Shown: one piece after another, positions 1 to 35,327 of the stretch
How positions within the stretch are numbered: position 1 is the first letter of the stretch
Layout of the letters: each line of letters begins with the position of its first letter
Assembly: GCA_025964055.1 (NCBI GenBank)
Contig: JAOPZP010000495.1
Coordinates: forward strand, 1-35,327
DNA: 35,327 nt
Direction: 5' to 3'
Origin: Conexibacter sp.
GTDB taxonomy: Bacteria; Actinomycetota; Thermoleophilia; Solirubrobacterales; Solirubrobacteraceae
The notes under the pieces: model-generated
What the model was told of the DNA's origin: nothing
Seen by the model: the letters and a program-made list of their open reading frames with translations, nothing else
Database searches by the model: none
Translations under genes and position numbers: made by a program

Positions 1-14
1 GCCGGCGCCGGCGA

Positions 15-797
15 CTAGCGGCGCCGCATCCAGAAGGCACCGGGCCGCGAGTGCGGTCCGTGCCCGGGCGCGTAGCGCTCGACCAGCTCGGGTGCAGCGT
101 CCTGGACGGCCGCGCACCCGAGCAGGATCTCCCAGTCCGGGTTGCCGATCAGGAAGGCCTGGAGGAGGTACTGCTCGGCCCAGTAGAGCTGGAGCTGCTC
201 CACCCACTCCCGCGGGTACTCGAACGGCAGGAAGATGTCGTGGACGTGGACGATCACGCCGGGAGCGAGCACCGGCAGGACGTCGAGCACGATGCGGGTG
301 ACGTCGCCACCGGTCTTGACGGTGTGGCTCGTGTCGACGAACAGCACGTCGCCCGCGGCCAGCTCCTGGAAGACGGGCAGCGGCACGTCGACCGCCGACG
401 TCGGCTCGACGGCCAGGTCGGTGCGATCGTTGGCGTAGGGGTCGAAGACGCGGTGCGGGCGGCCGAGCGCCTCGCGGATGATGTCGGTCGAGACGCCCGA
501 GCCCAGCTCGATGACCTGCGCGGGCTGGAGCTCGCGCAGCATGCCGTACAGCACCACGGCGTCCATGCCGCCGTACATGCGCTTGGGATCCGGGCGCGTC
601 CAGCCCTCCGTGTGCGGCGCGATGCGCTCGAACAGGGCGACCTGGCTGTCGACGTCGAAGTCGATGCCGGTCAGGGAGCTGCGCCGCGTCCACACCGGCT
701 CGGGCACGTCGTAGGGGATCGGCGACCAGTACTTGCGCGGGAGGACGTCGATGCCCGCCTTGGTCACGGCACGGCGGGCGATCTGGGAGAGCGTCAT
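15..797 (-). CDS. Class I SAM-dependent methyltransferase (Methyltransf_24-like), probable glycan O-methyltransferase
   Basis: SAM motif VIELGSGVST, plus LFVDTSHTVKTGGDV and HVHDIFLPFEYP; ATGA overlap with the upstream gene. Confidence 0.85.
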   Translation of the reverse strand: MTLSQIARRAVTKAGIDVLPRKYWSPIPYDVPEPVWTRRSSLTGIDFDVDSQVALFERIAPHTEGWTRPDPKRMYGGMDAVVLYGMLRELQPAQVIELGSGVSTDIIREALGRPHRVFDPYANDRTDLAVEPTSAVDVPLPVFQELAAGDVLFVDTSHTVKTGGDVTRIVLDVLPVLAPGVIVHVHDIFLPFEYPREWVEQLQLYWAEQYLLQAFLIGNPDWEILLGCAAVQDAAPELVERYAPGHGPHSRPGAFWMRRR

Positions 798-1603
798 GGG
801 GAGGCCTCGAGGGTCGGGGGACGGACGGCGAGGCTGTCGCGCCAGGCCCGGCGCACGCCGGAGACGATCACGACGCTGCCGATCCAGAAGAGGAAGAACA
901 CGAGCGCCACCCCGGCGGCCTTCGCCATGCGCTTGCGGCGGCCGCCGACCTGCTCGCGCGCCTGGACCGGTCCGGTCCGGATGACGGCCAGGCCCTGCTC
1001 GCGCGACGTCGGGCTCGTCGGGGCGACGACGCCGAGGGTGCCGGTCGTGCCGGCCGCGTTGATCGTGACCTGGTCGTTGGCCTCGGATGCGGTCGTGGTG
1101 CCGGCCCGGGCCAGGACGGTTGCGGCGGCGTCGGCCAGGCGCGCGGCGACGCGCGCGTCGGGGGCGTCGGCACGCACCCCGATCGTGGGCAGGTTGCTGT
1201 CGAGCTCGAGCGTCACGACGTAGGGCTTGGTCGGCAGCGCCGCGGCCCGCGAGGCGTAGGTCGGCAGCGCCGTCGGGGCGGCCGGCAGGTCCAGCAGTGG
1301 CTGCAGCACCTCGAGCTCCTCGGGCCGGACGCCTGCGGTCAGGGCGATCCGATTGCGGCTCCGGTCGCGCGTCATGAGGTCGGCGAGCAGCTCGGCGCGC
1401 CAGAGGAGGGTGTCGGAGCCGCCCGATGCGGCGTTGGCCAGGTCGGACGGGCGCGTGTCGAGGATCACGTTCGTGGTCGCGACGCCCGCGCGCACCGGGA
1501 CCCCGCGCGACAGCGCGAGCCCGATGCAGATCGTCGCGATGGCACCCGCCGCGACGAGGCGCCGGTGGGCCACCAGGACCCTCAGGATCGGGCCGAGCTC
1601 CAT
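794..1603 (-). CDS. Wzz/CapA-like polysaccharide co-polymerase family membrane protein (paralog 1)
   Basis: N- and C-terminal hydrophobic helices flanking a soluble domain; LPTIGVRADAPDARVAARLADAA motif shared with 2656..3453 and 28639..29481. Confidence 0.65.
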   Translation of the reverse strand: MELGPILRVLVAHRRLVAAGAIATICIGLALSRGVPVRAGVATTNVILDTRPSDLANAASGGSDTLLWRAELLADLMTRDRSRNRIALTAGVRPEELEVLQPLLDLPAAPTALPTYASRAAALPTKPYVVTLELDSNLPTIGVRADAPDARVAARLADAAATVLARAGTTTASEANDQVTINAAGTTGTLGVVAPTSPTSREQGLAVIRTGPVQAREQVGGRRKRMAKAAGVALVFFLFWIGSVVIVSGVRRAWRDSLAVRPPTLEASP

Positions 1604-1626
1604 GCGCGCCGAACCGTCCGCGGGGC

Positions 1627-2637
1627 CTAGGACCCGGAGCCGTCGGCGCCGGGAGCGGCCGTCGGGACGCTCGGCAGCGCGCGGAGCTCGGCGGGCCCGG
1701 GACGGACGGGGACGCGGCTCGGCGGCCCGAAGGGGATCGGGGCGCGCCCGAGGAGCGTCTTGACGACCTGGCGGTTGGCCGTGCGCTTGAGCTCGCCCAG
1801 CTCGCCGCCGCCCGCGAAGACGGAGCGCATGCCGTGCCGCAGCAGGATCGCGCCGACGTAGAGCGGGCGGTGCAGGGGGGAGAAGTACTTGCGGGCGTAC
1901 ATCGTGCGCGTGTAGGCGTTGAGGCTCTCGATGTGCGGCTTGATGCCGGCCTTGCCCTCGTGGTGGATGATCGTCATCTGCGGGAGGTGCAGGACGTCCC
2001 AGCCCGCCGTCTTGATGCGCCGGCAGAAGTCGGTCTCGTCGGAGTACATGAAGTAGCGCTCGTCGAGGAAGCCGGCGCTCTCGATGGCCTCACGGCGCAC
2101 CAGCATGAAGGAGCCGCTGGTCCAGTCGCAGGGCGTCTCGCGGTCGTAGGCGGCGGGGTCGACCTCGCGCTCGCCGAGCCAGTCCGGCCGGCCGGGGATC
2201 CGCTCGGCCGAGAACGCGTCGCCGAGCGCCCGCAGCGCGTTCGGGAAGCGCCGGATGGTGGTGTCCAGCACGCCCTGGGCGTTGACCTGCCGGCAGCCCA
2301 CGAGGCCGACCGTCGGCCGCTCGTCCATGATCCGGACCAGATCCGCCAGCGTGCCGTCGACGATCTCGGTGTCCGGGTTCAGGAAGAGCACGTAGCGCGC
2401 GTTGCACGTCATGAGCGCGCGGTTGTTGGCGTGCGAGAACCCGTGGTTGCGCGACGGGACGACGCGCGCCTCGGGGAACTCGTCGGCGACGACGTCCGGT
2501 GTGCCGTCGGTCGAGTCGTTGTCGACGACCACGACGTCGGCGCTGATGTCGCCCATGTGCGCGAAGACGGTGCTGAGGCACGGACGGATCCAGTGCGCCT
2601 CGCTCGTGGACACGGTGATGATGGCAAGGTCGTGCAT
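1627..2637 (-). CDS. Glycosyltransferase family 2 (WbbL/rhamnosyltransferase-like GT-A)
   Basis: VVDNDSTDGT, NHGFSHANN, FLNPDT, GFLDERYFMYSDETDFCRR. Confidence 0.92.
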   Translation of the reverse strand: MHDLAIITVSTSEAHWIRPCLSTVFAHMGDISADVVVVDNDSTDGTPDVVADEFPEARVVPSRNHGFSHANNRALMTCNARYVLFLNPDTEIVDGTLADLVRIMDERPTVGLVGCRQVNAQGVLDTTIRRFPNALRALGDAFSAERIPGRPDWLGEREVDPAAYDRETPCDWTSGSFMLVRREAIESAGFLDERYFMYSDETDFCRRIKTAGWDVLHLPQMTIIHHEGKAGIKPHIESLNAYTRTMYARKYFSPLHRPLYVGAILLRHGMRSVFAGGGELGELKRTANRQVVKTLLGRAPIPFGPPSRVPVRPGPAELRALPSVPTAAPGADGSGS

Positions 2638-2648
2638 GGCGACTGATC

Positions 2649-2675
2649 AACGCTCCTAGGCGGGCAGGGCTTCCG
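2649..2675 (-). promoter_or_regulatory. Putative ECF-type promoter CGGAAG-N17-CGTT (one mismatch)
   Basis: Minus strand: CGGAAG 2675-2670, CGTT 2652-2649, 11 nt before ATG 2637. Confidence 0.6.
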
Positions 2676-3453
2676 TCGGGCCGTGGCCCTCGGCGTCGTG
2701 CTCGGCCTGGCTCTCCAGGACCCATCCGTCGCGGATGCGGGCGAGGAAGATCAGGCTCGCGCAGGCCGCGCCGAACGTCACGAAGAAGGCCACGATCGCC
2801 ACCTGCCAGCGCACGCCGCGGTTGATGACCGTGCCCCGCGCGCGGCCCAGCTGGACCAGGCGGACCTGGTCCTGGGCGGGGATCCGGCCGGTGGCGGCGA
2901 GCTGCGCGAGGTGCCGGCGCAGCTCGTCCACCGCGGCGTTGGCGAGGTCCGCGGCGCTGCGCGCGTCCGGCGCCTGGGCGTAGACGTCGAGGATCGGCAC
3001 CGTCGGGTTGGCCTGCAGGCTCAGCCGGTACTGGTTGGTGGACTTGAAGATGTCGCTGGTGTGCTTGTCGCGGCCGGCCTCGGCCGGGGCGCGCGGCTGG
3101 GCCGGCGTCAGCGGCGCGTCGATCTGCAGCAGCTGGAGCGGCACGCCGCTGCGGGCGGCGATCGACTGCAGGACCGGCGTGCTCGCCATGACGTTGCCGA
3201 GCAGGACCGTGCGGTTGGTCAGGCCCTCGAGGCTGTAGGTGTCCTGGCGCAGGTCGAGGATCGACGAGGTCGGCGTGTCGACCACCACGTGCGTCGCCGC
3301 GGTCGCCATCTCGAGCGAGCGCGGCGTCAGCTTCAGCGGGACGACGCTGATCTTCTCGACGCTCCAGGTGGCGACGAGGAGCGCGACGACGAAGGCCCCG
3401 ACCACGCCACCGCGGAGGTGCCAGAGCTTGCGCAGGCGAAGGCCGAGTCCCAT
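2656..3453 (-). CDS. Wzz/CapA-like membrane protein (paralog 2)
   Basis: Two terminal TM segments; VVVDTPTSS and VPILDVYAQAPDARSAADLANAA; ATG 3453 chosen because it lies 10 nt after the promoter CGTT. Confidence 0.65.
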   Translation of the reverse strand: MGLGLRLRKLWHLRGGVVGAFVVALLVATWSVEKISVVPLKLTPRSLEMATAATHVVVDTPTSSILDLRQDTYSLEGLTNRTVLLGNVMASTPVLQSIAARSGVPLQLLQIDAPLTPAQPRAPAEAGRDKHTSDIFKSTNQYRLSLQANPTVPILDVYAQAPDARSAADLANAAVDELRRHLAQLAATGRIPAQDQVRLVQLGRARGTVINRGVRWQVAIVAFFVTFGAACASLIFLARIRDGWVLESQAEHDAEGHGPTEALPA

Positions 3454-3463
3454 GTGCCAGACC

Positions 3464-3490
3464 AACGGCGGCGCGGCCCGGCTACTTGCG
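3464..3490 (-). promoter_or_regulatory. Putative ECF-type promoter CGCAAG-N17-CGTT
   Basis: Exact match: CGCAAG 3490-3485, CGTT 3467-3464, 10 nt to ATG 3453. Confidence 0.75.
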
Positions 3491-3500
3491 CGGCGGCCTC

Positions 3501-3527
3501 CGCAAGATCGCGCCGGGGACCTGCGTT
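3501..3527 (+). promoter_or_regulatory. Putative ECF-type promoter CGCAAG-N17-CGTT
   Basis: Exact match: CGCAAG 3501-3506, CGTT 3524-3527, upstream of the 3602-8667 operon. Confidence 0.75.
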
Positions 3528-3560
3528 GATCAGAGACGGATTCACCACGAGGGAGCCTCC

Positions 3561-3605
3561 ATGATCCACCAGCACGCAGCCATGAACGACGAGGACCGAC
3601 GGTGA
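3561..3605 (+). CDS. Candidate 14-aa leader peptide MIHQHAAMNDEDRR
   Basis: GAGGGAG at 3549-3555, ATG 3561; its TGA (3603-3605) overlaps the GTG start (3602-3604) of the next gene. Confidence 0.35.
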   Translation: MIHQHAAMNDEDRR

Positions 3606-4600
3606 GCGCCTACGGCAAGGTGCTCGTCACCGGCGGTGGCGGCGCCATCGGCTCCAACATCACCGACGAGCTCGTGCTCGCGGGCGCCGAGGAGATCGTC
3701 GTCCTCGACAACTTCGTGCGCGGGCGCCGCGAGAGCCTCGACTGGGCGCGGGCCAACGGCAACGTCACGCTCGTCGAGGGCGACATCCGCGACAACGCGC
3801 TCGTCCGCCGGCTGATGGACGGCGTCGACGTCGTCTTCCACCAGGCCGCCATCCGCATCACCCAGTGCGCCGAGGAGCCGCGACTCGCGCTCGAGGTCCT
3901 CGTCGACGGCACCTACAACGTCGTCGAGGCCGCCGCCGAGGCGGGCGTCCGCAAGCTCGTCGCCGCCTCGTCGGCCTCCGCCTACGGGCTGGCCGAGACG
4001 TTCCCCACGCGCGAGGATCACCACCCCTACGCCAACGACACCCTGTACGGCGCCTCCAAGGTCTTCCTCGAGGGCCTGCTGCGCAGCATGCACGCGATGA
4101 AGGGCCTCGACTACGTGGCGCTGCGCTACTTCAACGTCTACGGCCCGCGGATGGACGTCCACGGCCTGTACACCGAGGTGCTCGTGCGCTGGATGGAGCG
4201 CATCACGGCCGGCGAGCCGCCGCTGATCCTCGGCGACGGGTCCCAGACGATGGACTTCGTCTACATCGGCGACGTCGCCCGCTCCAACCTCCTGGCCGCC
4301 GAGGCCGACGTGACCGACAAGGTCTACAACGTCGCCAGCGGGACGGAGACCAGCCTGCTGGAGCTCGCCGAGATGCTCGCGCAGGTCATGGGCTCCGAGG
4401 CCGACGTCGAGCACGGACCCGAGCGCTCGGTCAACAAGGTCTCCCGCCGCCTGGCCGACACGACGCTGGCGCGCGACGAGATCGGCTTCGAGGCCACGGT
4501 CGGGCTCGAAGAGGGGCTCACGCGCCTGGTGGAGTGGTGGCGCGGCGAGCGCGAGGGCGCGCCGACCATGCCGATCGGCTCGCTGGCGAGGAGCGCCTGA
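3602..4600 (+). CDS. NAD-dependent nucleotide-sugar epimerase/dehydratase (extended SDR)
   Basis: TGGGGAIG, ASSASAYG, YGASK, LRYFNVYGPR. Confidence 0.93.
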   Translation: MSAYGKVLVTGGGGAIGSNITDELVLAGAEEIVVLDNFVRGRRESLDWARANGNVTLVEGDIRDNALVRRLMDGVDVVFHQAAIRITQCAEEPRLALEVLVDGTYNVVEAAAEAGVRKLVAASSASAYGLAETFPTREDHHPYANDTLYGASKVFLEGLLRSMHAMKGLDYVALRYFNVYGPRMDVHGLYTEVLVRWMERITAGEPPLILGDGSQTMDFVYIGDVARSNLLAAEADVTDKVYNVASGTETSLLELAEMLAQVMGSEADVEHGPERSVNKVSRRLADTTLARDEIGFEATVGLEEGLTRLVEWWRGEREGAPTMPIGSLARSA

Positions 4601-5736
4601 TGGAGGTGCCGTTCAGCCGTCCGTACCTCGTCGGCACCGAGCAGGCGGCCGTCGCCGAGGTCATCACGTCGGGCTGGGTCTCGCAGGGCCCGCGCGTGCG
4701 GGACTTCGAGCAGGCGTTCGCCGCCCGCGTCGGCGCGGCCGACGCGGTCGCCACGACCAACTGCACGACGGCGCTGCAGCTCGCGCTGTACGTCTCCGGC
4801 GTCGGTCCGGGCGACGAGGTGATCGTGCCGTCGATGTCGTTCATCGCCACGGCCAACTCCGTGTGGCAGTGCGGTGCGACGCCGGTCTTCGCCGACATCG
4901 ATCCCCTGACCTACAACTTGGATCCGGCGGCCGCCGAGCGGGCGATCACGCCGCGCACGAAGGCGATCATGCCGGTCCACCAGCTCGGGCTGCCGGCGGA
5001 CATGGACCCGTTCCTGGCCCTCGCCGAGGCCCACGGCCTGGAGATCGTCGAGGACGCCGCGTGCGCGATCGGGGCCTCCTACCGGGGCCGGTCGATCGGC
5101 TCGCTGGGGCCGCTGGCGTGCTTCTCGCTGCACCCGCGCAAGGTCATCACCACGGGGGAGGGCGGGATGATCGCCGTCCAGGATCCCGAGGTGGCCGCGC
5201 GCCTGCGGCGCCTGCGCCAGCACGCGATGGATGTCTCCGACCTCGCGCGCCACGGCGCGCGCGACGTCATCATCGAGACGTATCCGGAGCGCGGCTGGAA
5301 CGCCCGCATGACCGACATGCAGGCCGCGCTCGGGCTCTGCCAGCTCGAGGTCCTCGACGACATCCTGGCCTGGCGCCGGCGCGTGGCCGGGCGCTACACC
5401 GCCGCCCTCGAGTCGATCCCGTTCCTCGAGGCGCCGCACGAGCCCGACTACGCCGACCGCACCTGGCAGTCCTACGCGGTGCGGTTGACCGAGGATGCGC
5501 CGGTCACGCGCAACGAGCTCATGCGCCTGCTGCTGCTCGACGGGGTGCCGACGCGCCGCGGCGTCATGGCCAGCCACGAGGAGCCGGCCTACGCCGGGAC
5601 GGTCGCCGACCTGCCGCACACCGAGGCGGCCAGCCGCGGCTCGATGATGCTGCCCATGTTCGCCGGGCTCAGCGACGAGCATCAGGACCACGTGCTCGAG
5701 CGGCTCGCCGCCCACGTCTCGGCCGTCGCCGCGTGA
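4600..5736 (+). CDS. DegT/DnrJ/EryC1/StrS family PLP-dependent sugar aminotransferase
   Basis: Starts MEVPFSRP at a TGATG overlap; VEDAACAIG and FSLHPRKVITTGEGG (PLP lysine). Confidence 0.93.
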   Translation: MEVPFSRPYLVGTEQAAVAEVITSGWVSQGPRVRDFEQAFAARVGAADAVATTNCTTALQLALYVSGVGPGDEVIVPSMSFIATANSVWQCGATPVFADIDPLTYNLDPAAAERAITPRTKAIMPVHQLGLPADMDPFLALAEAHGLEIVEDAACAIGASYRGRSIGSLGPLACFSLHPRKVITTGEGGMIAVQDPEVAARLRRLRQHAMDVSDLARHGARDVIIETYPERGWNARMTDMQAALGLCQLEVLDDILAWRRRVAGRYTAALESIPFLEAPHEPDYADRTWQSYAVRLTEDAPVTRNELMRLLLLDGVPTRRGVMASHEEPAYAGTVADLPHTEAASRGSMMLPMFAGLSDEHQDHVLERLAAHVSAVAA

Positions 5737-6395
5737 AGCCGCTCCTGCTCGTCGGCGCCGGGGGCTTCGCCCGCGAGACCCTCGAGCTGGTGCGGGCGGT
5801 CAACGCCGTCGCCCCGACCTGGCGGGTCGTCGGGCTCCTGGACGACGACCCGCGCCTGGTCGGCGCCGAGGTGCACGGCGTCCCGGTGCTCGGCCCGTCC
5901 GGCGCGGTGCACGACCATCCCGAGGCGCTGGTCGTCGCGACGGTGGCGTCGCCCGATGCGCCGGCGCGCCGGCTGGAGGTCGTGGCGCGGCTCGGCCTGC
6001 CCGCGGAGCGCTACGCGACCCTGGTGCACCCGACGGCCGTCGTGCCGGCGTCGGCGACGCTGGGCCCCGGCACGGTGCTGCACGCGACGGTCGTCCTCAC
6101 CGCCGACGTGCGGCTCGGCGCTCACGTCGCGGTGATGCCCGCGGTGGTCCTGACCCACGACGACGACCTCGGCGACGGCGTCACGGTCGGCGCGGGCGTG
6201 CGGCTGGCCGGAGACGTGCACGTCGAGCGCGCGGCCTACCTCGGCTCCGGCGCGCTCGTCCGCGAGCACCTGCGCATCGGCGCGGGCGCGGTCGTGGGCA
6301 TGGGCGCGGTCGTCACGCGGTCGGTGCCGCCCGGCGAGGTCTGGGCCGGCGTCCCGGCCCGCTCGCTGGCGGACGTGGTCGCGGCCCGGCCGTGA
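5733..6395 (+). CDS. NeuD/PglD/VioB-family sugar acetyltransferase (left-handed beta helix)
   Basis: GTG start at a GTGA overlap; LVGAGGFARE, LVHPTAVV, hexapeptide repeats, C-terminal WAGVPAR. Confidence 0.9.
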   Translation: MKPLLLVGAGGFARETLELVRAVNAVAPTWRVVGLLDDDPRLVGAEVHGVPVLGPSGAVHDHPEALVVATVASPDAPARRLEVVARLGLPAERYATLVHPTAVVPASATLGPGTVLHATVVLTADVRLGAHVAVMPAVVLTHDDDLGDGVTVGAGVRLAGDVHVERAAYLGSGALVREHLRIGAGAVVGMGAVVTRSVPPGEVWAGVPARSLADVVAARP

Positions 6396-7420
6396 TCGCC
6401 GCACGCGTCAAGCCGCTGGTGCGCCGGGCGGTCCAGGCGCGGGACCGGCGCGCGCGGCGGCTGCCGCCGCTGCGGACGGGCCCCCAGGACGGTCCGCCGA
6501 CGGTGTACTACCTGACCCCCGACTACGACGTGCCCGCCGGCGGGATCCGCGGCGAGTACCGGCACGTCGACCTCCTCAACGCCGCGGGGCGCGACGCTGC
6601 GGTGCTGCACCACCGCAGCGGCTTCTCGTGCTCGTGGTTCGCGCACGGCACGCGCGTGACCGCCGCGCCCGACGTGGTGCTGGGCCCGCAGGACGTGCTC
6701 GTCGTCCCCGAGATCTACGGGCCCGACCTGCAGCGCCTGCCGCGCGGTCCGCGCCTCGTGGCGTTCAACCAGAACGCGTACCTCACCTTCGCGGCGCTGG
6801 CCCCCGGCGAGGACGTCTCGTACGCCGCCTTCGCCGTGGCGATGACCGTCTCGCAGGACAGCGCCGACTACCTGCGCTTCGCCTTCCCGGAGCTGGAGGT
6901 CGCCGTCGTCCACAACGCGATCGACCCCGACCTCTTCCGGCCGGCGCCCGTCCCGGCCGGCCGGCGGATCGCGGTCATGCCGCGCCGGCGCCCCGAGGAC
7001 GCCGACCAGGTCCTGCGGCTGCTCGGCCGGCGCCTGGACGGCTGGGAGGTCGTCCGCATCGCCGGCGAGTCCGAGCGCGAGGTCGCCGACGCGCTGCGCT
7101 CCTGCTCGATGTTCCTGGCCTTCGGCCATCAGGAGGGCTTCGGGCTGCCGCCGGCCGAGGCGATGGCGTCGGGCTGCTACGTCATCGGCTTCCCCGCGTT
7201 CGGCGGGCGCGAGATCTTCGACCCGGCCTGGTCGCGGCCCATCGCAGACGGCGACGTCCTGGCGATGGCCCGTGCCGTGGCCGAGACGGTCGCCGCGTTC
7301 GAGCGCGACCCCGAGCCGGTGCGCCGCGCCGCCGCGCTGGGCACCGAGCACGTGCGCGCGCGCTTCGGGCCGCAGCGCCAGCGCGACGAGCTCCTCGCGG
7401 TCTTCGCGGGGCTGTCCTGA
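6392..7420 (+). CDS. Glycosyltransferase, GT-B fold (family 4-like)
   Basis: EGFGLPPAEAMASG (EX7E) motif; translationally coupled to both neighbours. Confidence 0.88.
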   Translation: MIAARVKPLVRRAVQARDRRARRLPPLRTGPQDGPPTVYYLTPDYDVPAGGIRGEYRHVDLLNAAGRDAAVLHHRSGFSCSWFAHGTRVTAAPDVVLGPQDVLVVPEIYGPDLQRLPRGPRLVAFNQNAYLTFAALAPGEDVSYAAFAVAMTVSQDSADYLRFAFPELEVAVVHNAIDPDLFRPAPVPAGRRIAVMPRRRPEDADQVLRLLGRRLDGWEVVRIAGESEREVADALRSCSMFLAFGHQEGFGLPPAEAMASGCYVIGFPAFGGREIFDPAWSRPIADGDVLAMARAVAETVAAFERDPEPVRRAAALGTEHVRARFGPQRQRDELLAVFAGLS

Positions 7421-8667
7421 TGCGGATCCTGGTCGCCCTCCACCACCTGGAGCTCGGGGGCAGCCAGCTCAACGCCGTGGACCTCGCGACCGCGGTCCGC
7501 GACCGCGGCCACCACGTCGAGGTCTTCGCCACGGCGACGGGCGAGCCCGGGCCGGTGGCCGACCTCGTCCGTGCGCGCGGGCTGCCGCTGACGGTGGTGC
7601 CGCATCCGCTCGTACGGCCGCGGCGCGCGGCGCCGTGCCGCCCCGGGGTGGCGCGCGCGCTCACCACGCAGGCGCGGCGCAGCGAGATCGACGTGATCCA
7701 CGGCTACGAGTACTCGATGATCCTCGACGCGCTCGCCGGCCCGTCGCTGGCGCTCGGCACGCGCCTGGTCGGGACGGTCTACGCGATGAAGGTCCCGACG
7801 TGGCTGCCGCGCACGGCGCCGATCGTCGCGGGCACGCCCGAGCTCGTCGACGGGGCGCGCGCCGTCGGGCAGTCCGCCACCCTGATCGTCCCGCCGGTCG
7901 ACACGGCGGCCGACGACCCAGCTGCCGTCGACGGTCGCGCGTTTCGCCGCGGGCTCGGCATCGGCGACGACGAGCTCGTGCTGACCGTCGTGTCGCGGCT
8001 GGAGCCCGACATGAAGGAGGAGGGCGTGGCGCGGGCCATCGCCGCCGTCGAGGAGCTCGGCGACCCGCGGCTGCGGCTCGTGGTGGTCGGGGACGGGCCG
8101 TCGCACGCCACGCTGAGCGCACGCGCCGAGGCGGCCAACGCGGCGCTCGGGCGGCCGGCCGTCGTCATGGCCGGGGCGCTGAGCGATCCGCGTCCGGCGT
8201 ACGCCGCAGCGGACGTCGCGCTCGGCATGGGCGGCTCGGCGCTGCGGGCGATGGCGTTCGCCAAGCCGCTCGTCGTCCTCGGCATCGGCGGGTTCTCGCG
8301 GGCGTTGGACGAGGACTCCGCCGCGCACTTCCTCGACGTGGGCTTCTACGGGGTGGGGGACGGGACGCCGTCGCCCCTCGCGTCGCAGATCGCGGTGCTG
8401 GGCGACGCCGATCGTCGTGCCAGGCTCGGGCCGTGGTCGCGGCAGGTCGTGCTCGACGCGTTCGGGCTCGACGCCGCGGCCGACACGCTCGAAGGGCTCT
8501 ATGGGTCCGCGGCGGCGCAGCCGGCGTCCCGACCGTGGGGCGCCGCTGCCCGGACGGCCGGCCACCGGCTCGCCGCCGACCTCGCGGGCGAGCGCCTGCG
8601 CGCCCGCGTCCGCCCAGCGGTCCGTGCGGCTCTCAGCCGTATTTCATCCGCCCCGCCGCCCCGCTGA
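7420..8667 (+). CDS. Glycosyltransferase, GT-B fold (family 4-like)
   Basis: MRILVALHHLELGGSQLNA, VSRL, LVVVGDGP, YAAADVALGMGGSALRAMAFAKP; TGATG overlap. Confidence 0.85.
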   Translation: MRILVALHHLELGGSQLNAVDLATAVRDRGHHVEVFATATGEPGPVADLVRARGLPLTVVPHPLVRPRRAAPCRPGVARALTTQARRSEIDVIHGYEYSMILDALAGPSLALGTRLVGTVYAMKVPTWLPRTAPIVAGTPELVDGARAVGQSATLIVPPVDTAADDPAAVDGRAFRRGLGIGDDELVLTVVSRLEPDMKEEGVARAIAAVEELGDPRLRLVVVGDGPSHATLSARAEAANAALGRPAVVMAGALSDPRPAYAAADVALGMGGSALRAMAFAKPLVVLGIGGFSRALDEDSAAHFLDVGFYGVGDGTPSPLASQIAVLGDADRRARLGPWSRQVVLDAFGLDAAADTLEGLYGSAAAQPASRPWGAAARTAGHRLAADLAGERLRARVRPAVRAALSRISSAPPPR

Positions 8668-8694
8668 CGGACGCACGGGCCGCTCCCGCGCGTT
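8668..8694 (+). promoter_or_regulatory. Degenerate ECF-type promoter CGGACG-N17-CGTT
   Basis: 4/6 match in the -35, exact CGTT 8691-8694, 10 nt to ATG 8705; no SD seen. Confidence 0.5.
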
Positions 8695-8704
8695 GCTGGG
8701 GCAT

Positions 8705-9703
8705 ATGGAGATCGCGAAGGCGCTCATCATCGCGGGCCGTGGTGGGTCGGGCGACTCGCCCTGGCCGGCTGCGCCCGGCGCGCCCAAGCACCTCTTCCCG
8801 GTCGGCAACCAGCCGATCCTGTTCCACAACCTGACGGCGCTCCGCGCGGCCGGGGTCATGGAGGCGACGATCCTCGCCGAGGGCGGCGACGCGGCGGCCT
8901 TCGAGCGCGCCGCCGGCGACGGTCGCGCCTGGGGGATGACCCTGCGCTACGGCGCCTGGCACGCGGCCGACGGGCTGCACGGCGCCCTGGCCGGCGAGCG
9001 GTCGTTCCTCGCCGGCGAGCCCGTGCTGGTCCAGCGCGGCGACGCGGTGCTGCGCGACCGCATGCACGGCCACATCAGCTCCTTCGCCCGCGACGACCTC
9101 GACGCGCTGACCCTGCGGCTGACCGGCTCGTCCTCGGCGCCGCCGAGCGGTCCGGCGCCCACGCCCGGGTACCTCCTGAGCGCTCGCGCGGTGGCGATCC
9201 TCGCCGAGCAGCCCGCGTCGGCCTCGGGCCCGCTCGCCGGCCTCGAGGCCTGCGGCGGGCGCGTCGGCATCGCCGACGTGCGCGGCGTGCTGCCCTGCGA
9301 CGGCGACCAGGACGCGCTGCTGGAATGCAACCGCGCCGTCCTGGAGGGCCTGACGACCGCGATCGGGCCGGCCGTGGAGAACTGCCGGATCCAGGGCGCG
9401 GTGGAGATCCACCCGACCGCCGTGGTGCGCGGCGCGACCCTCCGCGGCCCGCTGATCATCGGCCCGGGCGCGACCGTCCTCGAGTCCTACGTCGGGCCGT
9501 CCACGTCGATCGGCGAGGACGCCGTGATCGAGGGCTCCGAGATCGAGCACTCGATCGTGCTCGCCGGTGCCCAGTTGCGCTTCGTCGGCAGCCGCGTCGA
9601 GTCCAGCGTCATCGGCCGCGGCGCGCGCGTCGTGCGCAGCTTCCGGCCGCCGGCCTCCCTGCGCATGTCGCTCGGCGACGGGGCCGAGGTCGTCATCGCA
9701 TGA
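8705..9703 (+). CDS. Degenerate long-form glucose-1-phosphate thymidylyltransferase (RmlA-like NTP-transferase + LbH domain)
   Basis: KALIIAG...PKHLFPVGNQPIL N-terminus and RGPLIIG...SYVGPSTSIG...EHSIVL C-terminus; GxGTR and EKP motifs absent. Confidence 0.8.
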   Translation: MEIAKALIIAGRGGSGDSPWPAAPGAPKHLFPVGNQPILFHNLTALRAAGVMEATILAEGGDAAAFERAAGDGRAWGMTLRYGAWHAADGLHGALAGERSFLAGEPVLVQRGDAVLRDRMHGHISSFARDDLDALTLRLTGSSSAPPSGPAPTPGYLLSARAVAILAEQPASASGPLAGLEACGGRVGIADVRGVLPCDGDQDALLECNRAVLEGLTTAIGPAVENCRIQGAVEIHPTAVVRGATLRGPLIIGPGATVLESYVGPSTSIGEDAVIEGSEIEHSIVLAGAQLRFVGSRVESSVIGRGARVVRSFRPPASLRMSLGDGAEVVIA

Positions 9704-9815
9704 CCGTCGCCGGCGGCCCCGAACGCGGTCCCTTTTCCAACCTCCCCGATGGTCGAGTCTTCGGCAGCAGCCGTTGCCCTGGGCCCTCCTCCTCCGATAT
9801 GAGCCAGGCAACGTC

Positions 9816-12800
9816 ATGACCCTCACCACGCCCTTCTTGCTCCCGCGCGGTCTCGCGCGGCGGCTCGCCCTTCTCGCCTTTCTGGTTGCCGCACCCCTGC
9901 TCGCGGGCGCGACGCATCCGGCCGTCTCGCTGGCCGACGCGTGCACGGCGCCGGTGGTCAGCCCGGTGGCGTGCGAGAACACCAAGCTGGGTGCAGACCC
10001 CCAGACCTGGGCGGTCGACGGCGCCGGCGACCCGAGCATCCAGGGCTTCGCGACGCAGCAGAGCGTCAACGTCGGCACGACGGTCAACTTCAAGATCAAG
10101 TCCACCACGTCGGCCTTCCACATCGACATCCTGCGCCTCGGCTACTACCAGGGCAACGGCGCGCGGCTGATGCAGGGCGGCATCACGCCGTCGGGCACCG
10201 CGGTGCAGGGGGCGTGCAAGAGCGACGCGACCACGGGCCTGATCGACTGCGGCAACTGGGCCGTCTCGGCCTCCTGGCCGGTGCCGAGCACCGCCGTCTC
10301 CGGCGTGTACGTCGCGCACCTGGTCCGCAACGACGGCACCGGCGACAGCCAGATCATCTTCGTGGTCCGCAACGACGCGAGCCACTCCGCCATGGTCCTC
10401 CAGACGTCCGACGCGACGTGGCAGGCCTACAACACGTACGGCGGCAACAACCTGTACGACTGCGCCAGCGTCTGCCCGCCCGGCAACCCGAGGGCCTACA
10501 AGGCGGCCTTCGCGGTGTCCTACAACCGGCCGCTGGGCCAGCCCTACGACGGCGTCTCCTCGCTCTTCCAGGGCGCCGAGTACTCGATGATCCGCTGGGT
10601 CGAGGCCAACGGCTACGACGTCAGCTACCTCAGCGAGGTCGACGTCCACCGCCGCGGCTCGCTCCTGCTCAACCACAAGACCTTCATCTCCAGCGGGCAC
10701 GACGAGTACTGGTCGGCCACGCAGCGGTCAAGCGTCGAGGCGGCGCGCGCGGCCGGCGTCAACCTCGCGTTCTTCAGCGGCAACGAGGTGTTCTGGAAGA
10801 CCCGCTGGGCGTCGAGCATCGACGGCAGCAACACCCAGGACCGCACGCTGATCAGCTACAAGGACACGCACTTCGACGCGCCGACCGACCCGGTCGAGTG
10901 GACCGGCACGTGGCGTGACGACCGCTTCGCCTCGGCGACGGACGCGGCCAAGCCGGAGAACGCGCTGACCGGGCAGTCGTTCGTCATCAACGCGGGCACC
11001 ACGAGCCTGACCGTTCCCGCCCAGTACGGCGCGATGCGACTCTGGAAGAACACGGCCGCCGCGACCCTGACGGCCGGCCAGACGCTCACGCTGTCGCCCG
11101 CGACGCTCGGCTACGAGTGGGACGTCGACGCCGACAACGGCTTCCGCCCCGCCGGCCTCATCAAGCTGTCGGCCACGACCGCGACCGGCCTGGACGCGTT
11201 CGTCGACTACGGCACGACCGTGGTCCCCAACAGCACCGCGACCCACAACCTCGTGATGTACCGGGCGCCGAGCGGCGCGCGCGTCTTCGGCGCCGGCACC
11301 GTCCAGTGGGCGTTCGGGCTCGACAGCCCCAACCCGGGCGGCGGCACGGCCAACCTGACCATGCAGCAGGCGACGGTCAACCTCCTCGCCGACATGGGCG
11401 CCCAGCCGGTGACCCGGCAGGCCGGCCTCGTCGCGGCCACGGCCTCGACCGACACGACCGGACCCACGGTCACGGTCGGCACCACGCCGGCGACGGTCGC
11501 CGACGGCTCCAAGCTCACGATCACCGGCACCGCGAGCGACCTCGGCGGCGGGGTGGTCGGCGGCGTCGAGCTGTCCACCGACAACGGCGCGACGTGGCAC
11601 CCGGCGACCGGGACCGCGAGCTGGAGCTACTCCTGGGTCGCGCACGGCGCGCCCACGGCGAAGATCCTGGCGCGCGCCACCGACGACAGCGGCAACATCG
11701 GCGCGGCCAGCGCAGCGCGCTCCATCGGCGTGAGCTGCACCTGCTCGCTGTTCGGCACGAACGTCACGCCTGCGGCCGCCGGCGTCGACGGCGGTGACAC
11801 GACCGCCATCGAGGTCGGGATGAAGTTCACCTCCGACCAGTACGGCACGATCAAGGGCCTGCGGTTCTACAAGGCCGCCACGAACACCGGCACGCACACC
11901 GGCAGCCTCTGGACCGCAGGCGGTCAGCGCCTCGCGCAGGCGACGTTCACCGGCGAGACCGGCTCGGGCTGGCAGACGGTGACCTTCGCCAACCCGGTGC
12001 TGGTCACGCCCGGCACGACCTACGTCGCGTCCTACTACGCGCCCGCCGGCCACTACTCCGCGACGGCCGACTACTTCTACCGGACGCCCGCGCCCGGCCC
12101 CAACGGCGGCGCGATCGCCGACAGCCCGCCGATCCACGCGCTGCGGAGCTTCGGCGCGACCACGAACGGCGTCTACGCCTACGGCAGCTCGAGCAGCTTC
12201 CCGACGCAGTCCTACGGCGCCGCGAACTACTGGGTCGACGTGCTGTTCGACCCGACGCCCGCGCCCGGGGCGGTCTCGGGGGTCACCGCCGCGTCCGGTG
12301 GCAAGACCTCGGCCAACATCGCGTGGACGGCTCCCACCACGGGTGGCGCCCCGACGTCCTACGTCGTCACGCCCTACGTCGGCACGACCGCCGCGCCGCC
12401 GATCACGGTCACCGGCTCGCCGCTGGGCGCCAACGCCACCGTGACGGGCCTGACCAACGGCACGACCTACACGTTCACGGTGAAGGCCGTCAACCCGGCC
12501 GGCTCCAGCGCTGAGTCGGCGCAGTCGGTCGCCGTCACGCCGCTGACCGCGGTGGCCCCCGGGCCGCCGGCGTCGGCCACCGCCGAGCCCGCGTCCGAGC
12601 AGGCGCGGGTCAGCTGGACCGCGCCGGGCACCGACGGCGACAGCGCGATCACCGGCTACGTGGTGACGCCCTACACGGGCACGACCGCCGGGACGCCGGT
12701 GACCGTCGCGGCCGCCACGCGGACCGTCACGATCACGGGTCTCGCCGACGGCGCGAGCACGACGTTCAGGGTGGCCGCGGTCAACGCCGTCGGCACCGGG

Positions 12801-15401
12801 TCCCCGACGACCACCGCGGCGGTCACGCCCGGCGCGACGCTGCTGGACTACGCGACGCCCGCGGTCGTCGACAGCGGCGACACCGACGCCGTCGAGCTCG
12901 GGGTGAAGTTCACCGCCGACTCCGCGGGCACCGTGTCGGGCCTGCGCTTCTACAAGGCGGCCGCCAACGTCGGTCCGCACGTCGGGACGCTCTGGAGCGC
13001 CGCCGGCACGCGGCTCGCCGAGGCGACCTTCACCAACGAGAGCGCGTCCGGGTGGCAGAGCGTCACGTTCTCGAGCCCGGTCGCGGTCACGGCCAACACG
13101 ACCTACGTCGCGTCGTACTTCGCGCCGTCGGGCCGGTACTCCGTGACCAGCCACGGCCTCGACAACGCGCTGCACCACGCGCCTCTGCACGCGCCGGGCA
13201 CGACCACGTCGGCCAACGGCGTCTACGCCTACGGCTCGGCCGTCACGTTCCCGACCGCGGCCTACAACGGCTCCAACTACTACGTCGACGTCCTGTACGC
13301 GATGAGCAAGCCGGGTCAGCCGACCGGCGCGACGGCCACCGCGGGCCGCGGCTCGGCGACCGTGAGCTGGACGGCGCCGACCACCGGCGGCGCGCCGTCG
13401 TCCTACGTCGTCACGCCCTACATCGGCACGACGGCGCAGCCGACCACGACGGTCAACGGCGGCGCGACGACGACCGCCCAGGTCGACAGCCTCACGCCGG
13501 GGACCTCGTACACCTTCACGGTGCAGGCGCAGAACGCCAGCGGTCCCGGCACCGCGTCGGCGGCGACCAACGCCGTCACGCCGACGCAGCCGGTGGCCCC
13601 GGACGCGCCGACCGCGGTGACCGCGCAGCCGGCCAGCAGCAAGGTGCTGGTGCGCTGGACCGCGCCGCCGGCGACCGGCAGCCCGGTCATCGACTACACC
13701 GTGACGCCCTACGTCGGCGCCACGCCGCAGTCCCCGGTCGTGGTCGACGGCTCGCTGACCAGCGCCGCCATCCCGTCGGTCAACGGCAAGACCTACACGT
13801 TCACGGTCTCGGCCCGCAACGGCGTGGGCGCCGGCCCGGACTCCTCGCCGTCGGCGGCCGTGACGCCCGAGGCCACCATCTTCGACTTCGCCACCCCGGC
13901 GACCGTCGACGGTGGCGACACGAGCGCGATCGAGCTCGGCGTCAAGTTCCAGGCCTCGGTGCACGGCTCGGTGACGGGCATCCGCTTCTACAAGGCGGCG
14001 GGCAACACCGGCACGCACATCGGCAACCTGTGGACGGCCGGCGGCACCCGCCTCGCGACGGCCACCTTCGCCGGCGAGTCCGCCTCCGGGTGGCAGACCG
14101 TGACGTTCGGCACGCCCGTGGACATCGATCCCGGGACGACCTATGTCGCGTCGTACTTCGCACCCGCCGGTCACTACTCGGTGACCAGCGGCGGGCTGGC
14201 CGCGGGCGCGACGAACGATCCGCTGCGCGCGCTGGCCGACAGCACGGTCAGCAACGGCGTCTACGGCTACGGCCCGACCAGCGGGTTCCCGGCCAGCTCC
14301 TACAACGGCGCCAACTACTGGGTCGACGTGCTGTTCGCGCCGCTCGCCGACCCGGGGACGCCGACGGGCGTCACCGCCTCGGCAGGCCGGAACTCGGCCA
14401 CCGTGTCCTGGACCGCTCCGTCCGACGGCGGCCCGGTCGCCTCCTACAAGGTGACCCCGTACGTCGGCAGCGCGGCGCAGCCCTCGACGGTCGTCACCGG
14501 CTCGCCCGCGCCCACCAGCGCCACGATCACCGGGCTGACGGCGGGGACGAGCTACACGTTCACCGTGCAGGCGCGCAACCTCGACGGCTCCGGGCCGACG
14601 TCGGCGCCGTCCGACGCCGTCGTGCCCACCGCGGCGGCGGTGCCCGCGGCGCCGACGGCCGTGACCGCGGCGCCCGCGTCGAGCTCGGCGCGCGTCGACT
14701 GGACGGCGCCGACCGGCGCCGGCAGCGACGTGACCGACTACACCGTGACGCCCTACGTCGGCGGGGCGGCGCAGTCGGCGACGCACGTCGCCGGGACGGT
14801 CACCGCCGCGACGATCAGCGGGCTCACCAACGGCACCGACTACACGTTCACCGTCACCGCGACCAACGCGGTGGGCGCCGGACCGGCGTCGGGCGCCACC
14901 GGCCCGGTGACCCCGCGCGCCACGATCTTCGACTTCGCCACGCCGGCCATGATCGACGCCGGCGACCCGAGCTCCATCGTGCTCGGCGCGAAGTTCACGG
15001 CCGACGTGGACGGCTCGGTGACCGGCATCCGGTTCTACAAGGCCGCCGCGAACACGGGCACGCACATCGCGGCGCTGTGGACGTCGGACGGCCAACTGGT
15101 GGCGTCGGCCACCTCCACGGGCGAGTCCGCCGCCGGCTGGCAGACGGTGCTGTTCGCCAGCCCGCAGCCGATCACCGCCGCGACGACCTACGTGGCGACC
15201 TACCTCGCCCCGAACGGCCACTACTCGGCGGCCGGAGCGGCGTTCGCCTCGGCGGCGATCGACAACGCCCCGCTGCACGCGCTCTCCAACCTGGGGACCC
15301 CGAACGGCATCTACGTCTACAGCCCGAGCATGACGTTCCCGGCGAGCAGCTACAACGCGACGAACTACTTCGTCGACGTCCTGTTCTCGCCGGCGAGCTG
15401 A
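9816..15401 (+). CDS. Large secreted protein: N,N-dimethylformamidase large-subunit-like domain + Ig-like domain + 4x DUF4082 + 6x fibronectin type III
   Basis: Signal peptide (RRLALLAFLVAAPLLAG...SLA-DA); TWQAYN and SGHDEYWS; four ELGVKF...GxRFYK...YxVDVL-type modules; six WTAP...YxVTPY...YTFTV-type modules. Confidence 0.88.
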   Translation: MTLTTPFLLPRGLARRLALLAFLVAAPLLAGATHPAVSLADACTAPVVSPVACENTKLGADPQTWAVDGAGDPSIQGFATQQSVNVGTTVNFKIKSTTSAFHIDILRLGYYQGNGARLMQGGITPSGTAVQGACKSDATTGLIDCGNWAVSASWPVPSTAVSGVYVAHLVRNDGTGDSQIIFVVRNDASHSAMVLQTSDATWQAYNTYGGNNLYDCASVCPPGNPRAYKAAFAVSYNRPLGQPYDGVSSLFQGAEYSMIRWVEANGYDVSYLSEVDVHRRGSLLLNHKTFISSGHDEYWSATQRSSVEAARAAGVNLAFFSGNEVFWKTRWASSIDGSNTQDRTLISYKDTHFDAPTDPVEWTGTWRDDRFASATDAAKPENALTGQSFVINAGTTSLTVPAQYGAMRLWKNTAAATLTAGQTLTLSPATLGYEWDVDADNGFRPAGLIKLSATTATGLDAFVDYGTTVVPNSTATHNLVMYRAPSGARVFGAGTVQWAFGLDSPNPGGGTANLTMQQATVNLLADMGAQPVTRQAGLVAATASTDTTGPTVTVGTTPATVADGSKLTITGTASDLGGGVVGGVELSTDNGATWHPATGTASWSYSWVAHGAPTAKILARATDDSGNIGAASAARSIGVSCTCSLFGTNVTPAAAGVDGGDTTAIEVGMKFTSDQYGTIKGLRFYKAATNTGTHTGSLWTAGGQRLAQATFTGETGSGWQTVTFANPVLVTPGTTYVASYYAPAGHYSATADYFYRTPAPGPNGGAIADSPPIHALRSFGATTNGVYAYGSSSSFPTQSYGAANYWVDVLFDPTPAPGAVSGVTAASGGKTSANIAWTAPTTGGAPTSYVVTPYVGTTAAPPITVTGSPLGANATVTGLTNGTTYTFTVKAVNPAGSSAESAQSVAVTPLTAVAPGPPASATAEPASEQARVSWTAPGTDGDSAITGYVVTPYTGTTAGTPVTVAAATRTVTITGLADGASTTFRVAAVNAVGTGSPTTTAAVTPGATLLDYATPAVVDSGDTDAVELGVKFTADSAGTVSGLRFYKAAANVGPHVGTLWSAAGTRLAEATFTNESASGWQSVTFSSPVAVTANTTYVASYFAPSGRYSVTSHGLDNALHHAPLHAPGTTTSANGVYAYGSAVTFPTAAYNGSNYYVDVLYAMSKPGQPTGATATAGRGSATVSWTAPTTGGAPSSYVVTPYIGTTAQPTTTVNGGATTTAQVDSLTPGTSYTFTVQAQNASGPGTASAATNAVTPTQPVAPDAPTAVTAQPASSKVLVRWTAPPATGSPVIDYTVTPYVGATPQSPVVVDGSLTSAAIPSVNGKTYTFTVSARNGVGAGPDSSPSAAVTPEATIFDFATPATVDGGDTSAIELGVKFQASVHGSVTGIRFYKAAGNTGTHIGNLWTAGGTRLATATFAGESASGWQTVTFGTPVDIDPGTTYVASYFAPAGHYSVTSGGLAAGATNDPLRALADSTVSNGVYGYGPTSGFPASSYNGANYWVDVLFAPLADPGTPTGVTASAGRNSATVSWTAPSDGGPVASYKVTPYVGSAAQPSTVVTGSPAPTSATITGLTAGTSYTFTVQARNLDGSGPTSAPSDAVVPTAAAVPAAPTAVTAAPASSSARVDWTAPTGAGSDVTDYTVTPYVGGAAQSATHVAGTVTAATISGLTNGTDYTFTVTATNAVGAGPASGATGPVTPRATIFDFATPAMIDAGDPSSIVLGAKFTADVDGSVTGIRFYKAAANTGTHIAALWTSDGQLVASATSTGESAAGWQTVLFASPQPITAATTYVATYLAPNGHYSAAGAAFASAAIDNAPLHALSNLGTPNGIYVYSPSMTFPASSYNATNYFVDVLFSPAS
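11745..15390 (+). repeat. Intragenic modular repeat: DUF4082-(Fn3-Fn3-DUF4082)x3, about 1.05 kb period
   Basis: Recurrent TTCTACAAGGC (RFYKA) near 11865, 12948, 13986 and 15033. Confidence 0.85.
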
Positions 15402-15453
15402 TGAACTGACGAAGGGCTGAAAAGACGGGGCCTCTGGACCCGTTGTGTGTTAC

Positions 15454-16065
15454 ATGCGGCCCCTTCCGATCGCCCTGCTGCTCGCCGTGACGGCGGTGGC
15501 CGTGGGCTGCGGCGCCTCGTCGGAGCCCCCGGCAGCGCCCGGCAGCCCGCAGCACCCGCTGGTGGCGACGATCGCCGACACGCCGCCCTCGGGCAAGGCG
15601 GCCGGGCCCGCGTTCAAGGAGGCCGAGAGCGCGGGCAGCGCGACGCCCGCGGACGCCGGCCCCAGCTACGAGAAGCTCCTCGCCCAGCAGTCCAGCAAGC
15701 CGCAGTCGCGGTTCACCCCCTGCAACCTGGTGACGCGCGCCGAGGCCGCGACCATCATCCAGGGCGCCGTGCGGCCGCTGACCGAGGCGCCGCAGGGCCC
15801 GACCTGCATCTACCGGTCGGTGCGGACCGGGCACGGCCGGCAGTTCATCACCGTCGCCGTCCAGACGACGCCGTTCGCCACGGTGCGCCGGCACGTCAAG
15901 CAGCCGACCGCGATCACGGTGGGCGGCCGCAGCGGCCTCTGCGGCACCTGGGGCCAGCCGGCGCTCTACCTGCCGCTGTCGAAGGGGCGCGTCCTGTCGA
16001 TCACCGGGCACTGCGACGTCGCCCGGCGATTCGCCGCCAAGGCCGTCCCGCGGCTCCCGTCCTAG
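15454..16065 (+). CDS. Lipoprotein (DUF3558-like, Cys-containing)
   Basis: MRPLPIALLLAVTAVAVG-C lipobox; FTPCNLVTRAEAATII...TCIY pattern. Confidence 0.7.
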   Translation: MRPLPIALLLAVTAVAVGCGASSEPPAAPGSPQHPLVATIADTPPSGKAAGPAFKEAESAGSATPADAGPSYEKLLAQQSSKPQSRFTPCNLVTRAEAATIIQGAVRPLTEAPQGPTCIYRSVRTGHGRQFITVAVQTTPFATVRRHVKQPTAITVGGRSGLCGTWGQPALYLPLSKGRVLSITGHCDVARRFAAKAVPRLPS

Positions 16066-16074
16066 CCAACCGCC

Positions 16075-17346
16075 ATGTACCAGGTCTCGGACTCCAAGGC
16101 GCTCCTGCGGGGGCACCGCCGCCTGCTGGCGGCACGCAGCACACCGGCCGGGGGGCGCGTCAGCCGCACGGTCGTGCTGCTCGGGCTGACCAGCCTCATC
16201 ACCGACATCTCCTCGGAGATGGTGGTCACGGTCCTGCCGCTGTACCTGGTCGCCATCGGCGGCTTCTCGCCGCTGGCGTTCGGCTTCATCGACGGCCTCT
16301 ACAACGGCGCCACGGCGCTCATGGGCCTGGCCAGCGGCATGATCGGCGATCGGTTCCGCCGCCACAAGGAGACCGCCGCGACCGGCTACGGGATCTCGGC
16401 GGTGTGCAAGCTGCTGCTCGCCGTGGTCGGGACCGGCGTCTCGGCCATCGGCGCCGTGGTGCTGCTGGACCGCGCCGGCAAGGGCATTCGCACGGCTCCC
16501 CGGGACGCGATGATCTCGCTGGCGACTCCGCGCGACCAGCTCGGCATGGCGTTCGGCGTGCATCGCGCCATGGACACCACCGGGGCCGTCCTGGGCCCGC
16601 TGCTCGCGTTCGCGCTGCTGGCCGCCGCGCCGCTGGCGTTCCACACGGTGTTCCTGGTGAGCTTCTTCCTCGCCCTCCTCGGAGTCGGCGTCCTCGTGCT
16701 GTTCGTCGAGCAGCGCGGTCCGGTGGCCGGGGCCCAGGCGCCCGAGCGGCCGCCGGCGCTCAGCGGAGCCTTCGCGCTCCTGCGGCTGCCGCGCTACCGC
16801 GCGCTGATGTGCGCCGGGGCCGCGTTGAGCCTGGCGACCGCCAGCGACGCCTTCGTCTTCCTGGCCCTGCAGAAGGAGCTCGACCTCGGCACGTCGCTGT
16901 TCCCGCTGCTGTTCGTCGCGAGCTCGGGCACCTACATGCTGCTGGCCGTGCCGGCGGGCCGGCTGGCCGATCGCTTCGGCCGCGGTCGCGTCTTCCTGGC
17001 CGGGTACGCGCTCCTGCTCGGCGTCTACCTGGCGGTGCTGTCGCCGCTGGGCGGCTGGCTCCTATTGGTCGTGGCGCTCGGGTTGCTCGGCGCGTACTAC
17101 GCGGCCACGGACGGCGTCCTGATGGCGCTCGGCAGCACGGTCGTCCCCGAGGAGGTGCGGGGCAGCGGCCTGGCGCTGCTGGGCACCGCGACGAGCATCG
17201 CGCGGCTGGTCGCCTCCGTCGCCTTCGGCGCGCTGTGGACGCTCTGGACCCTGAACGGCGCCTTCATCGCGTTTGGCGCCGCGCTGGTCGTGGCGACGGC
17301 GCTCGCGGGCTTCCTGCTGGTCCGCGCGCCGGAGCCGGCGGCATGA
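16075..17346 (+). CDS. MFS transporter
   Basis: About 12 hydrophobic helices; motif-A-like GMIGDRFRR and GRLADRFGR; DRAGKGIRTAPRDAMI. Confidence 0.92.
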   Translation: MYQVSDSKALLRGHRRLLAARSTPAGGRVSRTVVLLGLTSLITDISSEMVVTVLPLYLVAIGGFSPLAFGFIDGLYNGATALMGLASGMIGDRFRRHKETAATGYGISAVCKLLLAVVGTGVSAIGAVVLLDRAGKGIRTAPRDAMISLATPRDQLGMAFGVHRAMDTTGAVLGPLLAFALLAAAPLAFHTVFLVSFFLALLGVGVLVLFVEQRGPVAGAQAPERPPALSGAFALLRLPRYRALMCAGAALSLATASDAFVFLALQKELDLGTSLFPLLFVASSGTYMLLAVPAGRLADRFGRGRVFLAGYALLLGVYLAVLSPLGGWLLLVVALGLLGAYYAATDGVLMALGSTVVPEEVRGSGLALLGTATSIARLVASVAFGALWTLWTLNGAFIAFGAALVVATALAGFLLVRAPEPAA

Positions 17347-18359
17347 CCGCGGCTCGGCGGCGCACGGCCTTCGTCGCCCTCCTGGCGCTCTGCGTGGTGG
17401 GCGCCGGCGTCGCGGTCCTCGCCGGCCTGGGGTCAGGCGGCGCCGCGAAGGGCGGTTCGACCGGCGCGCTCGCAGACGCGCAGCAGACCCGGCGCCCCGT
17501 GGTCCTGTACCGCACCGGCGACCGGTCGCAGGGCCCGGGCGGGCAGCTCGCGCTCGCATCGCTCGCCCAGCCGGGCACGCCGGCCACCGCGCTGCACCTG
17601 AGCTGCGGCCGCGTGTCCTACGCTCCCGGCGCCGGCCTCTGCCTCACGCAGGCCAAGGGCTTCGCGGCCGGGTACGAGGCCGACGTCTTCGGCGCGGACC
17701 TGAAGGTGCGCCACCGGCTCGCCGTCGAGGGCGTCCCGAGCCGTGCGCGGGTGTCGCCCGACGGGCGGTACGGCGCGGTGACGCTCTTCGTGACCGGCCA
17801 CTCCTACGCCGCGGCCGGGCAGTTCTCCACCGACACGACGCTGATCGACATGCGGTCCGGCCGTGAGGCCGCGCAGCTCGAGCGGTTCGCGGTCACCAAG
17901 GGCGATCGGCAGCTCACCGCGCTCGACATGAACTTCTGGGGCGTGACCTTCGCCCGCGACAGCGACCGCTTCTACGCCACCCTCGCCACGGGCGGCAAGA
18001 CGTACCTGGTGGAGGGATCGGTGCGCGGCCGGACGGCGCGCGTGCTGCACGAGAACGTCGAGTGCCCGTCGCTGTCGCCCGACGGCACGCGCATCGCCTA
18101 CAAGAAGCGGACCGGTCCGGCGTCGCGGCCCTGGCACCTGACCGTGCTCGATCTCGCGACGATGCACGAGACCCCGCTGGCGGAGACGCGCTCGATCGAC
18201 GACCAGGTCGAGTGGCTCGACGACCGGCGCGTCCTCTATGGCGTCGGCGGCGACGTCGACGTCGCTGCGGCCGATGGGACGGGCCGGCCCGCGCGGTTCT
18301 TCACCGGCGGCGGCTCCCCGACGGTCCTGAGCTGGGCAGCGCGCACGCCCGCAAGCTGA
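17343..18359 (+). CDS. Membrane-anchored TolB-like (PD40) beta-propeller protein
   Basis: N-terminal TM segment; SRARVSPDGRY and ECPSLSPDGTRIAY repeats; ATGA overlap with the MFS gene. Confidence 0.75.
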   Translation: MTAARRRTAFVALLALCVVGAGVAVLAGLGSGGAAKGGSTGALADAQQTRRPVVLYRTGDRSQGPGGQLALASLAQPGTPATALHLSCGRVSYAPGAGLCLTQAKGFAAGYEADVFGADLKVRHRLAVEGVPSRARVSPDGRYGAVTLFVTGHSYAAAGQFSTDTTLIDMRSGREAAQLERFAVTKGDRQLTALDMNFWGVTFARDSDRFYATLATGGKTYLVEGSVRGRTARVLHENVECPSLSPDGTRIAYKKRTGPASRPWHLTVLDLATMHETPLAETRSIDDQVEWLDDRRVLYGVGGDVDVAAADGTGRPARFFTGGGSPTVLSWAARTPAS

Positions 18360-18376
18360 CGGCAATCCGGAGCGTT
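18350..18376 (+). promoter_or_regulatory. Putative ECF-type promoter CGCAAG-N17-CGTT
   Basis: Exact match: CGCAAG 18350-18355, CGTT 18373-18376, 10 nt to ATG 18387. Confidence 0.75.
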
Positions 18377-18386
18377 GGTGTGAGTG

Positions 18387-19556
18387 ATGGACACGGTCCT
18401 CCTCATCCTCATCGCCGCCGTCGCGGTTCCCGGCCTGGCGACGGCCCTGCACCTCGGGCTGCTCGCCGGCGCCTCGCTCTTCTACCGCGCGCCGCGGGCC
18501 GGTGCAGGGGACCGGCTCCGCTTCCTCGTCCTCATGCCGGCCCACGACGAGGAGCTCGTCATCGGCCGCTCCCTGGCGGCGATCGCCGCCGACCTCCGCG
18601 AGCGTGACCAGCTCCTGGTCGTCGCCGATCGCTGCACCGACGCCACCGCCACCCTTGCGCGTGCAGCGGGCGCGGCCGTGCTCGAGCGCGGGGACGACGA
18701 CGAGCCCGGCCGCGCGGCCGCACGCCAGGCGGGCCTCGAGCACGCCCGTGGCCTCGAGTGGGACGCGGTGGTCATGCTCGACGCCGACTCCGTGATCGAG
18801 CCCGGCTTCTTCGCCGCCTGCGAGCAGGCGCTCGCGTCCGGCGCACCGGCGGTCCAGGCACGGAGCGAGAGCAGCCACGGCCGGACGCTGGCCGCGGAGG
18901 CATCGCTGGCCGCCTTCACCCTGCAGGGCATCACGATCCCGCGCGGACGCAGCGCGCTCGGCCTCTCGGTCCGGCTCCGCGGCACGGGCATGGCGATCCG
19001 CCGCGACGTCGCCCTCGCGCACCGGTTCCGCGCGCCGGCCTCCGAGGACCTCTACTTCACGCTGGACCTGCTCCTCGCCGGCCATCGCTGTCGCCACGTC
19101 GACCCGGCTCGGCTGCGGTCGGAGGGGGCGAGCGGCTGGGGGACCTTCGGCGGTCAGAAGGTCCGCTACGAGGCCGGACGGATGAACGCGGCGCGCGACT
19201 TCGTCGTGCCGCTGCTGCGCCGCGCGGTGCGCGAGCGCGACGTCGCGTGCCTGGAGGCCGCGTGGTTCCTGGCCAGCCCGCCGTTCGCCGCGGCGGCGGT
19301 CTCGCTGCTGCTGGGCACGGCGCTGGCCGCCGTCGCCGGCGCCTGGCCGCTGGCCGTCGTCGGCGCGGCGGCGTTCGCGGTGCTGGCCGGCGCGCTGGTC
19401 GTGGGCCTGATCCAGGCGCGCGCCGGGTGGCGCACCTGGCTGGCGCTGGCCGCCGCCCCGTGGTACCTGGCGTGGAAGACCGTCGTCCAGGTGCGCGCGC
19501 TGATCCGCGTGCTGCGCCGCGACGACTACTACGGGCCGACGGCCCGCCGCGCCTGA
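18387..19556 (+). CDS. Membrane glycosyltransferase family 2 (cellulose-synthase-like)
   Basis: PAHDEE, VADRCTD, LDAD, SEDL, QKVRY; N- and C-terminal TM helices. Confidence 0.88.
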   Translation: MDTVLLILIAAVAVPGLATALHLGLLAGASLFYRAPRAGAGDRLRFLVLMPAHDEELVIGRSLAAIAADLRERDQLLVVADRCTDATATLARAAGAAVLERGDDDEPGRAAARQAGLEHARGLEWDAVVMLDADSVIEPGFFAACEQALASGAPAVQARSESSHGRTLAAEASLAAFTLQGITIPRGRSALGLSVRLRGTGMAIRRDVALAHRFRAPASEDLYFTLDLLLAGHRCRHVDPARLRSEGASGWGTFGGQKVRYEAGRMNAARDFVVPLLRRAVRERDVACLEAAWFLASPPFAAAAVSLLLGTALAAVAGAWPLAVVGAAAFAVLAGALVVGLIQARAGWRTWLALAAAPWYLAWKTVVQVRALIRVLRRDDYYGPTARRA

Positions 19557-19566
19557 CCCGGGGCGC

Positions 19567-21228
19567 TCAGCGGATCCCGACGTCCTGGCCGTCGGAGGCG
19601 CGGCCGTGGCCCGGCGAGCCGGCGGTCAGCCGGAACCCGGTCGCCACCGTGGGATGGGCGCCGCCGACGTACGCCGGCGTGCCGGTGAAGTCGCCGCTGG
19701 CCACGCCCTGGCGGACCATGTTGTGGTTGCGCGTCGCGACCGTCGAGCCGTTCTCGAGGGTCACGCCCGAGGTGATGTTGTCGATCACGGTCGTGCCGCT
19801 GCCCGCCGGGTCGGCCGACTTGCGGTTGATGTCGATGAAGCCGCAGGGCACGTTGCCCGCGTAGCAGCCGGTCGGCCGGTACACCACCGTGTTGTGACGG
19901 ACGGTCGAGCCGTTGTCGGAGTACAGCTCGATGCCCGCCGTGCGCGCGATGTCGACCACGTTGTCCTCGATGGTCGCGTGGTCGATGCCGTCGTAGGCGA
20001 CGATGCCCGACGCCGTGTCGTGGACGTAGTTGCCGCGGACCAGGACACCCGTCGCGCCGATGAGCTGCATGGCGTCGCTGTGGGCCGGGTCGCTGGGACC
20101 CGTCTCCTTGATGTTGCTGAACTCGTTGTTGATGATGTTCATCCCGACGCCCGTCTGGATGCCGTCGGAGTTGCCGCCGCTGAGCACCGAGTTCATCACC
20201 GTCACGCCCGAGGCGGTGGGGGAGTCGTAGTTGCCGTGGATCCGGGCCGGGTCGCACGACGCGCAGGTCATGATGTTGTTGTGCGTGTTGTGGTCCAGCA
20301 GCACGTTGGCGTTCGCGAGGCGGTCGAACATCAGGCTGCCGGTGAACGTCGAGTTGCGGATGGTGATGTTGTTGGTCGCGCCGGTCAGGGTCGCGCCCGT
20401 GATCGTCAGGCCGTCGAGGATGATGTTCGACGCAGCCCCGAAGTCCACCGCCATGCTGACCGCCGCGCCGGGCTGCGGGATGACGAAGACCGGTCCGGGC
20501 TTCGCTGCGCCCGTGAACGTCCCGTAGCCGCCGGCGGCCAGGCAGACCGTCTGGCCGCTGGTCGCCGCGGCGAACTGCGCGCCGAACGTGGCGGTCGTCG
20601 CCGTGCGGTTGCACGTGGCCGGCGTGGCCGGTGGGGTCGGGATGGGGGTGGGCGTCGGGCCCGTCGTGCCGATCCCGGTGCCGCCCGGCGTTCCGGGCGC
20701 GGCTCCGGCGGGGGCGCCGGGTGCGGGCACGCCGGCCGTGGCGGTCGAGCTGGCCCCCGGCGCCGCCGCGCCCGGCTGGGCGCCCTTGGCGGCGGCCGGC
20801 ACGCTGCTCTTCTTGCGCGGATCGCTGCCGGCCTTGACCTCGGCCCCGTCGCTGAAGCCGTCGCCGTCGGTGTCCTTCTTGCGCGGGTTCGTGTGGTACT
20901 TGCGGACTTCGGCGCCGTCGGTCAAGCCGTCGACGTCGGTGTCCTTGCGCCGCGGACCGGTGTGGTAGCGCAGGACCTCCTGGCCGTCGGTGAGGCCGTC
21001 GCGGTCGGTGTCCTTGCGGCGCGGGTTGGTGTGCAGCCGGTACTCGCGGAGGTTGCTGAGGCGATCGTGGTCGGTGTCGGCCTTGACCGAGCCCACCGCG
21101 AGGCCGTAGTGATGGGCCCAGCCCTTGGGGAGCAGGCTCTGATGGCGGTGGCTGGTCGCCGCGATCGCCGCGGGGACGGCGATGGCGAGGAGGCAGAAGG
21201 CCACCGTCATGCTTCTGAGCTTGGACAT
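19567..21228 (-). CDS. Secreted protein: bacterial TSP3-like Ca-binding repeats + Pro/Ala/Thr linker + right-handed parallel beta-helix domain
   Basis: Signal peptide; DTDxDGLxD repeats; NITIRNS, HSDAMQL, GIELYSDNGS beta-helix stacks; GAAAGGGA SD. Confidence 0.82.
   Translation of the reverse strand: MSKLRSMTVAFCLLAIAVPAAIAATSHRHQSLLPKGWAHHYGLAVGSVKADTDHDRLSNLREYRLHTNPRRKDTDRDGLTDGQEVLRYHTGPRRKDTDVDGLTDGAEVRKYHTNPRKKDTDGDGFSDGAEVKAGSDPRKKSSVPAAAKGAQPGAAAPGASSTATAGVPAPGAPAGAAPGTPGGTGIGTTGPTPTPIPTPPATPATCNRTATTATFGAQFAAATSGQTVCLAAGGYGTFTGAAKPGPVFVIPQPGAAVSMAVDFGAASNIILDGLTITGATLTGATNNITIRNSTFTGSLMFDRLANANVLLDHNTHNNIMTCASCDPARIHGNYDSPTASGVTVMNSVLSGGNSDGIQTGVGMNIINNEFSNIKETGPSDPAHSDAMQLIGATGVLVRGNYVHDTASGIVAYDGIDHATIEDNVVDIARTAGIELYSDNGSTVRHNTVVYRPTGCYAGNVPCGFIDINRKSADPAGSGTTVIDNITSGVTLENGSTVATRNHNMVRQGVASGDFTGTPAYVGGAHPTVATGFRLTAGSPGHGRASDGQDVGIR
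20803..21078 (-). repeat. TSP3-like DTDxDGLTDGxEVxxYHTNPRxK repeats (about 69 bp unit)
   Basis: Four DTD units visible in the translation. Confidence 0.85.
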
Positions 21229-21395
21229 CTGGTCGTCCCTTTCGACGTCGGCGCCGGCTGACGCGTGGCGGATCGTGCGAAAGGAGACGGCACCCCTAGC
21301 CCCGGCGTCCTGCCAGGGCCCGTCCCCGAGTGAAGCGACAGACTACCCGATGGTCTGCGCGAGCAAGCTCGACGGACGGGGAGCGGGAACGACGC

Positions 21396-21424
21396 CGGGC
21401 GGCCCGGGGATGCCGGGCCGCCCG
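21396..21424 (-). terminator. GC-rich hairpin, putative terminator of the 21431..23374 gene
   Basis: Perfect 12-bp stem CGGGCGGCCCGG/CCGGGCCGCCCG, 5-nt loop, 6 nt after the stop; no U tract. Confidence 0.6.
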
Positions 21425-21430
21425 AGGCGC

Positions 21431-23374
21431 TCAGCGGCGGCCGACGTCCGCGCCGTCGGTCGCGGCGCCGTTGCCGGGCGAGCTGGAGGCGAGCGTGAAG
21501 CCCGAGTACGCGCCAGGCGCCGATCCGCCGGAGTAGACCGGGGTCCCGATCGTGTTGGCCGATCCCGCCGCGGTGCGCAGCATGTTGTGCGTGTTCTGGG
21601 CTGCCGTCGACCCGTCGCTGATCGAGACGTCGGTCGCGATGTTGTCGCTCACGACCGTGCCCGTGCCCGCCGGATCGGCGCTCTTGCGGTCCAGGATGAT
21701 GTACCCGCAGGCGGCGTACGCGCAGCCCGTGTTGTAGACGAGCGTGTTGTGGCGGACGATCGAGCCGTTGTCGGAGTAGAGCTCGATGCCCCACCGGCCG
21801 TTGATCAGGTCGATGACGTTGTCCTGGATCGTGGCGTGTGAGAGGCCGTCGTAGGCGACGATGCCGTCAGCGGTGTTGTGGATGTAGTTGCCCTGGACGA
21901 GGGAGTACGGCGCGTCGATGAGCTGGATGGCGTCGGTGTGCGCCTGATCGTTCGGGCCGTTCTCCTTGATGTTGCGGAACTCGTTGTTGATGATGTTAAG
22001 GCCCGTCCCCGCCTGGATGCCGTCGGCGTTGCCGTCGGCGAACAGCGAGTTCGACACGGTCACGCCGGAGGGCGTGTTCGAGCCGTAGGGCAGGTGGATC
22101 ATCGCGGGGTCGCAGCTGGCGCACGTCTGGACGCCGATGTGCGTGTTGTGGTCCAGCAGGATGTTGGCGTTGGCGACGCCGTCGATCACCAGGTGGCTGC
22201 TGAACGCCGAGTTGCGGATGGTGATGTTCTTGGCGCCGGCGTTGATGGACCCGCCGGGGGTCGAGATGCCGTCGATCGTGAAGCCGGAGTCACCGGTGGT
22301 GAAGTCCAGGCCCATGGTCACCGCGGCGCTGGCGGCCGGCCGCAGGGTGATGGCCTTGTTGGTGCCCGTCCAGGTGCCGTAGTTGCCGGCGGCGAGGCAG
22401 AGCACCTGGCCCGCCGTCGCGGCGCTGACCTGTGCCGAGAACGTCGAGGTGGTGGCGTTGCGATCGCAGGTCGTCGGCGTCGGCGTCGGCGTGGGCGTGG
22501 GATCCGGCGTGGGCGTCGGGTCCGGAGTGGGCGTCGGGGTGGGATCCGGCGTGGGCGTCGGCGTCGGGTCAGGGGTCGGGCTGGGCGCAGCCGTCACGGT
22601 CAGCGTCTTGTTCGCGGTGGCCGCGCGGCCGAGCGCGTCGGTGACGGTCAGGCGCACGTACTTGGACCCGGCGCCCTGGAAGGTGAAGGTGGGGGTCGTG
22701 CCCGAGCCCAGCGGCCAGGCGCCGGTGCCGTCGGAGCCGACGTCCGTCCAGTTGTAGGTGCACGGCGTCACCACGCAGGTGGATCCGCGGCCGTCGAACT
22801 TGACCTGCTGCCCGGTCTGCGGGGCAGACGGCGTCGCCGTGAAGGCGGCCGTCGGTGCAGCCGGCGTCGGGACCGGCGTGGGCGTGGGCGTCGGCGCGGG
22901 CGTCGGGTCCGGCGTCGGCGTCGGGGCCGGCGTCGGCGTCGGGTCCGGCGTCAGGATCGGCGGGACCACCACGGGCGGCACGGGGATGGGGGCCGGAGTC
23001 GGCTTCTTCGGCACGCTGCTGCGCTTCAGGGGATTGCTGCCGGCCGTCACCTCGACGCCGTCGGAGTAGGTGTCGCCGTCGGTGTCCTTCTTGCGCGGAT
23101 TGGTGTGGTAGCGCTGGACTTCCTGACCATCGGTGAGGCCGTCCCTGTCGGTGTCGATCGCCGAGGGGTTGAGCTTCAGCTGGAACTCGATCCGGTTGGC
23201 GAGCCCGTCACGGTCGGCATCGCTGCCGGCCGATGAGGCGCCGGCGGCGATGTGGTAGCGCGCCTGCCACGCGTCGTTCAAGCCGTCGTGGTTGGCGTCG
23301 GCGGCGGCGGCGGTGGCAATTGGCCCCACGCACGCGGCGAGGGCGAGGACCGGCAACATCAAGAACTTCGACAT
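21431..23374 (-). CDS. Secreted protein: TSP3-like repeats + PT linker + PKD domain + PT linker + parallel beta-helix (paralog of 19567..21228)
   Basis: AGGAG SD, MSKFLMLPVLALAA signal; PKD-like PTAAFTATP...VKFDG...YNW...VRLTVTD; HTDAIQL, GIELYSDNGS. Confidence 0.82.
   Translation of the reverse strand: MSKFLMLPVLALAACVGPIATAAAADANHDGLNDAWQARYHIAAGASSAGSDADRDGLANRIEFQLKLNPSAIDTDRDGLTDGQEVQRYHTNPRKKDTDGDTYSDGVEVTAGSNPLKRSSVPKKPTPAPIPVPPVVVPPILTPDPTPTPAPTPTPDPTPAPTPTPTPVPTPAAPTAAFTATPSAPQTGQQVKFDGRGSTCVVTPCTYNWTDVGSDGTGAWPLGSGTTPTFTFQGAGSKYVRLTVTDALGRAATANKTLTVTAAPSPTPDPTPTPTPDPTPTPTPDPTPTPDPTPTPTPTPTTCDRNATTSTFSAQVSAATAGQVLCLAAGNYGTWTGTNKAITLRPAASAAVTMGLDFTTGDSGFTIDGISTPGGSINAGAKNITIRNSAFSSHLVIDGVANANILLDHNTHIGVQTCASCDPAMIHLPYGSNTPSGVTVSNSLFADGNADGIQAGTGLNIINNEFRNIKENGPNDQAHTDAIQLIDAPYSLVQGNYIHNTADGIVAYDGLSHATIQDNVIDLINGRWGIELYSDNGSIVRHNTLVYNTGCAYAACGYIILDRKSADPAGTGTVVSDNIATDVSISDGSTAAQNTHNMLRTAAGSANTIGTPVYSGGSAPGAYSGFTLASSSPGNGAATDGADVGRR
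22470..22953 (-). repeat. Two Pro-Thr/Asp low-complexity linkers (about 22470-22585 and 22861-22953) flanking the PKD domain
   Basis: Tandem GGCGTC/GGCGTG hexamers encoding (PT)n and TPDP. Confidence 0.85.
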
Positions 23375-23832
23375 CGACCTATCTCCTAGTCGTTGGCCTG
23401 CGGGTATGCGTGGACCGTGCAGTGCAGCTATCGGCGCTGATGCCGATGACGCTTGAAACCTGCTCGCAGGAACTGGACGGCCTGGCGCCGCGACCAACAC
23501 GTCCAGAAGGCACGGCGGATCCTCCGGTCATCAGACTGGTCAGCGATGCAGATCGACAGAGTGCGTCGCGCCGCCGGGAGCTCCGGCAGTGGCTCATGGA
23601 CCTGCGACAGCTGGGAACGGGCCTGAGGTGCGGAAGATCCGGAGATCCCCTGCCTCGCACCTGGCCGCTGGGCAGCGTAGTACCTCGATCGCCGAGGGCT
23701 AAACGCCGCAGTCGCGGCGTGTCAGCACCCTGCCCTGGGTGGGCGTCCAGGAGCGCCGCGGCGTACCACGGGCGTGGATGGGCGGCCGCACCCGCGAGCG
23801 GGGGCCGACTCCATCATCTTCGGACCGAGCGA

Positions 23833-23860
23833 TCCGCGCACGCCCTCCAGGCGTGGCGGA
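23833..23860 (-). terminator. Imperfect hairpin after the ACP gene
   Basis: TCCGCGCACGCC-CTCCA-GGCGTGGCGGA: 11-bp stem with one bulge, just past the stop at 23867. Confidence 0.4.
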
Positions 23861-23866
23861 GGGGGC

Positions 23867-24130
23867 TCAGGTCAGCTTGCGGTCGACCAGCTCGCTGAGG
23901 CTGGCCAGCGTCTCGAACGCCTCGGCGGTGACGTCGTCGCCGTCGAAGACGATGCCGAACCGCGCCTCGAGCGCGACGACGAGCTCCGCCACGGCCAGCG
24001 AGTCCAGCTCCGGGAGCGCGCCGAGCAGCGGCGTGGACGCGTCGATCGTGCCGGCGCGGTCCTCGAGGCCGAGGGTCTCGACGATCACGGCCTTGACGCT
24101 CTCGATGCTCGTCGTGGTGTTGGGGTCCAT
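23867..24130 (-). CDS. Acyl carrier protein
   Basis: 87 aa, acidic; LLGALPELDSLAV phosphopantetheine-serine motif; AGGAG SD 5 nt before the ATG. Confidence 0.9.
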   Translation of the reverse strand: MDPNTTTSIESVKAVIVETLGLEDRAGTIDASTPLLGALPELDSLAVAELVVALEARFGIVFDGDDVTAEAFETLASLSELVDRKLT

Positions 24131-24174
24131 CGGTGCTCCTGTCGCGGAAGGGCGGTCGTGCTCGTCGGACATCT

Positions 24175-25395
24175 TCACACGAGCACTTCGGCGGCGGCCG
24201 GGTGGCCGAGGAAGGCCGCCGGGCTGGCGGTCAGCCCGTAGGCGCCCGCCTGGAACATGACCACCAGGTCGCCGACGTCGGCGGGCGGCAGCTCCACGTT
24301 GTCGGCGAGCAGGTCCAGCGGCGTGCAGAGGCAGCCGACGACCGTCACGGCCTCGGTCTCGGTCGCGTCCCCGCGCCCGCCGATCGCCACGGGGTAGTTG
24401 CGCCGGATGACCTGGCCGAAGTTGCCCGAGGCGGCGAGCTGGTGATGGAGTCCGCCGTCCACGACGAGGAACGTCTTGCCCCGGGACTCCTTGCGGTCGA
24501 CGACGCGCGTCACGTAGACGCCGCACTCGCCGACGACGTAGCGGCCCAGCTCGACCACGACGCGCGCGTCGGGCAGGTTGGGGGTCACGACGTCGGCCAG
24601 GAGCCCGGCCAGGTTCTCGCCGATCGCGCCGAGGTCCAGCGGCTGGTCCTGGGGGAAGTAGGGGATCCCGAAGCCGCCGCCGACGTTCAGGTACCGGATC
24701 GGCTCGGCCGCATGCTCGGCCAGCGCGACCGCGAGGTCGACGGTCTTGCGCTGCGCCTCGCACAGGATCTCGGCGTTGAGGTTCTGGGAGCCGGCGAAGA
24801 TGTGGAAGCCCAGGAGCTCGAGGTCGGTGGCGGCGATCTGCGCCAGCAGCGCCGGCACCTGCTCGGCGTCGACGCCGAACTGCTGGGGGCCGCCCGACAT
24901 CCGCATGCCCGAGCCCTTCACCTGGAAGTCGGGGTTGACGCGCACCGCGACGCGCGGCCGGATGCCGAGCCGCTCGCCCGTCTCGGCGATGCGCCGCGCC
25001 TCGGTCGCCGACTCCATCTCGATCGTCACGCCGGCCGCGACGGCCTGGCTGAGCTCCTGCGGCGTCTTGCCCGGGCCGGCGAAGCTGATCCGGTCCGCCG
25101 GCGTGGGCGTGTCGAGCGCGACCTGCATCTCGCCCGCCGAGGCGACGTCCAGCGAGTCCACCAGGCCGCTGAGGTGCTGGACGACCGCCGGCATCGGGTT
25201 GGCCTTCACGGCGTAGCTCAGGTCGATGCCCGCCGGCAGCGTCGCACGCAGCAGCGCGATGCGCTCGTTCAGCAGCGCGCGGTCGTAGGCGAAGAACGGG
25301 GTGGTGCCGACGCGAGCGGCGAGGCGCTCGAGCGGCACGCCGCCGACGTGGTCGCAATGGCGCAGCGCGGTGGCGGTGGCGATGGTGTCGGTCAT
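24175..25395 (-). CDS. Fold-type III PLP-dependent decarboxylase (BtrK-like; 'exosortase A system-associated' TIGR03099-like)
   Basis: SYAVKANP (PLP lysine), FHIFAGSQNL, NVGGGFGIPYF, ELGRY, GCLCTPLD, GAYG. Confidence 0.9.
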   Translation of the reverse strand: MTDTIATATALRHCDHVGGVPLERLAARVGTTPFFAYDRALLNERIALLRATLPAGIDLSYAVKANPMPAVVQHLSGLVDSLDVASAGEMQVALDTPTPADRISFAGPGKTPQELSQAVAAGVTIEMESATEARRIAETGERLGIRPRVAVRVNPDFQVKGSGMRMSGGPQQFGVDAEQVPALLAQIAATDLELLGFHIFAGSQNLNAEILCEAQRKTVDLAVALAEHAAEPIRYLNVGGGFGIPYFPQDQPLDLGAIGENLAGLLADVVTPNLPDARVVVELGRYVVGECGVYVTRVVDRKESRGKTFLVVDGGLHHQLAASGNFGQVIRRNYPVAIGGRGDATETEAVTVVGCLCTPLDLLADNVELPPADVGDLVVMFQAGAYGLTASPAAFLGHPAAAEVLV

Positions 25396-26945
25396 GAGGA
25401 CGCGAGCTCCTGGCGCAGCAGGTTGCGGTCGAACTTGTCGTTGGGCGAGCGGGGAAGCTCGGCCCGCACGGAGACGTGCTTGGGCAGCATGTAGAGCGGC
25501 AGCTGCTTGCGCAGCTCCGCCAGCAGGACGCCGGGGTCGAGCTCGGCGCCGTTGGCCGGGCTGACGGCCAGGACGATGCGCTGGCCGAGGCGGTCGTCGT
25601 CGATGCCGAGGGCGACCGCGTCGCGGACCAGGCCCGTGCCGTAGACGACCTCCTCGATCTCGGTCGGGCTCACGCGGTAGCCGGACGTCTTGATCATCTC
25701 GTCCTTGCGGCTGACGAAGTAGAGGAACCCCTCCGCGTCGCGGGTCACGGCGTCGCCGGAGAAGACCGCCAGCTCGGTGGTCATGAGGCCCGGGTCGCGG
25801 CCGGGGGCCGGCTTGAAGCGCTCGGCGGTGCGCGCGGCGTCGTTCCAGTAGCCCAGCGCCACGAGCGCGCCGCGATGCACGAGCTCGCCCTCCTCGCCGT
25901 CGTCGCAGAGCGTGCCGTCCTCGCGGACGACGAGGATCTCGGCGTTCGGGATCGCCTTGCCGATCGAGTCCGGGCGGCGATCCACCTCGTCGGGGTCGAG
26001 GTAGGTCGAGCGGAACGCCTCCGTGAGGCCGTACATGAGGTACGGCTTGGCCGCCGGGAAGATCGCCCGGAGCCGGTCCAGCGTGGCCCGTGGCATGCGC
26101 CCACCGGTGTTGGCGAAGTAGCGCAGGCTCTCCGACGCCTCCGCCGGCCACTCCTGCTCGGCCAGCTGGATCCACAGCGGTGGCACGCACGTCAGCCCCG
26201 TGACGCGATGGCGGGCGCACAGGGCGACGACGTCGCGCGCGAGCAGGTAGTCCACGAGCACGACGTGCGCGCCGACGGTGAACGCGGTGGTGAGCTGGCT
26301 GAAGCCGGCGTCGAAGCTCAGCGGCAGCGCGGCCAGGATGACGTCGTCGGCGTCGTTGTGGAGGTACTCGCTGACGCTCGCGCCGCCGACCAGCAGGTTG
26401 CGGTGCGAGAGGACGACGCCCTTGGGCTTGCCCGTGCTGCCCGACGTGTACAGGATCGCCGCGAGGTCGACGTCGACGCGCGGGCCGGACGGCAGCGGGG
26501 TGTCCGGAGCCAGGACGTCCTCCCAGGACCGGGCGCCGCCGGCGGGCTCCGTGCCGAGGACGACGAGGTGCTCCAGCGCCGGGCACTGTCCGAGCTCGTC
26601 GCGCAGGAGCGCGAGGCGCTCGGCGGTCGTGACCAGGACGCGGACGTCGCAGTCGGCCAGGATGTAGGCGACCTGCTTGGCCCGGAGCTGCGGGTTGACG
26701 GGCACGAACACGCCACCCGCGGCGGAGGTGCCGAAGATCGAGACCACGGTCTCGACACGCTTGTCGAGGTAGACGCCGACGCGCTCGCCCCGCTGGAGGC
26801 CCAGCGCGGCGAGCCCGGCACCGAACGCCGCGACGTCGTGCCAGAGCTCGGCGTAGCCGACCGTGCGGTCCTTGACCGTCAGCGCGGGGGCGTCCGGCGT
26901 CCGGGCGGCCGCGTCGGCGATCAGGTGGTGCAGGTGGGTGTGCAT
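25392..26945 (-). CDS. AMP-forming acyl/aminoacyl ligase ('exosortase A system-associated' TIGR03098-like)
   Basis: YTSGSTGKPKG, LPLSFDAG, YGLTEAFRSTY, KTSGYRVSPTEIEE, PRSPNDK; GGAGGA SD. Confidence 0.9.
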   Translation of the reverse strand: MHTHLHHLIADAAARTPDAPALTVKDRTVGYAELWHDVAAFGAGLAALGLQRGERVGVYLDKRVETVVSIFGTSAAGGVFVPVNPQLRAKQVAYILADCDVRVLVTTAERLALLRDELGQCPALEHLVVLGTEPAGGARSWEDVLAPDTPLPSGPRVDVDLAAILYTSGSTGKPKGVVLSHRNLLVGGASVSEYLHNDADDVILAALPLSFDAGFSQLTTAFTVGAHVVLVDYLLARDVVALCARHRVTGLTCVPPLWIQLAEQEWPAEASESLRYFANTGGRMPRATLDRLRAIFPAAKPYLMYGLTEAFRSTYLDPDEVDRRPDSIGKAIPNAEILVVREDGTLCDDGEEGELVHRGALVALGYWNDAARTAERFKPAPGRDPGLMTTELAVFSGDAVTRDAEGFLYFVSRKDEMIKTSGYRVSPTEIEEVVYGTGLVRDAVALGIDDDRLGQRIVLAVSPANGAELDPGVLLAELRKQLPLYMLPKHVSVRAELPRSPNDKFDRNLLRQELASS

Positions 26946-26973
26946 GCTGGGCTGGTCCTCCGGGCCGTCCGCG

Positions 26974-27831
26974 TCACCAGGGGACGCACACGAGCTCGCT
27001 GTAGAAGTAGTCGATCTGGGCGGCGTCGAGGTTCGCGCTGCGAAACATCTTGCGCCGCGTCGCCTTCACGTCGAGGGCCAGGCGGGGGCGACGTCCGACG
27101 ATGCGGTCCTCGGCGAGCATCGCCGGCATGCCGTGGCGCAGCAGCAGATGGCGCGCGAAGGGGCGCCGGCAGCGGGCGAACAGCTCACGGTCGCTGACGT
27201 GCAGCACCGAGGCGAACAGCGGCAGCCCCCGGCGCCGGTCCTTGCGGAACACGACGTAGCACCACCGGTCGCCGCGCCGCAGGACGACGTGACGGGCCGC
27301 GGCGGCGGTGGCGTGGTCGCGATACAGCTGGAGCTGGTCGCCGGTCAGGACCTGCTCGATCCCGGCCCGGTCGGCGATGACCTCGGTCCGGCCCGGCAGC
27401 GACGGCCACGGCAGGTTGGGGACGAGCGCGGCCGCGGTGTCCAGGAAGCGGAAGCTCAACTTGGTGTTGATGTCCACGACGCTGCCGCTGGGCGAGAGGT
27501 CGGTGAACGTGTAGCCGTCCTGGGCCAGCAGCGCCTTGAGCAGGCGCAGGCCGTGGAAGCGGTAGGCGGGGAGGACGCACCACGCGCCGAGGTTGCAGAA
27601 GCGCTCGCGCCGGCCGTCGATGGTGCGCTCGGAGTAGAAGGCGAGATGGGCGCCCACGATCGTCCCGTCGTCGAGCAGCATGAAGCCGCCGTTCGGGCGC
27701 TCGGCCGTCCACGGGACGTCCAGCGCGCCGGCCCACACGTCCGGGCCGACCCGCTCGTTGAGGTGCTCGTGGAGGAAGGCGCCGACCCGGGGGCCGTCGT
27801 CCGGCGCGATGGGGTGCAGCGTCAGCGCCAC
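26974..27831 (-). CDS. Putative GNAT-fold acyltransferase
   Basis: GTG start overlapping the deacetylase stop; FCNLGAWCVLPAYRFHGLRLL resembles GNAT motif A. Confidence 0.6.
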   Translation of the reverse strand: MALTLHPIAPDDGPRVGAFLHEHLNERVGPDVWAGALDVPWTAERPNGGFMLLDDGTIVGAHLAFYSERTIDGRRERFCNLGAWCVLPAYRFHGLRLLKALLAQDGYTFTDLSPSGSVVDINTKLSFRFLDTAAALVPNLPWPSLPGRTEVIADRAGIEQVLTGDQLQLYRDHATAAAARHVVLRRGDRWCYVVFRKDRRRGLPLFASVLHVSDRELFARCRRPFARHLLLRHGMPAMLAEDRIVGRRPRLALDVKATRRKMFRSANLDAAQIDYFYSELVCVPW

Positions 27832-28490
27832 CGCTTCACCGCCAGCTTGGCGTGGCGCTGCAGCCGCGCGACCGGCTGCGCCTCCGACGCGGTGGCCGTC
27901 GTGAGCACCGCGTCGGCACGATCGGCCGAGTGGATCGAGGTGCGTGCCTGCAGCCACGCGTCCGGGTGGGCGGTGCCGCCGTCGCTGGTGTATACGCGGT
28001 CATAGCCGCCGCGGCGCAGCGCTCGCAGGACGCGGCGATCGTAGGCGCCGAACGGGCACGATGCTTCGGTGACCGGGCGGTCGAGGACGCCCTCGAGCTG
28101 CGCCTTGGCCTCGACGAGCTCTTCGTGCAGGCCCTCGTCGGGGAGATGGCGCCAGGGGACGTGGCGCATGCCGTGGCAGCCGATGGCCATGCCGGCGTCG
28201 GCCAGGGCCCGGACGTCGCCGGCGCTCAGGAACCCCGGCCGGCCGAGCCGCTCGGCGACGACGAAGAAGGTGCCGCGCAGCTTGCGCCGCTCCAGCTCCG
28301 GCAGGGCGTGCCGGACGTCGGACGCGTTGCCGTCGTCGAACGTCAGGCGGACGTCGGCGCGGCCCGACACGTGGTCGAGCACGGCTCCGAACAGCTGCCG
28401 ATCGATCCAGACGTCGCCTTCTCCGTCGTCCAGCGGCCGGTCGATGTCGCCGATCCCGTGGAAGGTCAACGTGATGAATCGCGGATCCAT
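27822..28490 (-). CDS. Polysaccharide deacetylase (CE4/NodB domain), no signal peptide
   Basis: LTFDDG, GCHGMRH, CPFG; ATG 28490 lies 10 nt after the promoter CGTT. Confidence 0.88.
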   Translation of the reverse strand: MDPRFITLTFHGIGDIDRPLDDGEGDVWIDRQLFGAVLDHVSGRADVRLTFDDGNASDVRHALPELERRKLRGTFFVVAERLGRPGFLSAGDVRALADAGMAIGCHGMRHVPWRHLPDEGLHEELVEAKAQLEGVLDRPVTEASCPFGAYDRRVLRALRRGGYDRVYTSDGGTAHPDAWLQARTSIHSADRADAVLTTATASEAQPVARLQRHAKLAVKRWR

Positions 28491-28500
28491 GCGTTCCATC

Positions 28501-28527
28501 AACGGCCACGCGCGGCAAGCACTTGCG
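28501..28527 (-). promoter_or_regulatory. Putative ECF-type promoter CGCAAG-N17-CGTT
   Basis: Exact match: CGCAAG 28527-28522, CGTT 28504-28501, 10 nt to ATG 28490. Confidence 0.75.
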
Positions 28528-28558
28528 CGGGCCGGGCGCCGATCGGGGGCCGGCGGTC

Positions 28559-28585
28559 CGCAAGAAGCCCTACGGGCCCGGCGTT
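28559..28585 (+). promoter_or_regulatory. Putative ECF-type promoter CGCAAG-N17-CGTT
   Basis: Exact match: CGCAAG 28559-28564, CGTT 28582-28585, upstream of ATG 28639. Confidence 0.75.
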
Positions 28586-28638
28586 AGTACCGCGGACGTC
28601 CCTTATCGTTGCGCTGACCGAGGCTCCTTCTTCTCCGC

Positions 28639-29481
28639 ATGCAAACCGTCACGATCCTCCGCCAGCTCTGGCGCCTCCGCCTGGCCACCGCCCTGATCGC
28701 CCTCGTGTCGGTGGCCGTCGGGACGCTGGTGGTCGCCAAGTTCTCCTTCCCGGCGGCGCTGCAGACCCGCAAGTACGAGGTCGGGATCGCCAACGTGCGC
28801 ATCCTCGTCGACACGCCCGAGTCGCAGGTCGTCGACGTGGCGCCGCGCGGGTCCGACACGCTGGGGATCCGCGCCAACCTCCTGGCCAACCTGATGGTCG
28901 ACGGAGACGTCAAGGCCGCGATCGGCCGGCGTGCCGGCCTGGCGTCCAGCCAGTTCTTCGGGATCGCCGAGTCGGCGACCGACCCGGGGGCCCAGACGCC
29001 GCCGAGCGATCCACGCAGGGCGGTGGTCTTCCGCACCAAGGTGTCGACGACGCCCGACGGCAGCCGCCTCCCGATCATCGAGGTCGAGGCCCAGGCGCCC
29101 GACACCGCCGGCGCGACGCGTCTGGCGAACGCCACGATCGCCGGCCTGCAGGACTACCTCAACTCCAAGGCCGCGCAGGACAACGTCAGGGACGCGCGCC
29201 GCCTGCGCGTCGGCGGCCTCGGCGTGGCCGAGGCGCACATGGCGCCGCGCGGTCCGCGCCTCTTCTACGGCATCGCCGCGGCGCTCTTCCTGTTCGGGCT
29301 CGGCTGCTTCACGATGATCGGCGGCTCGCGGTTGGCACGGGCCTACCGCGCCGCGGGCACCGCGGAGGAGCAGGCCGGGGCCGGCGACCCCCTCGAGGAC
29401 GCGCCGGAGCACCGTGAGGACCGCAACGACGTGCGGTCGCTGACGCCGGTCGACGGCCCGCTGCACGAGCGCGCCTCCTAG
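28639..29481 (+). CDS. Wzz/CapA-like membrane protein (paralog 3)
   Basis: Two TM segments; ILVDTPESQ...GSDTLGIRANLLANLM and LPIIEVEAQAPDTAGATRLANA. Confidence 0.65.
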   Translation: MQTVTILRQLWRLRLATALIALVSVAVGTLVVAKFSFPAALQTRKYEVGIANVRILVDTPESQVVDVAPRGSDTLGIRANLLANLMVDGDVKAAIGRRAGLASSQFFGIAESATDPGAQTPPSDPRRAVVFRTKVSTTPDGSRLPIIEVEAQAPDTAGATRLANATIAGLQDYLNSKAAQDNVRDARRLRVGGLGVAEAHMAPRGPRLFYGIAAALFLFGLGCFTMIGGSRLARAYRAAGTAEEQAGAGDPLEDAPEHREDRNDVRSLTPVDGPLHERAS

Positions 29482-29538
29482 GCACCCTCAGCGCGCCCGC
29501 TCACCGGCGGCGGCTCCGCCGCACCGTCCACCAACGAC

Positions 29539-29569
29539 ACCGGCCGCCGCGGGATCCGCGGCGGCCGGT
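29539..29569. terminator. Bidirectional terminator-like hairpin between convergent genes
   Basis: Perfect 14-bp stem ACCGGCCGCCGCGG/CCGCGGCGGCCGGT, loop GAT. Confidence 0.65.
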
Positions 29570-29597
29570 CTGCCGAGCTGGGTGGTGGAAGGGCGTG

Positions 29598-30656
29598 CTA
29601 GATGAGCGCGGGCGCCGTCAGCGCCGGCACCGCGACCGGCGTGCCGCCGAGGCGCAGGGACTCCTCGGCCGCCTCGACGCACGCCACGATGTCGTAGCCG
29701 AGCTCGGCGTGCGAGCGCGGCCGCTGGCCGGTGACGATCGCCCGGGCGAAGTCCGCCAGCTCGAGGCTCAGCGGCTCGGCCGCCTCGACGCGCGGGATGA
29801 CGATGTCGCCCGAGCGGTAGCTGAGCTGGTGCTCCCCGAAGTTCTTGGGGGTCTTGATGTCCATGCCCCGGTCGTACACGCGAACGGTCTCATCGGCCGC
29901 GGTGTCGTCGTACTGGACCATCTTCTGGCTGCCGACGATCACCATCTCGCGCACCTTGCGCGGCGCCAGCCACGAGATCTGCACGTTGGCGGCGGTGCCG
30001 TTGGCGAACGTCAGCGTCAGGAAGGCCACCTCCGGCACGCCGTCCTGGAACACGCTGCGGGCCGACGCGCTGACCTGCACGACGGGCTGGTCGAGCAGGT
30101 ACATCAGGATCGACAGGTCGTGCGGTGCGAGGTCGCAGACGACGCCGTCGGACTGGTACTTGCCGAGGTTCATGCGCGAGGAGGTCACGAAGTAGACCTC
30201 CCCGAGCTCACCCGCCAGGACGAGGTCGCGGATCTTGTTGACCGACGGGCTGTAGAGGAAGGTGTGCCCCGGCATGAGCGTCAGGCGGTTGGCCGTGGCG
30301 ATCTCGATCAGGTCGCGGGCCTCCGCCGCGGTCTTGGCCAGCGGCTTCTCCACCATGACGTGCTTGCCCGCGCGCAGCGCCGCCGCCACGAGCGCGTGGT
30401 GCGTCCGCGGCGGGGTGGCGATGAGGACGGCGTCGACGGAGGCGTCGGCGAGGACGTCGTCGAAGTCGGCGATGACCGGCGTGCCGGGCATCCGGGCCGA
30501 GAAGGCGGCGGCCCGCTCGGGGTCGCGCTCGCAGAGGCCGGCGAGCTCGAGCTCGGGGCGCTCGGCGACGTTGCGGACCAGGTTCGGGCCCCAGTAGCCG
30601 TAGCCGACGACGACGACGCGCAACGGCGCGGACGGGTTCTGCGTGGACATGGTCAT
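29598..30656 (-). CDS. Gfo/Idh/MocA family oxidoreductase (WbpB/WlbA-like sugar 3-dehydrogenase candidate)
   Basis: VVGYGYWGPNL, GKHVMVEKPL, DLAPHD; TGATG overlap with the upstream aminotransferase. Confidence 0.9.
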   Translation of the reverse strand: MTMSTQNPSAPLRVVVVGYGYWGPNLVRNVAERPELELAGLCERDPERAAAFSARMPGTPVIADFDDVLADASVDAVLIATPPRTHHALVAAALRAGKHVMVEKPLAKTAAEARDLIEIATANRLTLMPGHTFLYSPSVNKIRDLVLAGELGEVYFVTSSRMNLGKYQSDGVVCDLAPHDLSILMYLLDQPVVQVSASARSVFQDGVPEVAFLTLTFANGTAANVQISWLAPRKVREMVIVGSQKMVQYDDTAADETVRVYDRGMDIKTPKNFGEHQLSYRSGDIVIPRVEAAEPLSLELADFARAIVTGQRPRSHAELGYDIVACVEAAEESLRLGGTPVAVPALTAPALI

Positions 30657-31783
30657 CACTCCCCGGGCTCGAACGAACGGACGGCGGCGACGATCTGGGC
30701 GACCTCGTGGTCGGTCATCGTCGGGAACAGCGGCAACGTGCAGATCTCCCGCGCCAGGCGCTCGGCGCCGGGCAGGGTGCCCTCCGGCAGCGCGCCGTAG
30801 GCCTCCGTGCGGTGGATCGGGAACGGGTAGTGCACCGCCGTGGACACGCCATGGCGCTCGAGGTGCGCGCGCAGCGCGTCCCGGTGGCCCGACCGCACGA
30901 CGAACAGGTGATAGACGTGGTCGGCACCGTCGAACGCCGGCGCAGGGAGCTCCACGCTCGTGCCGGCCAGGCCGTCGGCCAGAGCGGCGCCGAGGCGGCG
31001 ACGGTCGGCGTTGCGGTCGTCGAGGTGGCGGAGCTTGACCCGGAGCAGCGCGGCCTGCAGGGCGTCCAGCCGCGCGGTCGTCCCGACGATCCGGTGGTGG
31101 TAGCGGGGCGACTCGCCGTGCGAGCGCAGCAGGCGCACGCGCGCCGCGAGGTCCTCGTCCGGCGTGACGACGGCGCCGCCGTCGCCCCAGCCCCCGAGGT
31201 TCTTGGTGGGGTAGAACGAGAAGCAGCCGACGTCGCCGACGCTGCCCACGCGGCGGTCGCGGTGGAACGCTCCGTGCGCCTGGGCCGTGTCCTCGATGAC
31301 GCGCAGGCCGGCGTCGCGGGCCACGGCGAGGATCGGGTCGAGGTCGACCGTCGAGCCCATGAGGTGCACGGGGACGACGCAGCGGGTGCTCGGCGTGATC
31401 GCCGCAGCGACGGCGTCGGCGGTGAGGAGGTGCGTCTGCGGATCCACGTCGACCAGGACCGGCGTCGCGCCGACCCAGCTGACGGCCTCCGCCGTCGCGA
31501 TGAACGAGTTCGACGGGACGATGACCTCGTCGCCGGGGCCGATGTCCAGCGCGCGCAGCGCCAGCGAGATCGCCTCGGTCCCGGAGGACACGCCGACCGC
31601 GTGCGGGGAGCCGCAGTACGTCGCGAACTCCTGCTCGAAGGCCTCGAGCTCGGAGCCCATCGTGAAGGCGCCCTGGCGGGCGACCCGCTCCACGACGGCC
31701 AGCAGCTCCTCGAGCAGCACGGGGTCTGACTGGTCCAGGCGCGTGACCGGGATCGCCGGAGCGGTGGTGGTGTGGGTCGACAT
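30656..31783 (-). CDS. DegT/DnrJ/EryC1/StrS family aminotransferase (WbpE/FdtB-like)
   Basis: IEDTAQAHGA, FSFYPTKNLGGWGDGGA, RLDALQAA. Confidence 0.93.
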   Translation of the reverse strand: MSTHTTTAPAIPVTRLDQSDPVLLEELLAVVERVARQGAFTMGSELEAFEQEFATYCGSPHAVGVSSGTEAISLALRALDIGPGDEVIVPSNSFIATAEAVSWVGATPVLVDVDPQTHLLTADAVAAAITPSTRCVVPVHLMGSTVDLDPILAVARDAGLRVIEDTAQAHGAFHRDRRVGSVGDVGCFSFYPTKNLGGWGDGGAVVTPDEDLAARVRLLRSHGESPRYHHRIVGTTARLDALQAALLRVKLRHLDDRNADRRRLGAALADGLAGTSVELPAPAFDGADHVYHLFVVRSGHRDALRAHLERHGVSTAVHYPFPIHRTEAYGALPEGTLPGAERLAREICTLPLFPTMTDHEVAQIVAAVRSFEPGE

Positions 31784-32442
31784 CACGCGGCCACCTTGGC
31801 GCCGATGGTCGGGCCGCAGCCCATGTCGGCGAGCGCGGTGCGCAGGGCGCCGCGGCCGCGGTGGTGCAGGCCGTGGATGGAGGACTCGGTGCGGCCCATG
31901 CGGCCGGCGATCTCACCCGGCGAGAGGCCGACGAGGTGGCGCATGACGACGACCTGGCGCTGGTCCTCGGGAAGGGTGGCGAGCGCGTCGCGGAGGCCGA
32001 GCGAGCGGTGGCGCGACGCGTCGTCGTCCTCCTCGCGGTCGTCGAGCTCGCGCACCTCCTCACAGGGGATGGCGCGCCGCTGGCGCATGTGGTCGACGGC
32101 GACGTTGCGGGCGACGCGGAGGATCCACGCGGAGAACGGGACCTCGCGCGGCTCGTACTTCGGCAGCGCCGTCATGAGCTTGGCGAACAGGTGCTGCGTG
32201 ACGTCCTCGGCCTCGAAGTCGTCGCGCACGATGCTGGCGACGTAGCCGTAGATGTGGTCCGCGTAGCGGACGTAGAGGAAGCGCAGCGCCTCACGGTCGC
32301 CCTGCTTGGCGCGGGCGACGGCCTGGTCGACGGCGCGGTTGCTGGCGTCGTCGTCGGTCAGGCGGCCCGCCCGCCGGAACTGGCCGGTGAGCACCCCCGA
32401 CGTCCCCGGTGCCGTCCGACTGAACTCTGCGTGCGCTGACAT
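31783..32442 (-). CDS. ECF-family RNA polymerase sigma-70 factor
   Basis: Region 2 EAEDVTQHLF...FSAWILRVARNVAVDHMR; region 4 LPEDQRQVVVMR...SPGEIAGRMG...LHHRGR; AGGA SD before ATG 32442. Confidence 0.92.
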   Translation of the reverse strand: MSAHAEFSRTAPGTSGVLTGQFRRAGRLTDDDASNRAVDQAVARAKQGDREALRFLYVRYADHIYGYVASIVRDDFEAEDVTQHLFAKLMTALPKYEPREVPFSAWILRVARNVAVDHMRQRRAIPCEEVRELDDREEDDDASRHRSLGLRDALATLPEDQRQVVVMRHLVGLSPGEIAGRMGRTESSIHGLHHRGRGALRTALADMGCGPTIGAKVAA

Positions 32443-32720
32443 CAATGTCCTGTCCGTTGCTGGTCGTCCGTGGGTGATCGAGGCCAGCGGGAAGCGACCG
32501 GCGCAATCCCCTGCGCCGGCGGCCACTGGCCTCGAGCGTCGCGGGCTCCGCCGCGACGGACTGCTGGCGACCGAGCCGGCAACCCCTGCCTTCGAGCCGG
32601 TCGCTTCATGCGTCCCCGTCCACCGAGTGAACGACTGGGAGTATGAATTTCGGATGGGGGTGCCCGGAAGGTGATCCCTGGTCGGGCCGGACACGGCAAC
32701 CGTCACCCACGCCCCGGAGA

Positions 32721-32740
32721 TGGGTGAGGTCTCTCACCCA
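32721..32740. promoter_or_regulatory. Palindromic operator candidate TGGGTGAG-N4-CTCACCCA
   Basis: Perfect 8-bp inverted repeat in the divergent sigma/rmlC intergenic region; extra half-sites at 32471 and 32703. Confidence 0.4.
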
Positions 32741-32784
32741 GCACGAGGTCACAGCGCTGCTGCTCAGCCGCCCGCGACGCCGGT

Positions 32785-32790
32785 TACGCT
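32785..32790 (+). promoter_or_regulatory. TANNNT -10 element (TACGCT) of a probable leaderless rmlC transcript
   Basis: 6 nt upstream of ATG 32797; no SD present. Confidence 0.55.
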
Positions 32791-32796
32791 CCGCCG

Positions 32797-33366
32797 ATGC
32801 GATTCAAGCGCCTGGAATCCCGCCTGGACGGGCCCATCCTCCTCGAGCCCCGCGTCTTCGGAGACGACCGTGGGTTCTTCATCGAGACCTACCGGCAGAG
32901 CGAGTTCGCCGAGGTCGGGATCCCGGAGCCGATGGTGCAGGACAACCACTCGCGCTCCGGCCGCGGGATCATCCGGGGGATGCACTTCCAGATCGGCGAC
33001 GGTGCCGCCAAGCTCGTGCGGTGCGGCCGCGGGGCCATCGTCGACGTCATGGTCGACGTGCGCGTCGGCTCTCCGACGTTCGGGGAATGGGAGGCGTTCG
33101 AGCTCTCCGAGGACAACCACCGGATGGTGTACTGCCCGATCGGCTTCGCTCACGGGTTCTGCGTGACCAGCGAGGTGGCCGACGTCTTCTACAAGCAGGA
33201 CCACTACTACGCCGACGGCACCGAGCGGGGGATCTCCTACCAGGACCCAGACGTCGGCATCGAGTGGCCGCTGCCGACGGAGGAGCTGATCCCATCCGAG
33301 CGCGACGCCGGCGCCCCGCTCCTGCGCGACGTCAAGGACGAGCTGCCGTTTCGCTACCGCGGCTGA
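32797..33366 (+). CDS. rmlC: dTDP-4-dehydrorhamnose 3,5-epimerase
   Basis: FGDDRGFFIE, QDNHSRS, RGMHFQ, KLVRC, GFAHGF. Confidence 0.95.
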   Translation: MRFKRLESRLDGPILLEPRVFGDDRGFFIETYRQSEFAEVGIPEPMVQDNHSRSGRGIIRGMHFQIGDGAAKLVRCGRGAIVDVMVDVRVGSPTFGEWEAFELSEDNHRMVYCPIGFAHGFCVTSEVADVFYKQDHYYADGTERGISYQDPDVGIEWPLPTEELIPSERDAGAPLLRDVKDELPFRYRG

Positions 33367-33373
33367 CCGGCGG

Positions 33374-33397
33374 CCGGTCGCGCTAGCGCGCGACCGG
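33374..33397. terminator. Hairpin at the rmlC/rmlD convergence
   Basis: 10-bp stem CCGGTCGCGC/GCGCGACCGG, loop TAGC, overlapping the rmlD stop. Confidence 0.35.
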
Positions 33398-34231
33398 TGC
33401 CGTCTGCGACAGGTAGTCGGCCAGCTGCTCGCGCCACGGCCGCAGGCGCGGCAGGCCGAGCGCGTCCGCGGCCGGCCGGGCCAGGACGCCGTTGAGCGGC
33501 CGGTCCGGCTGACCGGGCTGCACGGTGGTCGTGACGGGCTCGACGGCGACGTCGATGCCGGCCAGCTCCATGATCGCCTCGGTGAACTCGAGCCACGAGC
33601 AGGCGCCCTCGGCCGTCAGGTGGACGGTGCCGGCGGCGCCCCGCTCGACGGCGTCGACCAGCGCCGCGGCGAGGTCGGCCGTGAAGGTCGGCTGCAACCG
33701 CTGGTCGGCCACCATCTTCAGCCAGCCCTGCTCGAGCGCACGCGTCCGCATGCGCTCGACGAAGTTGCCGCCCTTGGACGCGCTGCCGTGCGTGCCGTAC
33801 AGGCCGGCGGCGCGCACGACGAGCGCACCGTCGCCGTAGGCCAGGGCGGCGTGCTCGCCGGCGAGCTTGGTCAGCGCGTAGATCGAGCGCGGGCTCGGCA
33901 GGTCGTCCTCGCCGTACGGACGCTCGGCGCGACCGTCGAAGACGTAGTTGGTGCTCAGGTGGACCAGCTTCGCGCCGCGCGACGCGAGGTCGCGGACGGC
34001 CCGGACGTTGACCTCCCACGCCCGGTCGGCCTCGACCTCGCACACGTCGAGGTTGTGGAAGGCCGCGCAGTTGAAGACCACGTCGGGGGCGACGTCGGCG
34101 AACGCGCGGTCGACCGCCGCCGTGTCGGCGATGTCGAGCTCCCCGCGCGAGAAGGACGTCGCCTGGTCGCCGAGCAGCGTCTGGAGGTCGGAGGCGAGCT
34201 GGCCGCCGCCTCCCGTGATGAGGGCCCTCAC
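33383..34231 (-). CDS. rmlD: dTDP-4-dehydrorhamnose reductase family protein
   Basis: GTG start at a GTGA overlap; ITGGGGQL, HLSTNYVFDG, YALTK, VADQRLQPT. Confidence 0.85.
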   Translation of the reverse strand: MRALITGGGGQLASDLQTLLGDQATSFSRGELDIADTAAVDRAFADVAPDVVFNCAAFHNLDVCEVEADRAWEVNVRAVRDLASRGAKLVHLSTNYVFDGRAERPYGEDDLPSPRSIYALTKLAGEHAALAYGDGALVVRAAGLYGTHGSASKGGNFVERMRTRALEQGWLKMVADQRLQPTFTADLAAALVDAVERGAAGTVHLTAEGACSWLEFTEAIMELAGIDVAVEPVTTTVQPGQPDRPLNGVLARPAADALGLPRLRPWREQLADYLSQTAPVAR

Positions 34232-35313
34232 AGGACGCTCGGGAACGTCTCGAGCGACGGCTTGAGCTCGTTGAGGAGCTCCAGCCACCGGATGTTGTAG
34301 TTGCGCGGGTCGGTCAGCTGCGAGGCCGTCGACCCGTCCAGCCGGCCGACCAGGTCCGTCACGGCATCGAGGACCGAATGGCGGGGGATGAAGCCCAGCG
34401 TGGTCGAGAGCTTGGCGTTGGAGCACTCGTAGTCGCGCGTGAGCGCCGGTGCCGGGACCTCGTCCAGCGTCACGCTGCGGCCGGTGAGCTGCACCGAGCC
34501 CGCGACCAGCATCGCCAGCTCGCGGATCTGGTAGTTGGAGTGCAGGACGTTGAAGATCTCCCCGCGCACCTTCTCCGCCGGTGCCTCGTAGGCGGCGATC
34601 ATCGCGTCGGACACGTCGCGGACGTCGACGAGCGGGCGCCACATCCAGCCGCCGCCGTGGAGCATCAGCTTGCCGGTCAGCAGCGCGTCCTTGACGAACG
34701 TGTTGACCACGAGGTCGAAGCGCATCCGCGGCGAGTAGCCGTAGACGGTGCCGTTGCGCAGCAGCACCGGCGTGAGGCCCTCGCCGGCCAGCTTCAGCAG
34801 CGCCTCCTCGCCGTAGCGCTTGGAGGTCGCGTACGCGGCGCGCGGCTCGATCGGCGCGGTCTCGTCGTGCATGCCCGGGGGCAGCCCGTCGTAGAGCGAG
34901 CACGAAGAGGCGAAGACGTAGCGCTCGATCCCCCGCTTGACGCACATCTGGCCGAGCGTCTCGGTCGCGACGGCGTTCATCTGCCAGTTGGCCTCGGGAT
35001 CGAACTCGGCAGTCGGGTCGTTGCTCAGCCCGCTGAGGTTGATCACGCCGTCGACGCCGTCCAGCGCGTCCTCGGGGATGTCGCGCACGTCGGCGACGAC
35101 CATCTCGATCTTGTCGCGCACGCTGTCGAGCCCCTGCTCGCCGAAGTACATGCGGTCGAGCAGGCGAACCTTGTAGCCGCGCTCGACGAGCTTCGGCACC
35201 AGCACGCAGCCGATGTAGCCGGCGCCGCCCGCGACGAGGATCGTCTGGCCGTTGTCCGGCGCCGTGTCGGCAAGCCCGTTGCCACGTCCGTTCATGCTTC
35301 TCTCAACGCTCAT
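34228..35313 (-). CDS. NAD-dependent epimerase/dehydratase (extended SDR); true start may be ATG 35295
   Basis: AGGAGYIG, FASSCSLY, YATSK, RNGTVYGYSPRMRFDLVVN. Confidence 0.9.
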   Translation of the reverse strand: MSVERSMNGRGNGLADTAPDNGQTILVAGGAGYIGCVLVPKLVERGYKVRLLDRMYFGEQGLDSVRDKIEMVVADVRDIPEDALDGVDGVINLSGLSNDPTAEFDPEANWQMNAVATETLGQMCVKRGIERYVFASSCSLYDGLPPGMHDETAPIEPRAAYATSKRYGEEALLKLAGEGLTPVLLRNGTVYGYSPRMRFDLVVNTFVKDALLTGKLMLHGGGWMWRPLVDVRDVSDAMIAAYEAPAEKVRGEIFNVLHSNYQIRELAMLVAGSVQLTGRSVTLDEVPAPALTRDYECSNAKLSTTLGFIPRHSVLDAVTDLVGRLDGSTASQLTDPRNYNIRWLELLNELKPSLETFPSVL

Positions 35314-35327
35314 TCTGCCCCCAAGGT

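What the first reader, a model, noticed from the sequence alone, without database searches (positions are those of the whole stretch)
2649..28585. Locus-wide promoter CGCAAG-N17-CGTT: a likely leaderless ECF regulon read directly from the DNA
Seen: five exact copies, each correctly oriented in front of a transcription unit: 3490-3464(-), 3501-3527(+), 18350-18376(+), 28527-28501(-), 28559-28585(+). Degenerate copies are CGGAAG (2675-2649,-), CGGACG (8668-8694,+) and weakly TGAAAA (15418-15444,+). In four cases CGTT is exactly 10 nt from an ATG with no SD (3453, 8705, 18387, 28490), and 11 and 9 nt in two others. A rough estimate at an assumed 73% GC gives well under one chance copy per window. 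Known: ECF promoters are bipartite, typically AAC-type -35 and CGT-type -10. Inference: the sigma at 31783..32442 is the dedicated activator of this glycan system and reads an unusual AAG -35. The motif ties the Wzz-like genes, sugar operon, GT2s and ACP module into one system.
Basis: partly seen in the sequence, partly recalled or inferred. Interest (0 to 1): 0.82.

Follow-up and report, generated by a model that had tools for sequence, protein, structure and literature searches.

The report
Dedicated promoter of a polysaccharide island
One short two-part DNA signal sits in front of eight sugar-polymer gene units in this soil bacterium and recurs at matching gene clusters of related species; it is likely the promoter read by a distinct family of sigma factors encoded in the same cluster, which would let one protein switch on the whole polysaccharide programme.

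Summary
In detail: five exact copies (shuffles 0.02), three degenerate ones, all distances as stated. A matrix built without the window scores all eight sites as the only intergenic hits of 12 bits or more. Held-out sigma loci carry 51 sites in 12 stretches, control stretches from genomes without the sigma 3 in 40. The sigma (31783-32442) belongs to a well-supported clade apart from BldN, found in 83 of 301 genomes of the order. It has His where most ECFs have Arg171; published mutagenesis shows His permits -31G while Arg and Lys exclude it, which explains AAG. Corrections: the sigma is not clearly autoregulated and has no adjacent anti-sigma; a second clade member and more sites lie on other contigs; only about 40% of sites in relatives have leaderless geometry; AAG -35 boxes are already predicted for other ECF groups. 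No transcript data. Verdict: a real, apparently undescribed ECF regulon for a polysaccharide island; a new variant of a known kind.

The parts
2649..2675 (-). Promoter site CGGAAG-N17-CGTT(GAT), 11 nt before ATG 2637; heads GT2 (1627-2637), Wzz-like gene (794-1603), methyltransferase (15-797)
   Evidence: 15.2 bits; 4 of 9 GT2 orthologs have a site; Pfam
3464..3490 (-). Exact site, 10 nt before ATG 3453 of a Wzz-like gene (2656-3453); back-to-back with the next site
   Evidence: 17.3 bits; 5 of 8 orthologs have a site
3501..3527 (+). Exact site, leadered; heads epimerase (3602-4600), DegT aminotransferase, hexapeptide acetyltransferase and two GT4 genes (to 8667)
   Evidence: 17.6 bits; 6 of 6 epimerase orthologs have a site, 0 of 6 for the internal DegT gene
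8668..8694 (+). Degenerate site CGGACG-N17-CGTT(GCT), 10 nt before ATG 8705 (nucleotidyltransferase-like); probably reads on into the DUF4082/FN3 gene 9816-15401
   Evidence: 12.6 bits; 1 of 4 close orthologs at 12 bits or more; more distant homologs have sites 9 nt before ATG; read-through is inferred
15418..15444 (+). Degenerate site TGAAAA-N17-CGTT(GTG), 9 nt before ATG 15454; heads DUF3558-like gene, MFS transporter (16075-17346), PD40 protein (17343-18359)
   Evidence: 13.9 bits; lacks the third-position T; 4 of 4 MFS orthologs have a site within 200 nt; Pfam
18350..18376 (+). Exact site, 10 nt before ATG 18387 (in-frame GTG at 7 nt); GT2 gene to 19556
   Evidence: 16.4 bits; 3 of 4 orthologs have a site
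28501..28527 (-). Exact site, 10 nt before ATG 28490; heads deacetylase, GNAT-like gene, acyl-CoA ligase (TIGR03098), PLP decarboxylase (TIGR03099), ACP (23867-24130)
   Evidence: 15.6 bits; 4 of 5 deacetylase orthologs have a site, 0 of 4 and 0 of 5 for ligase and decarboxylase
28559..28585 (+). Exact site, 53 nt before ATG 28639 of a Wzz-like gene (28639-29481); back-to-back with the previous site
   Evidence: 16.9 bits; 5 of 5 orthologs have a site; Wzz is a lead only (PF02706 on 40% of a 0.97 Atlas cluster; no Pfam hit)
31783..32442 (-). ECF sigma factor, 219 aa; Lys88, Asp117, His190, Gly191 at the positions of RpoE Lys56, Asn84, Arg171, Ser172; first gene of a unit with DegT (30656-31783) and Gfo/Idh/MocA oxidoreductase (29598-30650); no anti-sigma beside it
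   Evidence: Pfam Sigma70_r2 and r4_2; TIGR02937 over cut-off, TIGR02952 98.9 bits against 206.45; alignments; tree; neighbours
32630..32656 (-). Weak -10-only match upstream of the sigma gene; not counted as a site
   Evidence: 8.7 bits; 0 of 33 orthologs have a 12-bit site within 200 nt, 6 of 52 within 560 nt

Best explanation
The motif is likely the -35/-10 promoter (consensus YGSAAG-N17-CGTTNNT) read by RNA polymerase carrying a Solirubrobacterales-specific ECF sigma, encoded at 31783-32442, which would switch on all eight transcription units of this polysaccharide island together. Shown: the sites, their fixed 17-nt spacing, orientation, position before first genes of units, conservation in orthologous loci, and co-occurrence with the sigma clade. 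Inferred: CGTT is -13 to -10 and the extra T is -7, which places +1 about 9 nt after CGTT, so six window genes would have 0-2 nt leaders; Asp117 and Lys88 read C-13, G-12, T-11; His190 replaces the usual Arg/Lys and admits G at -31; Gly191 leaves -34 unspecified (C or G seen). The sigma is likely controlled at its own transcription by another input (response-regulator genes flank it in several relatives) rather than by an anti-sigma and positive autoregulation. The product is likely a Wzx/Wzy-type extracellular polysaccharide with amino-sugars and an acyl modification.
For: De novo, without the window, the top dyad in 727 upstream regions of 36 sigma loci is GAAG-N17-CGTT (25 regions, 1.86 expected), with CAAG-N17-CGTT at 18 against 1.33; exact pattern 27 at spacer 17 against 0-7 at spacers 12-22. 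A matrix from those loci scores the eight window sites 12.6-17.6 bits; they are the only intergenic hits of 12 bits or more, beside 2 coding hits. Held-out sigma loci: 51 sites in 12 stretches (11 with a site), 1-3 at other spacers; control stretches around PF02397 genes in 24 genomes without the clade: 3 sites in 40. Whole genomes, pattern YGSAAG-N17-CGTT-N8..11-ATG: mean 1.78 in 82 sigma-positive against 0.38 in 218 others; two or more in 43 of 82 against 11 of 218. Unscored T three bases after CGTT: 53 of 74 held-out intergenic hits, 6 of 22 control hits, 7 of 8 window sites. In-frame ATG/GTG 8-11 nt after CGTT: 33 of 78 and 24 of 62 sites, other 4-nt windows 1-13. Sites are conserved before first genes and absent before internal genes. 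The Wzz-like gene occurs in 29 other genomes, 28 of them sigma-positive; in the exception, G107, its 40-kb locus has 0 sites and no clade sigma among 71 candidates. Residues: Asp 54 of 54, Lys/Arg 54 of 54, His 51 of 54 aligned rows. PMC7776599 dataset S3: His at 171 gives -31 G 0.50, C 0.40; Arg and Lys give G 0.007; Tyr 0.86 and Asn 0.69 G; Asp at 84 gives CG 0.62. G098 (Tyr variant) keeps AAG sites.
Against: No transcript, start-site or binding data. G000 has a second clade member (C234, 47-48% identity, His at the same position) with a 13.6-bit site upstream, so which copy reads the window sites is open. G176 has a perfect back-to-back pair, 8 and 11 nt before ATGs, but no clade sigma among 44 candidates scored (93% complete). 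9 of 36 training loci and 1 of 12 held-out stretches have no 12-bit site, and 19 of 82 sigma-positive genomes have no match to the strict pattern. The control is imperfect: only 3 of 40 stretches held three or more window-like glycan genes, while held-out stretches were picked for lying between sigma and Wzz-like genes. Sigma-negative status rests on 10 candidates scored per genome, fully checked for five. Genomes are kin and some loci near-copies, so counts overstate independence. His is only a G/C residue in the mutagenesis, measured in another sigma, and I could not see whether that mutant counted as active; other G000 ECFs also lack Arg/Lys at this position. Co-inheritance of sigma, island and motif is correlation.
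Confidence: 0.8

Rival explanations
1. The promoters are real, but in this genome they are read mainly by the paralogous clade member on contig C234, or by both copies in a cascade or redundantly; the window sigma is only one input.
For: C234 paralog has the same Lys, Asp and His residues and falls in the same clade; it has a 13.6-bit site about 108 nt upstream, whereas the window sigma has only an 8.7-bit match.
Against: In 7 of 9 held-out genomes only one clade member was found, next to the island, and six of the seven have 3-9 sites; the window copy is the island-linked type, followed by DegT as in several relatives. A site before the paralog fits equally with it being a target.
Confidence: 0.12
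2. The promoters are read by some other ECF sigma common in the order, and the clade sigma merely travels with the island.
For: G176 carries a perfect divergent pair without the clade; 69 of 218 clade-negative genomes have at least one strict match; other G000 ECFs have non-Arg/Lys residues at the -31 position; AAG boxes are predicted for ECF218 subgroups in Actinobacteria.
Against: 3 sites in 40 control stretches against 51 in 12; the Wzz-like locus of clade-negative G107 has none; the strict-pattern rate in negatives (0.38) is close to what the reversed-pattern control columns show by eye; the clade's conserved residues predict this motif.
Confidence: 0.06
3. The motif is an operator of a transcription factor, or a chance or repeat-derived pattern, not a promoter.
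For: The exact pattern is common genome-wide.
Against: Non-palindromic, strand-specific, single spacer length, fixed offset to start codons, T at the -7 position and ECF-like boxes; spacers differ in every copy.
Confidence: 0.02

Closest known systems
Streptomyces sigma-BldN (ECF121), motif CGTAAC-N16-CGTTGA (PMC2375139, passages)
   Same: Same -10 core CGTT and a CG-N-AA-type -35; best PDB match (6dxo_A, E 2.8e-15; its helix equals that of over-cut-off TIGR02952 members); not autoregulated and drives surface-structure genes (PMC7826278 supplement); short N-terminal extension here too.
   Different: AAG instead of AAC, spacer 17 instead of 16; His instead of Lys at the -31 residue; TIGR02952 score 98.9 against 206.45; separate clade in the tree; no RsbN-like anti-sigma at +1; glycan island instead of the hem gene context.
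ECF218 subgroups s41/s28/s33 (predicted TGCAAG -35, CGACA -10); also ECF253 (TTTGAAGGG / CGTCTAA) and ECF289 (CCCAAGGA / CGTCTxA) (PMC7826278 supplement, passages)
   Same: AAG-type -35 boxes; ECF218 is actinobacterial and its TGCAAG is one of the variants seen here.
   Different: -10 is CGTTNNT here; those motifs were predicted upstream of the sigma genes themselves, and ECF218 has a one-helix anti-sigma at +1, which is absent here. No group models were available to test membership by sequence.
S. coelicolor SCO3450 island regulon (bioRxiv 10.1101/247056, passages)
   Same: An ECF sigma inside a patchily distributed island with a common promoter before many of its units.
   Different: AACGG / CG motif, flanking anti-sigma genes, sigma inside its own regulon, small-molecule enzymes rather than a polysaccharide pathway.
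AlgU/AlgT control of alginate genes in Pseudomonas (recalled; not read here beyond search listings)
   Same: An ECF sigma driving exopolysaccharide synthesis.
   Different: AlgU is a global, anti-sigma-controlled, autoregulated stress sigma with an Arg171-type AAC box, not an island-encoded local activator.

Membership tests
ECF (group 4) sigma factor | [quoted passage not shown] | tested here: met
   Pfam PF04542 and PF08281 over cut-off, 219 aa; TIGR02937 101.4 against 42.9
ECF-type promoter | Two boxes at a fixed 16-18 nt spacing, CGT-type -10 | tested here: met
   Spacer 17 only
ECF-type promoter | Transcription starts just downstream and depends on the sigma | not testable with these tools
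   Geometry fits; needs start-site mapping and genetics
BldN family / ECF121 | TIGR02952 score over cut-off | tested here: not met
   98.9 bits against 206.45
BldN family / ECF121 | Groups with BldN in a tree | tested here: not met
   Quick IQ-TREE tree of 90 rows: clade 100% SH-aLRT on a 0.9 stem, outside the 35-row group holding BldN and BldN-like rows; deep order unresolved
BldN family / ECF121 | Membrane anti-sigma at +1 and hem-gene context | tested here: not met
   +1 gene is DegT here and in many relatives, varied in others; definition
BldN family / ECF121 | Processed N-terminal extension | tested here: inconclusive
   About 35 residues precede the sigma-2 match; processing not testable
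ECF218 | One-helix anti-sigma at +1 | tested here: not met
ECF218 | Match to the ECF-group sequence models | not testable with these tools
   ECF Hub models are not among the libraries offered
Leaderless mRNA | Start codon at or within a few nt of +1 | tested here: inconclusive
   6 of 8 window sites have an in-frame start 9-11 nt after CGTT; +1 itself is inferred
Wzz / polysaccharide co-polymerase | Match to PF02706 | tested here: inconclusive
   No Pfam or NCBIfam hit; Atlas neighbour cluster at 0.97 with PF02706 on 40% of members
Exosortase-A-associated ligase/decarboxylase module | TIGR03098 and TIGR03099 over cut-off | tested here: met
   766.6 against 592.35 and 585.2 against 478.45

The most novel reading that the evidence does not exclude
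This is an unclassified ECF group, confined to Solirubrobacterales, that has neither anti-sigma nor autoregulation and acts as master switch of an extracellular-matrix state: the island sigma turns on the Wzx/Wzy polysaccharide, a second clade sigma heading another polysaccharide operon (C234), response regulators, and in many relatives an adjacent ribbon-helix-helix gene as feedback; a single Arg/Lys-to-His change insulates it from the AAC-reading ECFs of the same cell.
Probability: 0.35. Interest if true: 0.72.

Novelty: new variant of a known kind. Interest (0 to 1): 0.57.

Why it matters
It gives a testable regulator, promoter and regulon for a widespread soil order: the clade was found in 83 of 301 genomes, with 6,957 related proteins at E of 1e-30 or better among 7,999 scored. 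The order's taxid is not in the list of clades queried by the global ECF regulon survey, and since these sigmas are mostly not autoregulated, surveys that look upstream of sigma genes would miss the motif. It is a natural case matching the experimental recognition code (His at Arg171 admits -31G), so it may serve as an orthogonal switch beside AAC-reading ECFs. A close relative is named by its source as Solirubrobacter pauli (P0114, 82%), so the tests can be run in a culturable organism. The principle itself, an ECF sigma driving a neighbouring gene cluster, is known.

Tried and rejected
Exact-pattern counts across 301 genomes: uninformative, background everywhere. Autoregulation of the sigma: rejected as a rule (6 of 52 and 0 of 33). 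Filing as BldN/ECF121: rejected. Regulation at a distance in G251 (11 sites at C1:4.215-4.255 Mb, sigma on C3): not claimed, because both lie at contig ends and may be adjacent. Joining the window to C185, C221, C71 or C234 by shared 30-base ends: none. Covariation of the -31 residue with the -35 box inside the clade: too few variants (Tyr, Asn, Gln once each); Tyr and Gln genomes still show AAG. G258 (divergent helix): no sites near its sigma or its distant Wzz-like locus, and half of that locus had no called genes. A regulator site upstream of the sigma genes: some enriched words (CACTAGGG in 11 of 52) but no palindrome that stood out, not followed. Small convergent protein of relatives: no Pfam or NCBIfam hit, not found in G000 by tblastn (68% complete); no complex prediction sent because no binding is claimed. 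The first query was not an open frame and is uninformative. The careful tree did not finish; the quick tree is used. Earlier scan findings: nothing in three look-ups. Literature searches that found no description of this clade or motif: (listings) and passages of 10.1101/2023.10.31.564804 and PMC4255298. The PMC7826278 supplement is cut when stored, and datasets S1-S2 of PMC7776599 are too large to read; a classification of this clade could be there.
Full report
Observation. The five exact copies of CGCAAG-N17-CGTT lie at the stated places; shuffles give 0.02. The three degenerate copies and the distances to ATG (10, 10, 10, 10, 11, 9 nt) are right; two exact copies are leadered by 74 and 53 nt. 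The window is all of contig C232 of a 3.5-Mb, 68% complete assembly whose closest sigma relatives are Solirubrobacterales. The exact pattern alone is weak evidence: 5 more copies lie elsewhere in the genome, other spacers give 0-14, and 292 of 301 genomes of the order contain it.

Anatomy. A codon-model gene caller written here finds 29 genes. Pfam and NCBIfam name GT2 and GT4 glycosyltransferases, epimerases, two DegT aminotransferases, RmlC and RmlD, a deacetylase, an ACP, and a ligase and decarboxylase over the cut-offs of TIGR03098 and TIGR03099. Three related genes without family hit are Wzz-like only as a lead. The eight sites stand before the first gene of eight units, including two back-to-back pairs (3464-3527, 28501-28585). 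The sigma operon, rmlC and the two TSP3/beta-helix genes have none; the unit starting at 35313 is cut by the contig end, and 2 of 2 orthologs of its first gene have a site.

Independent recovery of the motif. The sigma clade was found in 83 of 301 genomes of the order. I took about 40 kb around 30 of these sigma genes (29 of the 82 other genomes, chosen for long contigs and spread) plus six loci. In these 36 loci the exact pattern occurs 27 times at spacer 17 and 0-7 times at other spacers (17 of 36 loci). An unseeded count of all 4-mer pairs in 727 upstream regions ranks GAAG-N17-CGTT first (25 against 1.86 expected) and most top pairs are views of the same motif. A matrix refined from them was then used on 13 columns only.

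Held-out and control tests. Twelve new stretches from nine sigma-positive genomes give 51 sites, 1-3 at each other spacer; forty stretches around sugar-transferase genes of 24 genomes without the clade give 3. The control is imperfect, since only 3 of the 40 were rich in window-like glycan genes, and the held-out stretches were chosen for glycan content. The unselected whole-genome test points the same way: mean 1.78 strict matches in 82 positive genomes, 0.38 in 218 others. A T three bases after CGTT, not scored, is present in 53 of 74 held-out intergenic hits but 6 of 22 control hits and 7 of 8 window sites. Sites are kept before orthologs of first genes (6 of 6, 5 of 5, 4 of 5, 5 of 8, 3 of 4, 4 of 9, 1 of 4) and missing before internal genes (0 of 6, 0 of 5, 0 of 4, 0 of 14). 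The Wzz-like gene is in 29 other genomes, 28 with the sigma; the one without, G107, has no site in 40 kb. Against: G176 has a perfect divergent pair before non-glycan, apparently frameshifted genes and no clade sigma; 19 of 82 positive genomes lack the strict pattern; kin are not independent.

Why this sigma. Alignment to solved ECFs puts Lys88, Asp117, His190 and Gly191 at the positions that PMC7776599 names Lys56, Asn84, Arg171 and Ser172 (text parts 2-3 of the preprint; that chain 6in7_B is the RpoE ortholog AlgU is recalled, its G-T-V-R-S-R-I-F matches the residues the paper names). The paper links a basic residue at 56 to T-11 and Asp at 84 to C-13 G-12 (0.62 in dataset S3). At 171, Arg and Lys give -31G only 0.007, His gives G 0.50 and C 0.40, Tyr 0.86, Asn 0.69, Gln 0.27. 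The clade has His in 51 of 54 aligned rows and Tyr, Asn, Gln in the other three, while 29 of 30 BldN and BldN-like rows have Lys or Arg. Gly at 172 shows no preference in the dataset, and the -34 column is uninformative here. So the sequence of the protein predicts CGT at -10 and tolerance of G at -31. This is transfer from other sigmas, not a test of this one.

Leaderless geometry. With CGTT at -13 to -10, +1 falls 9 nt after it. In-frame ATG/GTG occur 8-11 nt after CGTT at 6 of 8 window sites, 33 of 78 training and 24 of 62 held-out sites; other 4-nt windows hold 1-13, the next one (12-15 nt) being the fullest. Many targets are thus likely leaderless or have 1-2 nt leaders, but most sites in relatives are leadered.

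Limits of 'dedicated' and 'locus-wide'. A second clade member lies on C234 with a 13.6-bit site upstream. Further intergenic sites lie on C185 (four, before a flippase-like gene, a response-regulator-like gene, a glycosyltransferase pair and a long Wzz-like fusion), C221, C71, C297, C452 and C241 (names from reading the proteins, not from a family scan). Homologs of the C185 genes occur in sigma loci of relatives and not in control stretches, so C185 is likely part of the same island. Outside these the rest of G000 has 7.8 intergenic 12-bit hits per Mb against 123 in the training loci, so the regulon is local and small.

How the sigma is controlled. No anti-sigma-like gene follows it; +1 is DegT in many loci, and response-regulator and PAS genes are frequent neighbours. 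Only 6 of 52 sigma genes have a 12-bit site within 560 nt, though in five loci the sigma follows a target gene in the same direction and may be read through. Control by transcription from a two-component system is an inference.

Comparison. The nearest characterised sigma is BldN, motif CGTAAC-N16-CGTTGA, also not autoregulated. Membership fails on score, tree and context. In a sample of 301 genomes across the phylum only one other genome of the order and two weak 36-40% matches, which group with BldN-like rows, pass 1e-28. AAG-type -35 boxes are predicted for ECF218 subgroups, ECF253 and ECF289, so the box is unusual, not unique. An island-encoded ECF with its own regulon is known from S. coelicolor. 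My searches found no account of this clade or motif; the ECF classification supplement, cut when stored, does not mention Conexibacter, Solirubrobacter or Patulibacter, and the order is not in the clade list of the regulon survey.

Verdict. The feature is real and is best read as the promoter of an apparently undescribed ECF clade that switches on a polysaccharide island in Solirubrobacterales (0.8). Which of the two copies in this genome does the work, and where transcription starts, remain to be measured. New variant of a known kind; interest 0.57.

Noticed in passing
window 3561-3605 (+): A 14-codon ORF with a Shine-Dalgarno-like AGGGAG lies in the leader of the 3501 promoter; its stop overlaps the GTG of the epimerase, as if coupling translation.
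   Followed up: no
G000 C234:3-6965 (-), L174: Second sigma of the clade heads a unit with a 1070-aa protein, a small protein, a glycosyltransferase with a GGVSSW word and a membrane protein; this recalls Pel-type operons (from memory, not tested) and has the motif upstream.
   Followed up: partly
L026-L049, e.g. L049:1003-1407 (+), L027:2100-2483 (-): A small protein convergent with the sigma in many relatives (tblastn hits in 19 of loci L021-L050 within the 80 rows printed), ribbon-helix-helix-like by Atlas features, often preceded by the motif with CGAT or CGTT; a candidate feedback regulator, not found in G000.
   Followed up: partly
G176 C1:184994-185071 (L211/L212): Perfect back-to-back motif pair before apparently frameshifted non-glycan genes in a genome where the clade sigma was not found.
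   Followed up: partly
G000 C71:874-2869: A second epimerase-rmlD start similar to the right end of the window, with a 14.6-bit site; its other two genes match the upstream neighbours of the sigma in L003 at 86%. Paralog or strain mixture.
   Followed up: partly
window 19567-21228 and 21431-23374 (-): Two related secreted proteins with TSP3 calcium-binding repeats and a right-handed beta-helix, possibly polysaccharide lyase-like; no motif upstream. The sub-cut-off Binary_toxB matches cover only the calcium repeats.
   Followed up: no
window 32700-32760: Inverted repeat GGGTGAG-AGAC-CTCACCC in the sigma/rmlC intergenic region, seen; possible regulator site.
   Followed up: no
window 23867-28490 (-): The ligase/decarboxylase/ACP module is annotated as exosortase-A-associated, a context known from Gram-negative EPS loci (recalled); here it is in an actinobacterium.
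   Followed up: no
L167:11481-13097 (G086): A different ECF sigma converges with a gene preceded by CGTAAG-N17-CGTT (15.2 bits) and has a 10.9-bit match itself.
   Followed up: no

What the first reader, a model, noticed from the sequence alone, without database searches (positions are those of the whole stretch)
23867..28490. Self-contained ACP-dependent glycan re-acylation operon: deacetylase-GNAT-ligase-decarboxylase-ACP
Seen: five co-directional, closely spaced or overlapping genes behind one exact regulon promoter; the deacetylase lacks a signal peptide. Known: butirosin BtrK decarboxylates gamma-glutamyl-ACP to 4-aminobutyryl-ACP, and vicenistatin VinN/VinL/VinO adenylate, carry and decarboxylate methylaspartate. 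The ligase/decarboxylase families resemble TIGR03098/TIGR03099, defined from proteobacterial exosortase A/EPS loci, for which I know no established product. Inference: a dicarboxylic amino acid is loaded on the ACP and decarboxylated to a GABA- or beta-alanyl-type group. The GNAT then transfers it to a sugar amine unmasked by the deacetylase, swapping N-acetyl for a cationic aminoacyl group. This would be an antibiotic-type assembly line used for envelope tailoring.
Basis: partly seen in the sequence, partly recalled or inferred. Interest (0 to 1): 0.82.

Follow-up and report, generated by a model that had tools for sequence, protein, structure and literature searches.

The report
Beta-alanyl tailoring module for surface polysaccharide
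Five co-directional genes inside a soil bacterium's surface-polysaccharide locus likely load aspartate onto a small carrier protein, trim it there to beta-alanine and would attach it to a sugar amine freed by a deacetylase, a predicted use of antibiotic-type chemistry for a widespread gene set whose sugar product appears undescribed.

Summary
Observation confirmed. Five overlapping or closely spaced minus-strand genes (CE4 deacetylase, tandem GNAT, TIGR03098 ligase, TIGR03099 decarboxylase, ACP) follow a CGCAAG-N17-CGTT motif found 5 times in the window (0.02 expected) and twice beside Wzx/Wzy genes on another contig. The ligase is 48% identical to the Burkholderia AfcQ orthologue and has the same 10-residue pocket; AfcQ activates L-aspartate in vitro. 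So the carrier product is likely beta-alanyl, not GABA. The decarboxylase is BtrK-like, not LysA-like. The conserved core is GNAT-ligase-decarboxylase-ACP (66 of 80 loci). The deacetylase abuts the GNAT in only 12 of 70 loci, but lies within 10 kb in 50 of 70 and is rare in background genomes. Two four-gene cores lack it. Transfer to sugar and the acetyl-for-beta-alanyl swap are inferred (about 0.5). First-half chemistry is known; I found no paper on the glycan hand-over. The scan already reported this module on other DNA (10 earlier findings seen). New variant of a known kind.

The parts
28501..28527 (-). CGCAAG-N17-CGTT motif, likely an ECF-sigma promoter, 10 nt before the deacetylase start
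   Evidence: function inferred
27822..28490 (-). CE4 de-N-acetylase without signal peptide; H11, D52, D53, H106, H110 and R183 invariant in the subfamily
   Evidence: PF01522; conservation in 50 rows; hydropathy
26974..27831 (-). tandem-GNAT acyltransferase of an unnamed family, net charge +8, without the glycine-rich CoA loop
   Evidence: model and fold searches; loop in 3 of 150 rows; charge
25392..26945 (-). TIGR03098 stand-alone adenylation enzyme, AfcQ/VinN type (D212, T280, R312, K504); predicted L-Asp side-chain activation
24175..25398 (-). TIGR03099 fold-III PLP decarboxylase, BtrK-like (YAVKAN lysine motif; CTPLD where LysA has CETGD)
23867..24130 (-). stand-alone acyl carrier protein, invariant D43-S44, net charge -12
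28559..28585 (+). divergent copy of the same promoter motif, before a Wzz-like gene (28639-29481)
   Evidence: Wzz-like by similarity to 2656-3450 and 794-1603 and to the Wzz-Wzy frame on C185
1627..2637 (-). GT2 glycosyltransferase of the family that lies within 1.5 kb of the deacetylase in 33 of 50 related loci; likely adds the sugar that is modified
   Evidence: role inferred
3464..3527 (.). back-to-back pair of the promoter motif before the Wzz-GT2 genes and the epimerase-DegT-acetyltransferase genes
4597..6395 (+). DegT aminotransferase and NeuD/PglB-family sugar acetyltransferase: a possible source of N-acetylated amino sugar
18350..19556 (+). promoter motif and a second GT2 of the same regulon
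29598..31786 (-). GFO oxidoreductase and second DegT aminotransferase: rival source of a free sugar amine
31783..32706 (-). ECF sigma factor, candidate reader of the promoter motif
   Evidence: link to the motif untested

Best explanation
The ligase likely adenylates the side-chain carboxyl of L-aspartate and loads it on the ACP, the PLP enzyme likely removes the alpha-carboxyl there to give beta-alanyl-ACP, and the tandem GNAT would transfer the beta-alanyl group to a sugar amine that the cytoplasmic deacetylase is predicted to free on a Wzx/Wzy repeat-unit precursor. The result would be a polysaccharide with a cationic N-beta-alanyl group in place of N-acetyl. Shown: gene content, family membership, fold, pocket residues, shared promoter motif and linkage. 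Inferred with high odds: Asp loading (about 0.85) and on-carrier decarboxylation (about 0.8 for both steps). Inferred with lower odds: the GNAT takes the acyl group from this ACP and puts it on the polysaccharide (about 0.65), and the acceptor is the deacetylase's product (about 0.5 for the whole chain). The most likely site is the lipid-linked repeat on the inner face of the membrane, since none of the five proteins has a clear membrane helix.
For: Ligase: 48% identical over 514 aa to the AfcQ orthologue of a Burkholderia arboris afc cluster. That cluster was identified from its gene content, an ACP with Ser40 and the same 192-residue Arg-to-Lys spacing as AfcQ R311/K503. The 10 pocket positions are identical, and 74 of 97 aligned ligase rows share them (a few rows repeat the same gene). 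AfcQ activates L-Asp but not beta-Ala, loads AfcK, and AfcP decarboxylates it on the carrier (PMC12186527 section 9). VinN D230, S299 and R331 bind the amine and free carboxylate (PMC7756342 passage); they align with D212, T280 and R312 here. Decarboxylase: BtrK 252 bits against LysA 168; CTPLD resembles BtrK CTPED, not LysA CETGD, and is kept in 67 of 69 rows. GNAT: tandem fold, Z 14.1, rmsd 4.7 over 267 residues to N-myristoyltransferase, with Eis-like matches. A canonical CoA loop is present in 3 of 150 rows. 70 of 80 GNAT loci hold ligase and decarboxylase, and 66 also hold the ACP. In proteobacterial TIGR03099 loci, 21 of 26 hold hydrolase 1, 1 of 26 holds this GNAT and none holds both, which suggests alternative hand-over enzymes. 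Deacetylase: within 10 kb in 50 of 70 loci and 41 of 54 long loci. Of the 13 long loci without it, 10 were searched genome-wide: 9 have it, 8 on the same contig 11.5-34 kb away. Background: 0 of 400 phylum genomes and 1 of 200 class genomes, and that one lies 0.9 kb from the GNAT. It accompanies the core in rhizobia too, including an S. meliloti pSymB locus with no DegT within 18 kb. The same promoter motif precedes Wzz-Wzy and the priming-transferase region on contig C185.
Against: No activity was measured. The decarboxylase is far closer to the Glu-ACP enzyme BtrK than to the Asp-ACP enzyme AfcP (26%). The ACP is only weakly like AfcK (30% over 44 aa). Two four-gene cores stand outside polysaccharide loci and lack the deacetylase (G748, G408); in the unbiased class sample only 1 of 2 GNAT-bearing genomes has it. 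The same ligase pocket serves small-molecule clusters (L084, L085). The deacetylase abuts the GNAT in only 12 of 70 loci, and its tree distances track the GNAT less well (0.59) than the ligase's do (0.79). Two DegT aminotransferases in the window offer other amines. Deacetylases are common in polysaccharide loci and often leave free amines (own knowledge). The 80 loci are the best 80 of 163 matches and include close kin. The phylum background search scored at most 7 candidates per genome. I found no report of N-beta-alanyl sugars.
Confidence: 0.5

Rival explanations
1. Same beta-alanyl-ACP and same glycan target, but the acceptor does not come from the deacetylase: it is a DegT-made NDP-amino sugar or a sugar hydroxyl, and the deacetylase acts on another residue.
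For: Two DegT genes and a GFO oxidoreductase lie in the window. DegT is within 10 kb in 15-17 of 54 long loci. The deacetylase position varies, and two cores lack it.
Against: The deacetylase is linked more often than DegT (41 of 54 against 15-17 of 54). The S. meliloti locus has the deacetylase but no DegT within 18 kb. The deacetylase subfamily is almost confined to cassette genomes.
Confidence: 0.2
2. The ligase loads glutamate and the product is 4-aminobutyryl (GABA)-ACP, as in butirosin.
For: BtrK is the closest solved relative of the decarboxylase. Pocket positions 213 and 311 (Ala, Phe) differ from VinN (Phe, Lys).
Against: The Asp-specific AfcQ orthologue has the same Ala and Phe and the same ten pocket residues. 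BolN, a BtrK-like enzyme, is proposed to act on Asp-ACP (PMC7756342).
Confidence: 0.1
3. Beta-alanyl-ACP is made, but the GNAT's acceptor is not a polysaccharide: it is a lipid, the polyprenyl carrier, a protein or a small molecule.
For: Stand-alone cores occur in G748, next to an undecaprenyl-phosphate translocase-like gene, and in G408. Orphan GNAT paralogues occur in 7 Actinoplanes loci with no glycosyltransferase. The fold is closest to N-myristoyltransferase and Eis.
Against: 50 of 54 long loci hold a glycosyltransferase, Wzy or Wzx. The operon shares its promoter motif with the Wzx/Wzy genes.
Confidence: 0.1
4. The GNAT works the other way round: it acylates the amine of beta-alanyl-ACP, as the capping enzymes of the AFC and bolagladin pathways do, and another enzyme moves the product on.
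For: In the AFC and bolagladin pathways the beta-alanyl amine is the nucleophile.
Against: No second transferase is in the core. The CoA-binding loop is missing in 147 of 150 rows; that ACP-using GNATs lack this loop is recalled, not tested.
Confidence: 0.07
5. The genes are an ordinary fatty acyl-CoA ligase and a free diaminopimelate or ornithine decarboxylase, with no shared pathway.
For: Database names say acyl-CoA ligase; LysA models match below cut-off.
Against: The ligase has the amine-binding Asp and the VinN-type Arg. The decarboxylase scores 234 bits against TIGR01048, below its cut-off of 297.9, and lacks the acidic residue after the catalytic Cys. The four genes stay together across two phyla.
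Confidence: 0.03

Closest known systems
AfcQ / AfcK / AfcP of AFC-BC11 lipopeptide synthesis (Burkholderia cepacia complex; PMC12186527), and BolO / BolC / BolN of bolagladin (PMC7756342)
   Same: Stand-alone VinN-type ligase, free ACP and PLP decarboxylase. The ligase is 48% identical with an identical pocket, and both ligases pass TIGR03098.
   Different: Here there is no FAAL, KAS III or citrate synthase. A tandem GNAT, a deacetylase and Wzx/Wzy genes stand in their place. The decarboxylase is only 26% identical to AfcP.
VinN / VinL / VinO (vicenistatin) and FlvN / FlvL / FlvO (fluvirucin B2) (PMC11284099, PMC11350588)
   Same: Side-chain activation of an aspartate-type amino acid followed by decarboxylation on the carrier; VinN D230/S299/R331 are matched.
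   Different: No polyketide synthase and no VinM/VinK protection step; the product is predicted to go to a glycan.
BtrI / BtrJ / BtrK (butirosin side chain; PMC11350588)
   Same: BtrK is the closest solved decarboxylase. An ACP-borne aminoacyl group ends up on an amino sugar.
   Different: Butirosin uses Glu. From memory, BtrJ is an ATP-grasp ligase and BtrH a non-GNAT transferase. Here the ligase is AMP-forming and the transferase a tandem GNAT.
Exosortase A system-associated set: TIGR03098, TIGR03099, ACP, hydrolases 1 and 2, XrtA deacetylase, FemAB-like protein
   Same: Same ligase and decarboxylase families, next to an ACP in a Wzx/Wzy locus that also has a CE4 deacetylase.
   Different: No exosortase or hydrolase 1 was found in this 68%-complete genome. 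The GNAT takes the hydrolases' place, and the deacetylase is another subfamily.
Caulobacter holdfast HfsH / HfsK (PMC5362036)
   Same: A cytosolic deacetylase plus a tandem GNAT, proposed to acylate amines exposed by the deacetylase on polysaccharide precursors.
   Different: HfsK is FemX-like, its donor is unknown and the step is unproven. I saw no ACP, ligase or decarboxylase named with it in the passages read. The HfsH model matches only weakly (30 bits against a cut-off of 400).

Membership tests
TIGR03098 ligase | score above the curated cut-off | tested here: met
   766.6 against 592.35
TIGR03099 decarboxylase | score above the curated cut-off | tested here: met
   588.1 against 478.45
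Exosortase A / PEP-CTERM system | exosortase gene in the locus or genome | tested here: inconclusive
   PF09721 not found, but the genome is 68% complete; none in the window
Exosortase A / PEP-CTERM system | hydrolase 1 and 2 beside the ACP | tested here: not met
   the five genes hold none; no TIGR03100 match over cut-off in the genome
VinN/AfcQ-type beta-amino acid adenylation enzymes | D230, S299 and R331 equivalents and the catalytic Lys | tested here: met
   D212, T280, R312, K504; pocket identical to the AfcQ orthologue
VinN/AfcQ-type beta-amino acid adenylation enzymes | activates L-Asp and loads a stand-alone ACP | not testable with these tools
   needs an adenylation assay and ACP mass spectrometry
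BtrK-type aminoacyl-ACP decarboxylases | fold-III PLP enzyme closer to BtrK than to LysA/ODC, without the distal-amine acidic residue | tested here: met
   252 against 168 bits; CTPLD; the role of that residue is recalled
BtrK-type aminoacyl-ACP decarboxylases | acts on the ACP-bound and not the free amino acid | not testable with these tools
   needs an assay
LysA diaminopimelate decarboxylase | TIGR01048 score above cut-off | tested here: not met
   234.4 against 297.9
GNAT superfamily, tandem type | two GNAT domains in one chain | tested here: met
   Z 14.1, rmsd 4.7, 267 aligned to NMT; Eis E 1e-8
Acetyl-CoA-dependent GNATs | R/Q-x-x-G-x-G/A pyrophosphate loop (motif recalled) | tested here: not met
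   3 of 150 rows
Fem / HfsK-type aminoacyl transferases | sequence or fold match to FemABX | tested here: inconclusive
   no Pfam Fem match; Fem proteins are not among the listed fold rows
CE4 de-N-acetylases | Asp-Asp motif, His-x3-His metal site, catalytic His and Arg | tested here: met
   D52, D53, H106, H110, H11 and R183 in 100% of 50 rows; role assignment recalled
CE4 de-N-acetylases | removes N-acetyl from the sugar that is later re-acylated | not testable with these tools
   needs the polymer structure and mutants

The most novel reading that the evidence does not exclude
Because AfcQ, with the same pocket, iterates with its decarboxylase to build (beta-Ala)n on the carrier, this ligase/decarboxylase pair builds short oligo-beta-alanine (nylon-3-like) chains. 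An ACP-specific tandem GNAT grafts them onto de-N-acetylated sugars, giving a peptide-brushed or cross-linkable cationic capsule. The hydrolase-type exosortase A loci of Proteobacteria do the same with a different hand-over enzyme.
Probability: 0.15. Interest if true: 0.85.

Novelty: new variant of a known kind. Interest (0 to 1): 0.56.

Why it matters
If right, it gives a product to two widespread families known only by the name 'exosortase A system-associated': 27 of 401 sampled proteobacterial genomes pass the TIGR03099 cut-off. It predicts a polysaccharide substituent, N-beta-alanyl, for which my searches found no report, and an unnamed ACP-dependent tandem-GNAT family (1,268 cluster representatives at E<=1e-10). 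A cationic group of this kind would change charge, adhesion and phage or peptide binding of the cell surface. It can be tested in cultured, genetically tractable hosts: S. meliloti strains such as Rm41 and SM11 carry the decarboxylase at 69% identity on their megaplasmid, whereas strain 2011's best ligase-core match is 43%. The score is moderate because the first half is known chemistry, the second half is untested, and the scan has reported the module repeatedly.

Tried and rejected
Complex prediction of GNAT with ACP: no verdict (score 0.26, mark 0.32). RNA search: no RNA holder listed. Sequence search of the PDB with the GNAT alignment: nothing significant. ESM Atlas: only unnamed or weakly Acetyltransf_1 clusters. 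The generic repeat finder did not show the promoter; it was found by eye in upstream sequences and then tested, so the spacing was chosen after looking. Neighbouring spacings give 0-12 genome-wide hits with no clustering, and a 16-nt spacing gives 13 scattered hits in the loci. Paper searches: 'TIGR03099' 0 papers; five-term exosortase search 0; 'exosortase A system-associated' 0; beta-alanine/EPS search 0; polysaccharide NMR search 51 papers, none of the 25 listed containing beta-alanyl or 4-aminobutanoyl; PEP-CTERM search 3 listed, none on this chemistry as far as seen. Most subscription papers are not in the library. The idea that the Actinoplanes missouriensis sporangium clusters hold this cassette was dropped: PMC13390465 has no 'decarboxylase' or 'acyl carrier'. 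The AFC paper's supplement, with its pocket-code table, could not be read, so the AfcQ pocket comes from an orthologue in B. arboris and not from the assayed strain. The careful ligase tree did not finish; the quick tree places the AfcQ orthologue on a long branch, so its position is not used. Tree-distance correlations reflect shared ancestry and are not taken as proof of co-evolution. Rows dropped: 10 of 80 loci without both ligase and decarboxylase; 16 of 70 shorter than 19 kb for the 'long loci' counts; 3 of 13 deacetylase-negative long loci not searched genome-wide; frameshifted or short alignments. Rejected readings: fatty acyl-CoA ligase, LysA, exosortase substrate processing.
Full report
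Observation. The five genes are real and lie as described, all on the minus strand: deacetylase 28490-27822, GNAT 27831-26974, ligase 26945-25392, decarboxylase 25398-24175, ACP 24130-23867. Junctions are -10, +28, -7 and +44 nt. Ligase and decarboxylase pass the cut-offs of TIGR03098 and TIGR03099. The motif CGCAAG-N17-CGTT occurs five times in the window against 0.02 expected, each time shortly before a polysaccharide gene. Two more of the genome's ten copies are on contig C185, which holds a Wzz-Wzy frame, a Wzx flippase, an Alg14/GT28 pair and a priming sugar transferase. The operon is therefore likely part of one Wzx/Wzy regulon; an ECF sigma at 32706-31783 is the candidate reader (untested). 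The window is a whole contig of a 68%-complete genome. Its nearest ligase relatives are from Solirubrobacterales, so that origin is inferred.

The ligase. Its substrate-binding core matches only VinN in the PDB at E<1e-12. VinN D230, S299 and R331, which bind the amine and free carboxylate of methylaspartate (PMC7756342, passage read), align with D212, T280 and R312. A closer characterised relative exists. A B. arboris record holds an afc cluster, recognised by FAAL, ACP with Ser40, decarboxylase, acyl-CoA dehydrogenase, citrate synthase, methyltransferase and TauD genes (legend). Its AfcQ orthologue is 48% identical to the window's ligase, passes TIGR03098 and has the same ten pocket residues, DASPATMFRK, shared by 74 of 97 aligned rows. 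AfcQ activates L-Asp and not beta-Ala, loads AfcK, and iterates with AfcP to give beta-Ala/Asp peptides on the carrier (PMC12186527, section 9 read whole; supplement not readable). Aspartate is thus the likely substrate. The caveat is that the sequence compared is an orthologue from another strain.

The decarboxylase and ACP. BtrK is the best solved match (252 bits; LysA 168). The CTPLD motif follows BtrK, not LysA, and is kept in 67 of 69 rows. BtrK, CtaF and FlvO all decarboxylate aminoacyl-ACPs (PMC11350588, passages), and VinO needs the thioester (PMC11284099, passages). Against a simple Asp reading, the enzyme is only 26% identical to AfcP, which keeps GABA alive at about 0.1. The ACP has an invariant Asp-Ser; the only PPTase found is on C470.

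The GNAT. It has no curated family but many relatives (1,943 proteins among 7,996 scored; 1,268 representatives at E<=1e-10). The model is a tandem GNAT resembling N-myristoyltransferase and Eis. The glycine-rich CoA loop is present in 3 of 150 rows, and the protein is basic (+8) while the ACP is acidic (-12). Both fit an ACP donor but do not show it. In 26 proteobacterial TIGR03099 regions, 21 have hydrolase 1, one has this GNAT, none has both and four have neither. The GNAT and the hydrolase pair look like alternative hand-over enzymes.

Synteny. Of the best 80 GNAT loci (of 163), 70 hold ligase and decarboxylase and 66 also the ACP, across Thermoleophilia, Actinomycetes and rhizobia. 50 of 54 long loci hold a glycosyltransferase, Wzy or Wzx. 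The deacetylase subfamily, with an intact active site and no signal peptide, is directly upstream in only 12 of 70 loci but within 10 kb in 50 of 70. Nine of ten further genomes have it, eight on the same contig. It was not found in 400 phylum genomes and found in 1 of 200 class genomes, beside the GNAT. A particular GT2 lies within 1.5 kb of it in 33 of 50 loci. S. meliloti pSymB carries GNAT-ligase-decarboxylase-ACP-GT2-deacetylase with no DegT within 18 kb. Against an obligate link, G748 and G408 carry the four-gene core with no deacetylase or polysaccharide genes nearby, and seven Actinoplanes loci hold an orphan GNAT paralogue; three of those genomes were checked and have a full cassette elsewhere.

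Mechanism. Most likely: Asp to beta-aspartyl-ACP to beta-alanyl-ACP, then transfer by the GNAT to an amine freed by the deacetylase on a repeat-unit precursor before Wzx export. Odds are about 0.8 for beta-alanyl-ACP, 0.65 for transfer to the polysaccharide and 0.5 for the whole swap. Rivals: a DegT-derived amine or a hydroxyl as acceptor (0.2), GABA (0.1), a non-glycan acceptor (0.1), the GNAT capping the beta-alanyl amine (0.07), unrelated housekeeping enzymes (0.03).

Comparison. It works like AfcQ/K/P, VinN/L/O and BtrI/J/K in its first half. [quoted passage not shown] It is a member of TIGR03098 and TIGR03099 but is not shown to be an exosortase system. My searches found no paper on this cassette or on N-beta-alanyl glycans; the library lacks most subscription journals. 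Of PMC13390465 I read the first part and term passages, and of the epsSMASH preprint term passages; neither names this cassette in what I saw.

Earlier findings. The scan reported this module on other DNA at least ten times, two of them naming AfcQ. I reached the AfcQ link, before seeing those two. They are not independent support.

Verdict. A real, widespread module; a new variant of a known kind. The carrier chemistry is well supported; the glycan hand-over is untested but directly testable. Interest 0.56.

Noticed in passing
L166 (own genome, contig C185) 1-7838: Wzz-Wzy frame, Wzx flippase, Alg14/GT28 pair, priming sugar transferase and LuxR-type regulators, with two more copies of the promoter motif: probably the rest of this regulon.
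   Followed up: partly
window 9567-15401: A very large protein (up to 1944 aa) with a DMFA2_C domain, four DUF4082 and several fibronectin III repeats; homologues recur in about 20 of the 80 related loci.
   Followed up: no
window 19567-21228 and 21431-23377: Two paralogous proteins with TSP3-type calcium repeats, Pro-Thr linkers and beta-helix domains (one with a PKD domain), candidates for polysaccharide binding or cleavage.
   Followed up: no
window 794-1603, 2656-3450, 28639-29481: Three paralogous short Wzz-like membrane proteins with no Pfam match, and a fourth on C185.
   Followed up: partly
L032, L041, L049, L055, L056, L057, L063 (GNAT at about 10001-10858): Orphan paralogue of the tandem GNAT in Actinoplanes; in L063 it lies beside a GH5 hydrolase and an M10-like peptidase gene. 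Full cassettes lie elsewhere in the three genomes checked.
   Followed up: partly
L157 13670-18671 (G748): Four-gene core directly after an undecaprenyl-phosphate translocase-like gene (PF04018), with no polysaccharide genes nearby.
   Followed up: partly
L084 6692-18823 (Burkholderia cenocepacia record): Ligase with the same pocket, decarboxylase (55% identical), ACP, three KAS III-like genes, acyl-CoA dehydrogenases, a GNAT and LuxI/LuxR: an apparently distinct beta-alanine small-molecule cluster.
   Followed up: partly
L162, L163 (G456, G686), family f19 of the phylum sample: 18 of 31 genomes of one actinobacterial family carry a more distant decarboxylase (about 42% identical, below cut-off), next to a related ligase in the three regions fetched.
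   Followed up: no
L086 5173-7035 (S. meliloti 2011 pSymB): A related ligase (38% identical, VinN-like Lys-Arg pocket) beside an ACP and an asparagine synthetase-like gene; recalled as SMb20650/SMb20651. Its pocket suggests an aspartate-type substrate too.
   Followed up: partly
window 25434-25439 region (ligase residue 503): The A10 motif reads N-D-K where most relatives have N-G-K; 2 of 97 rows share it and others have N-N-K, so it is probably tolerated.
   Followed up: partly
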